Part shown: positions 1 to 64,000 of the stretch, one piece after another
How the letters are laid out: each line of letters starts with the position of its first letter
Numbering within the stretch: the stretch's first letter is position 1
Origin: a virus
DNA length: 64,000 bases
Virus record (IMG/VR): IMGVR_UViG_3300018432_000004
Coordinates: 8,156 to 72,155 of that record
Direction: 5' to 3' (one strand)
Made by a program: the position numbers and the translations under genes
Notes under the pieces: model-generated
The model's input: the letters and a program-made list of their open reading frames with translations, nothing else
Database searches by the model: none
Told to the model about the DNA's origin: nothing

Positions 1-1
1 C

Positions 2-250
2 TCGCAGGAGGGCAACCGCGACGACGGGGGCGCCCGGCGCTCCGAGGTCCGCTGGGCGCTGCTGTACGGCGACGAGTACGACGACGGCACGCCGCTCGCC
101 CGCCCGCCCGTCGAGTCCGACGCGGTCGACGTCGAGCGCGACGGCCTGATCAAGCGCTACATCGTCGGGCCGCGCCCGAGCGAGTTCGACACCGGCAGCG
201 ACGTCTTCGGCGGGCAGGTCGTCCTCGTCGAGGTCGGCGACAGCGCATAA
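2..250 (+). CDS. 5'-truncated ORF, possibly head-closure/head-tail adaptor protein
   Basis: Open frame from the window edge (SQEGNRDD...VLVEVGDSA*), directly before the HK97 gp10-like gene; function from position only. Confidence 0.4.
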   Translation, partial: SQEGNRDDGGARRSEVRWALLYGDEYDDGTPLARPPVESDAVDVERDGLIKRYIVGPRPSEFDTGSDVFGGQVVLVEVGDSA

Positions 251-269
251 CTTATGCCATAACTTATGC
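246..269. repeat. Exact 12-bp tandem duplication of AT-rich near-palindrome CATAACTTATGC
   Basis: cataacttatgc at 246-257 and 258-269; GCATAA-C-TTATGC dyad at 245-257. Confidence 0.95.
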
Positions 270-817
270 CTCTGACGGACCCCGACGCCCTGCTCGACAT
301 GATCGACGCCCACCAGGGCGCCACGCGCCGCGCCGCGCGCCGGATCGCCGACGCCGGCGTCGATCACCTCGAGCGCAGCGTGCAACGCCGGACACCGATC
401 GACACGAACCCCTACCGCGCGAAGCCCGAGCGCCCCCGCGGATCCCTGCGCCGCAGCATCCACCGACGCGCCGGCGTGGACTTCGTCGTGCGGGGCGGCC
501 GCGAGTCCTACCGCGGCACCGTCGAGACGTTCGACCCGATCGCCCGCTACGTCGAGTTCGACACGCCGCCGCACATCATCCGCCCGCGCACGCCCGGCAG
601 GCGCCTGCGCTTCCAGTCGCGCCACGGCTTCGTGGACCGCGACGGCGAGTTCCACCCGCCCGGCACCTGGATCACCGTCACGGAGGTCAAGCACCCCGGC
701 ACGAAGGGCTCCCACATGTTCACCCTCGGCGCGTGGGCCACCGAGCGCGAGTTCCGCGCCTACGCCCGCGACCCGCTCGCGCGCTGGAAGCATGAGGTCG
801 AGTCCGTCCACACCTAG
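266..817 (+). CDS. HK97 gp10-like neck/tail-completion protein
   Basis: RTPIDT..GSLRRSI, ARYVEFDTPPHIIRP..LRF..VKHPGTKG motif pattern; position upstream of the tail genes. Confidence 0.7.
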   Translation: MPLTDPDALLDMIDAHQGATRRAARRIADAGVDHLERSVQRRTPIDTNPYRAKPERPRGSLRRSIHRRAGVDFVVRGGRESYRGTVETFDPIARYVEFDTPPHIIRPRTPGRRLRFQSRHGFVDRDGEFHPPGTWITVTEVKHPGTKGSHMFTLGAWATEREFRAYARDPLARWKHEVESVHT

Positions 818-873
818 TCTCCGCTTGACTCCGAGACTACCCCGGCGCTACAGTGTGCGGCACAAGGCAACCC
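815..873 (+). promoter_or_regulatory. SigA-type promoter with conserved operator/leader motif (copy 1)
   Basis: TTGACT 825-830, 18-bp spacer, TACAGT 849-854, then GTGCGGCACAAGGCAACCC; TAGTCTC/GAGACTA inverted repeat (815-821, 833-839) around the -35. Confidence 0.8.
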
Positions 874-898
874 CCGCCCAGCACGAAGGAGCCGCAAG

Positions 899-1117
899 AT
901 GACCGCAGACCCCCTCTTCACCGCCCCGCAGACGATCCCCGGCCAGCTCGCGATGGCGACCGACCCCGTCGAGGTCGACGCGCACATCGGCGACGCCCGC
1001 AACGGCGCCACCGCGATGGACCGGCTGGAGGACGCGCTCGCCGCAGGCGTCCCGATCGCCGCTCTGCTCGCGGCGCAGACCGACCGGCACGCCGCGATGG
1101 GGTACCGCTTCTCATGA
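899..1117 (+). CDS. Hypothetical protein, 72 aa (moron gene 1)
   Basis: GAAGGAG RBS at 885-891; GC3-rich codons; coupled to the next gene by ATGA. Confidence 0.7.
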   Translation: MTADPLFTAPQTIPGQLAMATDPVEVDAHIGDARNGATAMDRLEDALAAGVPIAALLAAQTDRHAAMGYRFS

Positions 1118-1317
1118 GCGACTCCACGAACATCGCGCACGAGGTAGCCGAGGCGATGGCACGCGGCGAGGAGCATCTCGCCCGCGACCGCTTCGGCGAC
1201 GCGGCTGTCGACGCGGCGATCCGCGCAACCCTTGAGGCCGAGGGCTACGACTTCGACGCGTGCGTCCAGCACGCCAACGGATTCGACGGGCTCGCGGCCG
1301 GGCAGCCGATCCCGTAG
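1114..1317 (+). CDS. Hypothetical protein, 67 aa (moron gene 2)
   Basis: ATG overlaps the upstream stop; MSDSTNIAHEVAEAMARG...; C-terminal part of track ORF 853..1317. Confidence 0.7.
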   Translation: MSDSTNIAHEVAEAMARGEEHLARDRFGDAAVDAAIRATLEAEGYDFDACVQHANGFDGLAAGQPIP

Positions 1318-1361
1318 CATCGCGAACGCGTTCCTTCCGACGCGTTGTTCCGCCGACTCGC

Positions 1362-1395
1362 CCGAAGCCGTCGCGCCTGCCCGCGACGGCTTCGG
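1362..1395 (+). terminator. 14-bp perfect hairpin, probable terminator of the two-gene insert
   Basis: ccgaagccgtcgcg-cctgcc-cgcgacggcttcgg followed by cgcttct. Confidence 0.65.
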
Positions 1396-1420
1396 CGCTT
1401 CTCGACGTAGGCTTGTGCTC

Positions 1421-2239
1421 GTGCGAACTGAGACCGACGCCCTGCTCTCGCTCCAGCGGTTCGTCGCGGCGGCGCTCCCCGACTTCACAGAGGTCCTGAC
1501 GGAGGTCGAGAACGAGCGGCCCGTTCGCCCGTTCGCCGTCGTGTCCAGGGACGACGACCTCACGCCCGACGAGTTCCGGATCGCGCCCGAGGTGACGATG
1601 CCCGTCACGATCTACGCCTACGTCAAGGCGACCACGCGGACGCTCGCGCGCAAGGCCGCCGAGGACGCGAGCGAGCAGCTCTGGCAGGCGCTCCTCGTCG
1701 GCGGCGAGCGCAACCGCGAGCGCCTCGTGCCGCTGTTCGACTACGCCGGCCGACCCGCCGTGCAGCGCGTCCAGCTCGCCGGCGCCACGGCGGGCACCTG
1801 GACCCTCGCGCTCGACGGCGTCGAGTCCGACCCGCTCACCCCTCGAGCGCAGCCCCGCCTCGTGCGCCTCGCCGTCGAGCAGCTCGACCCCGCCTTCGTC
1901 GGCAACGTGTGGGTCTACGGCCGCCTCGGCGGACCGTACGACGTGCGCTTCGACCACGCGCTCCGCGGCGCGCCCGTCGACACGATGACCCTCGACGTCG
2001 GTGGCCTCACCGGGCCCGACCCCGCCGGGTCGATCGAGGTCCTGTCGGTCGGCGCCCCCGAGGCCTGGCGCGGCGAGCGCGACTGGATGCGCGTCGAGGC
2101 GCCCACCTTCGGTGGCCTCGTCGACCCGGACGATTCGCGCCGGCGAACCGTGACCGTCGGACTTCGGTTGACGTGGGGCCGATTCGGGCGTGTACGCTCC
2201 GGCGAGATGAAGCTCCGCACGATCGACCACAGGCTTTGA
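1421..2239 (+). CDS. Putative tail terminator protein with an inserted beta-rich domain
   Basis: GTG 7 nt after TAGGCT (1408-1413); located before the sheath gene; internal VQRVQLAGATAGTWTL..GNVWVYG..GGPYDVRF..LTG segment. Confidence 0.55.
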   Translation: MRTETDALLSLQRFVAAALPDFTEVLTEVENERPVRPFAVVSRDDDLTPDEFRIAPEVTMPVTIYAYVKATTRTLARKAAEDASEQLWQALLVGGERNRERLVPLFDYAGRPAVQRVQLAGATAGTWTLALDGVESDPLTPRAQPRLVRLAVEQLDPAFVGNVWVYGRLGGPYDVRFDHALRGAPVDTMTLDVGGLTGPDPAGSIEVLSVGAPEAWRGERDWMRVEAPTFGGLVDPDDSRRRTVTVGLRLTWGRFGRVRSGEMKLRTIDHRL

Positions 2240-2250
2240 GGAGGGCGCAC

Positions 2251-2622
2251 GTGTCCGACCACGACGAGGCCACCGACGCCCCCAGCGTTGAGGACCTGCG
2301 CGAGCGCGCGAAGGAGCTTGACGTTCCCGGCCGCTCACGCATGAACGGCGAGCAGCTCGCCGCAGCGATCGGGATCGCCGAGCGCAAGAAGGCCGAGGCC
2401 GACGCAGCGATCGCGCGCAGCACAAGCGACGGTCCCCGCGAGCAGAGCTTCCCCGTGTCCCGGCTGCGGTCTGACCCGGCCATCCTGGGCGGCGTCAGCC
2501 GCGCCACCCTCGCCGCCGCGCTCACCGACGCCGACGTCGGCGACGACGACGAGCTCACGCGGCCCGAGGTCGACGAACTCATCGAGCGCTCCCAGCAGCG
2601 CCCGGTCAACGAGGAGGCGTAA
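2251..2622 (+). CDS. Small protein with Rho-N/HeH-like motif
   Basis: GAGGAGG RBS; VEDLRERAKELDVPGRSRMNGEQLAAAI matches the Rho-N-like helix-loop-helix pattern. Confidence 0.65.
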   Translation: MSDHDEATDAPSVEDLRERAKELDVPGRSRMNGEQLAAAIGIAERKKAEADAAIARSTSDGPREQSFPVSRLRSDPAILGGVSRATLAAALTDADVGDDDELTRPEVDELIERSQQRPVNEEA

Positions 2623-2625
2623 CCC

Positions 2626-4125
2626 GTGGCGCAGCTACTCAACGCACCCGACGAGGAGATGATCCTTCCCGGCTCGGGGTTCTACTTCGAGGTCGACCAG
2701 CCGGCCACCTTCCCGGTCTCGGCGGGCTCCCGCGTGCTCGTGCCGTTCACGGCCAACTGGGGCCCGGTCAACGTCCCGGTCGTCCTCGCGAACTACCGCG
2801 AGTACGTCAACGGCGGCGTGCGCAACGGGCAGCGCTTCAGCGGCTTCGGCCCGGCCGACACGTCCGGGCGCCGTCGCGTCCTGCACGCGTTCCTCGGCGA
2901 GGGACTGCCCGGCAAGGGCGGCGCCGGATCGGTCGCCGCCGTCCGCATGGCGACCGCGGCGGCAGCGAAGGCCGCGCACACCTTCAACAACTCCACGCCG
3001 GCGCCCGCGTTGACGATCACGGCGCGCTACGAGGGCACCCGCGGCAACGGCTTCGGCTTCACGCACCGCCCCGGCGCCGAGGCCGGAACCGACGAGTTCG
3101 TGCTGATCGAGGGCGGCCGCGAGAAGGAGGTCTACCCCTACCCCGAGACGAACGTCGCGCAGCTCGCGGCGGACATCAACGCGACGACGACCTCGCTCAT
3201 CACGGCCGCGTCGGTCATCACGGGGGTCGCGCTCGCCGACGTGTCGAACGTGGCGCTCACCGGCGGCAACGACGGCTCCGGCCTGCTCGTCGGCGACTGG
3301 ACCGCGTTGTTCGACGCGCTCGCCTACGAGCCGTTCGGCGTCTTCGCCGCCGCCGGCCTGACCGACGCCGGGATCCTCGCCGCGCTCTACGCGTGGCAGG
3401 AGGAATCCGAGGCGCTCGGCAAGCCGTTCATGGTCGTCGAGGGCGGACCGGCCGCCGAGGGGTTCAGCGCGCACAAGACGCGCGCGACCGCCCGCAACAA
3501 CTCCAACGTCATCGTGTTCGGCACCGGCAGCATCGGCGACACCGTCCTCAGCGGCGACGGCACGGAGATCGTCATCTCCACGGCCGAGGCCGCCGCTCGA
3601 GTCGCGGGCGCGGTCGCGCGCCGCGGCGAGGCGCTCGACATGGTGAACGTCCGGTTCGCCGGCTGGCGCGCGATCGCCGGCGCCAACCGCTCGCAGGCCG
3701 AGATCGCCGCCTCGTCGGGGATGACGCTGCTCACCCGTGACGGCGACCCCGACGCCCCGACAAAGATCGGGCTCGGCGTCACGTCCTACTCCGTCGGCAC
3801 CCTCGAGCGTCCGCTGTGGCACTACTCCAACGTGAAGTTCGTCCGCACCGACCACGGGCTCGTGACCGACATCACGGCCGACCAGGAGTTCGGCGACCTC
3901 ATCGGCGAGATGGGCGTCGGCGAGCGCGCCCGCGACATCGTGCTCGGCCGCGCCACGGAGATCGTCGCGGAGCGCATCCGGCGCGGCATCCTGCAGCCGC
4001 GCACGACGGTCATGCTCGACCCCGACGTCCCGATCGACGACAACTCCGACGAGATCGCGCTGGCCTACGACGTGTGGGACGTTCGCGGCCTGCGCAAGAT
4101 CCGCAACCGCATCCGACTGCACTAG
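2626..4125 (+). CDS. Contractile tail sheath protein (XkdK-like)
   Basis: 499 aa; PGSGFYFE, VPFTANWGPVN, TARYEGTRGN, LTGGNDG, sheath-like C-terminus. Confidence 0.9.
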   Translation: MAQLLNAPDEEMILPGSGFYFEVDQPATFPVSAGSRVLVPFTANWGPVNVPVVLANYREYVNGGVRNGQRFSGFGPADTSGRRRVLHAFLGEGLPGKGGAGSVAAVRMATAAAAKAAHTFNNSTPAPALTITARYEGTRGNGFGFTHRPGAEAGTDEFVLIEGGREKEVYPYPETNVAQLAADINATTTSLITAASVITGVALADVSNVALTGGNDGSGLLVGDWTALFDALAYEPFGVFAAAGLTDAGILAALYAWQEESEALGKPFMVVEGGPAAEGFSAHKTRATARNNSNVIVFGTGSIGDTVLSGDGTEIVISTAEAAARVAGAVARRGEALDMVNVRFAGWRAIAGANRSQAEIAASSGMTLLTRDGDPDAPTKIGLGVTSYSVGTLERPLWHYSNVKFVRTDHGLVTDITADQEFGDLIGEMGVGERARDIVLGRATEIVAERIRRGILQPRTTVMLDPDVPIDDNSDEIALAYDVWDVRGLRKIRNRIRLH

Positions 4126-4134
4126 GAGACCCCC

Positions 4135-4734
4135 GTGGCCGAGCCCGCAAACGACGGCAACATCCGCATCTCCGGCCGATTCGGCGAGGTGTTCATCGTC
4201 CAGCGCGCCCTCGTCTTCCCCGGCGGCGGCGAGCGCATCCCCGGCCCGCCGGTCGGCCTCAAGCTCATGGAGGTCGAGTCGATCGAGGCGACGCAGGAGC
4301 GGACGTTCGTGGACGTCAACCTGCCCGGCACGGGCGAGGTCGGCAGCAAGCGCAGCAGCATCTCGCGCAACGGCACGATGACCGTCCAGCACATCACGAC
4401 GGAGTGGCAGCAGTACGTCAACGCCGTCCAGTTCACCGGCACGCTGCGCGAGCGCCGGCGCGCCCGCGACATCGGGCAGCGGCTCGACGGCAAGCTCGTC
4501 CTCCAGATCTGGAATGACGACGACGCCGCCCTCGGCGCCGAGGGCTGGCAGGCGTCCGGCGTCGACATCGGCCGCCTGACCGTCGGCTTCTCGCAGGACG
4601 ACCTGCTCACCCGCGAGCTGCCCTACCGCTTCGACGACCTCAAGTGCATCCGCGGCTTCCAGCGCCTCGGCGGTCAGATCGACGCCGTGACCGGCCTGCC
4701 GTCGATCGAGTACACCGTCGGCGCTCCGGCCTGA
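4135..4734 (+). CDS. Tail tube protein (XkdM-like)
   Basis: Follows the sheath; ISGRFGEVFI..GSKRSSISRNGTMT..RELPYRFDD pattern. Confidence 0.75.
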   Translation: MAEPANDGNIRISGRFGEVFIVQRALVFPGGGERIPGPPVGLKLMEVESIEATQERTFVDVNLPGTGEVGSKRSSISRNGTMTVQHITTEWQQYVNAVQFTGTLRERRRARDIGQRLDGKLVLQIWNDDDAALGAEGWQASGVDIGRLTVGFSQDDLLTRELPYRFDDLKCIRGFQRLGGQIDAVTGLPSIEYTVGAPA

Positions 4735-4758
4735 GCACGACCCGCTCGAGCACGTCCC

Positions 4759-4782
4759 CGCCGCCGCCTACGGGCGGCGGCG
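4759..4782 (+). terminator. GC hairpin with UACG tetraloop after the tube gene
   Basis: cgccgccgcc-tacg-ggcggcggcg; followed by TAGGCT at 4808-4813. Confidence 0.55.
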
Positions 4783-4853
4783 ATCGTTGGAGGTCCTGCG
4801 CAGGGGCTAGGCTACGCCGGGCAAGCAGCCCCCCGTACCCCGAGGAGGACCCG

Positions 4854-5411
4854 ATGCCAGCCGATCCGTCGCCCGAGGGCGCCGACGCCGTGAAGGACGC
4901 CGCGACGAACCCGAGCCCGAGCCCGCAGGTCGCCGCGAGCGCCCTCGCCTTCTTCATGGGGGACGCGCCGCCGCCCGGCAGCACCCCCGACGACCACTTC
5001 CCGCTATCGATCGACTTCGGGACCGTCGCGCGCCCGAACTTCCAGACCTGCACGTTCCGGCCGCTCGACAACGAGGAGCTCGTGAAGTGCGAGGAGCTCG
5101 CCACGGTCAAGGACGACGCCGGCCAGATCACGCGCATCGACCCGTTCACGCGGTGGTCCTACGTCTACGCCTACGCGTGCATCACCCCGGACCTCGACGG
5201 AGTACTCCGGGCGCGCATCGAGAAGGGCGACACCGTGAACCCGAAGACGGGCAGGCCGTGGGTCGATACCGCCGACCTCGTGCGGCACGTCTTCCGCAAG
5301 CAGCCCGGAGTACTCCAGCAGGCGTCGCACGCGATCGAGGAGCGCTCGCGCCTCGGGCAGGAGCGCGGGAGCGCGGTCCGCGAGGTCGAGGCGGGAAAAG
5401 GCTCGTCCTAG
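4854..5411 (+). CDS. Tail assembly chaperone (XkdN/gpG-like)
   Basis: GAGGAGG RBS; between tube and tape measure; ends just after a slippery heptamer. Confidence 0.8.
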   Translation: MPADPSPEGADAVKDAATNPSPSPQVAASALAFFMGDAPPPGSTPDDHFPLSIDFGTVARPNFQTCTFRPLDNEELVKCEELATVKDDAGQITRIDPFTRWSYVYAYACITPDLDGVLRARIEKGDTVNPKTGRPWVDTADLVRHVFRKQPGVLQQASHAIEERSRLGQERGSAVREVEAGKGSS

Positions 5412-5719
5412 CCGGCGGCGAGGCGTCGCTGCTGCATCGCGTCTGGCGGTACGGCGGCGGCGACTGGACGCTGCCGTGGCGGATCTACCACGGCCTCGGC
5501 GAGGACTTCCGCCCGCTCAACGACCCTGCGGCTGCGCCGCGCCTCATCCAGCACGTCGCGCGCTACCGGCGGCTGATGTACGGCTTCGCGAAGGCGTCGG
5601 CCGTGCTCGAGGAGGGCGCGCCGGACAGGGCGCAGCCGCCGCGCCCGAGTCGCTCGCGCGACCAGCGCACGCCCGGCGGCGTCGTACTGCCGACGGGCAG
5701 CACCGCACCTCCGCGATGA
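5393..5719 (+). CDS. -1 frameshift extension of the tail assembly chaperone (gpGT-like)
   Basis: G GGA AAA at 5393-5399 in X XXY YYZ register; -1 frame open to 5719, ending 10 nt before the tape measure start. Confidence 0.8.
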   Translation, partial: GKRLVLAGGEASLLHRVWRYGGGDWTLPWRIYHGLGEDFRPLNDPAAAPRLIQHVARYRRLMYGFAKASAVLEEGAPDRAQPPRPSRSRDQRTPGGVVLPTGSTAPPR

Positions 5720-5729
5720 TCTGACCGGG

Positions 5730-8700
5730 ATGCCAATCGCAACCGCCAGCTCGGCCTACGTCCTCGAGGACCGCGCGAGCCCCGCCCTGCGCGGCATCCG
5801 GCAGGAGGCGGTCCGTACGACGGCCGCGCTGCGGGGCACCGCCGACGCCGGCGACAAGATCGGCGCGCCCGCGCAGCTCCAGCGCCTCGAGCGCTTCGAG
5901 AAGCGCCTCGGGTCCGTAGCGCGCACGGCGGAGAACATGAGCGGGCGCGTACAGCGCACCGTCGGACACATGGAGGGCGTGATCCGACGCGACACGCTCA
6001 AGGCCGAGGCGCGCATCACCGCTCTCGGCGGGCGCATGGACGAGCTCGCGCGCAAGCGCGCCGCACCGCGCGTCGACCTGGACGGCTACGCGGTCACGCT
6101 CGCGCAGATCGCGAGCCTGGACCGCGCAATCGCCGCGCTCGGGCGCCGCACGGCCACGATGGGGGTCGGAACCACCGGCGGCGGCGCGGCGGCGGCTGCC
6201 GCAGGCGGCGCGGGCCGCGCCGCTGGCCGCTCCGGCGCGTTCATCGGCTCGGGCGGCGTCGGCTTCGGCACGACCAGGCGCGGCCTCATCGCCGGTGCGG
6301 CCGTCACGGCGCTGCCGGTCGTCAGCGCCCTCACGGGCACGATCCTTCCCCTCGCGGGGTCGCTGAGCGGCGCAACGGTCGCGGGGGGCGCCACAAGCCT
6401 CGCAGCCGGCGGCGCGCTCGCCGCCGGCATCGGCGCCGTCGTGTCGGTCGCGAAGCCCGCGAACGCCGCGGTCAAGGAGCTGCGCAAGGAGCAGGAGCGC
6501 TACACCGAGGCCGTCCGCGCGTACGGCCCGGCGAGCGAGCAGGCGCTCGAGGCGCAGAAGGCGCTCGACGCGCAGGTCCGCAAGTCGCCGGCGGGCGCGC
6601 GGAACCTCATCCGCGAGCTGGACGCGCTCACCGGCCGCTGGCGCCGCGTGACGCAGGCCGGCCAGACGGACATCCTCGGCCTGCGCGCCGGCGCCGCGCA
6701 GCGCGTGCGCTCGGCCTCCCCGTTCCTAGGCGAGCAGTCCAACCGCGCCGCCGGCGCCGTGCGCCGCGAGGGCCTCAACTTCACCGACTGGGCGACGAGC
6801 CCGGCGGGGCTCATCATCGTCCGCGACCTCACCGACGCGTTCGTCGACAACCTCGACGAGGCCGAGGGCACCCTGGAGAACATCGCCGGCACGTTCGGCA
6901 ACATCGCGCGGGCGTCGCGGCCGTTCTTCGACGAGGGCATGGACTTCCTCGAGCGCTGGACCGGCGGGTGGGAGCACTCAACCCGCGACATAGGTGAGAC
7001 GCGCCGAACGATCGGCGGCTACCTCAACGACCTCAAGGCGTGGGGACGACTCGGCGGCGCCGGCTTCGATCTGATCCGCGACCTCATCATGCCCGGCCGC
7101 CAGCAGGGCACGAGCGCCGTCGAGGACCTCACGATGCAGCTCCGCGAGTGGGACGACTGGGCGAAGCGCAACCCCGAGCGCATCCGCCGCTTCTACCGCG
7201 ACAGCATCGACGGCACGAAGGAGCTGGCCGGCTTCATCGGCGTCATCGCCCGCGACCTGCACGAGGTCGGGCAGCTCCTCCTGCCGATCCTCAGCCGCTT
7301 CGCGCAGCTCGGGCAGCTCGCCGGCGGCGCCGGCCTGCTGTTGCCGACGCTGCTGCGCCTCGGCCTCGGCCGCGCGATGGGCGGGCGCGGCGCCGGCGGC
7401 GGCGGAGCGGGAGGCGGAGCGGGAGCAGGCGGCTCCCCGATAATCGTGGGCGGTCCAGGACGGGCCGCAGGCGCCGCGCCGCGCACCGACTGGACCGGCT
7501 GGACCGGAGGCACCGCCGCGCGCCCGACGAGCAGGCTCGCAGGCGCCCGCCAGCGCGCCGTAGGCGGCGCGCGCTCGGCCGGACGGTTCGCAGCCCCGGT
7601 AGCGGGCATCTCGGGCGTGCTGGGCGCCGCGGGCACGCAGGGCGACCTCAACCAGCGCGTGCAGGGCGGCGTGTCGGCGCTCACGTTCGGCGCGCTGCGC
7701 GGGCCGACGACATCGGCGCAGGCGCGCGAGCAGGGCGAGGCGCGCGCGATCGGCGACGTCGAGCGCCTCAACGTCCCGCGCTCGCCTGCGGACTACCGCC
7801 GGCAGATCGCTCGCCTCGAGCGCCAGCGCGCGGCCGCGCGTGCGAAGGCGGGCCCCCCCGATCGTGCCGGCAGCATCGTCGACAAGATCCCGGTCATCGG
7901 CGGCGCGTCGAAGGCGATCGGCGACACATTCTTCGGCGACGACGAGGCGGAGGCGAGGCGCAACGCCGCGGCCGTCAAGAAGTACACGGCGGCGATCCGC
8001 GAGCTGCGCGCCGAGCAGCGCTCCTACCGCAACGAGCAGGACCGCCGGAAGGGCGTCGCGTCGCAGGCGCACGGCGGCGCGCTCGCCTCCAGCCTGCAGG
8101 AGGGCTTCGGCACGCTGCGCCGCCACGAGGGGCCCGAGGCAGCGCTGCAGCAGACCGTCGACAAGACCGTCGCGAAGATGCGCCAGATGCGCCCCGAGGG
8201 CGCGAAGATCCTCGGCGAGTCGATGCTTGAGTGGGGGCGCACGATCGCGCGCGGCAACCCCCGCATGCAGGCGATCGTGGCCGACATGACCAGCTCGATC
8301 GAGCGGCGCTTCGCGCGGATGGGCAAGCGCGTCGAGGTCGTCAACGGGCGCATCCTGACGGGCTCGCGGTCGGAGTGGCGGCAGATCAGCAACGCGCTGT
8401 CGATGCCCGCAGAGGAGGCGCAGCAGCGCGTCACGAAGGCGTTCACGGCGATTCAGCGCGAAGCGATCGGCTCGCTCAAGTCGATGGGGTTCAGCTCGTC
8501 GGAGGCGACGGCGATCGTCAAGGGCCGCGAGTCCGGCGGCGACAAGGGACGCGCCGCCGACTACGCCGTGAAGCAGGGCCCCGACAGCTACCAGGCCGGC
8601 GTGGTCGGCGGTCAAAAGGCGGGACCGCCGTCGGCGCCTAAGCGCGCGCGCGGCGGCCGGATTCCCGGTCAGGGCCTCGCCGACAAGGTCCCGTTCGGCG

Positions 8701-10136
8701 ACAGCATCACGGCGCCCGGCGAGCTGTGGATCGCCAACCGCCATACCGAGCGGCGCGTGGACCGGATGCTCGAGCCGTACGGCACGACGCTCGCCGGCGA
8801 GATCGAGGGCGAGACCGACCCGCACGGGTCGGTGCTGCGCGAGAGGCCGCGCCTCGGGCGAGGCGGCCGCGTGCGCCGCGACGCCTCGGGCGCCAACGTC
8901 CAGGGCGTAGACGTGAAGGGGTCGAAGCCCGGCTTCTCCGTGTTCATGGATCACTTCCGGCGGCTGTTCGGGCACGATCTGTACGTCATGTCGGGCTTCC
9001 GCGGCGGCTCGCGCGTGGCGGGATCGGGACGCGTGTCAAACCACGCGTCCGGCGACGCCCTCGACATCTCCAACCCCCGCAGCGCCGGCGGCACGCCGCA
9101 GAGCCCGCCGCCGCGCACCGGCCTCGACGAGCTGCACGGCTACATCCGGGCGAACATTCCGTCGCCACCGACCCGCGACCTGCTCTGGCGCACGACCACC
9201 GGCGGCAACCACTACAACCACGTGCACTGGGGCGCGGACCCGAGCGTCACCGCGAGCATCGGCGCGGCCCGCGCCTACGTGGCGGGCCTCCCCGAGGCCG
9301 GCGACGTGTCCGCCTACGGCGGCGTGGCGCTCGGCGGCGACTCGACCGCTGCCGCGCGGTCGATCCGACTCAAGCGCCGGCGCTCGGGGATGCGCGGCGT
9401 GCCCGGCGCGATGGCAGACCGCGCGATGAGCGGCTACGCGACCGGCCTCGAGCGCCGCGTCAACCGCAAGCTGGGCAGCGGCGCGGCGGCGGGCATCAGC
9501 GGCGTGAGCACCGGCGGCGGCAGCGTCGCCGAGCTGATCCGCGAGGTTGGCCTGCCGTCGATCTTCAACGCGATCGTCCGCGCCGAGTCCAACAACAACC
9601 CGCGGGCGCGCAACCCCTCGGGCGCCAGCGGGCTCGCGCAGATCATGATGCCGTTGCACGCCGGGCTCGTGGCGCGCTACGGCGGCGACGTCTTCGACCG
9701 CCGCACAAACCTGCGCGTCGCGAAGCACCTCTACGACGAGTCGGGGCTGTCGCCGTGGGCGGCGTCGCGGCACGCCTGGGGGTCGGCGCTCAACCGCCGC
9801 GAGCGCGGCGGGCGGGTCGGGTGGTACGGCCGGGGCGGCGAGGGCACCGCGAAGCGTCCGACGCTCATCGGCGTCGGCGACGCGCCCGGCGGCCGCGGAG
9901 AGGACTTCAAGGTCACGCCCCGGCGCCTCGGTCCCCCGAGCAGCCGCGCCGGCGCGCGCGGCACCGGCGGCACCCGCGGCCTCGGCAACGTCACAATCCA
10001 GAGCATGACCGTGCACTGGCAGCGCGAGGGCGACCTCAAGAAGGCGATCAAGGCCGAGGTTCACCAGGCGTTCGCCGAGCTCGCCGACGAGCTCGACGAC
10101 GGCGTCGACGCCGACGAGGACGCCCTGATCCGCTGA
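5730..10136 (+). CDS. Tape measure protein with C-terminal LAS/M15-like peptidase and lytic transglycosylase domains
   Basis: 1468 aa, Ala/Gly-rich helical; SNHASGDALD...HYNHVH and IVRAES..NPRARNPSGASGLAQIM motifs. Confidence 0.9.
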   Translation: MPIATASSAYVLEDRASPALRGIRQEAVRTTAALRGTADAGDKIGAPAQLQRLERFEKRLGSVARTAENMSGRVQRTVGHMEGVIRRDTLKAEARITALGGRMDELARKRAAPRVDLDGYAVTLAQIASLDRAIAALGRRTATMGVGTTGGGAAAAAAGGAGRAAGRSGAFIGSGGVGFGTTRRGLIAGAAVTALPVVSALTGTILPLAGSLSGATVAGGATSLAAGGALAAGIGAVVSVAKPANAAVKELRKEQERYTEAVRAYGPASEQALEAQKALDAQVRKSPAGARNLIRELDALTGRWRRVTQAGQTDILGLRAGAAQRVRSASPFLGEQSNRAAGAVRREGLNFTDWATSPAGLIIVRDLTDAFVDNLDEAEGTLENIAGTFGNIARASRPFFDEGMDFLERWTGGWEHSTRDIGETRRTIGGYLNDLKAWGRLGGAGFDLIRDLIMPGRQQGTSAVEDLTMQLREWDDWAKRNPERIRRFYRDSIDGTKELAGFIGVIARDLHEVGQLLLPILSRFAQLGQLAGGAGLLLPTLLRLGLGRAMGGRGAGGGGAGGGAGAGGSPIIVGGPGRAAGAAPRTDWTGWTGGTAARPTSRLAGARQRAVGGARSAGRFAAPVAGISGVLGAAGTQGDLNQRVQGGVSALTFGALRGPTTSAQAREQGEARAIGDVERLNVPRSPADYRRQIARLERQRAAARAKAGPPDRAGSIVDKIPVIGGASKAIGDTFFGDDEAEARRNAAAVKKYTAAIRELRAEQRSYRNEQDRRKGVASQAHGGALASSLQEGFGTLRRHEGPEAALQQTVDKTVAKMRQMRPEGAKILGESMLEWGRTIARGNPRMQAIVADMTSSIERRFARMGKRVEVVNGRILTGSRSEWRQISNALSMPAEEAQQRVTKAFTAIQREAIGSLKSMGFSSSEATAIVKGRESGGDKGRAADYAVKQGPDSYQAGVVGGQKAGPPSAPKRARGGRIPGQGLADKVPFGDSITAPGELWIANRHTERRVDRMLEPYGTTLAGEIEGETDPHGSVLRERPRLGRGGRVRRDASGANVQGVDVKGSKPGFSVFMDHFRRLFGHDLYVMSGFRGGSRVAGSGRVSNHASGDALDISNPRSAGGTPQSPPPRTGLDELHGYIRANIPSPPTRDLLWRTTTGGNHYNHVHWGADPSVTASIGAARAYVAGLPEAGDVSAYGGVALGGDSTAAARSIRLKRRRSGMRGVPGAMADRAMSGYATGLERRVNRKLGSGAAAGISGVSTGGGSVAELIREVGLPSIFNAIVRAESNNNPRARNPSGASGLAQIMMPLHAGLVARYGGDVFDRRTNLRVAKHLYDESGLSPWAASRHAWGSALNRRERGGRVGWYGRGGEGTAKRPTLIGVGDAPGGRGEDFKVTPRRLGPPSSRAGARGTGGTRGLGNVTIQSMTVHWQREGDLKKAIKAEVHQAFAELADELDDGVDADEDALIR

Positions 10137-10933
10137 TGGCCGTCAGCGAAACCGCGTCCGGCTCGTGGCGTCCCGATAAGCCGTTCGACGGCGACGACGG
10201 CGTGAAGATCACGCTTCGCCGCGAGCCCGGTATGACGCCCGCCGGGATGCTCAAGGTGCCGTTTCGCTTCCAGGCGCCGCCGCTCGACTCGATCCAGCGG
10301 CGCTGGGCGTTCGACTGGCAGACGGCGAACACCGTCGCCGCGGGCGAGCAGGGTCGCGAGGCCGGCCCGCTGCTGGACCGCCTCGCCTTCCAGACGATGT
10401 TCCTCGACGAGGACCTCCGCTGGCTCGTGTGGACGGGCAGCCTCGACGTCCAGCGGCTCCTCGACGAGCTGCACGCGCTGCTCGACGCGCCCGCACCGTT
10501 CCGCCTGACGCTCGGGCAGCCCGCGCTGTGGGGACCGAAGCCGCTCGTGAACATGATCGCCGTGTTCACGTCGATCACGCCCGAGCAGCGCGGCGGCGAG
10601 ATCGGCACGGAGTACACCGGCGTCGAGTTCATGGAGCTCAAGCGGCAGCGCCTCGAGCAGCGGTCCTCGCGCTCGCGCCCGGGCGCCTCGTCGGTCCCGC
10701 GGCGCGAGCCGATCCGCAAGGGCGACACGCTCTACAAGATGGCGCTCCGCGCCTACAAGCAGATGAGCAAGTGGCGCACGATCACCGCCGCGAACGGCAT
10801 CACGGGCGTGTCGCCCGACGACGCCGACGAGCTGGCGCGTTGGGCGAAGCGCCACGACCGCACAACGCTGCGGATCCCCGCAGCGGACAACGCGACGCCG
10901 CAGAACACGCCGCTGCGCTTCCAGGGTCCGTAG
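10136..10933 (+). CDS. Tube initiator/baseplate protein with LysM-like domain (XkdP-like)
   Basis: ATG overlaps the tape measure stop; IRKGDTLYKMALRAY...WRTITAANGI. Confidence 0.75.
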   Translation: MAVSETASGSWRPDKPFDGDDGVKITLRREPGMTPAGMLKVPFRFQAPPLDSIQRRWAFDWQTANTVAAGEQGREAGPLLDRLAFQTMFLDEDLRWLVWTGSLDVQRLLDELHALLDAPAPFRLTLGQPALWGPKPLVNMIAVFTSITPEQRGGEIGTEYTGVEFMELKRQRLEQRSSRSRPGASSVPRREPIRKGDTLYKMALRAYKQMSKWRTITAANGITGVSPDDADELARWAKRHDRTTLRIPAADNATPQNTPLRFQGP

Positions 10934-10934
10934 C

Positions 10935-12191
10935 GTGGCGACGACCGGGCGACAGCGCTACGCGGCGTCGCCGAAGGGCCGCAAGCGCGGCAGCCGGCCG
11001 AAGGCGCGGAAGATCGCCCCCGTCGAGTACGGCCGCGAGTCGTTCCGCATCACATGCCGCCGCGTGCGCGGCCCGGTGAAGCTGTCGACGCTCAACCTCG
11101 ACCCGCTCGTGACGTCGTTCGGGTGGGAGCGCTCGGGCGCGGTCATGACCGGCTTCCTGTCCTTCGGCGATCCCGCGCTGCGCCGGCTGCCCGGCCTCGT
11201 CGCGAAGGGCGACGTGATCCGCTGCGAGGTTCGCCCGAGGCCTGGGGCGGCGTGGCGCCCGCTGTGGGAGATGTCCGTGGTGAAGCCGACACGCTCGATC
11301 TCGGGGCGCACGACGGAGCTGACGCTGCGGTCCCGGCTGCTGCCGGCGCAGCGCACCCGCCACAACTGGCGCTTCAAGAAGGGCAAGGCGAAGCCGCAGG
11401 GCTGGACCGCCGATCAGATCACCCGCAGCGCGTGCCGACGCTTCGGCGTCAAGATCGGCGAGCTGCCGCGCGGGCGCCATCGGATCACGAAGCTCGTCGA
11501 CAAGTCCGCGTCGGTCGTCGAGATCGTCACGGCGGCGTGGCGCGAGGAGCGCGAGTCGACCGGCCGGCGCTTCGACGTGTCGATCGCTCGCGGCCGGATC
11601 GACGTCCGCGAGGTCCGGCGCCCGCGCTACATGCTGCTGATGGGCGCGTCGCTGCACGAGGCGGTGCTCTCGGAGGGCGTGTCGTCGAAGTTCGCGTCGG
11701 CGGTCGTCGTGACGTCCACCGCGAAGGGCAAGGGGTCCAAGAAGCGGCGGAAGGTCCGCGCCGTCGTCGTCGATCGCGCCCGCGTGCGCCGCTACGGCTA
11801 CGTGCGGCGCCACGTGAACAAGTCCGGCCTCGCGACGATCGCCGCCGCGCGGCGCTGGGGCAAGCAGTGGCTCGCGCGGACGGCCCAGCCCTGGACGCAG
11901 ATCACGCTCACGCACCCCGGTATCCCGTGGGTCGGTCGCGGCGACGGCGTTCGCCTCAACCTGCCCGCCGAGCTGCTGACCGCCGACGTCTACATCCTCA
12001 GTGCCAGCCACCGCGTTGACTACGGTGCGTACACGATGGAACTCGTCGCCACGGTCACGGACCCCTACAAGAAGGACGAGCGCGCCGCCCGCGTGAAGCG
12101 CCGCAAGGCCGCCGCAGCGCGCGCCCGAGGCCGCAACGCGAAGCGCTCTCGCGAACGGGTGGCGCCGAAGAAGGCCGCGGTGCGCTCGTGA
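10935..12191 (+). CDS. Baseplate hub protein (XkdQ-like)
   Basis: Position after the LysM gene; TADQITRSACRRFGVKIGEL, GIPWVGRGDGVRL..YILSASHRV..YTMEL. Confidence 0.7.
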   Translation: MATTGRQRYAASPKGRKRGSRPKARKIAPVEYGRESFRITCRRVRGPVKLSTLNLDPLVTSFGWERSGAVMTGFLSFGDPALRRLPGLVAKGDVIRCEVRPRPGAAWRPLWEMSVVKPTRSISGRTTELTLRSRLLPAQRTRHNWRFKKGKAKPQGWTADQITRSACRRFGVKIGELPRGRHRITKLVDKSASVVEIVTAAWREERESTGRRFDVSIARGRIDVREVRRPRYMLLMGASLHEAVLSEGVSSKFASAVVVTSTAKGKGSKKRRKVRAVVVDRARVRRYGYVRRHVNKSGLATIAAARRWGKQWLARTAQPWTQITLTHPGIPWVGRGDGVRLNLPAELLTADVYILSASHRVDYGAYTMELVATVTDPYKKDERAARVKRRKAAAARARGRNAKRSRERVAPKKAAVRS

Positions 12192-13036
12192 GGTGGGGGA
12201 ACACGACGATCGGTCCCGACGTCCTGTCGCTGCCCGGCGACCGGCTGCTGCTGCTCGACGTCGGCGGCGTGCTCGACGGGCCGCTCGTCGTCGGATCGCT
12301 CCTCGCGCACCTCGACGGCCTCGGCGCCGGCAGCGGCCAGCAGGTTCTCCGCCCCGTCGTCATGGAGAGCGGCCGACCGGAGACGCTCGCGATCGGCGAC
12401 GAGGTCGTCATCGACGAGGGCCAGGCCGCAGGCTGGGTGCACCTCCTGTTCGACGCGCCGCCGCGCCTGAGCGCCGGCGCGGAGCCCCGCCTCGGTCTGC
12501 TGTCTGGAAGCGCGAGCAACCTCGCGCGCCTCGCCGTCGACAACGGCGCGCCGGCGGGCGCGACCGTCCGCTACGTGTCGCCGTACAGCGCGCCCGAGGT
12601 CGGCGCGATCGACGCCGACCTTCTCACGCTCGCGTCCGTCCTCGCCGTCGCCGTCGAGCCGTGGACGCCGCCCTCCGCGATCACCGAGGACGAGCTGGCC
12701 GACCTGCCGATCGACGTCGTCCAGGCGACGCTCACCGGCGGCGCGGTCGACGTCGTCGAGGCCGCCGCGTGCGGCTGGCACTACTCCAACGAGTCGCCGC
12801 CGCCCCCCGCGAGCGCGATCGTTCGCACCGGCGGACCCCTCGAGCAGCTCGTCGGCCAGCGCGTCCGGCTGACCGCGGCGACGCCGGCGGGGCCCGCAGC
12901 CGTCGGTGTCGTCGTGGTGGACGAGCAGCCCTTCGACGTCCTCGACGAGGACCTCTCCATCGCCCGCGACGCGTTCATGCGCCTCGGCGGGCTGTGGGCG
13001 GACACCTTGACCGTCCGCGTAGAGGTGCTCGGCTGA
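12188..13036 (+). CDS. Baseplate-region protein with C-terminal RlpA/DPBB-like domain
   Basis: GQRVRLT..VVVVDEQP..DLSIARDAFMRLG..LTVRVEV resembles a double-psi beta-barrel. Confidence 0.5.
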   Translation: MRWGNTTIGPDVLSLPGDRLLLLDVGGVLDGPLVVGSLLAHLDGLGAGSGQQVLRPVVMESGRPETLAIGDEVVIDEGQAAGWVHLLFDAPPRLSAGAEPRLGLLSGSASNLARLAVDNGAPAGATVRYVSPYSAPEVGAIDADLLTLASVLAVAVEPWTPPSAITEDELADLPIDVVQATLTGGAVDVVEAAACGWHYSNESPPPPASAIVRTGGPLEQLVGQRVRLTAATPAGPAAVGVVVVDEQPFDVLDEDLSIARDAFMRLGGLWADTLTVRVEVLG

Positions 13037-13320
13037 TGGCCGCCCCCGAGATCCGCAAGCTCGCCGGCGCGATGCGCCGCTCGGCGAAGCGCGAGGCCGA
13101 CCGCCGCGGCTCCGGCCGCTACGAGGGCGTCGTCGAGCACGTCGACCCCCTGCGCGTCGATGTGCTCGGGCTCGACGGGGATCTCGACGACGACGACATC
13201 ACGATCGGCAACGCCCTCGCCGCGCACCTCGACGACGAGCCGCTCGAGGTCGACGACATCCTCGTGCTCGTCGAGGACGCCGACGGCGACTACACCGCCG
13301 TGGAGGTGATCCGCGACTGA
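13036..13320 (+). CDS. XkdR-like spike/baseplate protein
   Basis: 94 aa; EGVVEHVDPLRVDV..LEVDDILVLV; position before the wedge gene. Confidence 0.6.
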   Translation: MAAPEIRKLAGAMRRSAKREADRRGSGRYEGVVEHVDPLRVDVLGLDGDLDDDDITIGNALAAHLDDEPLEVDDILVLVEDADGDYTAVEVIRD

Positions 13321-13859
13321 TGGCCGAGCTCGTCGAGAACGAGGGCTTCGACATCATCCCCGCCGAGGCCGAGCCGCCCGAGGGCGACGACGAGCTCGCG
13401 CTACAGGAGGAACTCGTCTCGACGGAGGCCGACGCACCGGCCGCACCGGCGCCGCCCGTCGTCGGCCGCACGTACGCGCTCGACATCGACGCCGGCCGAC
13501 TGCTGCCGGAGGGCCGCGCGCCCGCGTCGATCCAGGGACCTGCAGCGATGCGCCAGGCCGTCGAGAAGGCGCTGCGCACCTCGCGCGGGTCCGCGGCCGT
13601 CCAGGGCGACGACTACGGCCGCGAGGACGCCGACCGCGACGTTGAGGGCCAGCCGTTCGACGACGCAGCGTTCGCCGACAACGAGGAGCGCATCCGCGAC
13701 GCCCTGCTCGCGCTGCCGTGGGTTCTCGCCGTCCAGGACTTCGATGTCGTCGAGGAGCCCGAGGACACGGCTACCGGCGCGGTCGTAACCTTCCGCGTGG
13801 TGCCCGAGGGCGACGACGAGCCGCTCGACTTCGATCGCTTCCCGCTGCCCACCCCGTAG
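13320..13859 (+). CDS. Baseplate wedge/sheath initiator (XkdS, gp25-like)
   Basis: AMRQAVEKALRTSRG..DYG..ERIRDALLALPWVLAVQDF. Confidence 0.75.
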   Translation: MAELVENEGFDIIPAEAEPPEGDDELALQEELVSTEADAPAAPAPPVVGRTYALDIDAGRLLPEGRAPASIQGPAAMRQAVEKALRTSRGSAAVQGDDYGREDADRDVEGQPFDDAAFADNEERIRDALLALPWVLAVQDFDVVEEPEDTATGAVVTFRVVPEGDDEPLDFDRFPLPTP

Positions 13860-13867
13860 GAGGACGA

Positions 13868-15043
13868 ATGGCGACGCCCGACGATCCCGACCGGCCGACG
13901 CTCAGCGGCGAGGACCTCGACCGCATCCGCGCGAGGCTGGCGGCGCGCGTCAACCTCGGCCTCGACCCGGCCAGCCCGGCGTGGCTCGACGCGATCGCCG
14001 GCTCGATCTTCGGCGACCTTGAGGGCCCCGCCGCGCTCGAGGTCGACCAGCTCTACGACTTCGCCGACGTGATCGCCCGAGCCGTCATCCCCTCGACGGC
14101 GTTCGGCGTCTACCTCGACGAGTGGGCCGAGTCGCTCGGGCTCGAGCGCAAGGACGAGGCGTACGCCGGCGGCGCGGTTACGTTCACCGGGGCGCCCGGC
14201 GCGATCATCGCGCCCGGCCAGCAGGTCACGACGACCGCCATCGGTCCCGACGGCGACCCGATCGCCTTCCAGGTCGTCGAGGGCGGCACGATCGGCGGCG
14301 GCGGCGCCCTCGACCTCGTCGTGCTCGCGGTCGCCGCCGGAGCGGCCGGGAACGTCTCCGCCGCGACGGTCACGATCCCGAGCCCGGCCGTCGAGGACGT
14401 CACGGCCGTCTCCAACCCGGCCGCCATGACCGGCGGCGCCGACGTCGAGGACGACGAGCAGCTCCACCGCCGCGTGGACGGCGCCCTCAGCGGCAGCGTC
14501 GGAGCGGGCAACATCTCCGATTACGAGCGGTGGGGCTTGGCCTATCCCGGCGTCGGATTCGTGACGGTCCGCCCGGTCGCGCGTGGCCCGGGCACCGTGG
14601 ATGTCTACGTCACCGACATCGACAACGCGCCTATGCCGAGCCCGGCCGTAGATGGCCTGCAGGCGCAGCTCGACCCCGTGGCCGGGCAGGGCCTCGGCCT
14701 CGCGCCGATCGGCCACGACGTGCTCGTGCTCACGCCCGACAGCTTCATCGCCGCCATCGTCGCGGAGATCCAGCACGACACCGGCTACACGCTCGACGGC
14801 GCCGGCGGTACGCGCGCGACGCAAGCAGCGATCGAGGCGGCGATCCGCCTCTACATCGACGGCCTCGCCGTTGGCGCCGACATCGTGCGCAACAAGGTCG
14901 TCGGAGTGATCGTCGGGGTGCGCGGCGTCGCGAACGTCACGACCTCGGGCGGAACCTCGCTCACGATCAACGCGTCGACCGCCGACACGATCGTCGTTCC
15001 CGCCGACGAGGTTGCCGTGTCCGGCGCGATCACGCTGACCTGA
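13868..15043 (+). CDS. Baseplate J-like protein (XkdT-like)
   Basis: AFGVYLDEWAESLGLERK, GAAGNVSA, GGADVEDDEQL, GNISDYERWG..GPGTVDV. Confidence 0.9.
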   Translation: MATPDDPDRPTLSGEDLDRIRARLAARVNLGLDPASPAWLDAIAGSIFGDLEGPAALEVDQLYDFADVIARAVIPSTAFGVYLDEWAESLGLERKDEAYAGGAVTFTGAPGAIIAPGQQVTTTAIGPDGDPIAFQVVEGGTIGGGGALDLVVLAVAAGAAGNVSAATVTIPSPAVEDVTAVSNPAAMTGGADVEDDEQLHRRVDGALSGSVGAGNISDYERWGLAYPGVGFVTVRPVARGPGTVDVYVTDIDNAPMPSPAVDGLQAQLDPVAGQGLGLAPIGHDVLVLTPDSFIAAIVAEIQHDTGYTLDGAGGTRATQAAIEAAIRLYIDGLAVGADIVRNKVVGVIVGVRGVANVTTSGGTSLTINASTADTIVVPADEVAVSGAITLT

Positions 15044-15585
15044 TGGCAACGCTCAGCGATACCGCGGCGGTCCTGTTTGACCACCTCCCCTCGACGTACG
15101 GCACGGACCGCGACGACGTCGACCCGATCGTCGCGCGGTGGCTCGAGGCGCTCGCCTTCGAGCTCGACCGCGTCCGCGCACTGGTGATGGCGCTGCGCGC
15201 CACCACCATCCCGTCCGCGGCCGACGACACCGTTGGCTCGCTGAGCCGCTGGGAGGGTCAGATGCGGCTTCCCGTCGCTCCGGCGGGCCAGACCGTCGCG
15301 CAGCGCCGCGCGCAGCTCGTCGGCGCGATCCTGAGCCGACGCGTCGCGCGGGGCTCGGACTGGACGGCCAGCATGACGAAGGTCGTGGGGTCAGCGGACT
15401 GGACGCCGATGGAGCACACGGGACCGAACGAGCTGACGATCGCGATCCCCTACGACGCCGGGACGACGAAGGCGGGGCAGATCGCCGCGCACGCCCGCCG
15501 CATCACGCCGGCGAACCAGCAGATCATCTTCCAGCACACAGGCGGTTTCGTTGTCGGCGCGTCGCAGGTCGGCGACACCCTGTAG
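15043..15585 (+). CDS. Baseplate/tail protein (XkdU/YmfQ, DUF2313-like)
   Basis: Follows baseplate J; LSRWEGQMRLP..QRRAQLV; RITPANQQI. Confidence 0.75.
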   Translation: MATLSDTAAVLFDHLPSTYGTDRDDVDPIVARWLEALAFELDRVRALVMALRATTIPSAADDTVGSLSRWEGQMRLPVAPAGQTVAQRRAQLVGAILSRRVARGSDWTASMTKVVGSADWTPMEHTGPNELTIAIPYDAGTTKAGQIAAHARRITPANQQIIFQHTGGFVVGASQVGDTL

Positions 15586-15625
15586 CGAGGACGCCTCGCT
15601 ATGAGGCGGCGTTAGGCTACGCGGC

Positions 15626-16591
15626 GTGACCCAGCACGTACCGCTCGCAGCCGGAGACATCGCCGTGGAGGCGTTTTTCGACGCCGTCCAAGAGATGCTC
15701 TCCGGGCTCGCCGTGAACTTCGAGGTCGTGCTGCTCAACAGCACGACCGTCGCCGTGCCAGCCGGCGTCGCCGCGTCGCAGGTTTCCGTCGCGATCGAGG
15801 GGCAGTACCGCTGGATCACGGTGCAGATCACGCGGGCGCATCCCGGTGGCGCGGCCGGGGTGTACGACCTCTACGTCACGGCGGCGGCGAACGATCCCGT
15901 CAGCGGCGCGCCCGCCGGAAACGACTTCTCGTTCGCGCTCGCCATCGTCCCGACGAACACCCTGCCCGCCGGCGTCGCCATCGCCCGGAAGATGCGCCGG
16001 CTGCAGTGGAGCGGGACGGAGATCACGCGGATCGACCGCCTCGACATCGAGCCCCCGCTGCGCCCCCCGCTCGTGACCGCTCTGCCCCTCCTGCAGCCCG
16101 TCGGCACCGAAATCGACCTTCAGACGGCCGCGATGGCGTCGGCGGGCGCCGGCCCGTGGCGCTACCGCCGCAACGCGGGCGGCTGGTCGGTCGTGAGCGC
16201 AGGCGCGGCCTGGGCGTCGCACCGCGACAGCCAAGACGTCCTCGTGGGTCCTGCCGCGGGCGCATGGACCGGGTTCGGTAGCGACCCGTCGGTAGTGGCG
16301 CCGATTGATGGTCACTACCGCGTCCATAGCGTCGCGCAGTTCCGCAACAACTTGGGCGCGCTCGGTGTTGAGATGGGGGTGCGCGTCGGCGCGGTCGATC
16401 CCTCGGGCCTGAACGGGACCGCGATGGGGCAGATACCCGCGGCAGACCAGTGGTGCTCACTGAGCCATGTGCGCACGCTGCTATCGGTCCCGGCCGGCAC
16501 GACGCTGAGCCAGCGCGTTCGATTCGCGGGCGCTACCGGCGTCGTCACGCGCATCGGCGCGGCCCTGATCGTCTCGCCGCTGCAGGCCTGA
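15626..16591 (+). CDS. Putative tail fibre/receptor-binding protein
   Basis: Last gene of the tail block; GTG 7 nt after TAGGCT; beta-rich C-terminus (VAPIDGHYRVHSVAQF) with visibly more A/T-ending codons. Confidence 0.6.
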   Translation: MTQHVPLAAGDIAVEAFFDAVQEMLSGLAVNFEVVLLNSTTVAVPAGVAASQVSVAIEGQYRWITVQITRAHPGGAAGVYDLYVTAAANDPVSGAPAGNDFSFALAIVPTNTLPAGVAIARKMRRLQWSGTEITRIDRLDIEPPLRPPLVTALPLLQPVGTEIDLQTAAMASAGAGPWRYRRNAGGWSVVSAGAAWASHRDSQDVLVGPAAGAWTGFGSDPSVVAPIDGHYRVHSVAQFRNNLGALGVEMGVRVGAVDPSGLNGTAMGQIPAADQWCSLSHVRTLLSVPAGTTLSQRVRFAGATGVVTRIGAALIVSPLQA

Positions 16592-16655
16592 GTTGGCAAC
16601 CATGCCCGCCTTCGGGCACCTTGGCCGCCCCGAGTGGGAGTAGGCTTCCCGGTCA

Positions 16656-17321
16656 ATGCCGACCATCGTGAACGGCCGACCCCTCGGCGTCGCACAGAAC
16701 GGCGTCTTCACCGAGGCGAACACAGACCCGATCCCCGGCGGACGGCTCTGGCCCGAGGCGGCGCTGACGTGGCTCGCGATGCGCGCCGAGTTCATCGCAG
16801 ACGGCGGCAACCCCGACCACTTCCGGCCCGGCGGCCCGGCCTCGAGCGCCCGGTCGATCGGCCAGCAGCAGCACTTCTGGAGGAGCCAGCCGCCGCCCGC
16901 CGCCCGCCCGGGCACGAGCAACCACGGGTGGGCGATCGCCGTCGACATCCCGTTCGCGGACGCGCAGGCGTGGCTCATGCGCAACTGCCAGCGCTTCGGG
17001 TGGTCGCACGACGAGGGCGCCCGCGTCGGCGAGGCGTGGCACTACCGCTACGTCGGCGCGTCGCCGGCGCTGCTGCGCAAGCTCAAGCGCGACCCGCTCG
17101 CCGGCTACACCGCGAGCGAGAAGCGCTGGGTCAAGGAGTACGACCGCCTCAAGCGCGCGGACCGCGACGCAGCTCGCCGGCGCGTGCTCGTGCACGTCAT
17201 GCGCGAGCAGCGCAAGCGCATCTGGAAGGCCGCGCAGCCGAAGGCGCGCGGCGGGGACGGGAAGGGCTGGACGAAGACGCGCCGGCGGCGCTACACGTCG
17301 CTGCAGGCGCGCACCACATAG
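16656..17321 (+). CDS. Endolysin A: M15B/VanY-like Zn peptidase plus C-terminal basic domain
   Basis: ARSIGQQ, AARPGTSNHGWAIAVDI, EAWHYRY. Confidence 0.85.
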   Translation: MPTIVNGRPLGVAQNGVFTEANTDPIPGGRLWPEAALTWLAMRAEFIADGGNPDHFRPGGPASSARSIGQQQHFWRSQPPPAARPGTSNHGWAIAVDIPFADAQAWLMRNCQRFGWSHDEGARVGEAWHYRYVGASPALLRKLKRDPLAGYTASEKRWVKEYDRLKRADRDAARRRVLVHVMREQRKRIWKAAQPKARGGDGKGWTKTRRRRYTSLQARTT

Positions 17322-17343
17322 GCACCACAACGGAGGGCACCAC

Positions 17344-17730
17344 ATGCTGAAGGCATTCGCAGGCGCGCGGCCGGACATCACGCCGGCCCAAACCACGGCG
17401 ATCATCGCGGCCGTCGCGCAGTTCCTTCGCGCGTTCGGGATCTACGACGTGTCGCCCGAGCAGCAGGACGCGCTCAACGTCGCGTGCGGGCTGCTGCTCG
17501 CCGTCGTCCTGGGCGACGTCGGGATCCGCGCCGCCCGCAACTCCGCCGACGCGAAGCGCGACGTCGCCGCGCTGACCGCCGCGCCGCACCCGCCGATGAG
17601 CGACCCGCCCGAGGACCCCGAGCACGACGAGCTCATGGCCGAGGGAGAGGACCTCCCCGGCGACGCCGAGGAGTTCGCCGCGCAGCCCGACCAGGCGTCG
17701 CGCGTCACCCCCGACGAGCCGCCCGCATGA
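17344..17730 (+). CDS. Putative holin
   Basis: Two hydrophobic segments, acidic C-tail, between two endolysins; GGAGGG RBS. Confidence 0.7.
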   Translation: MLKAFAGARPDITPAQTTAIIAAVAQFLRAFGIYDVSPEQQDALNVACGLLLAVVLGDVGIRAARNSADAKRDVAALTAAPHPPMSDPPEDPEHDELMAEGEDLPGDAEEFAAQPDQASRVTPDEPPA

Positions 17731-18389
17731 ACCGCAAGCTCTCCGACGCGGGCGCGCACCTGATCGAGTCCTTCGAGGGGTTCAGCTCCAAGCCCTACTG
17801 GGACGACGATGGCGGCGTCTGGACGATCGGGTTCGGCAGCACCAAGGGCGTTCGCAAGGACTCGCCGCACATCACGCGCCAGCAGGCCCACGACCGCCTC
17901 ATGCGCGAGGTCGACGCGACGTACGGCGCCGCGATCAACGCCCTCGGGCTGCCGCTCTCGCAGCCGCAGTTCGACGCGCTGACGAGCTTCGTCTACAACG
18001 TCGGGCCGGGCGGCGTCGCGACCTCGACGGGCGTCGGCCGGGCGCTGCGCGCCCGCGACTGGCGGACGGCCGCGGACCGCCTGCTCGACTGGGACAAGGC
18101 GGGCGGGCGCCGCCTGCTCGGGCTCACCCGTCGCCGCCGGGCCGAGCGGGCGCTGTTCCTGCGCACGCCGGCGGTCGATCCGCTCGCGGGATACCGGGCC
18201 GACGAGAAGCGCTGGATCCGCGAGTACGACGAGCTCAAGCGCGAGAACCGCAACGAGCGCCGCCGCGAGGTTCTGCGCTCGGTGATGACGACGCGCCGCA
18301 AGGCGATCTGGACCGCCGGCGAGAAGGCCGGCTGGGACGTCGCCAAGCGCCGCCAGCGCTACCGCAGCCTGCTCGCTCGCACGACCTGA
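17727..18389 (+). CDS. Endolysin B: GH24 phage lysozyme plus C-terminal basic domain
   Basis: LIESFEGFSSKPYWDDDGGVWTIGFG, QFDALTSFVYNVG, GLTRRRRAERALF. Confidence 0.9.
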   Translation: MNRKLSDAGAHLIESFEGFSSKPYWDDDGGVWTIGFGSTKGVRKDSPHITRQQAHDRLMREVDATYGAAINALGLPLSQPQFDALTSFVYNVGPGGVATSTGVGRALRARDWRTAADRLLDWDKAGGRRLLGLTRRRRAERALFLRTPAVDPLAGYRADEKRWIREYDELKRENRNERRREVLRSVMTTRRKAIWTAGEKAGWDVAKRRQRYRSLLARTT

Positions 18390-18440
18390 CCGCTCGGCGA
18401 AGCGTCCAGGTATCGGCGGTCTGCTGCTGTACGCTGACAC

Positions 18441-18545
18441 GACGACGACGCACGGTTCCTCCGGTGCAAGGGGTTGCTTCGGCAAGGCCCGCGTCGTCGT
18501 CTCCGGTACGCGCCGGTCCCGTCGCCTTCGGGCGGCGGGACTAGC
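18441..18545 (+). ncRNA. Candidate ~100-nt structured small RNA
   Basis: TACGCT at 18430-18435; 11-bp stem 18441-18451/18491-18501 enclosing a ttgc-TTCG-gcaa hairpin; second cUUCGg hairpin 18516-18541. Confidence 0.5.
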
Positions 18546-18562
18546 GCCCGCAGGTTCCCCGC

Positions 18563-18585
18563 GCTACGGTTGCCAGCGGCAACCC
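18563..18585 (+). promoter_or_regulatory. Variant of the promoter/leader motif upstream of the Bet-like gene
   Basis: GC-TACGGT-tgccagc-GGCAACCC, then GGAGG RBS. Confidence 0.6.
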
Positions 18586-18601
18586 ACCACCGGAGGACCG
18601 C

Positions 18602-19795
18602 ATGCCCCCGAAGAACGCCGCCAAGACGCCGCCCGCTCAACGCGCCGCCCGCCCGAAGGCGAAGCCGAAGCCGAGGCCGCAGAGCGCGGCCGTCCCGCGC
18701 CGGAGCGGCGGCGCCGCTCGCCGACCGCCGGGCCGTGCCCGGCAGCTCCCCCCGCTGACGGCCGACCTCGTCGAGCACTTCGGCGGGCAGGACCGCGTCG
18801 ACCTGATCGTCTCGGAGTGCGTGCCGCCCGACGCGACCGCTGGCGACGTGCTGCGGCTGCTGCTCGAGGCGCGCCGCCTTCGAGCCGACCCGCTGCGCCA
18901 CGACGTCTACCTCGCGCGCGGCAGCTCCCGCGACGGCGCCGGCGTCGAGTACTCCGTCGCCGCTAGGCGCGACGCCCTGCTCGCGTTCGCCGAGCGCCAG
19001 GACGACTTCGAGGGCTTCGAGGCGGAGGCCGTCTACAAGGGCGACACGTTCGGCCGAGCCGAGCCGATCGCCGACGGCGACACGCTGCGCAAGCGCGCCG
19101 GCGTCACGCACACGACCGTCGGCGTGCCCGAGGACGCCGAGCGGCCCGTCGCCGCGTGGTGCATCGTCGCGCGCCGCAACCGGCCGCCCGTCGTCTTCGT
19201 CGCTCGAGCGGCCGAGTACATGGCCGCCGCCGACTTCGACGCGCTCGACCCCGACGACCCTCGCAAGCGCTACCCCGACCGCTGGCTCGTCAAGGTCGCG
19301 ATGTGCTGGCCGCTGCGGATGGCCTTCGGCCTCAACGACGTCGTCGGCGCCGAGGAGCTGACGAAGCGCCCCGACCCGCTGCCCGACCTCGGCGAGCGCG
19401 CGGCACCCGCGATCTTCAAGGAGGGCCCGGTGGACGACCTCGACGCACGCATCCTCGACGCCTACACGCAGGCGCAGGCCCTCGACGCGCTGCTGTGGCC
19501 GCCCGCGAAGGTCAGCGCCCGCCTCGCTAGCGCCCGCGCGAAGGCCGCCGAGACGGGCGGCGATCCCGCGACGTTCGATGCTCTGCGCGACGAGCTCGCC
19601 GCAGAGATCGAGGTCGCCGTCGCCGCCGAGACCGCGCGCCGGCGCGACCCGCACGCGAACCGCCGGCGCCTCGCGGAGCTGCGCGCGTTCGACGCGTCGA
19701 CGCTCGACGAGGACGACCTGCGCGGCTACCGCACGGAGCTGGCAGCGGTCGAGGCGATGGTCCAGGCTGACGAAGCCTCGGCGGCCACGGCGTAG
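18602..19795 (+). CDS. Red-beta/RecT-like single-strand annealing protein
   Basis: ADPLRHDVYL, ALLAFAERQDDFEGFEAEAVYKGD, AAWCIVARRN, WLVKVAMCWPLRMAF. Confidence 0.7.
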   Translation: MPPKNAAKTPPAQRAARPKAKPKPRPQSAAVPRRSGGAARRPPGRARQLPPLTADLVEHFGGQDRVDLIVSECVPPDATAGDVLRLLLEARRLRADPLRHDVYLARGSSRDGAGVEYSVAARRDALLAFAERQDDFEGFEAEAVYKGDTFGRAEPIADGDTLRKRAGVTHTTVGVPEDAERPVAAWCIVARRNRPPVVFVARAAEYMAAADFDALDPDDPRKRYPDRWLVKVAMCWPLRMAFGLNDVVGAEELTKRPDPLPDLGERAAPAIFKEGPVDDLDARILDAYTQAQALDALLWPPAKVSARLASARAKAAETGGDPATFDALRDELAAEIEVAVAAETARRRDPHANRRRLAELRAFDASTLDEDDLRGYRTELAAVEAMVQADEASAATA

Positions 19796-19805
19796 AGTCG
19801 CCGCC

Positions 19806-19883
19806 ATGCAACCCCTGCGCCGTGCGCTAGCGGCTCGTCGTGTGTGCTCGACCATCGCAGCGCGTCGAAAGCGCTCGTCGTGA
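19806..19883 (+). CDS. Possible 25-aa leaderless basic peptide
   Basis: ATG 7 nt after TAGAGT; begins ATGCAACCCCT; stop overlaps the next GTG. Confidence 0.35.
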   Translation: MQPLRRALAARRVCSTIAARRKRSS

Positions 19884-20077
19884 GCAGGCGGCGTCCGGCG
19901 CGCTGTACGAAGGTCCGATATGGCAGCGTCGCGACGGCGAATGAGGCGCTTGACCGCATCGACGCCCAGCGACCTCGCACCGGCAAGCTTCCCGTGCGGG
20001 CGTACCAGTGCCCGGTCTGCAAGGGGTGGCATCTGACCTCATCCGTCACTGGTTACGAGCGGCGGCGGGCGTCATGA
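19880..20077 (+). CDS. Small Zn-finger-like phage protein
   Basis: CTKVRY..ANEAL..RAYQCPVCKGWHLTS. Confidence 0.7.
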   Translation: MSRRRPARCTKVRYGSVATANEALDRIDAQRPRTGKLPVRAYQCPVCKGWHLTSSVTGYERRRAS

Positions 20078-20238
20078 CGTGCCTGCTCACGATCCTGCTC
20101 GTCGCGTTCTTCGTGGCCTTGTTCTTTCTCGGCGAGTGCATCCTCAGCGGTGGGGGCGGTCATCCACCCCCGCGCAACCCTCCGCCGCCAAGGGGCCACA
20201 TTCCGCCGCCTCCGCCTCCGCCACGGAAGGACGACTAG
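20074..20238 (+). CDS. Small membrane protein with polyproline tail
   Basis: One TM segment then GGGGHPPPRNPPPPRGHIPPPPPPPRKDD; coupled by ATGA. Confidence 0.55.
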   Translation: MTCLLTILLVAFFVALFFLGECILSGGGGHPPPRNPPPPRGHIPPPPPPPRKDD

Positions 20239-21624
20239 ATGTCTGCTTTGCAACGGGACGAACGGCCGGCGGTTCCGTACCCGACGGCGCTGCTGCACTT
20301 CCCGGTGCTGCGCCAGTCGACGCTCGCCGGCTTCGCGGACTGCCAGCTCGCCGCAGGCTTCGGTCTGCGGATGGCGATCCCGAAGCCGGGGACGCAGGCG
20401 CTCCACACGAGCGGCTTCACGACGCACCGCCAGGCCGCGGGCCGGTTGATCCACGCGACGATCGCCGCGGCGCTCCGCCACATGGTCGAGCGGACCGAGG
20501 AGGCGATCGCGCCCGAGATCGTCCTCGACCTGTGGGACCGCGTCGTGCGCCAGGCCGACGCGCCCGTCGAGGACACGTTCGCGCTCCCCGCGCACGAGGA
20601 CGCGCTCGCGCGCCGAACGCTGCGCAAGTGGGCGCGCGACAACTCGTTCACGATCGCCGAGATATACGGCGTCGAGGAGCGGCTGCAGGCCGTCATCACG
20701 TACCCCGACGGAGCGGGCGGCGTCGTCGAGCGGACGCTGACCGGCCAGCTCGACCTCCTGCTCGTCGACCCGAGCGGCGCGCACGCGACCGTGCCCGACT
20801 GGAAGGACACGTGGAAGCTCCCGACGAAGAAGGGCGCCGAAGCTGACCTCGACGACTTCGACGACGAGGCGGAGGACGTCGGCGACGACACGCTCAGCCT
20901 CGAGGGCTACTTCCAGCAGCGCTTCTACGCGCTGCTGATCTTCCTCTGCCTGCCCGCCGTGCAGTCGGTCACGCTGCGCGAGTTCTACGTCCGGCGGTCC
21001 AAGCCGCGCGAGGCGACGATCTGGCGGCACGAGCTGCCGAACCTCGTCGCGTACTTCTCGGCGACGGCGGAGCGCTTCGACCGCTGCTACGAGACGGCGA
21101 TCATCACGCGCCGCGGCCGCGTGCGCCGGCGCGTCCTCGCGACCGTCGCGCAGTGGGGCGAGCCGAGCCCCGGCGCGCACTGCTCCTACTGCCCCGGCGC
21201 GATGGACTGCCCCGTCCCGCCCGAGGCGCGCGAGGCCGGGATGATCACCTCGCCGGCGGAGGCGCAAACCATCGCCGGGATCCTCATCCGCGCCAAGCGC
21301 GTCGTCAAGATGACCGAGGCGAGCCTGCGCACCTGGGCGGACCGCGAGGGCCCGGTCCGCGTGAAGGACGCGAAGCGCGACCGCTTCTTTGGCTACGTCG
21401 AGGCCGAGCGCGTCGAGCGGCCCTCGCTCAAGAAGCTCAACGAGGCGATGCTCGCCGGACGCGATCCCCGCACGCTCTACCGGGCGAAGACGCATACCCG
21501 GTTCGCCGACTTCAGCCCCGACGATCAGGTCAACCGCGAGATCAGCGACGAGGACACCGTCGCGATGTTTGAGGCCGCGGTCGAGCAGGCGAAGGCGAAG
21601 CGGCGTCGAAGGTCGGCGGCGTGA
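20239..21624 (+). CDS. Cas4/RecB-like PD-(D/E)XK exonuclease
   Basis: LTGQLDLLLVD..VPDWK, FQQRFYA, HCSYCP..DCP, N-terminal Cys (FADCQL). Confidence 0.8.
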   Translation: MSALQRDERPAVPYPTALLHFPVLRQSTLAGFADCQLAAGFGLRMAIPKPGTQALHTSGFTTHRQAAGRLIHATIAAALRHMVERTEEAIAPEIVLDLWDRVVRQADAPVEDTFALPAHEDALARRTLRKWARDNSFTIAEIYGVEERLQAVITYPDGAGGVVERTLTGQLDLLLVDPSGAHATVPDWKDTWKLPTKKGAEADLDDFDDEAEDVGDDTLSLEGYFQQRFYALLIFLCLPAVQSVTLREFYVRRSKPREATIWRHELPNLVAYFSATAERFDRCYETAIITRRGRVRRRVLATVAQWGEPSPGAHCSYCPGAMDCPVPPEAREAGMITSPAEAQTIAGILIRAKRVVKMTEASLRTWADREGPVRVKDAKRDRFFGYVEAERVERPSLKKLNEAMLAGRDPRTLYRAKTHTRFADFSPDDQVNREISDEDTVAMFEAAVEQAKAKRRRRSAA

Positions 21625-22130
21625 AGCGCGGGAAGGGCCTATCGCACGATCCGGCGCGCGCCGCTGAGCGCCGCCAGCGCCGCGAGGCGCGCAGGGCAGC
21701 CGAACCCCCACGCCCAGAGGACGCAGCCCGAGAGGCGCGCCGCGCGGCACGCGAGGCGCCCCAATCCGCGACCGACCACGACCGCGACGGCGCCCGCGAG
21801 TGGAACCGGGCGGCTCGGCGCGCCGGCTGCGCCATGTGCCGCCACCGCCCGCCGGCGGCGTGGGTCCGCCGCGAGCGCGCCGCCGACCTCGCCCGCATAG
21901 ACGGCCACCACTGCATCCCGAAGCAGGACCTCAAGCGCTGGGGGCTGTTCTCGCGGCTGTGGGACCTCGCGAACATGCTGCCGCTCTGCCGCTACCACCA
22001 CTTCCGCCACGAGGACGCGTACGAGCGCGTCCCGCGCGAGCTGCTGCCGCCCGAGGCGTTCGCGTTCGCCGACGAGATCGGCGCCCGGTACGTGCTCGAG
22101 GACGACCGCGTCTACCCCGTGGCGGCGTGA
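21621..22130 (+). CDS. HNH-like endonuclease
   Basis: CAMC..DGHHCIPKQ..NMLPLCRYHHFRHE. Confidence 0.7.
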   Translation: MKRGKGLSHDPARAAERRQRREARRAAEPPRPEDAAREARRAAREAPQSATDHDRDGAREWNRAARRAGCAMCRHRPPAAWVRRERAADLARIDGHHCIPKQDLKRWGLFSRLWDLANMLPLCRYHHFRHEDAYERVPRELLPPEAFAFADEIGARYVLEDDRVYPVAA

Positions 22131-22264
22131 GCGGCGCCGGAACTTGCCGCAGGGTGCGGGGCGACGCTCGCAGCTTGAGCGCGCGTCGTGCTACGACCGG
22201 ACTACCTGACCGCTCGGCGCCGGGGACGCCGACGGCCGAACACTGACTCCCCGCTGGAGGTCGC

Positions 22265-22741
22265 ATGGCAGACGACGAAAGCAAGTCGATTCGAGAGATG
22301 GCCGAGGCCGACGCCGACGCCGCAGACGACGCCGAGCTGTTCCCCCTCGGCTCGCTCGAGGGCGACGAGACGACGCTCGCCCAGCTCATCAAGCCCGGCC
22401 ATACCGTCGAGGTGACGGTCTCGATGGGCACCGCCGAGGTGCCGTCGCCTCGCGGCGGCCTGCTCGACCCCGCCAACGAGGGGATGGTGCTCGTCACGTT
22501 CGAGGTCGCCGGCTACACGCCGGTGCCGGTGCGCAGGGGCGATCGCGTCAGCGGCAAGGAGATCACCGGCTGGAAGCTCCGGCAGAACCTCCGCCCGATC
22601 CACGTCGAACGGGTGCAGGGCGAGGCCGGCGCGATCGAGGCGGCGTTCGCCGACCTGCTGCGCGCCGACGAGGCCGCGGCCTCGTCGCTGCTCGACCGGA
22701 TGCGCGACCGCGCAGACAAGGCGCTCGGCGCCCCCGTCTGA
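22265..22741 (+). CDS. Hypothetical protein
   Basis: GGAGG RBS; 158 aa with strong GC3 bias. Confidence 0.75.
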   Translation: MADDESKSIREMAEADADAADDAELFPLGSLEGDETTLAQLIKPGHTVEVTVSMGTAEVPSPRGGLLDPANEGMVLVTFEVAGYTPVPVRRGDRVSGKEITGWKLRQNLRPIHVERVQGEAGAIEAAFADLLRADEAAASSLLDRMRDRADKALGAPV

Positions 22742-22803
22742 TCGCAGAAGCACGAACGGCGCCGGGGAGGGCGCCGCTCGTTCGGAGAAGCCACATGACT
22801 ATG

Positions 22804-22833
22804 GCCCGCCGGACTGTATTACGTCCGGCGGGC
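22804..22833. promoter_or_regulatory. Perfect 11-bp inverted repeat upstream of the replication initiator
   Basis: gcccgccggac-tgtattac-gtccggcgggc. Confidence 0.55.
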
Positions 22834-22849
22834 GGAAAAGGAGAGCCCG

Positions 22850-23668
22850 ATGGATCCACCTAAGCCGCCCGACCCGTGGGCGTTTCAGCGCTGGGCGTTC
22901 GCGACGACCGTCGGCAATCCGGTCCGCAAGGCCGTGCTGTCGATGCTGGCGATGATGGCCGACAGCTCGAGCGGTAGATGCGAAGCCAAGCAGGCGACGC
23001 TCGCCGCGGGCGTCGAGGCCGGCGAGCGCGCCGTGCGCGGGCACCTTCGAGCGCTTGAGCAGGCCGAGGTCATCGCACGGAGGCCGCAGCGCCGGCTGGA
23101 CGGCAGCCGCCGCGGGGATGAGTTTCTGCTGCTGGCGCCCTGGATCACCGAGTGGCCCGACGGCGAGACGATCATGCGGCACGAGGTGCCGCATGATCCA
23201 CCCGGCACGGATCGACCGGGCCACCCGGCACAGATCGACCCCGCAGTAACGACCTCTTCTCCGAACGGCCACGCTAAGGCGTCTGGAGGCGCGCGCCCGG
23301 ACGCGTTTCCCGACGACCTGCCCGAGGCGCTGCACGAGCCCGCGGTCGCCGCCGGGCGGATCCTCAAGGGCGTCGCCGTCGAGCGCGGCCAGGCGAAGCC
23401 CGTCACCCGCCTCACCGTCGGCCACGCGGTGCTGACGTACCCCGACCGCGACCACGTGCAGGTCGCCCGAGAGGTCGAGGCGTGGATGCTGCACGGCCGC
23501 GGGGCGCAGCGGTCCTGCCGCGACGTCGTCGCTCGCTTCCGCAACTTCCTGAGCAACGCCGAGCCGCGGCCAGGCCCACCGATCGCCGGTTCCGCCGCGC
23601 CGCGCGGCGCACCGTCCACCGGATCGGGCAGACTTCGGGCTATGGCTGCCGAACTGCGAGACGAGTAG
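22850..23668 (+). CDS. Phage replication initiator with N-terminal winged helix
   Basis: VRKAVLSMLAMMAD..CEAKQATLA..ERAVRGHLRALEQAEVIARR; internal repeat cluster; followed by a loader-like gene. Confidence 0.7.
   Translation: MDPPKPPDPWAFQRWAFATTVGNPVRKAVLSMLAMMADSSSGRCEAKQATLAAGVEAGERAVRGHLRALEQAEVIARRPQRRLDGSRRGDEFLLLAPWITEWPDGETIMRHEVPHDPPGTDRPGHPAQIDPAVTTSSPNGHAKASGGARPDAFPDDLPEALHEPAVAAGRILKGVAVERGQAKPVTRLTVGHAVLTYPDRDHVQVAREVEAWMLHGRGAQRSCRDVVARFRNFLSNAEPRPGPPIAGSAAPRGAPSTGSGRLRAMAAELRDE
23171..23240. repeat. Origin-like iteron cluster inside the initiator gene
   Basis: 12-bp perfect inverted repeat atcatgcggcac/gtgccgcatgat (23171-23197); 20-bp direct repeat ccacccggcac(g/a)gatcgacc at 23198 and 23221. 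Confidence 0.65.
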
Positions 23669-24418
23669 ATGCCCGCCGTGGCCGACCGCGAGCGGATGGC
23701 CCGCGCCCTTGAGCTCGTCGCGCTCGTCGAGGAGAGCTTCCCGGCCGCGCGCTTCAACGACGAGCACCGCAAGCGCTACGCCGCCGACGTCGTGCACCTG
23801 GACCCCGACGAGGCCGTGGCGGCCGTCGAGGTCCTCAAGCGCACGCCCGGCCGGGACGGCCGGGCGCCCGAGTTCCCGCCGCCCGCCGGCGACGTCTGCC
23901 GCGAGGTCGCGCGGCTGCAGGTCGACGCCCCGGACTGGGGCGAGGTCAAGCGCCAGCTCGTGAAGCGCTGGGAGGCGACGATCGAGGCGCGCGAGCGGCC
24001 CGACGGCTGGACGTGCCCGCACGACCGCTGCGACGGCTCGGGGATCGTGCACCACGACGAGAAGAACGACTCGTGGCCGTGCGAGTGCCGCGCCGCGATG
24101 ATCGCCGCGCGCCGGCTCGCCGATCCGCTGCACCCGCTGCTGCGCGAGTTCATCGACGAGGGCTACGTGACGTGGACCGAGGTCGAGGCGGTCGGCCGCG
24201 GCATGGCGACGACGCTTGAGTCGCAGATGCGCGCGAAGTGGGAGGCGTTCGCCCGGCAGGCCGTCGAGTCGCGCGCGATCGCCTCGCTCGACGGCCCGCC
24301 GACGCTCCGCCGCCTCGAGCGCGCCCGCGACGAGGACGGGCTGCGCAGCGGCCACGAGCCCCGACGGCTCGGCGCCGCGGTCGACGGCGTCGTCGCGGCG
24401 CTCACCAGCGGCTCGTGA
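23669..24418 (+). CDS. Helicase loader/inhibitor-like (G39P-like) protein with Cys cluster
   Basis: Directly after the initiator; EFPPPAGDVCREV..APDWGEV; CPHDRCDGSG..WPCEC. Confidence 0.5.
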   Translation: MPAVADRERMARALELVALVEESFPAARFNDEHRKRYAADVVHLDPDEAVAAVEVLKRTPGRDGRAPEFPPPAGDVCREVARLQVDAPDWGEVKRQLVKRWEATIEARERPDGWTCPHDRCDGSGIVHHDEKNDSWPCECRAAMIAARRLADPLHPLLREFIDEGYVTWTEVEAVGRGMATTLESQMRAKWEAFARQAVESRAIASLDGPPTLRRLERARDEDGLRSGHEPRRLGAAVDGVVAALTSGS

Positions 24419-24624
24419 ACCCCGACCGCATCCGCCACTGGGAGGACGACGCGCCGGCCGTCGCGATCTGTGTGTGCGGCGGGTCGCTCATGCTCGTCGA
24501 GGACGATCCGCCGCTACCGATCGAGGCGCAGTGCGCGAAGTGCGGCGAGCTGACCGGCGTATCGCGCGACGCGGCGCAGCTCGTCGGTCCGGCGGGGGGA
24601 ACGCCCGAGGACCTCGGGTTCTGA
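24415..24624 (+). CDS. Small Zn-ribbon protein
   Basis: CVCGG..QCAKCGE; GTGA coupling. Confidence 0.6.
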   Translation: MNPDRIRHWEDDAPAVAICVCGGSLMLVEDDPPLPIEAQCAKCGELTGVSRDAAQLVGPAGGTPEDLGF

Positions 24625-24626
24625 TC

Positions 24627-25241
24627 GTGCCCGACACGCTGCCGGGCGTCGCGCTGCCCCCGCTGACCTGCCGCCTCCCCGACAACGTGTGGGGGCTCGA
24701 CCTGTCGACGCGCCGGATCGCGCTCGGCGTCGTCCAGGGCGCCGGGCCGCACCGCCAACCCGAGGTCGGATGGTTCTCGCTTGAGATCGTGCAGCACGAG
24801 GGCGGAGCGTCGCGGCTCGCCGGCCTGCTCGACGCCCTCGTGCCGTTCGTGCAGCGGATCGCGACGGCCGCGCCGCCGGCGGCGATCCTCGCCGAGCAGC
24901 CCTACGGGCAGGGCAAGGCGCGCCCGCACCCGCAGAGCTACTACGTCGTCGGCGTCGCCCTCGCCGTGCTCGCCCGCGAGTTCCCGCTCGCCGACGTCCA
25001 GATGGTCGAGCCGACGAGCTGGAAGGCCGACGCGCTCGGCGCCGGCGCCGGCTTCGCGAAGAAGCCGCGGATCCTGCGCTGGGCGCAGACGACGCTCGAC
25101 TACACCGGCGACTGCCCAAAGTGCCACGGCCTCGGCAACGCGAAGTGCGACCACGCGTGCCGCGCCCACGACGAGGCCGACTGCCTCGGCGTCGCGACGT
25201 GCGCCGCGATCAGATGGTGCAGGGACCGTCGCCTGCGCTAG
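24627..25241 (+). CDS. RuvC-like Holliday junction resolvase
   Basis: WGLDLSTRRIALGV, ILAEQPY, VEPTSWKA, HDEADCLGVA. Confidence 0.75.
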   Translation: MPDTLPGVALPPLTCRLPDNVWGLDLSTRRIALGVVQGAGPHRQPEVGWFSLEIVQHEGGASRLAGLLDALVPFVQRIATAAPPAAILAEQPYGQGKARPHPQSYYVVGVALAVLAREFPLADVQMVEPTSWKADALGAGAGFAKKPRILRWAQTTLDYTGDCPKCHGLGNAKCDHACRAHDEADCLGVATCAAIRWCRDRRLR

Positions 25242-25259
25242 GCTGTGCGGCGCAACCCC
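25237..25259 (+). promoter_or_regulatory. Promoter/operator/leader motif (copy 2)
   Basis: gctaggctgtgcggcgcaacccc. Confidence 0.75.
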
Positions 25260-25278
25260 TCGACCCCCCGGAGCCCTC

Positions 25279-25449
25279 ATGGACACACTGATCGCCTACG
25301 TCCTCGCCTACGGCGCCCCGCTCGCGTACTTCGCCGGCGGGCTGCTCGCCGTCGTCGCGACCCGCGCCCTGTACGAGCACGCCCTCGTCGTCCAGGCGCA
25401 GCGCCGCGCGCGCCGCCGCTCGCAGCGCCGCCGGGGGTTCGTGCTGTGA
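25279..25449 (+). CDS. Small single-pass membrane protein
   Basis: GGAG RBS; hydrophobic N-half, Arg-rich C-tail. Confidence 0.65.
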   Translation: MDTLIAYVLAYGAPLAYFAGGLLAVVATRALYEHALVVQAQRRARRRSQRRRGFVL

Positions 25450-25748
25450 GCCTCACCGACGAGCAGATCGCCGACGCGCTGGGGGCGCTCGAGGACGGCG
25501 CCGTGCTCGTGCGCCCCGGCGATCTGCTCGGGCCGGGCGACGCCGCCGCGATCATCGGCGTCGACCGCTCAACGGTCAGCCGGTGGATCCGCGAGGGCTA
25601 CATGCCCGAGCCGCTGCAGGTCCTCATGCTGCGCGGCGCGAAGGGCGTCCCGGTCTGGACGCGCCCGACGATCACGAAGTTCGCCGCCGAGCACCACGGG
25701 CGCTCCGACGCCGCCGGCCGCCGCCCCCTCGGAACCGCGCAGCGCTGA
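25446..25748 (+). CDS. MerR/excisionase-like HTH DNA-binding protein
   Basis: LLGPGDAAAIIGVDRSTVSRWIREGYMPEP. Confidence 0.8.
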   Translation: MSLTDEQIADALGALEDGAVLVRPGDLLGPGDAAAIIGVDRSTVSRWIREGYMPEPLQVLMLRGAKGVPVWTRPTITKFAAEHHGRSDAAGRRPLGTAQR

Positions 25749-25783
25749 CGATCACCGCGGCATGCTGGATAGGCTTATTGTCG

Positions 25784-26092
25784 ATGCCACGCGTACCGCG
25801 AGCGCCGGACCCGCCTCCGGCGATGAGCTACTTCGACGTGCTCGGCCACCGCTTCTACACGCAGCGCAAACCCAGCGAGCCGGCCGGACCCGTGAGCATC
25901 TCTCTGCTGCTGACGATCATCGGCCTGATGGTCACCGCGTTCCACGAGCTGACGTACCGCCAGACCGGCGGCGGCGAGTTCCCGGTGCTGCACGTGCTCT
26001 CGCACGCAGGCGGCGACATGCTGATGCTGCTCGGGATCCTGATCGCGTCGGTTGCGATCGCGCAGCTTGTCAACGTGCGGGGAGTTCGATGA
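25784..26092 (+). CDS. Membrane protein (2 TM)
   Basis: ATG 8 nt after TAGGCT (25770-25775); two hydrophobic segments. Confidence 0.6.
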   Translation: MPRVPRAPDPPPAMSYFDVLGHRFYTQRKPSEPAGPVSISLLLTIIGLMVTAFHELTYRQTGGGEFPVLHVLSHAGGDMLMLLGILIASVAIAQLVNVRGVR

Positions 26093-26487
26093 GGCCGGAT
26101 AACACGATGCGCTCAGTGCTGCTGGCGCTGGGCATCACGTTCGTGACGCTCGGCTCGGTGTTCACGATCTCGCCCGAGCTGCTCGAGCACTCGCCCGTCG
26201 GCTTCGAGCAGCGCGGCGCCGTCCATCACATCTGGCACTACATGATCCTGATCGGCGGCCTGTCGCTGCTGATCGGCCTGCTGATGCCCGACCGCGCGTT
26301 TGAGAGGATCGGACTCGTCGGGTGCGGGCTTCCCGTGCTGCTGAACCTCGCCGCCGCCATGCTCGCCGACGATGAGAGCTTCAACACAAGCCTGAGCCCG
26401 AGCGTGTCCGGGATCGGCATCGCCCTGCGCGTCGTCGTCCTAGCCCTGATCGTGGTTCGCTTACGCGAGATGCGGGAGGACCGATGA
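26089..26487 (+). CDS. Membrane protein (about 4 TM)
   Basis: ATGA coupling; multiple hydrophobic segments. Confidence 0.7.
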   Translation: MRPDNTMRSVLLALGITFVTLGSVFTISPELLEHSPVGFEQRGAVHHIWHYMILIGGLSLLIGLLMPDRAFERIGLVGCGLPVLLNLAAAMLADDESFNTSLSPSVSGIGIALRVVVLALIVVRLREMREDR

Positions 26488-26685
26488 ATGGAAACGCTGT
26501 CCGCCGCCGAGAGGGCCTGGATCTGGCTGGCCCGGCTGCTCGGCGGGTCGATGTTCGTGTACTCGATGGTGGCGCTCGGGGGGGACGTGCCGACGCCGGC
26601 CTACGCTGTGATCGGGGGGCTGCTGGGCGGCGGGTTCGTCTACAAGGCGCAGAAGAAGGCACGAGCGGAGGAGGCCGCCTCGTGA
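26488..26685 (+). CDS. Small membrane protein (2 TM, holin-like)
   Basis: WLARLLGGSMFVYSMV..AYAVIGGLLGGGFVY then basic tail. Confidence 0.65.
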   Translation: METLSAAERAWIWLARLLGGSMFVYSMVALGGDVPTPAYAVIGGLLGGGFVYKAQKKARAEEAAS

Positions 26686-26780
26686 CGCGGTTCGTCCGTC
26701 GCAACATGTTCGTGCTGTGGGTGGTCATGGTGACGGGCGCCACGCTGATCTTGGCGATCATTGAGGCGGTGTCCCGATGA
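26682..26780 (+). CDS. 32-aa membrane peptide
   Basis: GTGA and ATGA overlaps on both sides; one TM segment. Confidence 0.55.
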   Translation: MTRFVRRNMFVLWVVMVTGATLILAIIEAVSR

Positions 26781-27424
26781 GCGAGGGCGAGGGCGAGGGC
26801 GAGCGCGGACGCGACGGAGCGACGGGCGCCGAGGGACGTGCCGGAACCACGGGCCGCGAGGGGTCCACCGGATCCACGGGCGCGGAGGGGTCCACGGGCG
26901 GGGAGGGCCCGCGGGGCGCCGCGGGCGCAAGGGGCGAGCGAGGGCGCGAGGGCGTCACGGGCGCCGAGGGTCGCGCCGGCACGACGGGCGCGGAGGGCCA
27001 CATCGGCGCCACGGGCGAGGCGGGAGCAGCCGGCGCGCAGGGTCCGCGCGGACGCTACGGCGCCGCCGGCTTCCTGATCCTGATGACGTTCTGCTTCGCC
27101 GGTTTCTTGGCGGTCGATAGGCAGGGCGCTCGCAGCGTCCAGGCCGACCGCGACGGCTGCGAAGACGTCAACGTGCTGCGCGTCAACCAGGCGAGGAACT
27201 ACCTCGCCGATATCCGCCAGACCGAGCGGGCCCTGCGCGGCGAGCTCGGCCCGCTCAGGCAGTTTCGCGGGCAGGCGCAGCGCGGCGTGACGCGCCGCAA
27301 GGATTCCCTGCGCCGGCTGCGCGAATCGGTGCAGGAGCACCCGCTGCAGGGCAAGGCGGCGCTGCTCTACCCGAGGGACGAGCGCCGGTATCGCATCGAT
27401 TGCGTCCGCGCCTACCCCGGATGA
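26777..27424 (+). CDS. Collagen-like repeat membrane protein
   Basis: 30 consecutive Gly-X-Y triplets (about 26798-27067), then a TM segment and a C-terminal region with two Cys. Confidence 0.85.
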   Translation: MSEGEGEGERGRDGATGAEGRAGTTGREGSTGSTGAEGSTGGEGPRGAAGARGERGREGVTGAEGRAGTTGAEGHIGATGEAGAAGAQGPRGRYGAAGFLILMTFCFAGFLAVDRQGARSVQADRDGCEDVNVLRVNQARNYLADIRQTERALRGELGPLRQFRGQAQRGVTRRKDSLRRLRESVQEHPLQGKAALLYPRDERRYRIDCVRAYPG

Positions 27425-27513
27425 TCGCCCACGCGGGGCACTGGCTCACCGAGGCGTTGTTCGTCGTGCCGCTCGTGCTGCTCGGCGTTGCGCTGTGGGC
27501 CACGCGGCGTTGA
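27421..27513 (+). CDS. 30-aa membrane peptide (HAGHW motif)
   Basis: MIAHAGHWLTEALFVVPLVLLGVALWATRR; ATGA coupling. Confidence 0.55.
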   Translation: MIAHAGHWLTEALFVVPLVLLGVALWATRR

Positions 27514-27561
27514 GTTGCCGATGACGACCCGCGCGCGCTAGGCTCGCCCTCCGCCCTGTCC

Positions 27562-27584
27562 GCTACAGTGTGCGGCGCAACCCC
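27562..27584 (+). promoter_or_regulatory. Promoter/operator/leader motif (copy 3)
   Basis: gctacagtgtgcggcgcaacccc upstream of Ku. Confidence 0.8.
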
Positions 27585-27605
27585 TACGGCTTCGGAGGCC
27601 ACCAC

Positions 27606-28592
27606 ATGCGCGCAGTGTCCAGGACCACCCTCGCCCTCGGCGACCTGCTCGAGATCCCGATCGGCGTCGTCGCCGCGACCGGCACGGACGACATCACGTT
27701 CGACACGGCCGCGCCCGACGGCGCCCCCCGCGTCCAGCAGTACGTCCACCCCGACCGCTCGCGCACGCTCTACGCGCCGCCGCCGGGCGTCAACCTCGAC
27801 GAGCTCGACGACGACGCGTTCGAGGCGCTGCAGATCGGCGATCTCACAGCGGTCGAGGTGCCCGAGGTCCTCGACGAGTCGATCAAGGGCAAGCGCGTCG
27901 GCGACACGTTCCGCGTCGTCCCGCCGTCGGAGATCGAGTACGCGACCGCTGCGACGAAGCTCGACCGCGTCGAGCTGCTCGAGGTCATCGACTACCGCAA
28001 GGTCCCGACCGACCGGCTCGCCGGCGCGTTCTGGCTGCAGCCCGATCCCGGCTTCGAGCGGCCGTTCCGCACGCTCATGGTCGCGATGCGACGCGACGGC
28101 AACGCCCTGCTCGTCAAGTGGGCCGCGAAGTCCAGGCAGCGCCTCGGCGTGATCCGCGTCCGGTCGACGCCCGAGGGCGACGCGCTCATGCTCAACGACG
28201 TCACGTTCGCCGCGAACCTTCGACCCGCCAGCGATCAGGTCCTCGCAGCCGCGAGCGTCGAGGCCCTCGACGAGCGCGCGGTGACCGCCGCGTGCGCGAT
28301 CCTCGCCGACCTGCACGGCACCGGCGAGGCGCTCGCGACCGCCCGCGACGACCTGCCGGAGCTGCTGACTAAGATCGTCGAGCACGCCCACGAGGGCATC
28401 TACGACGACCCCGCGCGCGTGCTGGAGCTCGCCGCGACCTTCGGCGACGGGCTGGACGAGCGCCACGACCGGCTCGTGCTGTGGGCCGAGGCGCGCTGGC
28501 CCGAGCTGGCCGACAAGCGCGAGGAGGTCGAGCGCGTCATCGCGGACGGCGGGGAGGACGTGGGCGAGAAGCTCGCTGCGATCGTCGGCTGA
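27606..28592 (+). CDS. ku: Ku-like DNA end-binding protein
   Basis: MRAVSRTTLALG.LLEIPIGVVAAT, FWLQPD..PFRTLMVAMR, RQRLGVIRV..LMLNDVTFAANLR, ARDD. Confidence 0.8.
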   Translation: MRAVSRTTLALGDLLEIPIGVVAATGTDDITFDTAAPDGAPRVQQYVHPDRSRTLYAPPPGVNLDELDDDAFEALQIGDLTAVEVPEVLDESIKGKRVGDTFRVVPPSEIEYATAATKLDRVELLEVIDYRKVPTDRLAGAFWLQPDPGFERPFRTLMVAMRRDGNALLVKWAAKSRQRLGVIRVRSTPEGDALMLNDVTFAANLRPASDQVLAAASVEALDERAVTAACAILADLHGTGEALATARDDLPELLTKIVEHAHEGIYDDPARVLELAATFGDGLDERHDRLVLWAEARWPELADKREEVERVIADGGEDVGEKLAAIVG

Positions 28593-28597
28593 CGCCG

Positions 28598-28735
28598 ATG
28601 CTCGCGCTAGTCCTGCTGTCGGTCCGCTGCCTCGCGTGCCGCCTGCCGTGGGTCGACACCGCCGACGCACACGAGCACGCGTCCGGCTGCCCGTACTGCG
28701 GGCACGCGTGGACGGAGGCGCACGCTCATGCCTGA
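28598..28735 (+). CDS. Small Zn-finger protein
   Basis: CLACR..CPYCG; 45 aa. Confidence 0.5.
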   Translation: MLALVLLSVRCLACRLPWVDTADAHEHASGCPYCGHAWTEAHAHA

Positions 28736-29075
28736 CCGCCTCCAACTCGTCGGCGGCCCGCTCGACGGCCACGAGATCACGAAGCCCGCCGGAAAGTACG
28801 CGTGGGTGCGCGGCACCGTATCGGCGCTCCCGTCGCTGCGCGTCCACGACAGCTACAGCCGGCTGCGGCTGCTGCCCGGCGCGAAGGCGCGGTTCCTGCG
28901 CGGCGCCGCCGCCTCAAGCAGACCACGCGACGGAGCGGCGCTCTACGAGGACGTCGGCGGCGTCCTGCTGTACGCCGGCCATCGCGTCACGCTCTGCCGC
29001 GACTGCGGCGCGTACCACGGCAAGTGCGAAGGAGGCCGCGAGAAGCGTCGCTGCGCGTTCGGGGACAGCGGATGA
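28728..29075 (+). CDS. Hypothetical protein with C-terminal Cys cluster
   Basis: LVGGPLDG start motif; CRDCGAYH..C..C. Confidence 0.65.
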   Translation: MPDRLQLVGGPLDGHEITKPAGKYAWVRGTVSALPSLRVHDSYSRLRLLPGAKARFLRGAAASSRPRDGAALYEDVGGVLLYAGHRVTLCRDCGAYHGKCEGGREKRRCAFGDSG

Positions 29076-29344
29076 CCGGCAAGGCGCACGGTGCCCGCGA
29101 GCGCGAGCAGGACGGGCTTTACATGGACGACGTTCTGCTGCTGCCGCGGGGCGACTGCGCAATATGGGTTGGTCGGGACTTCCCCAACCCCGAAAAGGTC
29201 CATGTGCGCGACTGCGTGATCCTCGTCGGGGCGTTCCACATCCGGCCGTTTCTGCGCCGGCGGCGCCTGCGGTGGCTTCGTGACCCCGTCGCCCGTCTCG
29301 ACCGCTTGATCGCCGTCGACAAGGCGATGCGCTGGACGCTGTGA
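29072..29344 (+). CDS. Hypothetical protein
   Basis: Coupled on both sides; 90 aa. Confidence 0.5.
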   Translation: MTGKAHGAREREQDGLYMDDVLLLPRGDCAIWVGRDFPNPEKVHVRDCVILVGAFHIRPFLRRRRLRWLRDPVARLDRLIAVDKAMRWTL

Positions 29345-31209
29345 CTGAGCGCTGGCGGGTCGAGCTCGGCGACTGCATTGCGGTCCTCGAGCGGATGCCC
29401 GCGGACTCCGTCGACGCCGTCGTGACCGATCCGCCCTACGGCCTTGAGTTCATGGGGCAGGCGTGGGATCGACCGTGGGCGGTCAGCTCGGAGGTTCCCG
29501 TCGGCTTCGCGGGCCGCGAGGGGTCGACGCTGCCATCGCACCGCGACGGGCGCAACGCGAACTGCCGGCGCTGCGGCGGCCGCGCCCGCGGCGAGAACCG
29601 CTGCGAGTGCCCGGAGCCCGCGTGGGACCGCGCGCCGGCGCAGGACATGCGCGACTTCCAGGCGTGGTGCGAGGTATGGGCGCGCGCCTGCTGGCGCGTC
29701 CTCAAGCCCGGCGGAATGCTCCTAGCATTCGGCGGCACCCGCACCGCGCACCGCCTCGCGTGCGGCATCGAGGACGCGGGCTTCGAGATCCGCGACCGAG
29801 TACTCACGCTCAACGGGCACGTCCTCGGCGCCGAGGTCGATTGGATCTACGGCTCGGGCTGGCCGAAGTCGCGGAACATCGGCAAGGCGATCGACGCGCG
29901 CGCCGGCGCCGAGCGCGAGGTCATCGGCACGAAGGTCGGGCAGCCCGGCTACAGCCTCGCCGAGTCGAAGGGCGGCGCCGTCTACGGCGACGGCATCGGC
30001 GGCACCGGCGATCCCGAGCGCGAGGCCGAGATAACCGCGCCCGCGACCCCCGAGGCCGCGAAGTGGGAGGGCTGGGGCACCGCGCTCAAGCCCGCCCACG
30101 AGCCGATCATCGTCGCGCGCAAGCCGTGCCGCGGCACCGTCGAGGCGCAGGTCCTCGCGACCGGCACCGGCGCCCTCAACATCGACGCGTGCCGCATCGA
30201 CTCGGGCCCCTCGCCGTCGGCCGAGCGTCGACAGGGCAGCGCCGCGCATCTCAACCGTCCCCACGGCGCCTCGGGCTGGACGGACCGGCAGAGCGCCGAG
30301 AACTACGCGACGACCAGGCCGGGCGAGCAGCTCGGGCGCTGGCCGGCGAACGTCTGCCTCGTGCACTCCCCCGACTGCGAGCGCGTCGGCGAGCGTCGCG
30401 TGCCCTCAAGCGTGACCGTGCGCCGTCACGTCGAGCCGGGCACCCCCGAGCCGGGCATCTTCCCGAAGCGCGCTATCGGCGGCGACGACGTGACCTTCGG
30501 CGACGGCGACGGCATGGAGACCGTCGAGGCGTGGGACTGCGCGCCCGGCTGCCCCGTCGCGCAGCTCAACCGCCTCTCCGGCGAGCTGTCAAGCGGCGAC
30601 CCGACCGCCCACGGGGATCCCGCGCGGCGCAACGGCCAGAACACCTACATGGGCGAGTCCAGGCCGGAGGGCACGCCCCTCCTCGGCTACGGCGACCGCG
30701 GCGGCGCCTCCCGCTTCTACTACTCGGGCAAGGCGAGCCCCGTCGAGCGCGACGCCGGGCTGGAGGGCTTCGACGAGCGCGAGGCGGGTCAGTTTGAGGA
30801 CGACGCCTACGCGTGGGCGACGGACGGCCGCGGCAACCCGCGCGCGGCGCCCGTCAGCAAGCGCAACATTCATCCCACCGTCAAGCCGATCGAGCTCATG
30901 CGCTGGCTCGTGCGCCTCGTCGCGCCGAAGGGCGCCGTCGTCCTGGACCCGTTCGCGGGCTCGGGCTCGACCGGCTGCGCCGCCGCGCTCGAGGGCGTCC
31001 GGTTCGTCGGGATCGAGCGCGACGAGGCGTTCGCGGCGATCGCGCGCGCCCGCGTCACGTTTTGGGCGGGGTTCCCCGTCGGCACGCCCGTCGCTCGCGT
31101 CCTCGCGGAGGAGAACGCGCGCCGGCGTGGAAGGGACGAAGCGCACGAGCGCCAGCGGGATGCCCGCGCCGCCGGCCAGCTCGACCTACTCGCGGGCGCC
31201 GGGGAGTAA
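29341..31209 (+). CDS. N6-adenine/N4-cytosine DNA methyltransferase (beta class) with large insertions
   Basis: VDAVVTDPPYG; HPTVKPIELMRWL; VLDPFAGSGSTG. Confidence 0.95.
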   Translation: MTERWRVELGDCIAVLERMPADSVDAVVTDPPYGLEFMGQAWDRPWAVSSEVPVGFAGREGSTLPSHRDGRNANCRRCGGRARGENRCECPEPAWDRAPAQDMRDFQAWCEVWARACWRVLKPGGMLLAFGGTRTAHRLACGIEDAGFEIRDRVLTLNGHVLGAEVDWIYGSGWPKSRNIGKAIDARAGAEREVIGTKVGQPGYSLAESKGGAVYGDGIGGTGDPEREAEITAPATPEAAKWEGWGTALKPAHEPIIVARKPCRGTVEAQVLATGTGALNIDACRIDSGPSPSAERRQGSAAHLNRPHGASGWTDRQSAENYATTRPGEQLGRWPANVCLVHSPDCERVGERRVPSSVTVRRHVEPGTPEPGIFPKRAIGGDDVTFGDGDGMETVEAWDCAPGCPVAQLNRLSGELSSGDPTAHGDPARRNGQNTYMGESRPEGTPLLGYGDRGGASRFYYSGKASPVERDAGLEGFDEREAGQFEDDAYAWATDGRGNPRAAPVSKRNIHPTVKPIELMRWLVRLVAPKGAVVLDPFAGSGSTGCAAALEGVRFVGIERDEAFAAIARARVTFWAGFPVGTPVARVLAEENARRRGRDEAHERQRDARAAGQLDLLAGAGE

Positions 31210-31214
31210 CCGCG

Positions 31215-31547
31215 ATGGAAGACGACACGCAGGGGTTCGACGGGGACGGCGGCGGGTCGGAGCAGCGCAAGCGCTCCCCGATCGGCCGCGCGATCGCCGC
31301 GGCGCAGGCCGCGCTGGAGGAGGCGATCGAGGCGGAGGGCGGCAAGGTGCTGTGCGCCGTGATGATCGTCCACGCCGGCGGCGTGGCGCCCGACGGAGGG
31401 ATCGACGCGTGCGCCGACGATGTCGACGGGCCGCAGAGCCCCGACGACCTGCTCGCGTTCGCGCTCAACGGCGTCGCATCGCTCGCCGACCGCTACGGCC
31501 TGCCGTTCGCCGTCATGGACGTGCCGACCACCGGGGGGCAGGGATGA
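31215..31547 (+). CDS. Hypothetical protein
   Basis: GGGGAG RBS; 110 aa; coupled to the next gene. Confidence 0.65.
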   Translation: MEDDTQGFDGDGGGSEQRKRSPIGRAIAAAQAALEEAIEAEGGKVLCAVMIVHAGGVAPDGGIDACADDVDGPQSPDDLLAFALNGVASLADRYGLPFAVMDVPTTGGQG

Positions 31548-32470
31548 GCAGCACAAAGATCGAGTGGGCGACCGACGTCTACAACGCGTTCACCGGCTGC
31601 GACCGCCTGTCGCCCGGCTGCGCGCACTGCTACGCCCTGGACTACGCGCTGCGACTCAAGGCGCAGGAGATCGGGCGCGCCGCGAAGATGATCGCCGACG
31701 GCAAGCCCGAGCCCGTCATGCGCTACCAGCACGACGGCGACCCGCGCACGAGCGGGCCCGGCTTCGGATTCACGGTGCACTGGGACAAGCTCGAGCGCCC
31801 GCCGCGCTTCAAGGCGGGCGCCCGCGTCTTCGTCAACTCCATGAGCGACGTGTTCCACGAGAACGCGCCGTGGGCCGCGCACCTCGCGCTGTGGCGCGTC
31901 TTCGCCGCACGCCCAGACGTGCATTGGCTCGTGCTCACCAAGCGCGCCGAGCGGATGCGCGACGTTGTAGATCAGCTCGGCTTCGCCGGCGGCTGGCCGG
32001 AGTGGCCGCTGCGCAACGTGTGGCTCGGCGTGTCGATCGAGAACCGCCGGTTCGTGCACCGCGCCGACGAGCTGCGCGACACCGCAGCAGCCGTGCGCTT
32101 CATCTCCGCCGAGCCGCTGCTCGGACCGCTGATCTATGACACCGCGATCATGGAGCCGAGCACGGGCAGCTACAACCCGTGCTGGCACGACGATCGATTG
32201 TCGCCCGGCCAGGAGTACCCGACCTCGACGCCGGAGCTCGACCTGGCCAGCATGGACTGGCTCATCGCCGGCGGCGAGTCGGGCAAGGGGCATCGCCGCC
32301 TCGACCTCGGGTGGATGCGCGCGCTACGCGACGAGTGCGCCGCGCAGGGCACGGCGCTGTTCGTCAAGCAGCTCGGCGGCCACCGGCCCGGCGACAGGCT
32401 CGAGGATCTCCCCGAGGATCTGCGGATCCGCGACTTCCCGGCCGTGTACGCGCGCCAACCCGCCGCGTAA
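31544..32470 (+). CDS. DUF5131 (Gp37/Gp68-like) radical-SAM-like protein
   Basis: TKIEWATDVYNAFTGCDRLSPGCAHCYA, VFVNSMSDVFH, NVWLGVSIEN, RFISAEPLLG, WLIAGGESG. Confidence 0.95.
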   Translation: MSSTKIEWATDVYNAFTGCDRLSPGCAHCYALDYALRLKAQEIGRAAKMIADGKPEPVMRYQHDGDPRTSGPGFGFTVHWDKLERPPRFKAGARVFVNSMSDVFHENAPWAAHLALWRVFAARPDVHWLVLTKRAERMRDVVDQLGFAGGWPEWPLRNVWLGVSIENRRFVHRADELRDTAAAVRFISAEPLLGPLIYDTAIMEPSTGSYNPCWHDDRLSPGQEYPTSTPELDLASMDWLIAGGESGKGHRRLDLGWMRALRDECAAQGTALFVKQLGGHRPGDRLEDLPEDLRIRDFPAVYARQPAA

Positions 32471-32496
32471 GTCGAGTGGAGACCTCCAGCGGGTCT

Positions 32497-32519
32497 GCTA
32501 CACTGTGCGGCGCAACCCC
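32497..32519 (+). promoter_or_regulatory. Promoter/operator/leader motif (copy 4)
   Basis: gctacactgtgcggcgcaacccc. Confidence 0.8.
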
Positions 32520-32544
32520 TTGTCGATCTAACGGAGGTCTCGCC

Positions 32545-33555
32545 GTGTCTGCCTCAACCACAGCCGTCCGCGTCCCCGGCTGGGAGCGCGTGCTCAACGC
32601 GTTCATGGCCGCGCCCGACCGCACCCTCACGAACGTGCAGCTCGGCGACGTCCCCGGCGTCCAAGCGTTCCACCAGCGCATCCAGGACATGCGGCGCTAC
32701 GGCTACGTCGTGACCGAGGCCGTGCTCGTCAAGAAGGGCCGCTACGCCTACACCCTCGTGGGCGTCCGCGGCGACGAGGGCGTCTCCGACCTGCGACACG
32801 CCGACGCGCTGCCGCACCTTCACGACGAGGCGATCGACGCCGCGATCCGCGACGCCGAGGGCGCGATCGAGGCCAACCGCGAGGCGCTCGCCAAGCGCGA
32901 GCGGGCACCCATCCGCCCGCCCGCCCGCACCGTCGAGCAGTCGCGGATGGTCCGCGACGCCGTCGCGTCGCTGCAGGACGGCCTGCCCGAGGGCGTGCTC
33001 GCCGACCTCGGCGACGGCCGCGACGACCTGCTCTCGCTGGCGCACGCCGCCCGCGACGCGATGACCGTCTACAGCAGCAGCGTGGCGGCAGAGGTCATCT
33101 CCGCGCACCGCACCGCGCTCGTCGCCGTCCTCAACGTCCTCGGCGACCCGCCCCCGATCGAAAGCGCCGACATTCTCGTGGCGTGGGCGCAGGAGCGCCG
33201 CGACAGCATCGTCGCCGCTGAGATCGCGGCCGACCGCGCGGAGCGCCGCCCCGCCGCACGCGCGCCGCGCGCCGACCGCGCGCCGACCGGCCCGACGCTC
33301 ATGCGCAAGGCGCTGGAGCACCACGAGCAGCCGATGCACTCCGCCAAGATCGCCGCATGGGTCATGGAGAACGGCGGCGCAGACGTCTACAAGGGCAAGA
33401 CGCCGGCCGCGACGATGGCCGCTCAGCTCGCCACCAGCAACAAGGAGGAGGCGGAGTTCGTGAAGGTCGCGCCCGGCTGCTACGCCCTGCGCGAGTGGAC
33501 CGGCAAGCACGACCAGTTCGGCGACCCCCTCCTCGACCTCGACCCGATCCGATGA
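32545..33555 (+). CDS. DNA-binding protein with N-terminal wHTH and C-terminal HARE-HTH-like domain
   Basis: GGAGG RBS; FHQRIQDMRRYGY; ALEHHEQPMHSAKI..GKTPAATMAAQL..FVKVAPGCYALREW. Confidence 0.75.
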   Translation: MSASTTAVRVPGWERVLNAFMAAPDRTLTNVQLGDVPGVQAFHQRIQDMRRYGYVVTEAVLVKKGRYAYTLVGVRGDEGVSDLRHADALPHLHDEAIDAAIRDAEGAIEANREALAKRERAPIRPPARTVEQSRMVRDAVASLQDGLPEGVLADLGDGRDDLLSLAHAARDAMTVYSSSVAAEVISAHRTALVAVLNVLGDPPPIESADILVAWAQERRDSIVAAEIAADRAERRPAARAPRADRAPTGPTLMRKALEHHEQPMHSAKIAAWVMENGGADVYKGKTPAATMAAQLATSNKEEAEFVKVAPGCYALREWTGKHDQFGDPLLDLDPIR

Positions 33556-33653
33556 CCCTTGCGCTGCTGCCGCTCGCGTGCGTGTCGCCGACGGTCGTCG
33601 TCGTGCTCTGCCTCATCATCGCGTTCCTCGTGTTCATCGGCGCGACGGCATGA
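33552..33653 (+). CDS. 33-aa hydrophobic peptide
   Basis: ATGA overlaps on both sides. Confidence 0.55.
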   Translation: MTLALLPLACVSPTVVVVLCLIIAFLVFIGATA

Positions 33654-35554
33654 CGCCCGCGAAGACGCTGAGGCTCGGCAAGGGGCTCGCGCTGCCCGTC
33701 GCGGCCGTGACCCGTACCGTCGCGGTCGTCGGGCAGAAGGGCACCGGCAAGACGTCGACCGCCGTCGTCCTCGTCGAGGAGGCGGCGGCCGCGGGCGCCC
33801 GGTTCGCGTGGATGGACCCGACCGGCGCGGCGTCGGGGCTGCGCGCGAACGCGAAGGGCGACGGTCCCGGCCTCGATTGCGTCGTCATGGGCGGCTACAA
33901 CGGCGACGTCCCGCTGTCCTCGGGCGCCGGCGCGGTCGTCGCCCGCCTCGTCGTCGTCGAGGGCTACAGCATCGTCTGCGACCTCGAGCGGATGCCGCGC
34001 TCCGAGCAGATCACGTTCGTCGCCGACTTCGCCGAGGCCGCGCTTGAGCTGTGCCGCTCGGCCGTGCTCGTGGTCTTCGACGAGGCGCCCCGCTTCGCGC
34101 CGCAGGGCGGCGCCGGCATAGACGACGACGGCACCCGCTGCCGCGTCGCCGTGACCGAGGCCGTCATGCTCGGGCGCCGCAAGGGACTCGGAACGATCCT
34201 CATCTCCCAGCGGCCGTCGAAGCTGCACAAAGACGTGCTGGAGCAGGCCGACGTACTGATCGCGCACCGCCTCATGGGCAACAACGACCGCAAGGCGATC
34301 AAGGGCTGGCTCGAGGACCACGAGGAGGGCGACGACTGGCTCGCGCGCATCTCAAGCCTCGACACCGGCCAGGCCGTCGTGCTCGGCCCCGAGTACCGCG
34401 TGGGCGGCGTCTTCCAGGTCCGCGCGAAGCGGACGTTCGACTCGTCGGCGACGCCCGAGGTCGGCGCGGAGCTGCTCGACGCGCCGCAGCGAGCATCGAT
34501 CGACCTCGCCGACCTTGAGGCGAAGATGGGCACCGCGCTGGAGGCCGCGCAGGAGAACGACCCGGCCGCGCTCAAGCGCAAGGTCGAGCGCCTCGAGCGC
34601 CAGCTTGAGGAGGGCGGCGGCGCCGACGTCGAGGAGCTGCGGGCCGCGTGCGCGAGGATCGCCGACCTTGAGGCCAACCAGCTCGGGGACGGCCAGCGCG
34701 CGGAACTGCGCGTACGCTTCCACAACGCCGACGAGAGCGCCGACGCCCTCGAGCGCGTTATGACACAGCTTCACGACGAACTGGACCGGCTCGCCACCGG
34801 CCTGCTCGACATCGGCGTCGATCTCGACTTCACGGCGGACGACGGCGCGGCGCGCAGCGCCCCGACCGGCGAGAAGGGGGTCCAAAGCGTCGCGGCCCCG
34901 ACTGCCCCGGCTCAAGGCGACAGAGCGCCGGATCAGCAGTCAAACGGCGACGGACGTGCGCCCTCGTCGTCCCCCGCGGGGGGTGGGAACGCAGTAGACG
35001 CCGGTGGCGCCCGCGCGCAGCCGGCGTCTTCGATTGAGCGGCGACCGCCGCCCGCCGATCCGGCGCGGCGCGCCGACCAGCCCGAGCTCGTCGCGGGCGC
35101 CCGGCGGATGCTCGACGCGCTGCGGCGCTACCCGCCGCTGACGCGCGCGGAGCTGGCGACGCTCGCCAACTCGTTCGGCGGGTCGATGCGGACGAACCTC
35201 TCCGCGCTCAAGGGCCTCGGCTACGTGGACGAGCAGGACGGCCGCGTCGCGCTCACCGCCGAGGGCGACATGGCCGCCGGCGGACCGGCGAAGCCCTGGA
35301 CGCCCGACGAGGTCATCGCGAAGCACTCCGGCAAGCTCGTCGCCGGCGCGCGCCGCGTCCTCGGCGTCGTCATGCGCGGCGGACTGGACGGCGGGTTCAC
35401 CCGCGCCGAACTCGAGCGGCTCGCCGACAGCAAGGGCGGCTCGTTCCGCACGAACCTGTCGAAGCTCAAGACGCTCGGGCTCGTCGAGGAGCGCAACCGC
35501 CGCGTCTACCCCGGCCACGCGCTGTACGCGAGGCAGATCGCCCACCGGCGATGA
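33650..35554 (+). CDS. HerA/FtsK-superfamily ATPase (DUF87/DUF853-like) with two C-terminal winged helices
   Basis: VVGQKGTGKT Walker A, VVFDEAPRFAPQ Walker B, GRRKGLG..ISQRPSKLHKDVLEQ. Confidence 0.85.
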   Translation: MTPAKTLRLGKGLALPVAAVTRTVAVVGQKGTGKTSTAVVLVEEAAAAGARFAWMDPTGAASGLRANAKGDGPGLDCVVMGGYNGDVPLSSGAGAVVARLVVVEGYSIVCDLERMPRSEQITFVADFAEAALELCRSAVLVVFDEAPRFAPQGGAGIDDDGTRCRVAVTEAVMLGRRKGLGTILISQRPSKLHKDVLEQADVLIAHRLMGNNDRKAIKGWLEDHEEGDDWLARISSLDTGQAVVLGPEYRVGGVFQVRAKRTFDSSATPEVGAELLDAPQRASIDLADLEAKMGTALEAAQENDPAALKRKVERLERQLEEGGGADVEELRAACARIADLEANQLGDGQRAELRVRFHNADESADALERVMTQLHDELDRLATGLLDIGVDLDFTADDGAARSAPTGEKGVQSVAAPTAPAQGDRAPDQQSNGDGRAPSSSPAGGGNAVDAGGARAQPASSIERRPPPADPARRADQPELVAGARRMLDALRRYPPLTRAELATLANSFGGSMRTNLSALKGLGYVDEQDGRVALTAEGDMAAGGPAKPWTPDEVIAKHSGKLVAGARRVLGVVMRGGLDGGFTRAELERLADSKGGSFRTNLSKLKTLGLVEERNRRVYPGHALYARQIAHRR

Positions 35555-35751
35555 GCGAGCACGTCCACGACTACCAGCCCGTCGTTCGGCGGGTGCCGGG
35601 CACGTCGCTGGAGATGATCGACGGCTACCGCTGCGCGTGCGGTCAGCGCCGTCCGCTCGCGGCCAGCACCTTCGACCCGCTCGCGAACGCGCGCGCCGCC
35701 CTCGCCATCTACCGCCGCCGCTTCCGGCAGTGGCGCAAGGAGCCCGAATGA
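35551..35751 (+). CDS. Small hypothetical protein
   Basis: HVHDY..YRCACG; coupled on both sides. Confidence 0.65.
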   Translation: MSEHVHDYQPVVRRVPGTSLEMIDGYRCACGQRRPLAASTFDPLANARAALAIYRRRFRQWRKEPE

Positions 35752-36995
35752 CCGACGAACCCCGCCCGCTGCTGACCGTGCTGGAGGTCCCGCTCGGAGA
35801 CCTGCACCCCGACGCGTCGAACCCCCGCAAGATCAACGGCCGCCGCATGGCGATCCTCAAGCAGCAGGTCGCCGACGACGACTTCATGCGCGCCCGCCCC
35901 GTCATCGCGCTGCCCGACGGCATGATCGTCGCCGGGGAGCAGCGGTGGCGCGCGCGAGCGCTGATCAAGCGCGACACGTGCTTCGCGCTGTTCGCCGACC
36001 TCGACGAGGACAAGCGCGTGGAGTGGGCGGCGCGCGACAACAACCACGCCGGCGAGTGGGTCGGCGACGCGCTCGGCGAGCTGCTCGGCGACGAGCGCCG
36101 ACCGGACCGCCTCGCGCTCATGGGCTTCACGACCGACGACGTCGAGAAGCTCGTCAAGCCCGCCAAGCGCGAGCGCGGATCCGCCGCAGGCTCCGACGAC
36201 CTGCCCGACGTCGTGGACGACCCCGTCACCAGGCCCGGCGACCTGATCGAGCTCGGGGCGCACCGCCTGCTCTGCGGCGACTCTACGACCGGCAGCGACC
36301 TCGACCGGCTGCTCGCCGGCCAGCGCGTCGACGCCGTCATCATGGATCCGCCGTACGCGATCTACGGCAGCTCGACCGGCCTCGCGGCGGAGGTCGCCGA
36401 CGACAAGATGGTCCGCCCGTTCTTCCGCGAGGCGCTGCGCGCCGCGAACCGCGCGCTCATCCCGTTCGGGCACTGCTACGTCTGCTGCGACTGGCGGAGC
36501 TGGGCGTCGTGGTGGGAGGTCGCGAAGGGCACCGGCATCTCGCCGAAGAACATGATCGTGTGGGACAAGCGCGGCAGCGGGCTCGGCAACAACTACGCGA
36601 ACACGCACGAGCTGCTGTTCTTCGCGACGGCGATCCCGCGGCGCACGCGGATGACCGTCGACAACCCCGGCCAGCGCCCCGTCCTGGACTCGAACGTCTG
36701 GCACATCGCGCGCGTCCCGTCGGGCGAGGACCGCATCCACAACGCGCAGAAGCCCGTCGAGCTCGTGACGCGCGCGCTGACGAACTCCACGGTCGCCGGC
36801 GAGCGCGTCCTGGACCTGTTCGCGGGCTCGGGCACGACGCTCATCGCCGCCGAGCAGGAGGGCCGGACCGCGTTCGCGATGGAGATCGACCCGGCCTGGT
36901 GCGACGCGATCGTCACCCGCTGGGAGCGCCTCACCGGGCAGCAGGCGAAGCGGCCCCGCCGACGCGCGAAGAAGCCGCCCGCAGGCAAGCCGTAG
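35748..36995 (+). CDS. ParB-like N-terminal domain fused to an amino-methyltransferase
   Basis: LHPDASNPRKI..IVAGEQRWRA; HRLLCGDST; MDPPY; HNAQKPVEL; VLDLFAGSGTT. Confidence 0.92.
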   Translation: MTDEPRPLLTVLEVPLGDLHPDASNPRKINGRRMAILKQQVADDDFMRARPVIALPDGMIVAGEQRWRARALIKRDTCFALFADLDEDKRVEWAARDNNHAGEWVGDALGELLGDERRPDRLALMGFTTDDVEKLVKPAKRERGSAAGSDDLPDVVDDPVTRPGDLIELGAHRLLCGDSTTGSDLDRLLAGQRVDAVIMDPPYAIYGSSTGLAAEVADDKMVRPFFREALRAANRALIPFGHCYVCCDWRSWASWWEVAKGTGISPKNMIVWDKRGSGLGNNYANTHELLFFATAIPRRTRMTVDNPGQRPVLDSNVWHIARVPSGEDRIHNAQKPVELVTRALTNSTVAGERVLDLFAGSGTTLIAAEQEGRTAFAMEIDPAWCDAIVTRWERLTGQQAKRPRRRAKKPPAGKP

Positions 36996-36997
36996 CC

Positions 36998-37024
36998 GCT
37001 ACAGTGTGCGGCGCAAGCAACCCC
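36998..37024 (+). promoter_or_regulatory. Promoter/operator/leader motif (copy 5)
   Basis: gctacagtgtgcggcgcaagcaacccc. Confidence 0.8.
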
Positions 37025-37036
37025 GGAGAGGACCCG

Positions 37037-37423
37037 ATGCACCTGACGCCCATCCAGCTCCGCGCGGCGCTCACGCAGGCGCTCGCCGCGCTCGAGGCCG
37101 CAGGCGTGCCGGCCGAGAACGTCGTGCTCGGCTTCACGAACACGCCGCGCGACGACGAGGACACCGCCTACGAAACGCACGTCGGCGCCGGCCACGAGCT
37201 AGACACGGCCTCGCTCGTGCACCTCGTCGCCGAGGACCTCGCGGAGGAGGCGGGCGCCGCAGCCGTCGCGCTCACCCGCCGCGAGCAGTGCACGCGCTGC
37301 GGCTCGCCGCGCTGGCGGTTCCGTCAGCGTCGGCGCCCGCCGCGCCGCGGCCAGCCGCCGGGCATCTACATTGAGACGTTCGACGAGTGCATGGACTGCG
37401 GCGAGCGCGGGCCCTCGCGATGA
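37037..37423 (+). CDS. Hypothetical protein with C-terminal Zn ribbon
   Basis: GGAGAGG RBS; CTRCG..CMDCG. Confidence 0.7.
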   Translation: MHLTPIQLRAALTQALAALEAAGVPAENVVLGFTNTPRDDEDTAYETHVGAGHELDTASLVHLVAEDLAEEAGAAAVALTRREQCTRCGSPRWRFRQRRRPPRRGQPPGIYIETFDECMDCGERGPSR

Positions 37424-38514
37424 GCACCGAAACCCTCGACGAGCGCATCGCGAAGATGTCGCGCACGATCCAGACGAAGAACGAGGAGATCGCGCAGCTC
37501 CAGGGCTCCCTCGACGGCGCCGTCGCTCGCGCCGGCGAGGCGGACCGCCAGGCGCGCGAGGCGCGCGACGCGCTCGCCAGCGCCCGCCGGGACGCCGCGG
37601 CCGCGTCCACGCTGCGCGTCGACCTGCAGCGCGCCCGCGAGGACCTCACCGAGGCGCGCCACCAACTCAAGGTCGCGCGGGAGCTGGCGCCGCCCGACGA
37701 GTCGCAGATAGTCGCGGCGCTCCGCGAGGCGTACGACGCGAAGGAGGCCGAGCTGCGCGAGGAGCTGCGCGAGGTCCAGGCCGACCTCGCCGCCCTGCGC
37801 GACGAGCACGGAGAGCTTGAGTCGACCGCCGAGGAGCGCCGCGACTGGGCGAACCTGACGCAGGGCGAGCTCGACGAGGTCGCCGAGGCGCTCGGTCTGC
37901 CGAAGGACGGGAAGCACGGCGCCGTGGCCGTGGCCGTGGCCGGGCTGCTGCGGCGCCTTGAGCTCGCCGAGCACCAGGGCGCGATCGCCCGCGAGGCTGC
38001 AGCCGCAGTGGACGGGCGGCTGGAGGAGGCCAGGCGCGCCGGCGGCGGCGATCCCGCCGAGGCGCCCACGGAGGGCGTCCGGGAGCGCCTCAACGCCCTC
38101 GCGACGATCGCGCTCAAGCTCGGGCTGCGCCGCAACGCGAAGCCCGACGTGATCCTTGAGGCGTTCATCCGCGCCGAGCTGACCGCGCACGAGGCCGGCA
38201 TGCAGGCCAGCGTCGGGCCAGGTGAGGCCACCGCGGTCGAGCGCCTCGAGCGCCTGCTCGTCGCGCTGTGGCCCGACCGCAACGTCCACGACGCCGAAAC
38301 GACGCCGACGCTCGAGTCGGTCCCCGACGCCGTCGAGCGCATCGAGGAGCTGCGCGACATGGCCGACGAGTGGGCGGACGGCGGACGCCCGGCCGGACCG
38401 GCGACGGACCTCATGCAGCGCCTGTTCGACGCGCTGCTCGCTCGCGTCGAGGCGGGCGAGGCGGATACTGACATGCTCGACCGGCTAGAACGCCTCGCGA
38501 AGGAGACGACATGA
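37420..38514 (+). CDS. Long coiled-coil protein
   Basis: Heptad-rich Ala/Glu/Arg sequence; ATGA coupling. Confidence 0.75.
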   Translation: MSTETLDERIAKMSRTIQTKNEEIAQLQGSLDGAVARAGEADRQAREARDALASARRDAAAASTLRVDLQRAREDLTEARHQLKVARELAPPDESQIVAALREAYDAKEAELREELREVQADLAALRDEHGELESTAEERRDWANLTQGELDEVAEALGLPKDGKHGAVAVAVAGLLRRLELAEHQGAIAREAAAAVDGRLEEARRAGGGDPAEAPTEGVRERLNALATIALKLGLRRNAKPDVILEAFIRAELTAHEAGMQASVGPGEATAVERLERLLVALWPDRNVHDAETTPTLESVPDAVERIEELRDMADEWADGGRPAGPATDLMQRLFDALLARVEAGEADTDMLDRLERLAKETT

Positions 38515-38798
38515 CCGACGACCGCACCGACGCCGAGCGCCTCAACGACGCGCTCACAGACGGCGCGCTCGCCGTCGCGTCCGTCGTCGGCCTACCCTCC
38601 CACGATGCGCGCGAGGATCGCATCCGCCTGCACTGCGACCTCGTCGACCGCGACCGCGTACCCGAGCTCGCGTGGAAGGCGGCGTGCATGGCCGTCGACT
38701 ATCTGACCGTCGCGATGGGTGTCCTCGCCGACGGCGCCGCCATCAGCGTCGAGGATGGCCTCGCCGCCATGACCCGAAAGGACCCGCCCCCATGCTGA
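38511..38798 (+). CDS. Hypothetical protein
   Basis: AGGAG RBS; coupled. Confidence 0.65.
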   Translation: MTDDRTDAERLNDALTDGALAVASVVGLPSHDAREDRIRLHCDLVDRDRVPELAWKAACMAVDYLTVAMGVLADGAAISVEDGLAAMTRKDPPPC

Positions 38799-39157
38799 TC
38801 TTTCGCCCCGAGCTGGCCGCGAAGGTCATGGACGGCACGAAGACGCAGACGCGCCGCGCGCTGTCGGACAACCCGCGGTCCCCGTGGTGGCGCGGCAAGT
38901 GCGCGCACGAGCCCGGCAGCCGCCACGCCGTATGCCCCGGCCGCTCGCAGCACGGCATCGGCTTCGTCGTCGTCGAGGACGTCGCGCTCGTGCGCCTCGG
39001 GCACATCACGCACGACGGCGCGCTCGCCGAGGGCTGCGCCGACGTCCGCGACTTCATCACCACGTGGGAGCAGATCAACGGCGCGTGGAAGCCGCGCGAG
39101 CGCGTCTGGCTCATCCGCTTCCACGTCGAGATCTCTGCCGACCGCGTGACGCTATGA
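38792..39157 (+). CDS. ASCH-domain protein
   Basis: LIFRPELAAKVMDGTKTQTRR..ALAEG..F..W..ING..VWLIRF. Confidence 0.85.
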   Translation: MLIFRPELAAKVMDGTKTQTRRALSDNPRSPWWRGKCAHEPGSRHAVCPGRSQHGIGFVVVEDVALVRLGHITHDGALAEGCADVRDFITTWEQINGAWKPRERVWLIRFHVEISADRVTL

Positions 39158-39444
39158 GCGACGGCTACTTCACCCCCGACGAGGCGGCGACCGCAGCAAT
39201 CACGCTGCACGCCGCTGGCCTCAACGTCTACGTCTCGCTTCGCCACCCGTCGCGAAGCGGCGTCCTCTATCAGGGTGACAGCGAGCGCGCGCAGGGACGC
39301 TCGGCGACCGTCGGCGTCGAGGCCGCGCACGACCTCCCGATCGACGAAATGGTCAAGCTGCGGACCCGCATCCGACGCCTCGGCTATGACGCCGAGGTCG
39401 AGGCCGGCAACATGGCCATCCTCGGAGATTGGACGAAACCGTGA
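39154..39444 (+). CDS. Hypothetical protein
   Basis: Coupled on both sides; 96 aa. Confidence 0.6.
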   Translation: MSDGYFTPDEAATAAITLHAAGLNVYVSLRHPSRSGVLYQGDSERAQGRSATVGVEAAHDLPIDEMVKLRTRIRRLGYDAEVEAGNMAILGDWTKP

Positions 39445-39698
39445 ACACGGCCACGATCAGCGTCCACCTCCGCTACGGCGACAGCGACGACGCCGCCGAT
39501 GCCGTACGCAAGCTGCACGACGACCTCATCACCCCCGCCGCGCCCGCGCACTCCTGCGACGCCGAGCTGCGCGCATCCCCCGCCTTCCAGCCGAACCACT
39601 GCGAGGACGGCGCCCTCTGGACGTGCTCATGCGGCAAGGTCTACGAGCACGTCTGCGACGAGGCCGAGGGCTGCTTGTGGCACGAGGTGGACGCGTAG
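39441..39698 (+). CDS. Hypothetical Cys/His-rich protein
   Basis: HSC..HC..WTCSCGK..HVC..C. Confidence 0.6.
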   Translation: MNTATISVHLRYGDSDDAADAVRKLHDDLITPAAPAHSCDAELRASPAFQPNHCEDGALWTCSCGKVYEHVCDEAEGCLWHEVDA

Positions 39699-39875
39699 AT
39701 GGGACAGCCCGGCAAGGTCAAGGCGCCCCCCAAGCTCAAGCTCGCGAAGGCGCCGCAGCTACCGCACGGCGCCGTCATCGTCGGCGCCGTCCCCGTCACC
39801 CGCGACGGCCAGCACAGCCCCGAGACCGGACCCGACCGCGCCGCCCGACTCCGCGCCCTCACGCATGGCCGGTAG
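39699..39875 (+). CDS. Hypothetical protein, 58 aa
   Basis: Fills the gap exactly between flanking genes; below the track length cutoff. Confidence 0.4.
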   Translation: MGQPGKVKAPPKLKLAKAPQLPHGAVIVGAVPVTRDGQHSPETGPDRAARLRALTHGR

Positions 39876-40710
39876 ACCACAAAAACGCGCCCGCGAAGCC
39901 GCTGCCGCAGCGTCGGGAGAGGACGGTTCGCACGCACGCGCTCCGCGGGCCAGGCCCGGCACCAAGCGCGACCGGGCGAAGACGTCGCCGAAGACCAAGC
40001 GCGGACCGGACCGCCCGCGCTTCGAGCCGGCCAGCGACGTCGACTTCGCGCGCGTCCAGGAGGGCGTGGCGCGCGCCGCGATGGCCGCCGACGTCGCGCG
40101 GCGGGCCGGGACGCCGGCGCAGCGCGCGCAGGCGCTCGCGGAGTTCGGGCTCGTCCCGACCGGCAAGGCCGCAGACGACAAGAAGCTGTTGGACGCTGCG
40201 GCCCGCGTGAAGCGCGACGAGGGGATCGTCGCCGCGTGGGCGCTCGGGCTGACGCCGCCGACGATCGCCGCGCAGTTCGACCTCAGCTCGGACCACGTCG
40301 CGAGGATCATCGACGCACACCGCCAGCGCCGCGCCCGCGTCCCGCTGCCGCTGTCGGGCGACCTGCTGCACGACGCGCTGGAGGCGCTCGAGGCGCAGAT
40401 GGAGCGCTGCACCCTCATCGCGTCGCGGCCGGGCGCTGGCGACTCGGCGAAGGTCGGAGCGATCCGCACGTGGGAGAGCATGTTCGTCACGCGGCTGGAG
40501 CTGCTGCAGGCGATGGGCCACGTGTCGCAGGCGCCGAGCGCCGAGGCGCGACTCGCCCGGGCGCGCGACCTGCTGCGCGGCCTGCTCGACGGCCTGCGCG
40601 ACGAGAACGTGCCGCAGGACGTCCTCGACCGCGTCGCCGCGCGCGTCCTGCACGCCGGCGGCGGCGAGGATCTGGAGAACGTGATCACCATCGAAGGGAG
40701 AGCCCGATAA
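39865..40710 (+). CDS. Putative terminase small subunit
   Basis: Basic disordered N-terminus, HTH (AWALGLTPPTIAAQFDLSSDHVARII), helical C-terminus; upstream of the large terminase. Confidence 0.55.
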   Translation: MAGRPQKRAREAAAAASGEDGSHARAPRARPGTKRDRAKTSPKTKRGPDRPRFEPASDVDFARVQEGVARAAMAADVARRAGTPAQRAQALAEFGLVPTGKAADDKKLLDAAARVKRDEGIVAAWALGLTPPTIAAQFDLSSDHVARIIDAHRQRRARVPLPLSGDLLHDALEALEAQMERCTLIASRPGAGDSAKVGAIRTWESMFVTRLELLQAMGHVSQAPSAEARLARARDLLRGLLDGLRDENVPQDVLDRVAARVLHAGGGEDLENVITIEGRAR

Positions 40711-41129
40711 TGCGCCAGACCGCACCCGAGCCCACCGTCCTGCTGTCGCTCGTCGAGCGGCTCGCCTACCGCCCCGAGTGGACGTTCGGCGTCGCCGACA
40801 TAGACCGCGGGCAGGGAAGCGAGGGCCTGACGTTCACCGTCACGACCGTCGGCTTCGACAGCTACCACCCCGAGCGCGGCCAGACGTACCGCGTCGCCCA
40901 CTACTTCCCCGTCCCGCCGGCGGCGTACGACGAGCGCTCGTGGCGGCGCTGGCTGCTGGACCGCCTGCTCGAGGTTGAGCGCCACGAGGCGTGCGAGTTC
41001 TTCCAGATCGACGGCGAGCGTCCCTACGCCCCGCACCACGGGCCCGGCAACGACCCCTACCTCGTCTTCGAGCACGGCAGCGACGAGGACGCGCGGACGT
41101 CCTTTCGCGGGGAACTCAAGCCGGGGTGA
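40710..41129 (+). CDS. Conserved-looking actinophage hypothetical protein
   Basis: LVERLAYRPEWTF..VPPAAYDERSWRRWL..VERHEACEFF..YAPHHGPGNDPY. Confidence 0.75.
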   Translation: MRQTAPEPTVLLSLVERLAYRPEWTFGVADIDRGQGSEGLTFTVTTVGFDSYHPERGQTYRVAHYFPVPPAAYDERSWRRWLLDRLLEVERHEACEFFQIDGERPYAPHHGPGNDPYLVFEHGSDEDARTSFRGELKPG

Positions 41130-41935
41130 CCAGCGTCCGCGACCTCATGGAGCCCGAGCCCGCGCCGTTCACGGGCACGCCGTGGTGGGAGCAGCGGATG
41201 GTCGGCTTCGACCTAGAAACGACGGCCGCCGACCCCGAGGAGGCGCGGATCGTCGTCGCGGCCGTCGTTGAGGTCGGCGCCGGCCTGCCGCCCGTGTCGC
41301 GGTCGTGGCTCGTCGATCCGGGTATTCCAATACCCGCCGAGGCGACGGCCGTGCACGGCATCACGACCGAGCAGGCGCGCGAGGCCGGCTACTTCGCCGG
41401 CGACGTGATCGCCGAGCTCGTCGAGCACCTCGCGCGACGCCCCGAGGGCGCCGCGCTCGTGGACTACAACGCCCCGTTCGACGTGACGATCCTCGACCGC
41501 GAGGCGCGCCGGTACGGCGTCGAGCCGCTCACCGACCGCGGGCCGCTGCTCGTCGTCGACCCGCTCGTGATCGACAAGCACCTCGACCGCTACCGCAGCG
41601 GCTCGCGCAAGCTCGCCGACGTCGCGGCGCGCTACGGCGCCGACCTCGACGGCGACGGCCACGACGCCGACTTCGACGCCCTGCTCGCGTGCCGCCTCGC
41701 GTGGGCGATCGCCACCCGCGGACGCGTCATCCGCAAGGGCGCGTGGGAGCAGGACCCGCTGCAGCACGACTGGGATCGCATCCGCCCCGACCTCGCCGCT
41801 CTGCACGAGGCGCAGCGCCAATGGGCGTACGTCCAGGCGCGCGGCCTCGCGCGCCACCTCCGCCAGGAGATCCGCACTGACTGGCCGCTCGTGCCCTGTT
41901 CTGTTCCGTTGATCGCCGACCAGGCGAACAAATAG
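41126..41935 (+). CDS. DEDDh 3'-5' exonuclease (DnaQ/epsilon-like)
   Basis: GFDLETT, VHGITTE, YNAPFD, HDADFDAL. Confidence 0.9.
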   Translation: MTSVRDLMEPEPAPFTGTPWWEQRMVGFDLETTAADPEEARIVVAAVVEVGAGLPPVSRSWLVDPGIPIPAEATAVHGITTEQAREAGYFAGDVIAELVEHLARRPEGAALVDYNAPFDVTILDREARRYGVEPLTDRGPLLVVDPLVIDKHLDRYRSGSRKLADVAARYGADLDGDGHDADFDALLACRLAWAIATRGRVIRKGAWEQDPLQHDWDRIRPDLAALHEAQRQWAYVQARGLARHLRQEIRTDWPLVPCSVPLIADQANK

Positions 41936-41938
41936 CCC

Positions 41939-42646
41939 GTGGCGCTGCTCAGCGACGACGAGTGCTGGACCTGCGGCGCGCGCCGCGGCCTGCTCGTCGT
42001 GTGGTACTGGCGCCCCGCGCGCCCGTTCGGCAACGGCAGCCTGCCGCCGCACCTCTACGCCCGCCCGAGCTGCATGGATGCAGCAGCGTGCAACGCCCGC
42101 GTGCGCAAGCGCCGCGACCGCGCGCAGCAGCGCGCCGGCGCGATCTTCGTCCACGAGCGCCCGTGCGCGAACCCGCCCCTCGACGCGTGCCAATGGTGCG
42201 GCGAACCGATCGAGCTCGCCGACCCGACCGACTACCGCCGTCGGCAGCGCACGATGCATCAGGGCGACGAGCACGAGGTCGGCGACCGCAACTGCCGCCA
42301 CGAGTCCGCCGGCGCCCGCGTGTGGAACGCCCGCGACGCGCTGCGCAGCGCCGCGCGCCACGCTGGCCAGACCGCGCTCGCCTGCGCCGACTGCGGCGAG
42401 GTCGTCGAGCAGCTCGGCGACGACGGACGCTGGCGCGGACTCCAGACCGCCACCGTTGACGGGCGCACCGTCAGCACGCGCGTCCCGCATTGGGAGGCTG
42501 ACCACGAGCAGGCGCTCGAGGACGGCGGCGAGCACACGATGGAGAACCTGCGCTGCCGATGCGTCCCGTGCCACCAGGCGAAGACGGCGCGCGAAGCCCG
42601 CGAGCGCGCCGCCCGACGTTCCGCCTTTGCAAAGGCAGAGCCGTGA
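41939..42646 (+). CDS. HNH endonuclease with several Cys clusters
   Basis: WEADHEQALEDGGEHTMENLRCRCVPCHQAKT. Confidence 0.85.
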   Translation: MALLSDDECWTCGARRGLLVVWYWRPARPFGNGSLPPHLYARPSCMDAAACNARVRKRRDRAQQRAGAIFVHERPCANPPLDACQWCGEPIELADPTDYRRRQRTMHQGDEHEVGDRNCRHESAGARVWNARDALRSAARHAGQTALACADCGEVVEQLGDDGRWRGLQTATVDGRTVSTRVPHWEADHEQALEDGGEHTMENLRCRCVPCHQAKTAREARERAARRSAFAKAEP

Positions 42647-43053
42647 CGACGAGCACCGCCGCACGGATCCCCGCGCTGCTGGCGCTCGACCAGCGCGTGC
42701 TCGACGCCCTCGCCGTCGACCGCGGGCGCCGAGGCGATCGCGTCGCGCAGCTCGTGCACGGCGCGCCCGGCTGGCGCTGCACGAGCTGCAACCGCGAGGT
42801 GCTCGTCGAAGATCGGCTGCGTCGCGCGTGGGGCAAGGGCGAGCCGATCCGCTGCCTTGTATGTCTCGACCGCGCCCAGCGGGACGCCCGCGCTGTCGGC
42901 GGCTGGCTGTCGTTCGTCGACATGCCGCGAACGCTGTACCCCGTACTCAGTACAACGCCCGAGCAGCGCCGCGAGATCCGCGAGGTCCTCCGCGGCCTCG
43001 AGCGCGTCGACCAGGCGCAGCAGACGGGAGGATGGTGGCGCCGTGTCCGGTGA
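42643..43053 (+). CDS. Hypothetical protein with Cys pairs
   Basis: CTSC, CLVC; GTGA coupling. Confidence 0.6.
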   Translation: MTTSTAARIPALLALDQRVLDALAVDRGRRGDRVAQLVHGAPGWRCTSCNREVLVEDRLRRAWGKGEPIRCLVCLDRAQRDARAVGGWLSFVDMPRTLYPVLSTTPEQRREIREVLRGLERVDQAQQTGGWWRRVR

Positions 43054-43210
43054 GGGTCGGCGATGCCCGCCCCCGGCCATGCTCCGGGCGGGATGGGGCT
43101 GGGGGCAATCACCCGCCGCTCACATCGCCGCGCCGAACTCTAGCGCGTTGCGTGCTGCGGCAAACTTGCAGGTCAACGAGGCCGGAGAACCCGGCGGGAA
43201 GGTAGGCCAG

Positions 43211-43354
43211 ATGACGGAGGACGAGAAGAACACGCCGGACGTCGAGACCGGCGACGTCGCCGGCGACGTGAACGTCGGCGCGCCCGAGGAGGTCCTGCGC
43301 GGCGGCGAGGACCTTCGCCCCGACGAGGCCGACGACGAGCCCGACGACGACTGA
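43211..43354 (+). CDS. 47-aa highly acidic protein
   Basis: MTEDEKNTPDVETGDV...DEADDEPDDD; followed by a hairpin. Confidence 0.55.
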   Translation: MTEDEKNTPDVETGDVAGDVNVGAPEEVLRGGEDLRPDEADDEPDDD

Positions 43355-43360
43355 GCGCCC

Positions 43361-43393
43361 GAGGGGTCGGCGACGAAAACACGCCGACCCCTC
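43361..43393 (+). terminator. 12-bp hairpin
   Basis: gaggggtcggcg-acgaaaaca-cgccgacccctc. Confidence 0.6.
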
Positions 43394-43408
43394 TCGCGCC
43401 CCTGCGCC

Positions 43409-43729
43409 ATGACCGACGAGCACCTCAACCGACGAGCCGCGACGATGAACGCCTTGCCGTTCGTTCGATGGGACCGAGCGATTCCCGGCGGGGGGTTCAT
43501 GGACGTGTACGGCTGGATAGATCGCGACGACGGGCGGTTTGACTTCGTCCTGCTGACGTTCTTCGACGAGCACCCGCCAGACGCGCCGCCGTGGTGGTCG
43601 ACGTCCTCGGCGCGCTACTCGGCCGAGATCGCCACCATCCTCGGCGGGAGCACGGACACGCACAACGACTGCCAGCGGATCGATGACGTGTTCGGCGACC
43701 GCGTCCCGAATCGAGTCGGGAGCGCATGA
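43409..43729 (+). CDS. Hypothetical protein
   Basis: 106 aa; coupled to the terminase by ATGA. Confidence 0.7.
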   Translation: MTDEHLNRRAATMNALPFVRWDRAIPGGGFMDVYGWIDRDDGRFDFVLLTFFDEHPPDAPPWWSTSSARYSAEIATILGGSTDTHNDCQRIDDVFGDRVPNRVGSA

Positions 43730-45651
43730 TCGGCCGCGGTCCGTCCACCGGCCTCGGGCGCATCTTCGACCCGCCAGCAGCCTCCGACGTCGAGGACGAG
43801 CTACGGCAGGCGTGGGCGGACGACTCGCGCGAGCAGGGCGTTCAGGTCGCGAGCGCCGACACGTTCCTCGACTTCTCGGCCGCGGTCCCCGAGCCGAAGC
43901 GCCCGCTGGACCTCGACCGCTTCCGCTTCCAGCGCGAGCTCTACTCCGACGCCGGCGAGGTCGCGGCGCTCATCAGCGTGATGAAGGCCGCGCAGATCGG
44001 CGTGTCGGCGTGGCTCATCCGCTGGGCGCTGCGGACCGCCGACCGGGGCGCCACGACGCTCTACGTCATGCCTCGCGAGCGGCAGGCGACGGAGTTCTCG
44101 ACGCTGCGCCTCGGGACCGTCATCCAGTCGAGCGAGTACCTCCGCGGCAGGCAGGACCTCCGCCGCACCGCGAAGTCCGACACCAAGCGCCTCAAGTCGA
44201 TCGGCGACGGCTTCCTCGCCGTCCGCGGGTCGAAGTCCGAGGACGAGCTCGTGTCGGTCGACGCCGACGCCCTCGCCCTCGACGAACTCGACCGGCTCGT
44301 GCAGAGCAACCTGCCGCGCGTCATGCAGCGCGTAACGGGCCCGCTCGCGTGGAACGTCGTGCGGCAGGTCAGCACGCCGACGATCCCGAACTACGGCATC
44401 GCGTCGGCGTTCGCCGACTCAGACCAGCGCCGCTGGACCGTGCGCTGCGGCGGGCTCGAGGGCTCGCGCAAGGCCGCGGGCGGCTGCGGGAAGTGGCACA
44501 CCCTCGGCGGCATCGAGACGTTCGCGACGCTGCTCGACTACGAGGACGCGATCCTCAACCGCGCCGGCCAGCAGGTCGGCGGCCCGCCGATCGTGCTGCG
44601 CTGCGACGACTGCCGCCGCGAGATGGACGTCCGCGAGGGCGAGTGGGTCGCCACGTTCACCGACGGGCAGCGCCCCCGCGGCTACCACGCCCCGAAGTTC
44701 GTGGTGCCCGGCGTCAACCTCGCCGGCGTCGTGCACCGCTCCCGCGCCACGAAGGACAAGGCCAGGCGCGCCTTCCACAACGAGGACCTCGGCGAGGCGT
44801 GGCAGGCGACGAACGCCGGCCTCACCGACGAGCAGATCGCCGCCGCCGTCCGAGACTACGACATGACCGGGCAGGGCTACATCGGATCCAACCCCGTCAC
44901 GATGGGGGTCGACGTCGCCGATACCCGCGGCCTCAACGTCCGCATCTCCGAGCACCTGAGCGAGCACGAGAAGCGCGCGATCTGGATCGGGATCGTGGAC
45001 GACGGCCTCGCGCCCTGGGGCGCCACGACCGGCAGCGCGCACGAGATCCTGTCGGAGATCATGCGCCGCTTCCGCGTCCGCATGGCCGTCATCGACCACG
45101 CGCCGGGCGGCCGCCTCACGCGCGGATGGTGCGAGCTGCACTACGGCCGCGCCTACCGCGTGCAGTGGTCCGACAACCAGCGCGCCGTCCTCACCCGCAC
45201 CGACCCGAAGGGCGACCCGACGAAGCTCGTCGCCCGCTACTACGAGGGCATGGACGCGACGCTCGACCTCATCCGCCAGCAGGCCAACCTTCTGCCGAAG
45301 CACCGCCCCGAGAGCTACGACCGCGACCTCAAGGGCCGCGTCCTGCTGGAGGTCGAGATCGAGGAGGACGAGTCCGCCGCGCCGGAGCGGCAAGGCGGCG
45401 CGAAGGTCGGCGAGCTCGTGCAGCGCTGGATCAAGGTCGGACCCGACGACTACCTGCAGGCCGAGGCGTACGATGTCATCGCCACACACATGATGTACGT
45501 CCACCAGGCCGGCGGGCAGATCGCGGCGCAGGACGGCACGATCGTCGCCGGGCGCTCGACGGACGTGCAGCGCACCGGCGACAGCTACCGCCAGCGCGAC
45601 GACCTGGACTACACCGCAGGGCCACCCGACGAGCCCCTCGGCGGATGGTAA
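43726..45651 (+). CDS. Terminase large subunit (GpA-like ATPase plus nuclease)
   Basis: VMKAAQIGVS, TTLYVMP, ALDELDRL, VSTPT, CxxC pairs, TMGVDV nuclease motif. Confidence 0.9.
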   Translation: MIGRGPSTGLGRIFDPPAASDVEDELRQAWADDSREQGVQVASADTFLDFSAAVPEPKRPLDLDRFRFQRELYSDAGEVAALISVMKAAQIGVSAWLIRWALRTADRGATTLYVMPRERQATEFSTLRLGTVIQSSEYLRGRQDLRRTAKSDTKRLKSIGDGFLAVRGSKSEDELVSVDADALALDELDRLVQSNLPRVMQRVTGPLAWNVVRQVSTPTIPNYGIASAFADSDQRRWTVRCGGLEGSRKAAGGCGKWHTLGGIETFATLLDYEDAILNRAGQQVGGPPIVLRCDDCRREMDVREGEWVATFTDGQRPRGYHAPKFVVPGVNLAGVVHRSRATKDKARRAFHNEDLGEAWQATNAGLTDEQIAAAVRDYDMTGQGYIGSNPVTMGVDVADTRGLNVRISEHLSEHEKRAIWIGIVDDGLAPWGATTGSAHEILSEIMRRFRVRMAVIDHAPGGRLTRGWCELHYGRAYRVQWSDNQRAVLTRTDPKGDPTKLVARYYEGMDATLDLIRQQANLLPKHRPESYDRDLKGRVLLEVEIEEDESAAPERQGGAKVGELVQRWIKVGPDDYLQAEAYDVIATHMMYVHQAGGQIAAQDGTIVAGRSTDVQRTGDSYRQRDDLDYTAGPPDEPLGGW

Positions 45652-45671
45652 GGTCGCGCCCAAGCAACCCC
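45649..45671 (+). promoter_or_regulatory. Variant promoter/leader motif
   Basis: TAAGGT-cgcgccc-AAGCAACCCC. Confidence 0.55.
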
Positions 45672-45685
45672 GACGGAAGGACCGC

Positions 45686-45865
45686 ATGAGCTACGACGAA
45701 CCCTCCCACAAGCCCCCCGCGCTGCCCCGCGTGGACTACTTCGGGCCGATGTTCCCGATGTGGCCGAGCAAGATCGAGCGCCCGCCCGAGGATCCCGGCG
45801 CGCCCGAGCGCCGGCGCAAGCGCAAGGCGGCGAAGGCAGCCCGCCGACGCAACCGGCAGCGCTGA
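45686..45865 (+). CDS. 59-aa protein with basic C-terminus
   Basis: GGAAGG RBS; ends RRRKRKAAKAARRRNRQR. Confidence 0.6.
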   Translation: MSYDEPSHKPPALPRVDYFGPMFPMWPSKIERPPEDPGAPERRRKRKAAKAARRRNRQR

Positions 45866-45868
45866 GCC

Positions 45869-46054
45869 GTGCCGCTCACCCCCCGCCGCGAGGACCGGCC
45901 GTGCGCCGCGCCCGACTGCGGCCTGCCAATCCAGAAGGGCCAGCTCTACGCGCTCGAGCACGGCCAGCCGTTCCACATCGCCTGGGCGCGCCGCGTGAAG
46001 TTCGCGGTCCCCCGCCAAGCCCCCACGACGACCCGCAAGGAGATCCATGCCTGA
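45869..46054 (+). CDS. Small hypothetical protein
   Basis: CAAPDCG..H; overlaps the next start. Confidence 0.5.
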   Translation: MPLTPRREDRPCAAPDCGLPIQKGQLYALEHGQPFHIAWARRVKFAVPRQAPTTTRKEIHA

Positions 46055-47222
46055 CGCCCCCGCCCGCGAGCTGGTGCACGTCCACGACGTCTGCGCGCCG
46101 CCCAACATCGCCCGGTCGAGGTTCATGGCCACGGCGCTCAACCGGCCGCACCTCCGCACGACGGCGTGGGCCACCGACCGCGCCGGGATCCCCGACCTCG
46201 CGGGCGTCGCGCTGCGCCACCGATCCGGCAGCAACGACGAGGTTCTCGTCGAGCGCGACGGCCTCGCAGCGCTCATCGACCTCGGCGACGGCCGCGCCGC
46301 TCTCAGCGTGTCCGGCCAGGACGCCGCCGACGTCGACCGCTTCGTCGTTGAGGTCCGCGACCTGCTGCCGCGCACCGCCCCGGACCCCGAGGCGCCGGAG
46401 GTCCCCGTGACGTTCTGGAGCTACCACCCCGCCGGCGTTCGCTCGCGGCGGCGCCGGATCACCGTCCCGCCGTGGGCCGACTGCATGGGCAACTACCCCG
46501 AGGCGACGTTCCGCGCCCTGAAGCCGCTCATGGACGGCTTCAAGCCGGGCGCCGCAGGCCAGCTCCTGCTCTGGCACGGCGAGCCGGGCACCGGCAAGAC
46601 GTACGCGCTGCGCGCCCTCGCGTGGGAGTGGCGCGATTGGTGCGACCTGCACTACATCACCGACCCCGAGGTCCTGTTCGGCGACAACGCGTCCTACATG
46701 CTCGACGTGCTGCTCGAGGACGACGGGCCGGAGATGCTGGAGGCGCGAGCCGTCGGCGACATCGCGCTCGACGAGCCCGAGCCGAAGATCGACGAGCGCG
46801 CCGCGGACGGCCGCTGGCGCCTGCTCGTGCTCGAGGACACCGGCGAGATGATGAGCGCCGACGCCCGCGAGCGCACGGGGCAGGGCCTCGGGCGGCTGCT
46901 CAACGTGGTCGACGGCCTGATCGGGCAGGGCTTGCGGATCCTCGTGCTCGTGACGACCAACGAGCGCATCGGCCGGCTGCACCCCGCCGTCGCGCGCGCG
47001 GGCCGCTGCGCCTCGTCGATCCCGTTCCACGCCCTGCCGTACGCCGAGGCCGTCGAGTGGCTCGCCGAGCGCGGCGTCGGTGGCCCCGGCGAGACCGCGC
47101 TGCCCGACGATTGGGAGCACGAGCCGCCGAAGGTCGTCACGGCCGCCGACCTGTTCGCGATCGTCGCCGGCGCCGAAACGTCCAGCGATCGCGAGCCCGC
47201 GCCCGTGGGGTTCACGTCGTGA
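46047..47222 (+). CDS. AAA+ ATPase (DUF5925-type, actinobacterial)
   Basis: LLLWHGEPGTGKT, LLVLEDTGE, GRLLNVVDGLIGQG, LHPAVARAGRC. Confidence 0.9.
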   Translation: MPDAPARELVHVHDVCAPPNIARSRFMATALNRPHLRTTAWATDRAGIPDLAGVALRHRSGSNDEVLVERDGLAALIDLGDGRAALSVSGQDAADVDRFVVEVRDLLPRTAPDPEAPEVPVTFWSYHPAGVRSRRRRITVPPWADCMGNYPEATFRALKPLMDGFKPGAAGQLLLWHGEPGTGKTYALRALAWEWRDWCDLHYITDPEVLFGDNASYMLDVLLEDDGPEMLEARAVGDIALDEPEPKIDERAADGRWRLLVLEDTGEMMSADARERTGQGLGRLLNVVDGLIGQGLRILVLVTTNERIGRLHPAVARAGRCASSIPFHALPYAEAVEWLAERGVGGPGETALPDDWEHEPPKVVTAADLFAIVAGAETSSDREPAPVGFTS

Positions 47223-47995
47223 GCTTCTCGACCGACGACCTCGTGCGCGGCGCGCCGCCCGCGCTGCCGCTCTGCGCGCCGCTCTGGACCGACACGGCGC
47301 ACGTCCACTCGACCGCCGCCTTCGACCTCGGCGGCGACGCCGAGCAGATGCGCCGCGCGTACGAGGCGGTCCGCAAGTCCTGGAAGTCCTACACCGAGGA
47401 GCCCGCCGTGCCCGAGCCGCCGCCCGCCCCCAGCAGAAACCCATACGCCCGCCGCACCGATGCGCAATGCAGCAGCGGCCCTGATCCTTCCAGCTTCATC
47501 ACCGCCGCCGACCTGCTCGCCATCGCGCAGCACCGCGAGAGCAAGGGCTATGCGACCGGCTATCGCGAGCGCCACGAGGTCGCCGCCGGCCAGATCGAGC
47601 GCGCCTACGACGAGGGCTGGCGCGCCGGTATGGCCGAGCAGCACGACGCGATCGCCAGCACGTTCGGCGAGCGCCTCCACGCCCTGCACGAGCTGCTGCA
47701 CCTCCTCCCCGACGCGTTCACCAGCTACGCCGACAAGGGCGCGCGGTTCGCCGAGTTCGTCCAGATCGCCGGCGCCGTCACCGGGTCGCTGATCGACGAC
47801 CACGCCGAGGGGCCCTACGCCGAGCCGACGGACAAGCGGCGCGTTCCGAACCCGCGAGCGATCGACGCGTCCGGCGACGACGAGGGCGCCGCAGCCGCGC
47901 TGCTGGACCGCGTCGAGCAGCTCCGCGACTGGCTCAAGCCGTTCTTCGACCGCGAGCTCGCCGCCGTCGACCGCGTCGGCGAGTCCGCCGAATGA
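47219..47995 (+). CDS. Hypothetical protein
   Basis: GTGA coupling; 258 aa. Confidence 0.6.
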   Translation: MSFSTDDLVRGAPPALPLCAPLWTDTAHVHSTAAFDLGGDAEQMRRAYEAVRKSWKSYTEEPAVPEPPPAPSRNPYARRTDAQCSSGPDPSSFITAADLLAIAQHRESKGYATGYRERHEVAAGQIERAYDEGWRAGMAEQHDAIASTFGERLHALHELLHLLPDAFTSYADKGARFAEFVQIAGAVTGSLIDDHAEGPYAEPTDKRRVPNPRAIDASGDDEGAAAALLDRVEQLRDWLKPFFDRELAAVDRVGESAE

Positions 47996-48273
47996 CGGCG
48001 TTCGCGCTCGCGGCGCTCGGGCTCGTCGCGGGCGCCGGCCTCGGGATCTTCGTCACGCGGCGGCTGCACCGCCGCGTGGGCGGCTGGGGCGCCCGCCTGG
48101 GCCGCTCGCGGTTCCGCCGCGCGAACCTGCCCGTTGGGGGCTCGTGCACGCTCGTGCTGACGCTGACGCTGCCGACGCCGGGCGTTCTCGTGCCGGTGCT
48201 GCTCGGCGCCTCGGCCGCCATGGCGGCGACGGCGATCGGCTGGCGCTACGTCGACCCGCTCCCACCCGCTTAG
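47992..48273 (+). CDS. Membrane protein
   Basis: About three hydrophobic segments. Confidence 0.6.
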   Translation: MTAFALAALGLVAGAGLGIFVTRRLHRRVGGWGARLGRSRFRRANLPVGGSCTLVLTLTLPTPGVLVPVLLGASAAMAATAIGWRYVDPLPPA

Positions 48274-48328
48274 TCTCACGTTGCGTCGAGACTGGCGGAG
48301 CGCTACACTGTGCGGCACAAGCAACCCC
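48271..48328 (+). promoter_or_regulatory. SigA-type promoter with motif (copy 6)
   Basis: TTGCGT 48281-48286, 17-bp spacer, TACACT 48304-48309, gtgcggcacaagcaacccc; TAGTCTC/GAGACT around the -35 as in copy 1. Confidence 0.8.
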
Positions 48329-48351
48329 GCCGCACGAAGGAGCCCCCCCCA

Positions 48352-48816
48352 ATGATCGTTTCCGCCGTCATCCCCGACGCCCGCAAGCACAAGCGCTCGA
48401 CCGAGTACGTCTGCTACGTCCGCGACGGTGCCCGCGTGGACGTCCTGCGCAGCAGCGACCCCGACAGGCTTGAGCGCGAGCGCGCGCACCTGCTGGCCGA
48501 GGGCGCGACGGTCGACGGCGCGACCTCGCCGAGCCGCGAGCTGACGCCCGAGCAGGCGTCGTTCGCGCTCCGCCTCGCCGACGAGTTCGACACGGTGAGC
48601 GCCGAGCTTCTCCCCCTGCGCGGGCGGGCCATCGTCCACGGCACCAACGACGCTGGCGATCAGCGCGTCTGCCTCGTCTTCGCCGACGGCGACGCGGTCA
48701 CGGCCGACGCCGACGCCGACGGGCGCGTCGTCAACTGCTCCGCATGGGAGCGCAGCCACCTCCTCGCGGAGTGCGGCGCGGCGACGCGGCGCGACGGCTG
48801 GCTGTTCGTCGACTGA
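48352..48816 (+). CDS. Hypothetical protein
   Basis: GAAGGAG RBS; 154 aa. Confidence 0.7.
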   Translation: MIVSAVIPDARKHKRSTEYVCYVRDGARVDVLRSSDPDRLERERAHLLAEGATVDGATSPSRELTPEQASFALRLADEFDTVSAELLPLRGRAIVHGTNDAGDQRVCLVFADGDAVTADADADGRVVNCSAWERSHLLAECGAATRRDGWLFVD

Positions 48817-48817
48817 G

Positions 48818-49087
48818 ATGTACGCCGACCCCGAGAACTGGATGGACCGCGAGCGCGAGGAGGCGCGCGACGCCGCCGCCGAGGACTTCCGCGACGACCG
48901 CCCCACGCGCGCGGAAGCCGAGCGCGACGAACGCGACGGCCCGAAGGCCGGGCGATGGACCGGAACCTGCGGCGGCTGCCTCGGCGCGATGTCCTCGGAC
49001 GACAACGACTTCTGCCTGTGGAAGGGCGGCACGTGGCACCCCGCTTGCCGCACCGCCGACCAAGCGAAAGGAAACACCGATGGCTGA
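48818..49087 (+). CDS. Hypothetical protein with Cys cluster
   Basis: CGGC..FC..WHPAC. Confidence 0.6.
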   Translation: MYADPENWMDREREEARDAAAEDFRDDRPTRAEAERDERDGPKAGRWTGTCGGCLGAMSSDDNDFCLWKGGTWHPACRTADQAKGNTDG

Positions 49088-49670
49088 GCAGGACGTCCAG
49101 GACGGCGCGGCAACGATCGCGCGCATCGGCGAGGCGTGCGACGCGCTCGCCGACCTCGGCTTCGACAGCGTCGCCGGCGCGCTCGCGCGCAGCACCCGCC
49201 AGCGCCGCGGGCTGCTGCGCCGCAAGGTCTACCCGGCAAGCATCGCCCGCGAGCTGATCGACCTCGCAGCCAACGCCGAGCGGCTCGTGCGCGACCTGAG
49301 CCCGCCGGGCGACGCGTGGTACTGCCGCGACTGCGGCGCCGAGTTCGAGGAGGCGGAGATCGAGCACGACACGTGCCCGCGCTGCGGCGGCAAGCCGCGC
49401 CGCGATCACTGCGACGACCTGCGCGTCCTGACGGGCGGCAGCGACGCCGAGGACGCCGCCCGCGTCGCCACGCTCGGGCGCCTCGTCCGCAGGGTCGAGC
49501 ACGAGGTCGCAGCCCGCGGCGAATCGCTGGTGCTCGAGTTCGACGAGCAGGACGGCGCCCCCATCGCCGTAGCGATCGAGGCGCCGCGCGACCGCCCCGG
49601 CGTCCTCGTGACGACCGCGCTGCACGGCGAGTCGCTCGACGTCGTGCGAGCGCTCCGCCGCAGCGCATGA
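49080..49670 (+). CDS. Hypothetical protein with Zn ribbon
   Basis: AAAGGA RBS; WYCRDCG..CPRCGG. Confidence 0.7.
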   Translation: MAEQDVQDGAATIARIGEACDALADLGFDSVAGALARSTRQRRGLLRRKVYPASIARELIDLAANAERLVRDLSPPGDAWYCRDCGAEFEEAEIEHDTCPRCGGKPRRDHCDDLRVLTGGSDAEDAARVATLGRLVRRVEHEVAARGESLVLEFDEQDGAPIAVAIEAPRDRPGVLVTTALHGESLDVVRALRRSA

Positions 49671-50104
49671 GCGCCGCAGACTCCGACGAGCCCGAGCCCC
49701 TCCTCCCCGAGGTCCTGCTCGGCCTCGCGCGTCAGTCGGCGCAAAAGGCCGGCGAGGTCCTCGCGGAGCCGTGCGCGCCGGCGCACGCCGCATCATGGCT
49801 GCGCGCGACCCGCGAGGCGCTCGAGGCGCGCAGGATCGCCGAGGAGCCGCTGAGCGACGGCGAGCGCGCCGCGACCGCCGAGCACGTCAAGGCGCTGCGC
49901 GAGAAGAACGCGACGGCCGAGCAGGCGCTCGGCGACGTCGTCGGACAGCGCGACGAGCTGGCCGTGTTTCTCGGCACGATGGCCGGCGAGTTTGAGTCCG
50001 CGCAGACCGACACCGCAGGCCGCGTCGCCGCGCGGATCCGCCGCCTGCTCGCCGAGGTGTTCCCCGCCGCCGACGAGCGCGACGACGGCGAGCCGCAGCG
50101 ATGA
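49667..50104 (+). CDS. Hypothetical helical protein
   Basis: Coupled on both sides. Confidence 0.65.
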
Positions 50105-50631
50105 CCACGATCGACGACGAGATTCAGGCGATCATGGCCGAGACGTTGGAGGCGATCAAGCGCGGCGAGATGCAGCCGGAGAAGGTCCCGTGGTGGTGGG
50201 AGCCGCGCCGCGAGGGCGAGATGACGCCCGAGTACCTCGGCCGCGTCCTCGCGGACATCGGGCTGCCAGCGCTCGCGGAGCGCGCGCGGCTCGGGCACTT
50301 CGACGACTTCCACGCGCCGGCGGAGGTCGCCGACGGCTTCGAGTTGGTTCGGCTCGTCGTGGAGCTGCGCCGCGAAGCTCAGAACGTCGCGGATCCGCTT
50401 GGACACCCGTTCCTCACAGACACGATCACGCTCCGCCGCGAGCGCATCGCGGCCGTTGAGAACGCGGTGCGCCGCGGCGAGTTCGACGCGACGCGGGCGG
50501 AGTCCGACCGCTGGGCGGCGTCGAAGGACGGCCAGGACACGTTCGCGGAGCTGCTGCAGAAGAAGCCGGGCCGCAACGACCCGTGCCCGTGCGGGTCGGG
50601 ACTCAAGTGGAAGCGCTGCTGCGGCGCATGA
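50101..50631 (+). CDS. Protein with C-terminal SEC-C metal-binding motif
   Basis: [21 protein letters not shown]. Confidence 0.85.
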
Positions 50632-51068
50632 CCGCGCGCCGATGGTTCGCAGCGATCACGCCCGTCGCGGTCGCGATCGCCGCCACCTCGAGCGGCCACG
50701 ACCTCGTCGACGCCGTCAAGGTCGAGGCGTCCCGCGCGCAGCGCGACGGCTGCCGAACGAAGGCGTGCCGCGTCCGCGTGCTGTGGCGCCACTACCGGGC
50801 GCACCCGATGCCGGCGTGCACCTGGAAGCCGGAATCCGGCTGGGATCCGCGCACCGGCGAGTCGTTCCACGGGCGGCCGTGGGCGCTCGGGCGCTACCGC
50901 GTCGTCAACCCCTCGAGCGGAGCCGGCGGCAAGTTTCAGTTCCTCCCCTCGACGTGGCGCAGCGTCGGCGGGCTCGGCCTGCCGCAGCACGCGACGCGCG
51001 TGCGCCAGGAGGATCTCGCGCGCCGCCTCAAGCGTCGGGATGGGACCGCGCCGTGGGTGAACTGCTAG
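50628..51068 (+). CDS. Secreted Rpf-like/lytic transglycosylase protein
   Basis: Signal-peptide-like N-terminus; [35 protein letters not shown]. Confidence 0.75.
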
Positions 51069-51112
51069 CGCGCGAGCGCAGACCGTCCCGCCAGCGGGCT
51101 ATTCTGCGCTCC

Positions 51113-51505
51113 GTGCCCCCTTGCGATCTGTGCCCGGCAGCGTTTCTCATCGCCGGAGCCGATTCTCAGACGACCGCCTCGCTGTGCCGCATCGACTCGA
51201 CGACGCGCGGGCAGCACGACGCCGGCGCCGGTCCGGTCGCGCTCGTGCGCCCGACGACGAGCCCCGCCGCGTTCTTCGGCTACTGCCTCAACGGGAAGCT
51301 GCAACGCGTCGTGGACCTCGAGCACGAGCTCGGCGCGCTCGCGACGCCCGAGCAGCGCGACATCGCCGAGCGCGCGCGCAACTCCGGCGCGACGCTGAGC
51401 TACGACGAGTGCCCGAGCTGGCGCGCCGAGGCGCTCAACCGCCGGGCGGCCCGCCTCGCGGAGCAGCGCGGCGAACGGCGGGTTCATAGTGCCCCCGTCA
51501 CGTAG
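51113..51505 (+). CDS. Hypothetical Cys-containing protein (leaderless start)
   Basis: GTG 7 nt after TATTCT (51100-51105); same frame as the C-terminus of track ORF 50399..51505. Confidence 0.55.
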   Translation: MPPCDLCPAAFLIAGADSQTTASLCRIDSTTRGQHDAGAGPVALVRPTTSPAAFFGYCLNGKLQRVVDLEHELGALATPEQRDIAERARNSGATLSYDECPSWRAEALNRRAARLAEQRGERRVHSAPVT

Positions 51506-54038
51506 CGGCGGCATGTTCGGCGCCGGCCTCGGGCGGCAGCTCGTCGAGGCCGCAGCGAAGCGCACGCTCGGCGTCGACATAGGCGAGGAGCAGACGCTCC
51601 GCAGCAAGCTCGTCGAGGCGGTCCAGGACCTACGCCTCGCCGATCGCGCGAACCGCCGCCTCGGGATGCTCATCCTCGGCGCCGCGTCGCGCTTCACCAG
51701 CGGGCAGGACGCCGACTCGATGGACCGCCTCTCCGTCGCCGACCGCGTCCGGTCGATCTCCCGCGTCGACAGCCACCTGTTCTACGCCGTGCGGCTGCGC
51801 ATCGCGTTCTGCTTCGGCCGCGGCGTCACCCCGCCGAAGGCCAACGACGACGAGGTGCAGGTCGTCCTCGACGACTTCTGGAAGGCGCCGGCGAACCGCG
51901 CCGAGATCACGAGCGCCGAGGCGCAGTGGCGCTTCGGCAAGGACCTTTTCGAGGTCTGCAACGTCTACACCGTCGTGTTCGCCGACGGCATGGACGGCCG
52001 CGTCCTGCTCGCCGGCCTGCAGCACGATCAGGTCGTCGATGTCGTCCGAGACCCGAAGGTATGGGGGCGCGTGCTGTGGTACGTCGTCAAGGAGTTCGTC
52101 TACGAGTGGGACTTCGAGCACCATCGCCCGAAGCCGAACCCGAAGCAGCGGACGGTCTACTACGAGGCGTTCGACGGCTTCGAGGCGCTCGAGGTCGAGC
52201 TGAAGCAGGGCCGCGCGATGCCCGCGAGCCCGTCGCCCACGCTCATCCGCCCCGGCCGCATCCTGCACACGGCGATCAACCGCGGGCGCGAGCAGGCGTT
52301 CGGCGAGCCGGAGATGCGCACGAACCTGCGCTGGGCCGCGTCGTTCGCGGACCTGCTCGCCGGCCAGGTCGAGAAGGCGCGCGCCGCGCAGCAGTACCTC
52401 GTCAAGATCACCGCGCAGGGCGCCAGCACCGAGCAGGCGCTCACCGACGCCGCCATGCGCGCCGTCGGGCGCCGCTCCCCGCTGTCGGCGAGCTTCGAGG
52501 ACCTCGTGCCCGACCCCGACCCCGACCTGCCGCGTCCCGCGCGGCCCGGCTCGCAGTGGTGGCAGAACGAAGCGATGAACGCCGAGCCGTTCACCCTCGA
52601 CGCCGGCAGCTCCAACGCGAAGCAGGACATGGACGCCGCATCCGCCGCGTTCGCGACCGGCACGAACTTCCCCGCGCACTACTTCACCGGCGACCCGGGC
52701 AGCCTCGCCGGCGCGATGGCCGTCGAGCTGCCGGTCCTCAAGCTGACCGACATCGACCAGGAGGTCGCGCTGTCGCCGCTGCGCAAGCTGTGCGACCTGC
52801 GCATAGCCCGAGCGATCAAGGTCGGGCTGCTCACAGAACGCCGCGAGCCGACCGAGGAGGAGATGCTCGCCGGCGCCGAGGTCGACGCCGACGGCCTCGT
52901 CGAGCGCGACCTGACCTACCAGCTCAACATGCCCGAGGCGCTACGGCGCAACCTCCCCGAGCTCATGGCCCTCGCGACCGACACGCAGAGCACGTGGGAT
53001 CCGATGGGCCAGTCCGAGCCGCTCCAGCGCGCGCTGCTCGGATTCGTGTTCTCCGAGCTGCTCGACTTCCCCGACTCCCCCGCCCTCATCGAGCGCATCT
53101 TCGCCGAGCAGGAGCAGCCGATGGGCGGCGGCGAGGCCGAGGACGACGGGACCGATCCGACGACGTCGACCGGGCCCGACGGCAAGCAGCACCCGCCCGA
53201 CAACCCGATGGGCGCCAAGCGGCAGAGCGCCGCCGTCGAGTCCGCGCTCGCCGTCGTGTGGGCGCGCCTGCAGGATCCCGAGGACGTCCTCGCCGTCGAG
53301 CTGGGCGAGCGGCTGATCGAGGCCGCGACGATCACGCCGAAGCCGCACGACATCCCCAACGCGTTCGGGCAGGGCCAGGACTTCGGGCGCGGCGGCCGCT
53401 TCCTGGGCAAGTTTCACCCCGGCGGCATGAGCCCCGGCGCGGGGCGCCCCAAGAGCATCGTGCACCGCCTCGCAGACAAGGCCGTCGCCGCGGTCAAGGC
53501 CGGCGCGAACAAGGCGTTCCCGAACGCCGAGCCGCGCTACGACGACTCCGCCCTCGCGCAGTACGAGGCGCAGGAGATCGCGTACGCCCTCGCCGATCCC
53601 GGCGCCGAGCCCGGCGCCGAGGAGTCGTGGCTCAAGGACGTCAAGGCCGACGCCCGCCGCGCGAACTCCGCGCTCAACGCCGCGCTCGGGCCGGACCTCG
53701 CGAAGTACATCGATCGCAAGTGGGGGCGCGAGGCCGGCGTCCGGCGCGACCTGCTCGACGGCAAGCTCACGATCGACGACGCGACCGACCTCGCCTACGA
53801 GCAGTACATGGAAGGCGAGAACCGGCGCGCGCAGCGCGAGAACCTGCGCGACCTCGACTACGGCCTCAACCGCAAGTCGATCCCCTGCTTCTCGTGCGGA
53901 CGCTTCAAGAAGCGCCCCTCGGACGTCTGCGGCTACTGCGGCGACGATCCTGTCCCTACGGCGAGCGGCTCATCATCGAACCGCTTCGCCAGTGAAACCG
54001 CGGCGTTCGACCGCGCGTACGGCTACGGAGGAAACTGA
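51489..54038 (+). CDS. Portal protein with long C-terminal extension (start could be ATG 51513)
   Basis: FCFGRGVTPP..VLDDFW..N, INR..FGEPE..LRW portal-like core; upstream of the MuF-like gene; C-terminal CxxC..CxxC. Confidence 0.75.
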   Translation: MPPSRSGGMFGAGLGRQLVEAAAKRTLGVDIGEEQTLRSKLVEAVQDLRLADRANRRLGMLILGAASRFTSGQDADSMDRLSVADRVRSISRVDSHLFYAVRLRIAFCFGRGVTPPKANDDEVQVVLDDFWKAPANRAEITSAEAQWRFGKDLFEVCNVYTVVFADGMDGRVLLAGLQHDQVVDVVRDPKVWGRVLWYVVKEFVYEWDFEHHRPKPNPKQRTVYYEAFDGFEALEVELKQGRAMPASPSPTLIRPGRILHTAINRGREQAFGEPEMRTNLRWAASFADLLAGQVEKARAAQQYLVKITAQGASTEQALTDAAMRAVGRRSPLSASFEDLVPDPDPDLPRPARPGSQWWQNEAMNAEPFTLDAGSSNAKQDMDAASAAFATGTNFPAHYFTGDPGSLAGAMAVELPVLKLTDIDQEVALSPLRKLCDLRIARAIKVGLLTERREPTEEEMLAGAEVDADGLVERDLTYQLNMPEALRRNLPELMALATDTQSTWDPMGQSEPLQRALLGFVFSELLDFPDSPALIERIFAEQEQPMGGGEAEDDGTDPTTSTGPDGKQHPPDNPMGAKRQSAAVESALAVVWARLQDPEDVLAVELGERLIEAATITPKPHDIPNAFGQGQDFGRGGRFLGKFHPGGMSPGAGRPKSIVHRLADKAVAAVKAGANKAFPNAEPRYDDSALAQYEAQEIAYALADPGAEPGAEESWLKDVKADARRANSALNAALGPDLAKYIDRKWGREAGVRRDLLDGKLTIDDATDLAYEQYMEGENRRAQRENLRDLDYGLNRKSIPCFSCGRFKKRPSDVCGYCGDDPVPTASGSSSNRFASETAAFDRAYGYGGN

Positions 54039-54039
54039 C

Positions 54040-54270
54040 ATGGCAGGCATCGGCGCTCGCGTCGTACCCGAAGGACGACTGAAGCTCAGCCGCTCGCCGT
54101 CGGCGGACATCGCCGCGGCCGCGATGCAGGCGCAGGAGGCCGCGGGCCTCACCACGGCGGACTTCATCGTCGTCGCCGTCAAACCCGGCACCGCGACGGA
54201 CGCGATGGCGCGCGAGCTTGAGCGCGTCGCCACGAAGGCGCCGCCCGTCAAGGCGCCCGCCGCGACGTAG
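54040..54270 (+). CDS. Hypothetical protein
   Basis: GGAGG RBS; 76 aa. Confidence 0.6.
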   Translation: MAGIGARVVPEGRLKLSRSPSADIAAAAMQAQEAAGLTTADFIVVAVKPGTATDAMARELERVATKAPPVKAPAAT

Positions 54271-54284
54271 GAGCAGCGGGGCTC

Positions 54285-55076
54285 GTGCCGCCCCAGCGGA
54301 CACCGCCGCCGCCGGCGACGCAGCCGCGCACGCCGGAGGCGATCGGCGCGCAGCTCGCCAGCGCGACAGCGGCGCCCGCCGGCCTGCTCGCCGCCGGCGC
54401 CGTCACGGGCGCGCTGACCGCCGCGGAGGTCCGAGCTATCACCCGCGGCGCGCTCGCGGCTCTGCGCAAGCTGTCGCGCGTGCGCCTCGTCGCGGTCCTG
54501 CCGATCGCGCAGCGCCACGCGTCGCCGGTGCGGCCGGGCATCACGCCCGGCCAGGCCTCCCCGTCGACCGGGCGGCGCGGCGCGCTCGAGCTGCTCGCCC
54601 TCGACGAGCGCAGGTACGAGGCGACGTTCCGGCGCAAGCAGCTCGCCCGCATCCAGCGGGACCTTCCGCGCGCGCTCGCGCAGCCGACGGACGCCGCGCG
54701 ACGTCGGCGGCTTGAGGGCCTCATCGGCCGCGAGACGCACTACACCCGGCTGCGCATGGACGCGATCGCTGTCCGCGCCGTCGGGATCGCCGAGTCGCTC
54801 AACGTCGAGGAGCGATCCCCCGAGGGCGCCGTCTGGCAGCTCGGGCGCACCATGAACCACACGCCCGGCTGCCTGCTGCTGCACGGCCGCGTGCTCGCGT
54901 GGTCCGCGCTGCGGTCCGCCCGCTACGTCCCGCCGGTGCACCTCCGCTGCGACTGCCGACTCGCCGGCCTCGACGAGGCCGTCGAGCGCGGGATCGTCCG
55001 CCGACGGATCGTGCCGACAGTCGGCGACTCGCTGCTGCTGATCGCCGCCGCGAAGCGGCTCGAGGGCGACGCGTGA
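54285..55076 (+). CDS. MuF/gp7-like minor head protein
   Basis: VWQLG..HTPGC..LHGR..PPVHLRCDCRL. Confidence 0.8.
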   Translation: MPPQRTPPPPATQPRTPEAIGAQLASATAAPAGLLAAGAVTGALTAAEVRAITRGALAALRKLSRVRLVAVLPIAQRHASPVRPGITPGQASPSTGRRGALELLALDERRYEATFRRKQLARIQRDLPRALAQPTDAARRRRLEGLIGRETHYTRLRMDAIAVRAVGIAESLNVEERSPEGAVWQLGRTMNHTPGCLLLHGRVLAWSALRSARYVPPVHLRCDCRLAGLDEAVERGIVRRRIVPTVGDSLLLIAAAKRLEGDA

Positions 55077-55567
55077 CCGGCGAGCGCCTGCCGTCCCCCG
55101 ATTGGCAGGTCCGCATGGCGCTCGAGGTTCTCCGCGGCGAGGGCATCCCGTTCCTCGTCGCCTGGGCGCTCGCCGTCCGCGGCGAGATATGCGACAGCTA
55201 CCGATCGGCGCGCGGCACCGCCGAGAAGGACGCAACGTCCGACGCGCACCCCGTCCCGCCGAACCTGCGCACGAGCGAGGGCCAGAAGCGCTGCGCCGGC
55301 TGCCGCTTCGTCGCCGACGCCGCCAGCGGCGGCCGGGCGCGCTGCACGCTGTACGGAGCCGACGTGTTCCCCGGCGTGCTGTGGCCGCACCGCACCGACG
55401 ACCGCCAGCAGTGGCAGAAGGCGATCGCGACCGCCGTGCGCGAGTGGCGCCGCAGCTACGAGGGCGAGCCATCGTCCGTCGCCGCGGTCCTCGACGCGAT
55501 CAAGCTGCGCGGCGCCGAGTCCGCGAGTGCTGGCGCCCGCGAGTCGCGCGGGCACGTCGCCGCCTGA
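55073..55567 (+). CDS. Hypothetical protein with a four-Cys segment
   Basis: ICDSY..GQKRCAGCRF..CTLYGADV. Confidence 0.65.
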   Translation: MTGERLPSPDWQVRMALEVLRGEGIPFLVAWALAVRGEICDSYRSARGTAEKDATSDAHPVPPNLRTSEGQKRCAGCRFVADAASGGRARCTLYGADVFPGVLWPHRTDDRQQWQKAIATAVREWRRSYEGEPSSVAAVLDAIKLRGAESASAGARESRGHVAA

Positions 55568-55607
55568 CGCGAACGACACGACGCCCAGCGGCGGTACGCT
55601 GCCCGGC

Positions 55608-56192
55608 ATGGCTACCAGCTCCGCGAGGCGCGCCGACGCGACATGGCCCGCCGACTCCGCCCTCGTCGCGCTGGCCGCTCAGCACGGCAGCATGTCGGCC
55701 GTCGCCCGAGCCTGCGGGCGCAGCCGCGAATCGCTGCGCGACTTCCTCGCAATCCGCCCGGCGCTCGACTGCACCGTGCGCGCGCACCTTCGGCCACGGC
55801 TGACGCCCGAGCAGGCGAAGTCGAACGATCGCCGAGCCAAGCGCGAGTACCAGGCCCGACAGCGTTGCGAGGACCCCGACGAAGTCCGTCGGCAGCGCCG
55901 CGAGTCATGGCACCGCACGACGACGCCCGAGCGCCGCCGGGCGGGCAACCTCCGAACCCGCACCGCGAGGGCGCACCTCGTGCCCGCCGAGGCCGACTGG
56001 CTGCGCGTGCTCGCGCTCGACCCCTGCGCCTACTGCGGCGCGTCCTGCGCGGAGGTCGACCACATCATCCCGGTAGTCAGCGGCGGCGACAGCTCGCCCG
56101 AGAACCTGACCGCATCCTGCCTGCCATGCAACCGCGGGAAGAACGCGCGCCCCCTGCTCGTCTTCCTCGCCGACGAAGGGCGCCCCCAGTGA
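55608..56192 (+). CDS. HNH endonuclease with N-terminal HTH
   Basis: ATG 7 nt after TACGCT; CAYCG..VDHIIP..GG..NLTASCLPCNRGK. Confidence 0.9.
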   Translation: MATSSARRADATWPADSALVALAAQHGSMSAVARACGRSRESLRDFLAIRPALDCTVRAHLRPRLTPEQAKSNDRRAKREYQARQRCEDPDEVRRQRRESWHRTTTPERRRAGNLRTRTARAHLVPAEADWLRVLALDPCAYCGASCAEVDHIIPVVSGGDSSPENLTASCLPCNRGKNARPLLVFLADEGRPQ

Positions 56193-58861
56193 CCACGAGT
56201 TCCGCCAGCCTCGATCGTTCGCCGAAGTCCAATTGGGTGCAGGAGGCCGGCGGGCTGCCCCCGTACGTCCGCAAGATCGCCCGCGCGATCCACGAGAAGC
56301 GCGGGATCCCGCTGTCGCAGGCGATCCCGTTCGCGATCGGGCGCCTGAAGAAGTGGGCGGCAGGCGGCGACAACGTGACCGCCGAGACGCAGGCGAAGGC
56401 CGCGGCAGCGATCGCGGCGTGGAACCGCCTCAAGTCGAAGGCCGGGAAGCTGACCGAGGCCGAGGCGCTCGGAGGCGTCCAGGTCCGCGACGAGAACCTC
56501 GGCGTGCCGACCCCGCTGCTCCTCGCGTGGATCGACGAGCTCGACGACGCCGAGCAGCTCGTCGAGGCGGCGCTCGGCGGACACGACGAGAAGCTGCACC
56601 CCCGCGACCTGCTCGGCCGGTTCCGCACGAAGGTCGGCGCGCTGAAGGTCGGCGAGTCGGCAACACTGCCGGACGGCCGCAAGGTCGTCAAGACCGACCG
56701 CAAGGCGTTTGAGGGCGACAACTACCACGACGTGTACGACGAGAACGGTCGCATTCAGGCCAGCCAATCAAGCGCTCGGCTGGCGGCGGATTCAGCGGCG
56801 ACACGCAGCGCGCAGTCCACCGACCCCAAGTCGCTCGGCGGCGCGACGAAGTACCGCAACCTCGACGCCTTGCCGGCGAAGTCGGATAGCAAGCCCGTCC
56901 GCGACAGCCCGGCCGGCTCGGGGAAGTCGTTCGCCGAGGGCGTGTCGGCGGCGTACAACGCGAACGCCGCGAACGCCGCGAAGGCGAGCCGCCCCGAGGG
57001 GGCATCCGACGAGCGCGAGCGGGCTCGGGCGTACCAGGCGCTCGACCCGCTCAAGGTCGGCGACTCCGCGAAGTGGGGCACGCTGACCGTCAAGCGCCTG
57101 CCGGACGACTCGCAGGGCCGCGCGCAGTTCGACGTGGACGGCAAGACGATGGGCGGCTCACGGACGATCTCACGCATGGTCGAGAAGGGGCGCGCAACGG
57201 CGACCCCCGCCCGAGCGAACACCCCGAGCGCAGACCCGGCCACCCGCCGACGCAACCGGACGACGGGCACGGTGCCGAAGTCGCAGAAGGGTGGCCCGGC
57301 GGCGGGGGGGCTGGACACCACGCGCGGCATCTTCCGCAAGTACGACGACGCCGGCCTGCTAGTCGCGCTCCGCGACCCGCAGCTCCAGGGAAAGAATCGT
57401 CGGCAGGCGGAGCGGGAGGCGCGCGCCCGAGGGCTCATCTCGGAGGACAAGACGCCGCCGCCGGGCGCGATCGTCCGTGGCAACAAGACCTACATGCCCG
57501 GCGATCCCGACTACGAGCGGCTGAGCAAGATCGTCGGACCGCCCGAGCCGGGAAGCCCGGCCGCGCGCAGCATGGCGAAGGTCGGCCAGACGGCCGGCGC
57601 ATCCGCCACGGTGCACGAGGGCAGGACCGTCAAGGCGGGCGACAAGGTGATCGTCGGTGAGCCGGGCAACGTGACCCGCGACGTGACCGCGACCGTGACG
57701 AAGATCGAGGGCGGCAAGGTCCACGTCAAGGGCCCGCACGGCACGAGCTCGCACGATCCCGCCGACGTCCAGGCCACGAGCACGAGCGCCAGCGCCGCCG
57801 CCGCCGCCGCAGACCTGCGGCAGCAGCTCAAGCGCGTCAACGCGACGCTCAAGTCCGGGAAGGGCCCGCAGGCGTACGCGAGGCGCCGCAAGGCCGAGAT
57901 CGAGCAGCAGCTCGCCAAGCTCGTCGAGGCGGCGACCCCGCCGACCCGCGTCAACCTGCGCACGAAGGGCGGGCGCATGGTCAACGTGTCGGTCGCGCAC
58001 GCCCGCCGGATCCACCTTCAGGGCAACGCCGCGGCCGATCAGCGGCCGGGCGCGAAGCCGCCCGCTGGCGCCCGCGACGGCGACTTCGAGTCGAAGCATC
58101 CGCGCGGCGGCAAGGGCTCGACGTCGGGCGGCAAGTTCGTCAAGAAGGGCAGCACCGGGACCGAGGTCCGTGCGATCCAGCGCCGCGTCGGCGCCCGCGT
58201 CGACGGAGCGTTCGGCGACAAGACGGCTGCGGCTGTCCGCGCCTTCCAGCAGAAGCACGGCCTCAAGGTCGACGGCATCGTCGGCAAGCAGACCGTCGCC
58301 GCGCTCCGCGGCCGCCGCGACGCCAAGCGCGTCGGCACCGGCGAGCTGACGAAGAAAGACCGCGAGTACCTCGCAGGCCACATCAGGGGCACCGGCCGCC
58401 AGACCCGCGGCAAGCTCACCAGCCTCGTTGAGGCCGTCACCCCGCCGCAGTTCCTCGAGCGCGTCCAGGCGCTGCAGCCCGGCGAGATCGCGCGGCTGCC
58501 CGACGGAGGCGCCGTCAAGCACCACAAGTCCGAGGACGGCCGCGACCTCTGGACCGCCGGGCGCCCGACGTCCTACGGCGAGAACGGCCTGAGCTGGCGC
58601 GAGCAGCACCGCACCCCCGAACTCGCCGTCGCGGACGCTCTGAGCGCCTCGGCGGGCTCGACGGACCCCGCGTCGCTCGGCGGCCCGAACCGCTTCGGCG
58701 GCTACACCCGCATCGCCGTCAACGGCCGACCCGCCCGCTTCGTCGGCGTGGACGCGAACTGCTCGCCGCTCGTGCGCTACGACGGCGCGAGCGTCGAGCC
58801 CGTCGCGGTCACGTGGCCCGAGCTCGTGCTCGCGCCGCGCCTCGTCGAAGCTCACCGCTGA
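56189..58861 (+). CDS. 890-aa modular head-associated protein with peptidoglycan-binding domain and internal repeats
   Basis: N-terminal NWVQEAGGLPPYVRKIA..KKWAAG domain; two HPR..G(R/K)F motifs; PGBD (GTEVRAIQ..VDGAFGDKT..FQQKHGLKVDGIVG). Confidence 0.8.
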   Translation: MTTSSASLDRSPKSNWVQEAGGLPPYVRKIARAIHEKRGIPLSQAIPFAIGRLKKWAAGGDNVTAETQAKAAAAIAAWNRLKSKAGKLTEAEALGGVQVRDENLGVPTPLLLAWIDELDDAEQLVEAALGGHDEKLHPRDLLGRFRTKVGALKVGESATLPDGRKVVKTDRKAFEGDNYHDVYDENGRIQASQSSARLAADSAATRSAQSTDPKSLGGATKYRNLDALPAKSDSKPVRDSPAGSGKSFAEGVSAAYNANAANAAKASRPEGASDERERARAYQALDPLKVGDSAKWGTLTVKRLPDDSQGRAQFDVDGKTMGGSRTISRMVEKGRATATPARANTPSADPATRRRNRTTGTVPKSQKGGPAAGGLDTTRGIFRKYDDAGLLVALRDPQLQGKNRRQAEREARARGLISEDKTPPPGAIVRGNKTYMPGDPDYERLSKIVGPPEPGSPAARSMAKVGQTAGASATVHEGRTVKAGDKVIVGEPGNVTRDVTATVTKIEGGKVHVKGPHGTSSHDPADVQATSTSASAAAAAADLRQQLKRVNATLKSGKGPQAYARRRKAEIEQQLAKLVEAATPPTRVNLRTKGGRMVNVSVAHARRIHLQGNAAADQRPGAKPPAGARDGDFESKHPRGGKGSTSGGKFVKKGSTGTEVRAIQRRVGARVDGAFGDKTAAAVRAFQQKHGLKVDGIVGKQTVAALRGRRDAKRVGTGELTKKDREYLAGHIRGTGRQTRGKLTSLVEAVTPPQFLERVQALQPGEIARLPDGGAVKHHKSEDGRDLWTAGRPTSYGENGLSWREQHRTPELAVADALSASAGSTDPASLGGPNRFGGYTRIAVNGRPARFVGVDANCSPLVRYDGASVEPVAVTWPELVLAPRLVEAHR

Positions 58862-58895
58862 CAGCCGCCACGAAGCAGGGCGTAGACTCGCCCGC

Positions 58896-60833
58896 ATGGC
58901 CGTCTTCTCCCGATCCAACCTGATCGCGACCGGGTACACGCAAGACCCGCTCCGCGCGGCATCGCAGGGCCACGACCCCTACGACTGGGCCCCGCACGTT
59001 CTCCGCGGCGCGCTCGAGGGCAACGCCGTGCTCAGCTTCGACGAGGACGAGGTCGAGAATCTCGTCGCGTCGTGGCTCCTGACGCCGGAGGTCGAGGAGG
59101 ACGCCGACGAGCTCGCCGGCTATCGCGCCGTCCTGCTCGCGCCCGGGGAGGATCCCGAGGACGGCGACGTGTTGTTCCGCGACGGTGGGCGATGGATCGC
59201 GCAGCCTGGCGGCGATCCGGTTGCGATCGCGGGGACCCTGGCCAGCTTTCAGACGCAGCTCGAAACGATGGAAAGCGGTAGCGCGTGGGATGACGCCGAC
59301 GACGGCCTCGTGCTGACTATCGACGCTGGCATTCCGGCCTGGCGCACCCCGCCGGCCCCGGCCGCTGCGCTCGCTCTCGCCCCGGCCACGTCGGTCCGCA
59401 ACACGATCCAGGCATCGGCCAACGTCCGCGGCTTGACGATCACCCCGAACGCCGGCCAGAACTTGGGGACGGAGGAGGTCTTCCGCGTCAACGGCCGTGT
59501 GGCTGGCGCGACGGCTGGTGGGATGTGGGCTGACGCGCTGGGCAAGCTGCACGTCCAGGGTGATGCGTCGGACACGGCGGGTGTCATCAATATGTACACG
59601 CTCACCGAAGCGCGACCCGGTGGTGGCTACTTCCGTCCCGGCATGGAGTGGCACTTCGGAAAGCCGCAGGCGCTTCGCGTCGGCGCGCTCAGCACCGGGC
59701 CGGCGGGCGCTCATACGCCGCGCTGGCAGTGCCCGGCGGGCGACGTGACGGACTCCCACGGCCTCGGGCCGGGAAGTCGCATGGACGCGCTCAACGGTCC
59801 TGGATTCAGCAACAACGGCTTCGGCGATCTCGTACTCGCGTACCGCATCGACCCGTACGACCAGGCCAAAAGCCAGGACATCATCTACATCCCGGACGAG
59901 CGAGACTCACGAGTCGGCATCCATGACAACTACCCGACAGCGACGCTCGACGTTGGGCATCGCTCATGGGTTGGACGTACGGCCGGGATGCGGCTCAACA
60001 ACACCACCGCTGCGCCGGGCTGGCTTCTGTCGCTTGCGGAGACGGGCTCGCACAAGGGCGGGTTCTACTCGGCGGGCAACGGCTTCCCGAAGCTCGCGGT
60101 TGGGCACGGTGCTGTCCCGACGTTTGAGGTCGACGTGCTCGGCACCGTCTCGGCCGACATCTTCCAGCCGCGCAATCTTCAGTCGGGCTTCTCGGGGGAC
60201 ACCAACTACCCACGCATCTCCTCGACGGTGTCAGGTGGGGCGTATCCGTTCAGCGCCACCGGAAACCTCGTACTGCGCGCACGCGGATCGGTGGGCAGCG
60301 CGACAGCAGACATCGTGCTCGCGTTCGGGCAGACGCCGACGCCGGGCCTTGTGCTCGGCGGGCCGTCTGGCGCGAACGTGCCCAACCTCTACCTGTTTGG
60401 TGCGAGCCCCGCGGACAACACGACGCCCGGTAACAGCGTGATCGTTGCGAAGAACTCGACGGCGAGCCCCGCCAACGCGGGAGCCACATCGCGCCCGGTG
60501 GGCTCCATGTTTATGTGGGCTGTGGGCTCGACGATGCGATTCATGGAGCCCGCCGGGTCGGTGGTGCAGATCGGAAACGTCGGCCTTGCGTCCGGCTCGG
60601 GCATCGGTTTCACCGCATACGGAACGCACACGCAGGATGCGAAGATCGGCCGTATCGCGGCGGGCGTCCTCGAGACCGACTCGATCATCCGCTACAACGC
60701 CGCCGCCTCATGGCAGACGACGGTCGGCGCGGCGGGCGCGGCGAGCGCGCTCCCGGCGACCCCGAGCAAGTACCTCAAGGTCCGCGACGAAGCGGGCACG
60801 TCCTACGTTGTGCCCGCCTACGCGGCGGCATAG
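58896..60833 (+). CDS. Orphan fibre/spike-like virion protein
   Basis: ATG 7 nt after TAGACT; Gly/Ser/Thr beta-rich body; C-terminal AGAASALPATPSKYLKV..YVVPAY; atypical codon usage. Confidence 0.6.
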   Translation: MAVFSRSNLIATGYTQDPLRAASQGHDPYDWAPHVLRGALEGNAVLSFDEDEVENLVASWLLTPEVEEDADELAGYRAVLLAPGEDPEDGDVLFRDGGRWIAQPGGDPVAIAGTLASFQTQLETMESGSAWDDADDGLVLTIDAGIPAWRTPPAPAAALALAPATSVRNTIQASANVRGLTITPNAGQNLGTEEVFRVNGRVAGATAGGMWADALGKLHVQGDASDTAGVINMYTLTEARPGGGYFRPGMEWHFGKPQALRVGALSTGPAGAHTPRWQCPAGDVTDSHGLGPGSRMDALNGPGFSNNGFGDLVLAYRIDPYDQAKSQDIIYIPDERDSRVGIHDNYPTATLDVGHRSWVGRTAGMRLNNTTAAPGWLLSLAETGSHKGGFYSAGNGFPKLAVGHGAVPTFEVDVLGTVSADIFQPRNLQSGFSGDTNYPRISSTVSGGAYPFSATGNLVLRARGSVGSATADIVLAFGQTPTPGLVLGGPSGANVPNLYLFGASPADNTTPGNSVIVAKNSTASPANAGATSRPVGSMFMWAVGSTMRFMEPAGSVVQIGNVGLASGSGIGFTAYGTHTQDAKIGRIAAGVLETDSIIRYNAAASWQTTVGAAGAASALPATPSKYLKVRDEAGTSYVVPAYAAA

Positions 60834-60842
60834 GGAGAGGCC

Positions 60843-61046
60843 ATGCAGACCCTCGTAATCCCCAAGCCCAAGCCCACCGATCCCGTGGTCACGATCCACG
60901 GCCACGATGGACCGGCGATGGTCACCATTCGACGCGATGGCGTCGTGGAGTTCGGCGAGGACTACGACCTGGCCGAGGCTGCGCGACTCTTCTGGGAGGG
61001 CGTCGCGCAGCACATGCCGAGCGAACTGACGTGCGAGAGCGCATGA
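60843..61046 (+). CDS. Small hypothetical protein
   Basis: GGGAGAGG RBS; 67 aa. Confidence 0.65.
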   Translation: MQTLVIPKPKPTDPVVTIHGHDGPAMVTIRRDGVVEFGEDYDLAEAARLFWEGVAQHMPSELTCESA

Positions 61047-61309
61047 CCCCGCCGAAAAAGCTGCGCCTGCTGAAGGTCGTCGTTCAGCCCACCTTCGTCC
61101 TCGACGACGGCAAGACGCTCACCGAAGTCTCGGCCGAGCCCGTGGTCGTGCAGCCCGACGACTGGCCCACCTACGCCACCGGCCGCTTCGCCGAGAGCGT
61201 CGCGGCCTACGAGGCGCAGGTCAACACGCCGGCGCAGGAGAACGGGCAGCCACCAATCACGAAGAAGCAGCGCGCCGATCGTGCGCGGTCAAAGCACTCC
61301 GCCGGATAA
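61043..61309 (+). CDS. Small protein, possible fibre chaperone
   Basis: ATGA coupling; LKVVVQPTFVLDDG..; position after the fibre-like gene. Confidence 0.5.
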   Translation: MTPPKKLRLLKVVVQPTFVLDDGKTLTEVSAEPVVVQPDDWPTYATGRFAESVAAYEAQVNTPAQENGQPPITKKQRADRARSKHSAG

Positions 61310-61357
61310 TCGGCTGAGTTAGTCGCGAGGACTTCCCGCACCCTGCGCCCGTTTCAC

Positions 61358-61380
61358 GCTACGCTGTGCGGCGCAACCCC
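61358..61380 (+). promoter_or_regulatory. Promoter/operator/leader motif (copy 7)
   Basis: gctacgctgtgcggcgcaacccc. Confidence 0.8.
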
Positions 61381-61407
61381 TCGCCACATTCGATCGGAGG
61401 ACCCGCA

Positions 61408-61761
61408 ATGGCTGTCACGTCCCCGCCCGCGTCAAACCTCGCGGAGTACAACGCGCCGGCGCCGGAGCGCTCCCTGACGCAGCGCCTCGACGCGCTCGAG
61501 CGCGCGAACGTCGTACGCACGAAGCGCGCCGAACTCAAGCGCGACCTCAAGGGCGGCCGCAAGTCGATCCACCGGCTGCTCATGGACCCCCCCGACTACG
61601 TCGAGACCGCGAAGGTCTTCGACATGCTGCTCGCGGTGCCGAAGGTGGGAAGGGTGAAGGCGAACAAGGTCCTCACCCAGTGCCGCATCTCGCCGAGCAA
61701 GACGATCGGCGGCCTGTCGCAGCGCCAGCGCGACGAGCTCGTCTCGCTGCTGCGCCGATGA
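61408..61761 (+). CDS. mihF: Actinobacterial integration host factor (mIHF/sIHF) homologue
   Basis: ALERANVVRTKRAELKRDLK..AKVFDMLLAVPKVGRVKANKVL..ISPSKTIGGLSQRQ (H2TH fold pattern). Confidence 0.88.
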   Translation: MAVTSPPASNLAEYNAPAPERSLTQRLDALERANVVRTKRAELKRDLKGGRKSIHRLLMDPPDYVETAKVFDMLLAVPKVGRVKANKVLTQCRISPSKTIGGLSQRQRDELVSLLRR

Positions 61762-62216
61762 ACCTTCGCGAGCGCTTCGACGCGAAGGTCGACCGGACGC
61801 CGGGCCACGGTCCCGAGGGCCTCTGCCACGTCTGGACGGGCACGACTACGCGCGGCGGCTACGGCATGTTCTGGCTCAACGGCCGGATGCAGCTCGCACA
61901 CCGCGTGGCGCGCTTCCTCGCGACCGGCGAGTGGCCCGCCTTCAAGGTCCTGCACTCGTGCGACTTTCCGCCGTGCGTGCGCGAAGACCACCTGTTCGAC
62001 GGCACGCAGGCCGACAACGTCGCCGATTGCGTAGCGAAGGGCCGAGCGCGCGGCGGTAGCCAACCGGGCGAGAGCAACGCGCACGCGAAGCTCACCGCCG
62101 GGCAGGTCGACAAGATCCGCGAGGCGACCGGGACGCTGCGGTCGATCGGTGAACGCTTCGGCGTGAGCGAATCGGCCGTGTCCATGATTCGCTCCGGCCA
62201 GAGGTGGCGCCGATGA
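61758..62216 (+). CDS. HNH homing-type endonuclease with C-terminal HTH
   Basis: CHVWTG..GYG..AHRVA..VLHSCDFPPCVREDHLFDGTQADN. Confidence 0.9.
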   Translation: MNLRERFDAKVDRTPGHGPEGLCHVWTGTTTRGGYGMFWLNGRMQLAHRVARFLATGEWPAFKVLHSCDFPPCVREDHLFDGTQADNVADCVAKGRARGGSQPGESNAHAKLTAGQVDKIREATGTLRSIGERFGVSESAVSMIRSGQRWRR

Positions 62217-62296
62217 GCCTGCGAGGACTGCTGGACCTGCTGCTGTTCCTGACGACCGGCGGCGACGAGGGCCGCGCCGAACGGCGGCACCGATGA
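62213..62296 (+). CDS. 27-aa coupled peptide
   Basis: ATGA overlaps at both ends. Confidence 0.4.
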   Translation: MSLRGLLDLLLFLTTGGDEGRAERRHR

Positions 62297-62982
62297 CCGC
62301 CGCCGACCCCCTCGACGTCGCCGCCGGCGACGATCGCGCGCGGCCCGTCCTGCTCGGCGAGGCGCCGTCGCGCGGCGGCGACCGCTTCCACGCGTTCCCG
62401 CTGTCGGGGCGGCCCGCGCGGGTGCTCTGCGAGTTGGCGGGGATCCCGCCGCAGGCCGAGGGCTCGCAGTACGGCCGGTGGACGTGGGCGCTGTACGAGC
62501 GCTTCGAGTGCGCGAACCTGTTCGACCGCTACGCCGACGCGACGCCGTGGTCGACGCCCGCCGCGCGCGTCCGCGCCGCCGCGCTGCTCGACGAGCTGAA
62601 ACCGGCAGGACCGGGCGTGCTGCTCCCGAGCTACAACGTGCCGCTGCCCGTCGTCGTCTGCCTCGGGCGGCGCGTCCAAGCCGCCCTGTTCGGCGCCCTC
62701 GACGGCGAGGTGCACGTCAAGCCGAGCGCGCCGGCGCGCTGGGGCACCGGATGGTTCGGCGACTTCGGCGTGTGGGCGCGGCCGTGGCACATCTACACCC
62801 CGATCGTCCGTCCCGGCGGCGGCGACGTCCCCGAGCGGCGCTGGGCGCCGCACGTCGTCACGATCCCGCACCCCTCGGGACTCAACCGCCTGCTCAACGA
62901 CGAGGCGCATCGCGCACGCTGCGGGGAGGTCCTGCGCCGAGCGCTTGAGCTGGCAGCGCCCACCGATACCGTGGGCGCATGA
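62293..62982 (+). CDS. Uracil-DNA glycosylase superfamily protein
   Basis: VLLGEAPS motif A, VVVCLGRRV, IPHPSGLNR motif B. Confidence 0.75.
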   Translation: MTAADPLDVAAGDDRARPVLLGEAPSRGGDRFHAFPLSGRPARVLCELAGIPPQAEGSQYGRWTWALYERFECANLFDRYADATPWSTPAARVRAAALLDELKPAGPGVLLPSYNVPLPVVVCLGRRVQAALFGALDGEVHVKPSAPARWGTGWFGDFGVWARPWHIYTPIVRPGGGDVPERRWAPHVVTIPHPSGLNRLLNDEAHRARCGEVLRRALELAAPTDTVGA

Positions 62983-63449
62983 GCTCCGTCCGCCTGCGCA
63001 CGTGCGGCAACTGCGCCGCCCGCTTCCGCTTCGCTCAGAACCTCCCGACCATCGGCCCGTGCTGCCCGATCTGCCTCAAGCCGGTCAAGCCGGTCGCGCG
63101 GCTCCGGCAGATCGCGGGCACCCCGACGCCCGGCCTCGACGCCGTGTACGTGGACGCGTCCTTCCGCGAGGGCGTCGCCGGCCTCGCGGTCGTCGGCGTC
63201 CTCGGCGAGTACACCCGCCGCGTGTCCGTCGGCACGAGCAGCCTCGCGGAGCGCTGGGCGCTCCAGATGGCGATGGAGATCGCCTCCGGCCTCAAGCGCC
63301 GCGACCTCGTGTTCCGCTCGGACGCCTCCAGCGTCGTGTCGGGCTTCGGGGGACGCCCGTCGATGGGCTGGACCTTCGAGCACGTCCCCCGCGACCTCAA
63401 CCGCCGCGCGCACGAGCTGGCCTCCGTCGCGCGGAAGCGCACGACGTGA
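62979..63449 (+). CDS. RNase H-like (RNase HI/RVT_3) protein with N-terminal Zn ribbon
   Basis: CGNC..CPIC; VYVDASF, AERWAL, FRSDASSVV, HVPRDLNRRAHELA. Confidence 0.8.
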   Translation: MSSVRLRTCGNCAARFRFAQNLPTIGPCCPICLKPVKPVARLRQIAGTPTPGLDAVYVDASFREGVAGLAVVGVLGEYTRRVSVGTSSLAERWALQMAMEIASGLKRRDLVFRSDASSVVSGFGGRPSMGWTFEHVPRDLNRRAHELASVARKRTT

Positions 63450-64000
63450 GCGTCCTCGTCTTCGATCTGTGCCGCGGCGTGGGCGGATGGGAGGCCGCAG
63501 CCGACGACCTCGACCTGCGCACGATCGGGTTCGACATCGACGCCGACGCGTGTGCGACGTCGCGCGCCGCCGGCCTGCACAGCGTCCAGGACGACATCGC
63601 CCGCCTCGTGCCCGCGATCGTCGCCCTCGTCTACGGGCAGCCCGAGGGCATCATCGGCTCGCCGCCGTGCCAGCTATTCAGCGCGGCCGGGAAGGGCACC
63701 GGGCGGCAGATCATGGAGGAGCTGTACCGCGCCGTCGTGGACGCCGCGCGAGGCGCTACGGACGTCGAGATGGCCCGCCACCGCCGCGAGCTGCGGCGGC
63801 TGCTGCTCGCCTACCTCCGCGAGACCGAGGGCTACAAGCGGTCGCGCTCGTCGAAGCGCGCCCGCCGCAACGGGCGGCCGATCGGCCGCGAGTCGACGCC
63901 GATCCGGCGCGGCGAGCTTCGCGCGGAAGCCGACCGCATGGCCCGCAACGTGTCGCTCGTCTGGCAGCCCGCCCGCTGGGTCGCGGCGCTGCGCCCCCGC
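63446..64000 (+). CDS. C5-cytosine DNA methyltransferase (3'-truncated by window)
   Basis: FDLCRGVGGW motif I, GFDID..AC, GSPPCQLFSAAGK motif IV. Confidence 0.85.
   Translation, partial: MSVLVFDLCRGVGGWEAAADDLDLRTIGFDIDADACATSRAAGLHSVQDDIARLVPAIVALVYGQPEGIIGSPPCQLFSAAGKGTGRQIMEELYRAVVDAARGATDVEMARHRRELRRLLLAYLRETEGYKRSRSSKRARRNGRPIGRESTPIRRGELRAEADRMARNVSLVWQPARWVAALRPR

Follow-up and report, generated by a model that had tools for sequence, protein, structure and literature searches.

Gene content and the contractile tail module

The DNA analyzed in this study, hereafter called the window, is a stretch of 64,000 nucleotides covering positions 8156-72155 of a 73,616-bp soil-metagenome virus contig (G000:C1). 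The contig has an exact terminal repeat of 123 bp, which sits inside a gene, and thus closes circularly; no cellular flanks are present. A gene call based on third-position GC gave 87 genes for the window and 97 for the whole contig. All of them lie on the plus strand, to which all coordinates below refer. The very high GC content mentioned in a preliminary description of the window holds for every 2-kb bin (0.68-0.76) and for the whole contig (0.729). Two syntenic sister contigs of about 70 kb were found in metagenomes: L057 (JGI 3300065509, 70.7 kb) and L058 (JGI 3300064092, 70.0 kb).

The same description had proposed a contractile tail with PBSX-like genes. This is confirmed, and the cultured or solved systems nearest to the baseplate belong to Firmicutes (Bacillus 'XkdT', C. 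difficile phiCD508, and diffocin; 28-36% identity). The tail sheath gene in the XkdK slot (2626..4125) matches PHROG 279 over its full length (E 1.7e-35) and PF17481 weakly. Its product resembles the phiCD508 gp55 sheath in the PDB (E 2.4e-9). A tblastn search of 50,697 phage records found no match at 1e-5. The next gene (4135..4734) encodes a tail tube protein of the XkdM family (PF09393/DUF2001, E 7.7e-12, 45.8 bits against a cut-off of 27), which is 75% identical in L057. In the XkdN slot lies a gene for a tail assembly chaperone-like protein (4854-5411), with an Atlas lead to XkdN/PF08890 (TM 0.50/0.61, feature score 0.92). An open -1 frame continues this gene to position 5719, immediately ahead of the tape measure gene, and a -1 frameshift probably extends the chaperone to this point. 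The 1468-aa tape measure protein in the XkdO slot (5730..10136) has an SLT domain at residues 1276-1315 (PF01464, above the cut-off) and a weak M15 peptidase match, and segments of it share 45% identity with a TMP-like protein encoded in genome G210.

The baseplate genes follow in the expected order. The XkdP-slot protein (10136..10933) matches phrog_380 (E 1.3e-7) and no Pfam family, and it was assigned by position. The baseplate hub gene (10935..12191) is YqbQ/XkdQ-like (PF24032 YQBQ, E 4.6e-18, 66 bits against a cut-off of 27). The product of the XkdR-slot gene (13036..13320) is DUF2577-like; hmmscan found no Pfam match, and the Atlas lead to PF10844 has a feature score of 0.94, 207 shared features, and a structure TM of 0.60/0.62. 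The N, P, and R slots are thus assigned by position and leads only. The sheath initiator of the XkdS type (13320..13859) lies just above the cut-off of PF10934 (E 6.6e-8, 33.0 bits against 32.9). The Baseplate_J wedge protein of the XkdT type (13868..15043; PF04865, E 5e-43) resembles phiCD508 gp65 (E 9e-32) and diffocin CD1371 (E 5.5e-21) in the PDB, and its nearest cultured matches are Firmicutes phage proteins labelled 'XkdT' or 'element PBSX protein' (28-36% identity). An XkdU/Mu gp48-like baseplate protein (15043..15585) matches PF10076 below the cut-off (E 9e-5, 22.8 bits against 37.4). Thus, the XkdK-M-N-O-P-Q-R-S-T-U order of the preliminary description stands, with the addition of one gene between the Q and R slots (12188..13036), whose 282-aa product has neither a Pfam nor a PHROG match.

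Behind the baseplate genes, at a position that fits a fibre, lies a gene for a tail-fibre-like protein (15626..16591), which shares 41% identity over 123 aa with a Phage Tail Collar protein (PF07484) of an integrated remnant in G210. The fibre would attach to the cell surface, and the baseplate would then set off sheath contraction. The tube and the tape measure protein may pass a Gram-positive-type wall with the aid of the SLT and peptidase domains.

Lysis, head, packaging and accessory genes

Two endolysin genes follow the tail module. One encodes an M15/VanY-like enzyme (16656..17321; weak PF02557), which shares 54-64% identity with an ORF of G161, and the other encodes a GH24 lysozyme (17727..18389; PF00959, E 1.5e-33), which is 50-56% identical over its full length to proteins in four genomes (G040, G068, G190, and G027). 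The two endolysins have a C-terminal domain of about 70 aa in common. With this putative wall-targeting domain, they would free the progeny.

As previously suggested, an Rpf-like gene is present (50583..51068; PF06737, 46.4 bits against 27). The predicted muralytic protein has an N-terminal hydrophobic segment, and its translation shows C..ESG, FQF..STW, and terminal W..C motifs. However, the supposed resemblance to Solirubrobacterales versions was not borne out. Only 17 relatives were found, the few close ones being other phage contigs, and the domain matched Thermoleophilia and Actinomycetes equally (34/61 vs 36/61 genomes), giving no lineage signal.

The head and packaging set is remotely lambda-type. 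The large terminase (43726..45651) is of the lambda GpA type (PF05876, E 1.3e-16); it is at most 28% identical to those of cultured phages, and three clusters at about 50% identity were found among 1.84 billion representatives. The 841-aa portal protein (51513..54038; phrog_10963, E 1.1e-21) is 46% identical to a 622-aa protein of L058. The major capsid gene (PF25209) lies in the contig outside the window. A large protein of the head region (56237..58861) carries a peptidoglycan-binding domain (PF01471, E 3.2e-14) and has counterparts in L051 and L058. At the other end of the window, a tail completion/Neck1-like protein (266..817; phrog_5, E 4.4e-5) is 66% identical to its L057 counterpart.

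PBSX and diffocin, whose tails are of the same kind, are defective or bacteriocin particles, and it might be asked whether this locus likewise represents a phage-tail-like bacteriocin, an extracellular contractile injection system, or a defective prophage fragment. Since the terminase, portal, and capsid are all encoded, the contig is circularly closed and lacks cellular flanks, and two syntenic sister contigs of about 70 kb are known, such a non-infectious element is extremely improbable. With its 64,000 nucleotides, the window covers most of the genome of an uncultivated dsDNA tailed soil phage, which is complete at about 73.5 kb in the contig.

Between the lysis genes and the terminase gene are genes for a RecT-like annealase (18602-19795; PF03837, E 1.8e-7), a PD-(D/E)XK exonuclease (20248-21624; PF12705, E 6.9e-13), and a Ku-like protein (27570..28592; PF02735, E 3.2e-11, above the cut-off). 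A gene for a C5 cytosine DNA methyltransferase (PF00145, E 7.6e-7) closes the window, which includes only its N-terminal part (63446..64000); the gene passes the window end and the contig junction, with the 123-bp repeat in its C-terminal region. Several HTH proteins are encoded, as is a weak ParB_N-like region fused to a methyltransferase. Several small ORFs and large proteins have no annotation.

The mIHF gene, the host and the lifestyle

A gene for a host-type mIHF nucleoid protein was found at 61408..61761 (PF22525, 40 bits against 27). The product aligns over its full length, with 84-88% identity, to the chromosomal mIHFs of Solirubrobacteraceae/Solirubrobacterales MAGs. The top matches are 85-88% identical, and all named ones are Solirubrobacteraceae; many of the closest MAGs bear the coarse submitter label 'uncultured Actinomycetes bacterium'. 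All but two of the 46 labelled genome loci belong to Solirubrobacterales/Thermoleophilia or to coarsely labelled soil MAGs. The identity is 84-86% in the genomes G001 and G002, 57-86% in the G001 family (101/101 genomes), about 50-69% in the remaining class, and 27-40% in Actinomycetes; Acidimicrobiia and Rubrobacteria had no sample of their own in these comparisons. The preliminary description had suggested that the mIHF resembles Solirubrobacterales versions, and the identity gradient and an ingroup tree bear this out.

In the ingroup tree, the phage and three Solirubrobacteraceae-labelled MAGs form a clade (100/98), with a phage branch of 0.24 against a cellular median of 0.033. Rooting with a distant outgroup was unstable: the outgroup attaches to the long branch of the phage itself (97/63, unstarred), so that the nested placement (p-AU 0.42) is not rejected rather than demonstrated by a rooted tree. 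As this rooting does not settle where the phage copy branches, the basis of the host call is the identity gradient together with the ingroup tree, not a rooted phylogeny.

The closest cellular mIHF gene lies in the core carB-mIHF-gmk-rpoZ context. It is likely that the phage took a chromosomal mIHF gene from the lineage of G001 and G002, and the captured protein probably serves the phage as a DNA-bending accessory. The nucleotide identity is 88.6%, in the coding region only. At third codon positions, the phage copy and the nearest host gene agree at 78%, which indicates that the capture was not recent, and the phage may now infect a host other than the mIHF donor.

Support for the host independent of mIHF comes from the distribution of the endolysin C-terminal domain, found in 7/251 G001-family genomes and 0/251 Actinomycetes genomes, although the enrichment is modest (Fisher p = 0.015). 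Elements in the G001-family genomes also gave the endolysin (50-56%), tape-measure (45%), and fibre (41%) segment matches, the last two in an integrated remnant of a single family genome, and the GC content of the phage contig (0.729) falls within that of the closest MAG loci (0.72-0.74). No CRISPR spacer, tRNA, or integrated copy tying the phage to a genome was found. The probable Thermoleophilia host of the preliminary description is supported, chiefly by mIHF, by one captured gene together with a modest enrichment. Most likely, the phage infects bacteria of Solirubrobacterales (class Thermoleophilia). The family of G001 and G002 (labelled Solirubrobacteraceae/Solirubrobacterales), or a close neighbour of it, probably includes the host; this family is linked to Solirubrobacterales only via G002 and labelled rows. 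No isolated phage of Solirubrobacterales is known.

Could the host be another high-GC actinobacterium (Actinomycetes, Acidimicrobiia, or Rubrobacteria), the mIHF and lysis modules having arrived by recombination with Solirubrobacterales phages or by an earlier host switch? The evenly distributed Rpf-like domain, the age of the mIHF capture, the unstable rooting, and the lack of a spacer or prophage link would be compatible with this. Nevertheless, the sharp drop of mIHF identity from G001/G002 to Actinomycetes, the absence of the endolysin wall domain from the Actinomycetes genomes, and the tape-measure, fibre, and endolysin kin in G001-family genomes make it quite unlikely.

No integrase was found in any scanned protein, and no terminase relative was found in 201 G001-family genomes. 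Since neither an integrase nor prophage kin were found, a virulent lifestyle is taken as the working assumption. With a Solirubrobacterales host retained, the phage may instead be temperate or plasmid-like through an unrecognised integrase or partition system. The RecT/exonuclease and Ku genes, the HTH proteins, and the ParB_N-like region would suit such a lifestyle, and the many unannotated ORFs may include an integrase of a non-canonical type or a lysogeny system of the plasmid kind. I regard this as conceivable but unlikely, given that no tyrosine or serine recombinase domain was found in the scanned proteins, that the terminase has no relative in the 201 genomes of the candidate host family, and that none of the sister contigs examined has cellular flanks. 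Taken together, a complete soil phage with a PBSX-type contractile tail, a lambda-type head, a Solirubrobacterales host, and an assumed virulent lifestyle is a likely reading. In this reading, the genes and their order, the absence of close relatives among known phages, and the affinity of mIHF are observed, while the host, the lifestyle, and the mIHF role are proposed.

Comparison with known phages and contractile systems

No deposited phage matches this phage at the genus level, and the identity of its hallmark proteins to those of cultured phages does not exceed 36%. A match to a known phage genus would have spoken against the preliminary description. The closest relatives are L057 and L058, which have syntenic head-to-tail modules and GC contents of 0.74 and 0.72. 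Their capsids are 73% and 59% identical to that of this phage, and the contig stretches compared have 14 shared proteins each, with mean identities of 61% and 46%. The nucleotide identity is about 72% and 68% in the alignable parts only. L058 has no mIHF-type gene between the portal and capsid genes. As for mIHF, the phage copy differs from the cellular mIHF/sIHF of Actinomycetota (PF22525) in its longer branch and its location outside the carB-mIHF-gmk-rpoZ context.

The tail module is collinear with the Xkd/Yqb genes of Bacillus subtilis PBSX and SKIN, from the sheath, XkdM-type tube, chaperone, and tape measure to the P-U slots. M, Q, S, and T are matched at the family level and U below the cut-off, while N, P, and R are leads only. 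In contrast to PBSX/SKIN, this phage has the extra 282-aa gene, and it differs from PBSX in its lambda-type head and packaging genes, 73% GC content, and proposed actinobacterial host. Firmicutes myophages such as Bacillus phage BalMu-1 and Brevibacillus phages have related PBSX-type tails at 28-36% identity only. The phage adds to the known phage diversity in a solid rather than surprising way.

The closest solved structures by sequence, although remote, are those of the Clostridioides difficile phage phiCD508 (PDB 9GB1, 9GB2, and 9G8S) and diffocin (PDB 8V3W), both with a minimal baseplate. The relationship is seen in the sheath (E 2e-9) and in the Baseplate_J 'triplex' protein (E 9e-32 and 5.5e-21), and no solved relative of the tube and hub proteins was found by sequence. 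According to PMC11948020, phiCD508 has no enzymatic domains for penetration. In contrast, the tape measure protein of this phage bears an SLT domain.

Genome completeness and relatives

The 64-kb window spans 8156-72155 of a virus record that consists of one contig of 73,616 bp. It was found that the first 123 bases of the contig are identical to its last 123 bases, and that this exact repeat lies inside a C5 methyltransferase gene. Thus, the assembly is circular, and the element, at about 73.5 kb, is complete. GC content is very high, as the preliminary description had it: 0.68-0.76 in all 2-kb bins of the window and 0.729 overall. Since all frames are open at such GC, genes were called by third-position GC. 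By this method the contig has 97 genes and the window 87. All lie on the + strand, and most overlap by 1-4 bases. No tRNA genes were found in the phage sequence. The phage DNA is present in only one sequencing run, a soil metagenome of 2018. This run is probably its own source, and thus adds no independent support for the habitat.

The phage matched no established genus, with the genus criterion set at about 70% nucleotide identity across the genome. A megablast of window positions 1-25000 (25 kb covered at the DNA level) against 50,697 phage records, among which the record of the window itself may be hidden, gave no match, and the sheath had no match in phage records at 1e-5. Among cultured phages, identity is at most 28% for the terminase and 23% for the capsid, the portal has one match at 25%, and no hallmark protein exceeds 36%. 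In IMG/VR, single-protein scans with the terminase and the capsid retrieved no relatives; a capsid-alignment search retrieved one contig, at 36% capsid identity. About 20 capsid relatives were found in 5.8 billion proteins. Two of them sit on uncultivated contigs of about 70 kb that are syntenic with this genome, L057 (JGI 3300065509, 70.7 kb) and L058 (JGI 3300064092, 70.0 kb), each having 14 proteins in common with it at a mean identity of 61% and 46%, respectively. Terminase relatives among 1.84 billion representatives comprise three 50%-identity clusters at about 50% identity, and 120 at E<=1e-30. Judged from these comparisons, the phage belongs to an uncultivated lineage that is small and sparsely sampled; the lineage is new, the architecture familiar.

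Host-type proteins and the host assignment

The mIHF-like protein (117 aa, window 61408-61761) matches PF22525 (S13-like H2TH domain) at 40 bits against a cut-off of 27, and its residues 5-117 align with cellular copies at up to 86-88% identity. The best matches among 5400 are 85-88% identical, and every organism-named one of them is a Solirubrobacteraceae MAG. A scan of species genomes gave 46 mIHF loci, 44 of which belong to Solirubrobacterales, Conexibacter, Thermoleophilaceae or coarsely labelled soil MAGs; the two exceptions are from Arcanobacterium (38%) and from a 2-kb contig in an acidobacterial bin. The closest cellular mIHF lies between the carB/pyr genes and gmk-rpoZ, a context that marks it as a core gene. 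Identity to the phage protein is 57-86% in 101 of 101 genomes of the GTDB family of G001, the genome with the nearest host mIHF gene (the family includes the Solirubrobacterales-labelled G002), roughly 50-69% in the rest of the class Thermoleophilia, and 27-40% in 101 Actinomycetes genomes. Unpublished genomes of the family sample (G008, G146, G173, G239) and of the Actinomycetes sample (G263, G271, G280, G286, G288) enter only into the tallies for mIHF, the Rpf-like protein, the endolysin domain and the DNA search, and no single claim depends on them. Most genomes of the G001 family also have a second, divergent mIHF-like copy besides the main one, 33-42% identical to the phage protein. At the DNA level, the phage and G001 genes are 88.6% identical over 307 nt, in the coding region only, and 78% identical at third positions. 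Given these values, the gene was captured from this clade, but not recently.

Does phylogeny agree? In the ingroup tree, the phage falls in an 11-row clade (support 100/98) with three Solirubrobacteraceae-labelled MAGs, on a long branch of its own (0.24, the median being 0.033). Rooting was less helpful. When ten Actinomycetes copies were used as the outgroup, they attached to the phage's own branch (97/63, unstarred). Such a placement would be expected from long-branch attraction, so the rooted tree is uninformative and its topology was discarded; in an AU test, the nested clade was compatible with the data (delta lnL 1.94, p = 0.42). The nested origin is instead argued from the identity gradient, because identities of 86% to one subclade but about 55% to others would not be seen in a lineage that is sister to the whole of Thermoleophilia. 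The Solirubrobacterales-like character that the preliminary description gave to mIHF is supported by the top matches, the ingroup clade and the gradient. No weight was given to two Actinomycetes bins (G320:C454 and G306:C10) with mIHF copies of 58-61% identity: these lie on contigs of 1.5-2.9 kb, a normal copy is also present beside them, and they fall among Thermoleophilia rows in the tree, so they were set aside as probable mis-binning or contamination.

The same resemblance, proposed for the Rpf-like protein, was not upheld. The protein itself is real (PF06737, 46.4 bits against a cut-off of 27; N-terminal hydrophobic segment), and its translation has C..ESG and a terminal W..C, in agreement with the canonical Rpf motif (catalytic Glu and conserved Cys pair). 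However, the nearest of the 17 relatives found are on other phage contigs: one siphovirus-like and carrying SPP1_Dit (65%), the other from a phage distantly related to this one (45%). Moreover, domain matches occur in 34 of 61 G001-family genomes and in 36 of 61 Actinomycetes genomes, and their identity is similar in both groups. The protein was therefore rejected as a host marker; it supports an Actinomycetota host and no finer level. On the siphovirus-like contig (L054:6877-8000), a collagen-repeat gene is directly followed by the Rpf-like gene, while the collagen-repeat gene of this phage (26777-27424) is far from its Rpf-like gene. The presence of the gene in a different context on an unrelated contig indicates that it moves between unrelated phages.

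Lines on the host that are independent of mIHF come from the lysis, tape-measure and fibre genes. After the tail module, a 321-aa protein with 41% identity to a Phage Tail Collar protein is encoded, followed by two endolysins, M15/VanY-like and GH24, which have one C-terminal domain of about 70 aa in common. When window positions 1-20000 were compared as DNA with 251 G001-family genomes, the only real matches were the endolysin genes (66-73%, six genomes) and the tape measure (G210, a family genome with a phage remnant). At the protein level, the endolysins reach 50-56% over their full length in the family genomes, tape-measure segments 45% and a fibre segment 41%. The 71-aa C-terminal endolysin domain, queried alone, was found in 7 of 251 family genomes and in 0 of 251 Actinomycetes genomes (Fisher p = 0.015), and in the family genomes two copies of it often lie side by side, like those of the phage. 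The remnant in G210 (C1, about 4236400-4250200) is small, integrated beside two-component-system genes, and encodes an HTH protein, a Phage Tail Collar fibre, a 1347-aa TMP-like protein and two tyrosine integrases. Short matches of 36-47 nt (89-94% identity) were also seen between window positions 1-20000 and the 251 genomes. They were rejected as CRISPR spacers: the four best are in no repeat array, and are thus regarded as chance matches at high GC, in a screen limited to 20 kb of phage sequence and a genome sample. The searches run found no spacer, tRNA or integrated copy linking the phage to a genome. The GC content of the phage matches that of the closest MAG loci. On these sequence-based lines, assignment to a Solirubrobacterales host is defensible.

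Head, packaging and accessory genes

The full virion set for Caudoviricetes is present: a large terminase of the lambda GpA type (43726-45651, PF05876), an 841-aa portal (at about 51.5 kb of the window, phrog_10963) and an HK97-type major capsid protein (contig 5630-6721, outside the window; PF25209). The head genes are dispersed: the terminase is at 43.7 kb and the portal at 51.5 kb, and about 21.5 kb of the circle then separates the portal from the capsid; in the sister contig L058, the portal-capsid gap is only 8 kb. In this phage, the stretch between the two genes (window 54124-64000 and contig 1-5600) encodes mIHF, HNH nucleases, UDG-like and RNase H-like proteins, a Vut_1-type transporter and two methyltransferases, one C5 and one N6/N4. 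It looks like an accessory island within the structural region. The Vut_1/YhhQ-type gene is at contig 446-1015, and in the sister contig L057 (1078-2009) its counterpart adjoins a PTPS/QueD-like gene; the pairing hints at 7-deazaguanine-type precursor handling or DNA modification.

Further genes encode RecT, a PD-(D/E)XK nuclease, Ku, a HerA-like ATPase, a DnaQ-like exonuclease and, in all, four DNA methyltransferases, three N6/N4 and one C5 (window 29341-31209, 35748-36995 and 63446-64000; contig 1857-3353). One N6/N4 enzyme has a weak ParB_N-like N-terminus. The four methyltransferases suggest a heavy investment in restriction evasion. No replicative polymerase was recognised among the called proteins. 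Near the 3′ end of the RecT-like gene, a 127-bp piece (19588-19714) has 72-74% nucleotide identity to many G001-family genomes; this piece is possibly a conserved stretch of a host gene, either fused to the phage gene or common to both. In the mycobacteriophages Corndog and Omega, phage Ku circularises cos-ended genomes together with host LigD. By analogy, the Ku homologue of this phage (27570-28592, PF02735), which also has the GpA-type terminase, may serve a similar circularisation.

No recombinase or integrase domain was found in about 96 of the 97 called proteins (Pfam for most, PHROGs only for a few), and there were no terminase relatives in the five closest genomes or in 201 G001-family genomes. 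Since both an integrase and prophage kin are missing, the lifestyle is probably virulent. The gene set demonstrates, at the level of predicted proteins, a contractile-tailed virion, wall-lytic tape-measure domains, two endolysins with a common targeting domain and a host-type mIHF. Infection would then involve contraction of the sheath once the fibre triggers it, in the manner of phiCD508- or PBSX-type particles. Packaging by the GpA-type terminase would be of the cos type, with mIHF presumably acting as a DNA-bending helper. A broader proposal is that a virulent myovirus lineage of family rank, specific to Solirubrobacteraceae-like soil bacteria, has its first complete or nearly complete genomes in this contig and its two sisters of about 70 kb. 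In this lineage a lambda-type head would have been joined to a Firmicutes-style PBSX tail, and the present member would have captured the host-essential mIHF, using it with phage Ku in handling its cos-ended genome or in remodelling the host nucleoid. I advance this proposal tentatively, as it is somewhat more likely to fail as a whole than to hold.

Solirubrobacterales are abundant soil actinobacteria. In the library searched, no paper was found naming a phage of Solirubrobacter, Conexibacter, Patulibacter, Thermoleophilum, Gaiella or Rubrobacter, or naming an isolated Solirubrobacterales phage; bulk lists of phages with Thermoleophilia as predicted hosts already exist in soil viromics (PMC10604447). 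Being complete, annotated and provided with a defensible host call, this genome serves as a reference for classifying related metagenomic contigs. It also offers candidate endolysin wall-binding and fibre modules specific to Solirubrobacterales, and an example of a phage with the actinobacterial nucleoid protein mIHF. No current view is overturned by this genome.

The tail module compared with PBSX

The preliminary description read a contractile tail with genes in PBSX-like order, and most of this reading stands for the module at 2626-15585. The sheath (XkdK slot), which starts the module at 2626, matches PHROG 279 over its full length (E 1.7e-35) and is below the cut-off for Pfam PF17481. The tail tube is of the XkdM family (PF09393, 45.8 bits against a cut-off of 27). 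In the XkdN slot, a 185-aa protein has no Pfam or PHROG match and has an Atlas structural lead to XkdN-type chaperones (PF08890, TM 0.50/0.61); after its gene, the -1 frame stays open as far as 5719, just short of the tape measure. The tape measure itself (XkdO slot, 1468 aa) has an SLT domain. It is followed by an XkdP-slot protein (phrog_380) and a YqbQ/XkdQ hub-type protein (PF24032, 66.1 bits against a cut-off of 27). The 94-aa protein in the XkdR slot is without an hmmscan match and has an Atlas lead to DUF2577/XkdR (feature score 0.94, TM 0.60). The XkdS, XkdT and XkdU types then occur in S-T-U order: a sheath initiator barely above its cut-off (PF10934, 33.0 against 32.9 bits), Baseplate_J/XkdT (PF04865, E 5e-43, 147.7 bits against a cut-off of 21.1), and an XkdU/Mu gp48-like protein that ends the module at 15585, in the expected position but below its cut-off (PF10076, 22.8 against 37.4 bits).

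In terms of sequence families, the K, M, O, Q, S and T slots are thus filled, U is weak, and the N, P and R assignments are leads from position and remote resemblance. The order is not uninterrupted, as one extra gene (12188-13036) lies between Q and R; it is otherwise collinear. The 282-aa product of this gene has no Pfam or PHROG match, and is a candidate spike or needle component.

The cultured matches that come closest to Baseplate_J (28-36% identity) are from phages and prophages of Firmicutes and carry the annotation 'XkdT' or 'element PBSX protein', and none of the listed host categories of these matches is actinobacterial. The closest solved structures, matched by Baseplate_J and the sheath, are those of the C. 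difficile phage phiCD508 (PMC11948020) and of diffocin. Minimal contractile tails of the PBSX type, which are best known from Firmicutes, thus occur also in a phage of a deep actinobacterial class.

Follow-up and report, generated by a model that had tools for sequence, protein, structure and literature searches.

The intergenic regions of the phage genome analysed here contain a recurrent promoter-leader motif, and the gap at 18390-18601, between the lysis genes and the gene for a RecT-like protein, encodes a predicted small RNA (sRNA) that displays the complement of the leader box, CAAGGGGUUGC. The predicted sRNA is the chief new result, and a promoter-plus-leader regulon under antisense sRNA control appears to us the most likely reading of these sequences, one which we hold with moderate confidence. 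According to this model, the host RNA polymerase with a housekeeping (sigma-A type) sigma factor would read the motif promoters, which would be of the extended -10 type, G-C-TAnnnT, mostly devoid of a -35 element. With initiation predicted 7 nt past the hexamer, the first transcribed base would be the G of GCAACCC, except in the long-spacer class, where it would be the R of an additional RYAR(N) immediately preceding GCAACCC. Most leadered phage mRNAs would then open with one unstructured C/A-rich box, GCAACCC(C), located 10-20 nt before the ribosome-binding site (RBS). The sRNA of about 100 nt (window positions about 18443-18545) would target this box through its apical G/U-rich stretch, and 8-12 nt of pairing at the mRNA 5' end would bring about post-transcriptional co-regulation of the whole set. 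Pairing of the two RNAs in vivo would probably lead to repression rather than 5'-end protection, the most likely effect being that a C/A-rich 5' element within the ribosome footprint is masked and translation or stability falls with rising sRNA levels. Phage genes that are leaderless would not be subject to such control.

The source phage is uncultured, comes from soil and infects actinobacteria. Within the window (the whole stretch of DNA analysed, 64,000 nt), the motif and the elements associated with it are distributed as follows:

815..839, + strand: inverted repeat TAGTCTC-N11-GAGACTA flanking the copy 1 -35 hexamer TTGACT (825-830), a candidate operator; its left arm takes in the preceding stop codon
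847..874, + strand: promoter-leader copy 1, long-spacer class, GC-TACAGT, 12-nt spacer GTGCGGCACAAG, GCAACCCC; followed by a 72-aa ORF (899-1117) and then the tail-sheath/tail operon
18563..18586, + strand: variant promoter-leader, GC-TACGGT, 8 nt, GCAACCCA; before the RecT-like protein (18602-19795); also kept in G001, G002, G003 and L082-L087
19793..19815, + strand: variant site, TAGAGT, 9 nt, GCAACCCC; at the start of a 443-nt gap without a convincing ORF
25237..25259, + strand: copy 2, 7-nt spacer, GCTAG overlapping the preceding stop codon; before a 56-aa ORF, itself followed by a 100-aa HTH_17-like protein
27562..27584, + strand: copy 3, 7-nt spacer; before Ku (27606-28592); also kept in G001, G002 and G003
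32497..32519, + strand: copy 4, 7-nt spacer; before a HARE-HTH protein (32545-33555) and a HerA-like ATPase; longest sRNA match among the sites, GCAACCCCTTG, 11 nt
36998..37024, + strand: copy 5, 11-nt spacer GTGCGGCGCAA; before a 128-aa ORF (37037-37423)
45649..45671, + strand: variant site, TAAGGT overlapping the terminase stop codon, 9 nt, GCAACCCC; before a 59-aa ORF
48271..48293, + strand: inverted repeat TAGTCTC-N10-GAGACT flanking the copy 6 -35 hexamer TTGCGT (48281-48286)
48302..48328, + strand: copy 6, 11-nt spacer GTGCGGCACAA; before a 154-aa ORF (48352-48816), with SEC-C, transglycosylase and portal genes next
61358..61380, + strand: copy 7, 7-nt spacer; before an H2TH_5/mIHF-like protein (61408-61761); also kept in G001, G002 and L009

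A sequence-only reading of this DNA had reported seven near-identical copies, lying between genes or at gene ends, and variants at 18563, 19793 and 45649, all of which proved real. The pattern GCTA(C/G)(A/G)(G/C)TGTGCGGC(G/A)CAA occurs seven times in the window, always on the coding strand, and each of these full copies is either intergenic or overlaps the stop codon of the preceding gene. When both strands were searched, the 12-mer core TGTGCGGCRCAA, with at most one mismatch, gave eight matches, all on the + strand, against 0.71 expected, and none of 100 shuffles reached eight. The 19-mer GCTASRSTGTGCGGCRCAA is found seven times forward and never in reverse in the complete 73,616-bp genome (control pattern, 0), and all seven matches fall within the window, at 847, 25237, 27562, 32497, 36998, 48302 and 61358. 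A start codon with a GGAG-type RBS lies 38-52 nt downstream of every full copy. The core is followed by CCCC either directly (four full copies) or past an extra G(G)CAA (three), so that GCAACCCC is present in all of them; genome-wide, this sequence has 14 forward copies and one reverse copy, versus 1.5 expected per strand. In a blind test, GCAACCC was the top-enriched intergenic 7-mer, with 12 of its 18 copies in the intergenic 5% of the genome. The three variants combine a -10-like hexamer, 8-9 nt and GCAACCC(C/A), and an eleventh site, also of the variant kind, is located outside the window at genome position 187. The earlier statement that a non-structural unit follows every copy does not extend to all of them, given that copies 1 and 6 head the tail-sheath operon and the SEC-C/portal/head block, respectively; the RecT/Bet-like gene follows the variant at 18563 rather than a full copy. 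The spacer GTGCGGC is identical in all seven copies of this phage, a feature that the promoter and sRNA model leaves over and that may reflect recombinational homogenisation within the genome.

The same architecture is shared by the whole phage family. Across 56 non-redundant sites from 9-15 genomes or contigs of related phages (42-74% identity in the portal protein), the common layout consists of G-C-TAnnnT, a 7-nt (or 11-12 nt) spacer, GCAACCC, 10-20 nt, an RBS and a start codon. Of these sites, 54/56 share the main coding strand, the remaining two lying ahead of minus-strand ORFs; in whole relatives, the counts on the coding and the other strand were 5/0, 3/0 and 12/0 (control pattern, 0), and every contig picked solely by portal homology carries sites. 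The shared 5' leader noted previously is a family trait, GCAACCC being kept, on the coding strand only, in 15 related genomes or contigs, and GCAACCCA is the leader-box variant of lineages L012 and L013. Orthologues of Ku, HARE-HTH, RecT-like and mIHF-like proteins keep the upstream site, whereas the flanks diverge.

The proposal that TANNNT serves as a -10 element is supported by positions outside the search pattern. Hexamer positions T1, A2 and T6 were fixed by that pattern and, hence, are invariant in the 56 sites, but unfixed positions are conserved too, with G at -2 relative to the hexamer in 53/56 sites, C at -1 in 49/56 and TAC in 46/56, while the inner hexamer bases vary. The hexamer seems to behave like the actinobacterial sigma-A -10 element, which in mycobacteria and Streptomyces follows a TANNNT rule, with NTGACC at -35 (PMC6448022, PMC4895711). 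TAnnnT was found 5-13 nt upstream of 53 of the 72 coding-strand GCAACCC copies outside genes (2.4% by chance), compared with 1 of 16 inside genes. Leaderless-type sites, consisting of TAnnnT, 6-7 nt and ATG/GTG, provide an internal calibration of the -10-to-+1 spacing; the one at 15613..15628 on the + strand reads TAGGCT, 7 nt, GTG, and similar sites are present at 55595/55608, 58878/58896 and 62967/62979. The 7-nt spacing of leaderless-type sites in this genome places GCAACCC at about +1. The predicted leaders (median length 29 nt) are less structured than shuffled controls (mean z = +1.27). A TTG-containing hexamer might serve as a -35 at about 11 of the 56 sites, and a subset carries TTGACx at 17-19 nt; TTGACT-18-TACAGT at 825-854 (copy 1) is the sole sigma-70-like match of a blind scanner in 64 kb. 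The lack of a general -35 makes it uncertain how strong these promoters would be with sigma-A unaided.

The candidate regulator of this set maps to the following features:

18428..18545, + strand: candidate anti-leader sRNA, with -10 hexamer TACGCT at 18430-18435 and predicted +1 near 18443
18467-18479, + strand: CAAGGGGTTGCTT, complementary to the leader box and presented by the apical hairpin of the candidate sRNA, inside the outer stem
18516-18541, + strand: terminal hairpin of the candidate sRNA

In all ten genomes sampled, the gap is predicted to encode a structured RNA of ~100 nt that ends in a terminal hairpin and is preceded by a -10 of its own. The anti-leader lies in this same gap in four whole genomes and in 6/6 contigs picked solely by RecT homology, with TAnnnT upstream in each gap, and no other block of the gap is as well conserved. 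One fold is common to all ten, with z between -2.9 and -5.4 in seven, and paired cells make up 82.9%, compared with 25-61% in slid registers. A covariance model returned one strong match per genome except for the G003 RNA, the homology of which consequently rests on position and architecture. Covariation within the fold, assessed on nine related sequences in an alignment fitted to the model, is modest, with four double-sided changes, a number reached by 115 of 500 shuffles. The apical stem of L087 carries a G-C to U-A double change, and in L087 the first position of the box and its partner have changed without compensation (C opposite A). The UUGC half of the anti-leader is predicted to lie in the stem, outside the loop. 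Contiguous pairing of the sRNA with leaders of its own genome spans 8-12 nt, versus 4.7 for shuffled leaders. The lineage-specific leader variant GCAACCCG is matched by the antisense CGGGUUGC; the G003 sRNA pairs over 8.4 nt with G003 leaders and 7.0 nt with those of other genomes, and the reverse also holds. This leader/anti-leader co-variation stems mainly from one lineage event, that in G003.

The alternative that fares best, although we consider it unlikely, is that the promoters are real but GCAACCC is an asymmetric DNA site for a monomeric phage or host protein acting at or just past the start as a stoperator-like repressor, a roadblock or an activator, with the inverted copy in 18390-18601 as one more site. 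The box is indeed asymmetric and strictly co-oriented with transcription, like the Cluster A stoperators (PMC9283540), and the phage encodes several small HTH proteins, including the HTH_17-like 100-aa and HARE-HTH ones. Furthermore, GGGTTGC directly upstream of the -10 at three promoters forms an inverted repeat with the box, and all G003 sites, inverted copy included, changed together, as expected if protein specificity shifted; a DNA-binding protein with altered specificity would explain the G003 co-variation equally well. However, the inverted copy occupies the apex of a conserved, thermodynamically stable predicted hairpin, which is accompanied by a -10 and a terminal hairpin and has a compensatory change in its stem, features for which a DNA site has no need. 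Moreover, the complementarity, up to 11-12 nt long, goes beyond the core in a manner particular to each genome, the distance between the box and the -10 changes by 4-5 nt in the long-spacer class, and each of the 10-14 sites is coupled to a -10, whereas stoperators scatter in short intergenic gaps. Among about 70 phage proteins scanned, none was recognised as a stoperator-type repressor, an integrase or another product of a lysogeny gene.

Somewhat less probable still is that the conserved start region or leader acts alone, with no dedicated trans factor, GCAACCC being either an initial transcribed sequence optimal for promoter escape or a translational enhancer or standby site that is C/A-rich and unstructured, and its complement in the gap being coincidental or purely for local structure. 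C/A-rich 5' elements are enhancers in other bacteria, and the leaders appear to be selected to be unstructured; a few arrangements of GCAACCC, RBS and ATG without an upstream -10 hint at a translation-linked role, and identical promoter cassettes could spread by recombination in a phage that has RecT-like, PD-(D/E)XK and Ku proteins. Nevertheless, this explanation accounts neither for the fact that, in 10/10 genomes, the best-conserved block within a non-coding gap is the exact complement, nor for the complement following the G003 variant. A single reverse GCAACCCC is near the genome-wide chance number, but its recurrence in the same 200-nt gap in every genome is not expected by chance.

The sequence-only reading had instead invoked a pseudo-palindrome, TGTGC-G-GCRCA, over the start as the operator of one dimeric HTH regulator for all copies, which we now regard as highly improbable. 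In this genome, the dyad is perfect in two copies and matches at 4/5 in the other five, and HTH proteins are encoded directly after two copies; yet it is kept in no relative, the 2-3/5 found there being the score from fixed bases alone, which leaves no conserved dyad for a single dimer. The spacer varies freely among relatives (CTGTAGC, CTGAGGC, TTGCAAC, CCGTCGC), while the -10 and the box stay, and half-site centres just 6 bp apart are atypical for HTH dimers. Comparison with the relatives largely refutes this model, and the other inverted repeat, AGTCTC...GAGACT, at the -35 of a subset of sites is a better candidate operator than the dyad. The idea of coordinated control survives, the best candidate regulator being the conserved antisense sRNA rather than an HTH dimer. 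Least credible of all is a promoter of the T7-like class read by a phage-encoded RNA polymerase or sigma factor: near-identity of the 19-27-bp block over about 20 bp through the start resembles promoters of single-subunit phage polymerases, but no RNA polymerase or sigma-factor domain was detected in about 70 phage proteins scanned, all large ones included, variable inner TAnnnT bases with a conserved G two positions upstream are a signature of the sigma-70-family -10, and some sites have TTGACx as a -35 at 17-18 nt.

Several known systems share parts of the arrangement described here. Actinobacterial SigA/HrdB promoters, with a TANNNT -10, a weak or absent -35 (NTGACC) and many leaderless mRNAs, resemble the phage sites in hexamer positions T1, A2 and T6, in the extended -10-like G two bases upstream, in TTGACx at 17-19 nt in a subset, in the use of the same hexamer and 7-nt spacing by leaderless-type genes, and in the intergenic, co-directional placement. 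By contrast, host promoters have no conserved +1 to +8, whereas GCAACCC is invariant across phages with 42% portal identity, the phage hexamer is narrower than needed (TAC) and the spacer is identical within one genome. T7-like phage polymerase promoters also are conserved blocks of about 20 bp through the start, repeated before operons, but in our phage a polymerase gene was not found, the upstream half resembles a sigma-70-family -10 and the spacing between the halves varies (7, 8-9, 11-12 nt). The start-associated sequences of Cluster K mycobacteriophages (SAS/ESAS; Pope et al. 2011, PMC3203893) are likewise short repeats that are asymmetric and keep to one orientation, with 11-19 copies preceding some of the phage genes; they are conserved across subclusters before different gene families, absent from the host genome and, in a subset, accompanied by an extra upstream inverted repeat. 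SAS lie 3-7 bp from the start codon, contain the Shine-Dalgarno core AGGAG and are restricted to non-structural genes, and a binding RNA or protein was suggested but none identified (PMC3203893), whereas the box described here is located 19-35 nt upstream and apart from the RBS, at fixed spacing to a -10 hexamer, also heads structural operons and has a candidate complementary RNA. Like the stoperators bound by the monomeric L5 gp71-type repressor of Cluster A (PMC9283540), the box is asymmetric, about 13 bp or less, present in many copies in short intergenic gaps and promoters, and its orientation strictly follows transcription. Unlike stoperators, every site is coupled to a -10, the sole inverted copy lies in a structured RNA gene, and the phage has no detectable stoperator-type repressor or lysogeny module.

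The closest functional parallels to antisense control of the leaders are multi-target sRNAs of the GcvB type, which mask C/A-rich 5' elements, and the phage antisense RNAs P1 c4, P4 CI, N15 CB and P22 sar, which act in trans on repeated phage leader sites. As in those systems, the predicted structured sRNA contains a conserved G/U-rich stretch with complementarity to C/A-rich sequences before the RBS of many mRNAs, and the candidate regulator is phage-encoded and aimed, via short repeated targets, at the phage's own transcripts. To our knowledge, Hfq-type sRNA regulation is not the norm in actinobacterial hosts. In P1 and P4, one or two sites lie within a single immunity operon, whereas the targets predicted here are the extreme 5' ends of 10-15 separate transcription units throughout the genome, including structural operons. 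If correct, the model would amount to RNA-based control of most operons via one 8-letter 5' tag and its sRNA complement.

The seven full copies of the motif lie where the sequence-only reading had placed them (window positions 847, 25237, 27562, 32497, 36998, 48302 and 61358), and the 19-mer GCTASRSTGTGCGGCRCAA occurs seven times in the forward and never in the reverse orientation across the whole genome. With up to one mismatch, the core TGTGCGGCRCAA is found eight times, always on the + strand, against 0.71 expected. Aligned copies read GCTA(C/G)(A/G)(G/C)TGTGCGGC(G/A)CAA, followed by CCCC directly (four copies) or after an extra G(G)CAA (three copies), so that GCAACCCC is present in every one of them; the genome holds 14 forward and one reverse occurrence of the latter, versus 1.5 expected per strand. 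A blind count returned GCAACCC as the most over-represented intergenic 7-mer: the 5% of the genome that is intergenic contains 12 of the 18 copies. As had been claimed, all full copies are intergenic or overlap the preceding stop codon; they stand 38–52 nt ahead of a start codon served by a GGAG-type ribosome-binding site. The variants at 18563, 19793 and 45649 also proved genuine, each consisting of a −10-like hexamer, 6–9 GC-rich bases and GCAACCC, and a fourth site of this looser form lies outside the window at genome position 187. The proposal that each copy precedes a non-structural unit did not survive: copy 1 leads into a 72-aa ORF followed by the tail sheath and tail genes, copy 6 into SEC-C, transglycosylase, portal and head genes, and in L009, a related contig, a site stands directly before a large head-associated protein. 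The RecT/Bet-like gene, attributed to a full copy, instead follows the variant at 18563.

The source genome is a complete IMG/VR viral record (73,616 bp, 73% G+C, direct terminal repeats), with essentially all real genes on the + strand according to GC3 frame analysis. By annotation, it belongs to a contractile-tailed phage encoding tail sheath, tail proteins, portal, terminase and major capsid protein, alongside a non-structural set of Ku, HARE-HTH, a HerA-like ATPase, a RecT-like annealing protein, a PD-(D/E)XK nuclease, several DNA methyltransferases and an actinobacterial-type IHF. Its host is probably an actinobacterium, judging from the high G+C content, Ku and the mIHF-like protein. DNA methyltransferase genes number at least four (three of the N6/N4 type and one of the C5 type, the latter reaching the contig end); besides the Ku, RecT-like, PD-(D/E)XK and HerA-like proteins, the phage also encodes an RNase H-like (RVT_3) and a UDG-like protein. 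With this gene set, it invests heavily in modifying and repairing DNA. The regions with methyltransferase or modification-repair genes are the following:

Window 29341–31209
Window 35637–36995
Genome 1719–3353
Genome 71100–73616

The head gene block also encodes a 1072-aa protein (window 55643–58861) with a PG_binding_1 domain, in which the endolysin PHROGs match only residues ~730–909; instead of acting in lysis, it may be ejected to degrade the wall. No close relative was found among deposited phages: megablast of 13 kb aligned to nothing but a 100-bp methylase segment, the terminase had only distant matches in tblastn, and a related-loci search with the terminase returned nothing.

Relatives were obtained from metagenomic records. 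Three near-complete IMG/VR genomes (G001–G003) were recovered with a generalised motif pattern (a scan of viral contigs returned only G001 and G002), and five contigs (L009, L010, L012, L013 and L014; L009 is part of a 79-kb record) were reached via portal homologues of 42%–74% identity. The comparison leaves out P0002, whose portal is the nearest (74% identity), and two metagenome-contig scans with RecT-like alignments added no relatives. On the coding strand, G001, G002 and G003 carry 5, 3 and 12 occurrences of TAnnnT-N7-GCAACCC, respectively; the other strand has none, and a control pattern has no match. Allowing spacers of 5–13 nt, 56 non-redundant sites were collected from nine genomes or contigs, of which 54 lie on the main coding strand and two precede minus-strand ORFs. 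All five contigs picked by portal homology alone carry sites, which are therefore no artefact of motif-based searching, and sites are retained before orthologous genes whose flanks have diverged (Ku in four genomes, HARE-HTH in three, RecT-like in three to four, mIHF-like in four). Outside genes, 53 of 72 coding-strand GCAACCC have TAnnnT 5–13 nt upstream (2.4% by chance), as against 1 of 16 inside genes; the −10-coupled box is not equally frequent within genes or on the minus strand, in line with the earlier claim. Beyond this family, the exact 19-mer has one match in IMG/VR, in a 45% GC contig without similarity to the phage and attributable to chance. Likewise, the composite motif has eight single matches, at chance level and in unrelated phyla, among 185,579 bacterial and archaeal species genomes, a search that revealed neither host nor prophage.

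The proposed TANNNT −10 element is present in all seven copies and in the 56 family sites, with free inner positions (C/G/A/T, then A/G/C, then G/C). Conservation beyond the letters fixed by the search extends to a G two bases before the hexamer (53/56), the next C (49/56) and a TAC hexamer start (46/56). There is no general −35 element, a TTG-containing one occurring at only ~11 of the 56 sites; copy 1 (TTGACT-18-TACAGT) is the sole sigma-70-like promoter found in the 64 kb by a consensus scanner blind to the motif. A TANNNT hexamer with only T1, A2 and T6 fixed is the −10 rule of the housekeeping sigma factor in mycobacteria and Streptomyces, where −35 elements are weak (NTGACC) and leaderless mRNAs common (PMC6448022, PMC4895711). 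Sites of leaderless type, TAnnnT followed after 6–7 nt by ATG or GTG, are also present in the phage and in L009:

Window 15613–15628, start codon at 15626
Window 55595–55610, start codon at 55608
Window 58878–58898, start codon at 58896
Window 62967–62981, start codon at 62979
Genome 7456–7471, start codon at 7469
L009 ~14205
L009 ~20336

Located before structural and other genes, these sites make up a putative second class of promoters, without the GCAACCC tag. Their spacing calibrates the predicted transcription start at 7 nt, which puts the G of GCAACCC at the predicted +1. At 16 sites, the spacer is 11–12 nt long and equals the usual 7 nt plus RYAR(N) (GCAA, ACAA(G), ACAGA or GTAA(G)); here the start would stay put and the box would be shifted 4–5 nt into the transcript, a tolerance that speaks against a fixed contact between box and RNA polymerase. 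Canonical U-tract terminators occur at chance level in the window, and hence no recognisable intrinsic terminators precede the motif copies. The reading of the motif as a promoter with a conserved leader is well supported, and we hold it with high confidence: besides the hexamer itself, it draws on the tight coupling of box and hexamer, the spacing at leaderless-type sites, the scanner's single find at copy 1, and the lack of an RNA polymerase or sigma factor among ~70 phage proteins. The predicted promoter grammar of this uncultured, contractile-tailed actinophage family would combine an extended −10 lacking a −35 with a conserved start region, alongside a parallel leaderless class.

The median predicted leader spans 29 nt, and leaders fold more poorly than shuffled controls (mean z = +1.27), with the box mostly unpaired and no sequestration of the ribosome-binding site. 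The box would therefore be a single-stranded, C/A-rich 5′ tag and not a structured RNA element, and a model of structured leaders that sequester the Shine–Dalgarno sequence is rejected on the same folding result. Some boxes stand 10–25 nt before a ribosome-binding site and start codon without a −10-like hexamer (G003 40658 and 10115 and G002 58074, all reverse-complemented, and L012 11937), which hints that the box can act inside polycistronic RNA too. The variant at 19793 (TAGAGT-N9-GCAACCCC) opens a 443-nt gap (19793–20238) with no convincing codon-bias ORF within 75 nt; it has an orthologue in G001 and G002, and the gap may hold a second non-coding transcript or very small ORFs.

The sole reverse-strand GCAACCCC, which reads GGGGTTGC on the + strand at 18470–18477, falls in a 212-nt gap (18390–18601) between the lysis genes and the RecT-like gene. 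One reverse copy is about the chance expectation for the genome, and it was therefore tested by comparison of the region across ten related genomes. This anti-leader, the complement of the box, recurs in the equivalent gap of all four whole genomes and of all six contigs picked by RecT homology alone, as CAAGGGGTTGC in five contigs and CAAGGGGTTGA in the most divergent one, and is the most conserved block of the gap. A single upstream TAnnnT, mostly GGTACGCT, is found in all ten gaps. All ten also share a predicted fold, in which an outer stem starting near the predicted +1 encloses an apical hairpin bearing the anti-leader (typically GCAA[GGGG]UUGC) and is followed by a strong terminal hairpin, which in G003 is a canonical U-tract terminator. 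In this phage, the predicted RNA would measure about 100 nt and run from near 18443 to near 18545. Fold z-scores range from −2.9 to −5.4 in seven genomes, the sequences of the other three having been truncated at the 150-nt limit. In most genomes, the terminal hairpin is followed by a conserved (A)CUAGCG(C) rather than a U-tract (window 18542–18550; also G001 and L084–L087).

RNAalifold on MAFFT alignments recovered the apical hairpin alone and put the outer stems out of register, so a covariance model was used. It detects one copy per genome at 50–73 bits and nothing else above 27 bits; since the nine matched copies are the training sequences, only the single-copy result is informative, and the divergent G003 RNA is not recovered. 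In the model-based alignment, 82.9% of cells pair, compared to 25%–61% with a slid partner, and one double-sided change (G-C to U-A) preserves the apical stem of L087; with only four pairs showing double-sided changes, covariation support is modest. No Rfam family reaches the gathering threshold in the window, which also lacks tRNA and tmRNA genes.

Within each genome, the candidate sRNA would pair with all 10–14 leaders through 8–12 contiguous Watson–Crick pairs (4.7 for shuffled leaders), at a computed duplex energy of about −25 kcal/mol versus −16 for shuffled leaders. The two partners change together: G000 (the phage described here), G001 and G002 have GCAACCCC and GGGGUUGC, whereas in G003 all 14 sites carry GCAACCCG and the RNA carries CGGGUUGC. 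In the cross-genome matrix, the G003 RNA matches 8.4 nt of its own leaders and 7.0 nt of the others, and the reverse holds likewise. The RNA thus has a putative seed complementary to several targets that co-varies with them, yet the co-variation reflects essentially one evolutionary event, in the G003 lineage. Matches in the flanks are partly genome-specific, the long-spacer leaders of G001 (CAAGGCAACCCC) pairing over 12 nt with its GGGGUUGCCUUG. For the lineages with GCAACCCA leaders (L012, L013), we predict the anti-leader UGGGUUGC.

In the main rival explanation, the asymmetric box is read by a DNA-binding protein, much as stoperators are by their repressor. Such a protein would account equally well for the strand rule and for the co-variation in G003, and it fits the presence of GGGTTGC directly upstream of the −10 at three promoters (G001 50230 and G003 52647, both reverse-complemented, and L013 17775). 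However, it leaves unexplained the conserved predicted hairpin around the complement, the candidate −10 and terminal hairpin dedicated to it, and the compensatory stem change. Neither a matching repressor nor a lysogeny module was found, sequence-level Pfam and PHROGs scans of ~70 proteins yielding no repressor, integrase or partition genes. The upstream GGGTTGC also forms an inverted repeat with the promoter's own GCAACCC 25–35 nt downstream, an arrangement compatible with hairpins in read-through RNA as well. A model in which the box acts as a start-region or enhancer sequence with no dedicated factor does not explain the conserved complement. A promoter of a phage-encoded polymerase or sigma factor fails the direct test, since the whole genome scan found no such gene among the ~70 phage proteins, all large ones included, the only sigma70_r4 match being a sub-threshold HTH on an HNH endonuclease.

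The pseudo-palindrome TGTGC-G-GCRCA, previously taken as the operator of a dimeric HTH regulator, fails a direct test too: it scores 4–5 of 5 only in this phage and 2–3 of 5 in 46 sites of relatives, and is therefore a by-product of the phage's own spacer, not a conserved dyad. The 7-nt spacer follows a loose consensus, nTGnnGC, and varies by genome and copy (GTGCGGC, CTGTAGC, CTGAGGC, TTGCAAC, CCGTCGC); its identity within each genome suggests that the promoter cassettes have been homogenised by recombination. Should a dimeric protein regulate any of these promoters, a likelier operator, at a subset only, is a candidate inverted repeat at the −35. Five of the seven GTCTC-N8–14-GAGAC repeats in the family lie exactly on the TTGACx −35 of long-spacer promoters; as RNA hairpins they would be weak (−6.5 to −9.2 kcal/mol). 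Sites of the form (T)AGTCTC-N10–12-GAGACT(A) are:

Window 815–839
Window 48271–48293
G002 52223, reverse-complemented
G002 65996, reverse-complemented
G002 67382, reverse-complemented

Control by the sRNA is, in our judgement from these comparisons, the best explanation of the box, and we place moderate confidence in the combined model of promoter, leader and sRNA. In the favoured direction, the sRNA would mask a C/A-rich 5′ element within the ribosome footprint, as GcvB does, so that expression of tagged mRNAs would fall as the sRNA accumulates and leaderless genes would be untouched; alternatively, pairing could shield the 5′ end from 5′-dependent RNases. More speculatively, a single phage riboregulator might govern nearly the whole transcriptome, all leadered units being tagged and one sRNA reading the tag, whereby its accumulation would toggle between tagged (SD-led) and untagged (leaderless) genes as an RNA-only timing device and tag and reader would co-evolve as a lineage-specific code (GCAACCCC/GGGGUUGC versus GCAACCCG/CGGGUUGC). 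We consider this extension rather unlikely; if true, such a code could also prevent regulatory crosstalk between related phages infecting the same cell.

How actinobacteriophages time the expression of their genes is poorly understood, and sRNA regulation has been little studied in actinobacterial hosts. What emerges here is a complete pair, namely, a predicted 5′ tag on 10–15 units and a conserved structured RNA carrying its complement, across ten related genomes. If the pairing operates as proposed, it would stand out as a clear example of genome-wide control after transcription by a phage's own sRNA and would offer compact, orthogonal promoter–leader–sRNA parts for high-GC bacteria; the putative promoter grammar stands even if the sRNA idea fails.

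Among known systems, the motif resembles the stoperators of Cluster A phages in being asymmetric, uniformly oriented relative to transcription and present in many intergenic copies, and differs from them in that neither a cognate repressor (HTH plus stoperator domain) nor a temperate lifestyle is apparent here. The start-associated sequences of Cluster K phages have, to our knowledge, remained without a known reader since 2011. They are repeats located 3–7 bp from the start codon and contain the Shine–Dalgarno core (PMC3203893), whereas the box described here precedes the start codon by 19–35 nt and is distinct from the GGAG ribosome-binding site.

Follow-up and report, generated by a model that had tools for sequence, protein, structure and literature searches.

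The lysis cassette of an uncultured soil phage encodes two endolysins that are unrelated in their catalytic parts and share a C-terminal module of 70–76 aa. Judged by its sequences and its confidently predicted fold, this module is a new, self-folding and non-catalytic domain family. It is strongly basic, it recurs on several classes of peptidoglycan hydrolase, and it appears to belong to the phages and phage-derived cassettes of a single bacterial order. Usually a short acidic motif is encoded beside it, and this co-occurrence suggests a docking pair. What is new is the domain family; the kind of function proposed for it is already known, and the paired motif lies outside the standard picture of holin and endolysin.

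The lysis cassette and its proteins

The stretch of DNA analysed, here called the window, is 64 kb long and makes up most of a complete virus record of 73.6 kb, which has direct terminal repeats and a G+C content of 72%. It is not a prophage. The cassette is compact, with three genes on the + strand between positions 16656 and 18389. The first (16656..17321) encodes P0001, an endolysin of 221 aa, the second (17344..17730) encodes P0003, a holin-like protein of 128 aa, and the third (17727..18389) encodes P0002, an endolysin of 220 aa. The ATG of P0003 is preceded by GGAGG at a spacing of 7 nt, and its stop overlaps the start of P0002 in the sequence ATGA.

P0001 scores 21.5 bits against the Pfam VanY profile, which is under the cut-off of 25. 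Its AF2 model resembles VanY-B (5hnm, 6a6a) and LdcB (4jid, 4mph), with a Foldseek probability of 1.0 and E values of 2e-4 to 8e-4, and residues H90, D97, E126 and H129 are invariant in its relatives (H90, D97 and H129 in 16 of them). The predicted zinc ligands and the modelled fold agree in placing the catalytic part in Peptidase M15B, among the VanY/LdcB-like zinc peptidases. P0002 matches Pfam Phage_lysozyme (PF00959) over residues 15–140 with 116.3 bits (cut-off 22.3; E 1.5e-33) and the endolysin family phrog_7 at E 1e-50, and these profiles assign its catalytic part to glycoside hydrolase family 24 (GH24). Neither endolysin contains a hydrophobic segment or export signal, the maximum hydropathy of P0001 being below 1.0, so their release should depend on a holin.

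P0003 is the candidate for that role. It has hydrophobic segments at residues 17–34 (KD 1.55) and 43–61 (KD 2.11), its match to the holin family phrog_9752 is weak (E 0.024), and its homologues occupy the same place in related cassettes. A small membrane protein with a charged C-terminal tail, encoded between two lysins, it is a putative holin. The tail comprises the 58 residues 71–128 (17554..17727), with a net charge of -13 and a pI of 4.05. R/K residues come after the second hydrophobic segment, which by the positive-inside rule would place the tail in the cytoplasm. No spanin-like genes and no signs of an outer membrane were seen in the cassette. The original prediction had called the three proteins an M15B peptidase and a GH24 lysozyme flanking one holin, and these identities stand, that of the holin as a putative one.

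The shared module, its family and its hosts

BLASTP aligns P0001 with P0002 over the C-terminal 84 columns only, in which they are 52% identical (E 1e-16); between the catalytic parts nothing rises above noise. The first copy of the module spans 17091..17318 (P0001 residues 146–221; net charge +16, pI 11.6) and the second spans 18177..18386 (P0002 residues 151–220; net charge +10, pI 11.1), both on the + strand. That two unrelated endolysins end in one shared domain had been the central claim of the original prediction; it is borne out, and the boundaries then given prove exact. In DNA the two copies are well diverged, so their likeness is old and has been maintained. A recent duplication within the phage was rejected on the grounds of this divergence and of the 52% identity in protein.

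No recognised family accounts for the module. An hmmscan of P0001 residues 140–221 and P0002 residues 145–220 against Pfam-A at E<=1 returned only chance-level matches to DUF6680 and Mac, with no profile match to LysM, SH3_3/5, PG_binding_1/2/3, CW_7, SPOR, SLH or CW_binding. Likewise, there was no match in NCBIfam or PHROGs, a profile search of the PDB sequences gave only noise at E>0.5, and tblastn against 50,697 GenBank phage records found no match at E<=0.01, which indicates that no sequenced and deposited actinobacteriophage carries the module. The earlier statement that it belongs to none of the cell-wall-binding families LysM, SH3, PGBD and CW_7 therefore holds across Pfam, PHROGs and NCBIfam.

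From an alignment of 23 sequences, AF2 models the module as a three-helix bundle (helices 8–23, 27–48 and 62–75; pLDDT 94, pTM 0.79), and the same three helices appear in the full-length model of P0001. Fold searches were made with Foldseek (PDB, BFVD, AFDB clusters), with VIA-align wide, and in the ESM Atlas by shape and features. Foldseek returned nothing from the PDB or BFVD at E<=0.001, and the best VIA-align wide score, a Z of 7.7, was to generic helical bundles and is within noise for helical models. The best rows in the AFDB clusters and ESM Atlas were unnamed proteins, probably of the same family, together with a GH19 cluster in which the module is present. Two further matches, ribosomal protein bS20 and Not5, were rejected as fold relatives, their likeness to the module being that of common helical arrangements.

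The residues that would hold such a bundle together are conserved. Among 145 near-full-length rows the hydrophobic core is formed by W13, Y17, L20, L33, M37, I44, W45, W60, Y68 and L71, and a polar set is as sharply kept, with E10, R64 and R67 present in 100% and R29, R41, R74 and T75 in more than 90%. The GGDGKG loop, which lies between the second helix and the third, is not present in every member and is missing from the copy in P0002. Across the family the net charge is +8 to +19 and the pI 11–12. The description of the module as helical and highly basic was thus well founded, and it had named the membrane as an alternative target to the wall. The confident globular fold and the conserved hydrophobic core argue against a simple membrane-inserting amphipathic tail.

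How widely is the module distributed? A profile search in which 1.84 billion cluster representatives were read found 136 clusters at E<=1e-3, the clusters being defined at 50% identity. It is a small family. The module lies nearly always at the extreme C-terminus, and its recognisable partners are peptidoglycan hydrolases without exception. Among 138 members tallied by Pfam domain, 53 have Phage_lysozyme, ten have VanY, and GH25, Amidase_2 and GH19 occur in two each. The VanY/M15 partners are of two subtypes, and CHAP-like proteins bear the module as two or three N-terminal copies, so that at least six enzyme classes are joined to it (GH24, M15/VanY, GH25, GH19, Amidase_2 and CHAP-like). One member, P0112, has an M15 domain followed by PG_binding_1 and then the module. 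Three others, P0058 (GH25) and P0082 and P0102 (Amidase_2), have an N-terminal membrane anchor, which would place the module outside the cell.

In addition, the enzymes of one cassette share the module as a rule. Besides this phage, at least nine loci (L003, L004, L006, L007, L008, L014, L015, L018 and L020) have two or three neighbouring lysins that carry it, and in L004 a GH24, an M15 and a GH19 lysin each end in it. Five loci (L009, L010, L011, L013 and L017) have a single module-bearing lysin. On these architectures the module appears to be exchanged among hydrolases, as the cell-wall-binding domains of endolysins are.

A search of 185,579 species genomes, one per species, gave ten module loci, all of them in Solirubrobacterales or in metagenome-assembled genomes of unclassified 'Actinomycetes'; one of the ten is in an isolate, Solirubrobacter deserti. 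The Solirubrobacterales belong to the class Thermoleophilia of the Actinomycetota and are common in soil. With the module HMM, 4 of 201 Solirubrobacterales genomes had matches and no clear match came from about 397 genomes in the rest of the phylum, few candidates being scored per genome; in the phylum sample of 401 genomes there was one marginal match outside the order (E 5e-4). The distribution therefore seems to follow a host lineage, that of Solirubrobacterales phages and of lysis cassettes derived from them. A host autolysin domain as the main source was rejected, since the module occurs in only about 2% of the order's genomes and lies mostly in phage contexts. A full-text literature search returned no relevant paper pairing Solirubrobacter with a phage or an endolysin.

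Five of the loci (L005, L008, L009, L010 and L011) are orphan cassettes on chromosomes, lying between housekeeping genes. Their flanks include genes for a histidine kinase, a Ser/Thr kinase, Obg, glutamine synthetase, ThuA and AlkZ, and the five are not prophages.

An acidic motif beside the module

The original prediction had passed over a short acidic motif on the tail of the putative holin, and it is this motif that opens a reading of the module as a docking domain. In P0003 it reads LPGDAEEF (17653..17676, + strand), the sole match to the motif in the six frames of the 64-kb window. The consensus is [L/I/P]P-x-D-x-E-E-[F/L/M], and in most cases A-x-x-P-P comes after it. The motif adjoins the module in 17 of 22 loci, 16 of them found by regular expression at distances of up to 1.3 kb and the last, L024, a variant. 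Near modules there are 18 matches in 142,538 codons and elsewhere one in 304,378, for a Poisson P of about 2e-17, a figure that overstates the independence of the loci since they are related. Three loci, L016, L017 and L022, carry the module and lack the motif; in L021 and L023 the motif is absent by pattern matching alone.

The proteins that carry the motif vary more than the motif does. In related cassettes, L017 excepted, the holin-like proteins have an acidic C-terminal tail that bears the motif, and their membrane scaffolds are of four groups, between which no similarity could be detected. L017 has a lysin with its own membrane anchor, and the adjoining holin is without the motif. In the five orphan cassettes the motif is on short open reading frames that have no hydrophobic segments and overlap the start of the lysin. 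The codons of the motif vary synonymously, which indicates that selection acts on the peptide, and the lysin 3' of it may be a GH24 or a GH19 enzyme, which leaves the module as its constant partner. In DNA pattern scans of IMG/VR, the motif was found in a lysis context solely on a module-bearing contig. The other high-GC match there (L050) was set aside as chance, since it falls in a regulatory region and belongs to a coiled-coil protein. That the motif is a mere ribosome-binding region for the downstream lysin was also rejected, as it lies anywhere between 8 and about 50 codons from the stop and shows synonymous codon variation.

It is possible, although we doubt it more than we believe it, that module and motif form a dedicated docking pair by which any lysin can be plugged onto the tail of any holin or, in chromosomal cassettes, onto a small acidic peptide that stands alone. 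When a complex of the two was predicted from alignments of the module and of the holin tail, the score was 0.18, the mark being 0.32, a result that counts neither for nor against binding. A literature search found no described interaction of an endolysin with a holin tail.

Proposed roles and known systems

In Gram-positive hosts the usual job of a C-terminal endolysin domain is to hold the enzyme on the host wall. Fusion to many enzymes, a C-terminal position, restriction to one lineage and use outside the cytoplasm together are the signature of such a domain, and we lean, by a little, towards the module being a lineage-specific wall-binding domain. The earlier suggestion of a new targeting module likewise gains support from its shuffling among enzymes and its apparent restriction to one order. 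P0001 and P0002, having no export signal, would wait in the cytoplasm and then pass through the lesion made by the holin, after which the module would hold each of them on the wall of a Solirubrobacterales host. We infer both the wall binding and the kind of ligand, for which a polymer of the wall and the stem of the peptidoglycan are the candidates, and we place the putative binding site for an anionic envelope feature in the invariant polar cluster (E10, R64, R67, R29, R41, R74 and T75). With both enzymes aimed at the same ligand, glycan-cutting and peptide-cutting activities could be brought side by side. A second role, not exclusive of the first, may be the binding of the acidic motif on the holin tail or on the small upstream peptide. 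Some observations count against wall binding. P0112 already has a PG_binding_1 domain, and so its module may do something besides binding peptidoglycan; no link in fold or sequence to known wall-binding domains was found; and the tight genetic link to the acidic motif goes unexplained by wall binding alone. Moreover, polyanions of many kinds would adhere to a domain with a net charge of +16, and binding in a crude assay would be no proof of specificity.

Might docking instead be the primary role? The basic module would then receive the acidic motif of a holin tail or of a soluble upstream peptide, and up to the moment of holin triggering lysins would be gathered, neutralised or stabilised at the membrane, or they would be handed to an export route as in Ms6 Gp1-LysA. 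We regard this as rather unlikely, though much of the evidence of the preceding section suits it: the proximity of motif and module, the four dissimilar membrane scaffolds, the non-membrane reading frames of the five chromosomal loci, the selection on the peptide, the constancy of the module while the next lysin changes, the IMG/VR scans, and L017, in which a self-anchored lysin has a motif-free holin for a neighbour. The charges are also complementary (-13 for the tail, +16 and +10 for the modules), and the binding of a small protein to an endolysin has a precedent in Ms6 Gp1 (PMC6116114). Weighing against docking are the three loci that have the module and lack the motif, the relatedness of the loci that inflates the co-occurrence statistic, and the membrane-anchored relatives, which would put the module outside the cell and far from a cytoplasmic tail, itself assigned by predicted topology.

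Two further explanations seem much less probable. Some endolysins of Gram-negative hosts have cationic amphipathic C-terminal helices, and the very high positive charge and helical content of the module would fit a polycationic tail that makes a lipid layer permeable or becomes inserted in it, the alternative offered in the original prediction. We give this very little credence, as a free amphipathic helix would not be expected to show the compact bundle, the conserved hydrophobic core and the invariant polar residues of the module, the variable GGDGKG loop may be lost with the core intact, and the hosts are Actinomycetota, with neither evidence of an outer membrane nor spanin-like genes in the cassette. 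The module might also serve association or regulation, the lysins of one phage binding each other or the module folding back to inactivate its catalytic domain. Helical bundles often oligomerise, and where a cassette has several lysins they always have the module in common. In other phages, heteromers of endolysin isoforms formed through binding domains are known (PMC12203907). This role too is most improbable: five loci have a lone module-bearing lysin, and the two copies in this phage are merely 52% identical.

If the module is a lineage-specific binder, as we favour, it would offer a ready-made probe with which to label, capture or lyse the hard-to-grow Solirubrobacterales, as well as a lead to an envelope feature so far unknown. 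With 136 clusters, a confident fold and sharply conserved residues, the family is a clean candidate for a Pfam entry. In the canonical model endolysins are free in the cytoplasm and make no contact with the holin, and the pattern of basic module and acidic motif makes that assumption directly testable. A true docking pair would be a modular holin-endolysin adaptor system outside that model, with the enzyme physically coupled to the membrane lesion, or held in check, before lysis.

Among described systems, the nearest to the orphan cassettes in gene arrangement is Ms6. Its Gp1 is chaperone-like, has its gene directly 5' of that for the endolysin, and binds the first 60 residues of LysA (PMC6116114); the cassettes of both systems are of the actinobacteriophage type. 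As in the present case, the endolysin has no signal peptide and a terminal region of the lysin is the proposed binding site, and as in the orphan cassettes a small protein is encoded directly upstream of the lysin gene. However, the candidate receptor here is C-terminal, and it is mostly the holin that carries the acidic motif rather than a separate protein, so the likeness to Gp1 is one of gene arrangement alone. The LysA proteins of mycobacteriophages, in the scheme of Payne and Hatfull (PMC6116114), resemble the endolysins studied here in being modular, with lineage-specific, non-catalytic C-terminal regions. None of those regions is the module by sequence, given its tblastn result in the GenBank phage records.

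PG_binding_1 (PF01471) has a three-helix fold and, like the module, is a small helical domain on peptidoglycan hydrolases, M15 peptidases included. There is no HMM match between the two, and since P0112 has them side by side they are not interchangeable copies. CW_7 (PF08230), from Cpl-7, an endolysin of a pneumococcal phage, comes closer. It is absent from the fold-search results, as it is from the Pfam matches at E<=1, and it consists of tandem repeats of 37–43 aa, whereas the module is 70–76 aa long, usually single, far more basic and apparently confined to Solirubrobacterales phages. Nevertheless, both are non-catalytic, C-terminal three-helix bundles with a hydrophobic core, and each is found on several classes of wall hydrolase. 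Both have fully conserved arginines, and the one in the CW_7 repeats is used in muropeptide recognition, that of GlcNAc-MurNAc-dipeptide (PMC5705596). By this analogy, CW_7 would be the nearest described counterpart of the module in design.

Lysin cassettes and holin tails

A single cassette in an uncultured Actinomycetes MAG (L004:2798-5967) encodes three lysins in a row, GH24, M15 and GH19, and all three end at the C-terminus in the module, the basic three-helix domain. The holin precedes these lysins and carries the acidic motif, [L/I/P]P-x-D-x-E-E-[F/L/M], twice in its tail. In many tails the acidic motif is followed by a second conserved element, D-S/T-R-[V/L]-T-P-D-x-P-P, which is present in the window at 17695-17724 and also at loci L013, L008, L005 and L024 and in protein P0175; other tails have an alternative form, P-[V/I]-Q-P-S-Q. 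In the metagenome proteins P0118 and P0126, a module-bearing M15 lysin has been joined by gene callers to the holin of the next gene. Frameshifts or read-through calls probably explain these joins, which are not genuine fusions, though they do confirm that lysin and holin are adjacent.

Chromosomal units and a possible island at L013

Two-gene orphan units, in which a short peptide with the acidic motif overlaps a module-bearing GH24 lysin, are found in Solirubrobacterales chromosomes at L005:3324-4234, L008:3372-4234, L009:3219-4213, L010:2283-3172 and L011:3234-4240. The peptides have no membrane segment, and the neighbours are differing housekeeping genes, not phage genes. Each such unit may pair a domesticated lysin with its cognate inhibitor or chaperone.

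At L013 (1-384 and 7410-8747), a cassette of motif-bearing holin and GH24-module lysin has a bacterial gasdermin gene (PF26164) on one side and a phage-sheath gene on the other; a LuxR-type response regulator is also encoded between these. The arrangement could represent a tailocin-like or regulated-lysis island.

Divergent architectures

In one distantly related branch (P0165, P0133, P0148, P0152 and P0174), a CHAP-like domain is preceded by an N-terminal array of two or three modules in tandem. The gene for P0165 (L016:3202-4290) comes after tail-fibre-like genes on a phage contig of 70% G+C, and the acidic motif was not found near it.

Inteins interrupt two M15 lysins of the family that are related to the window's M15B peptidase (P0001), P0047 (559 aa) and P0042 (523 aa), with the Pfam domains Hint_2, Intein_splicing, LAGLIDADG_3 and Hom_end; in P0047 the SNHG zinc-ligand motif immediately follows the insert. 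It is unusual for an endolysin gene to contain an intein.
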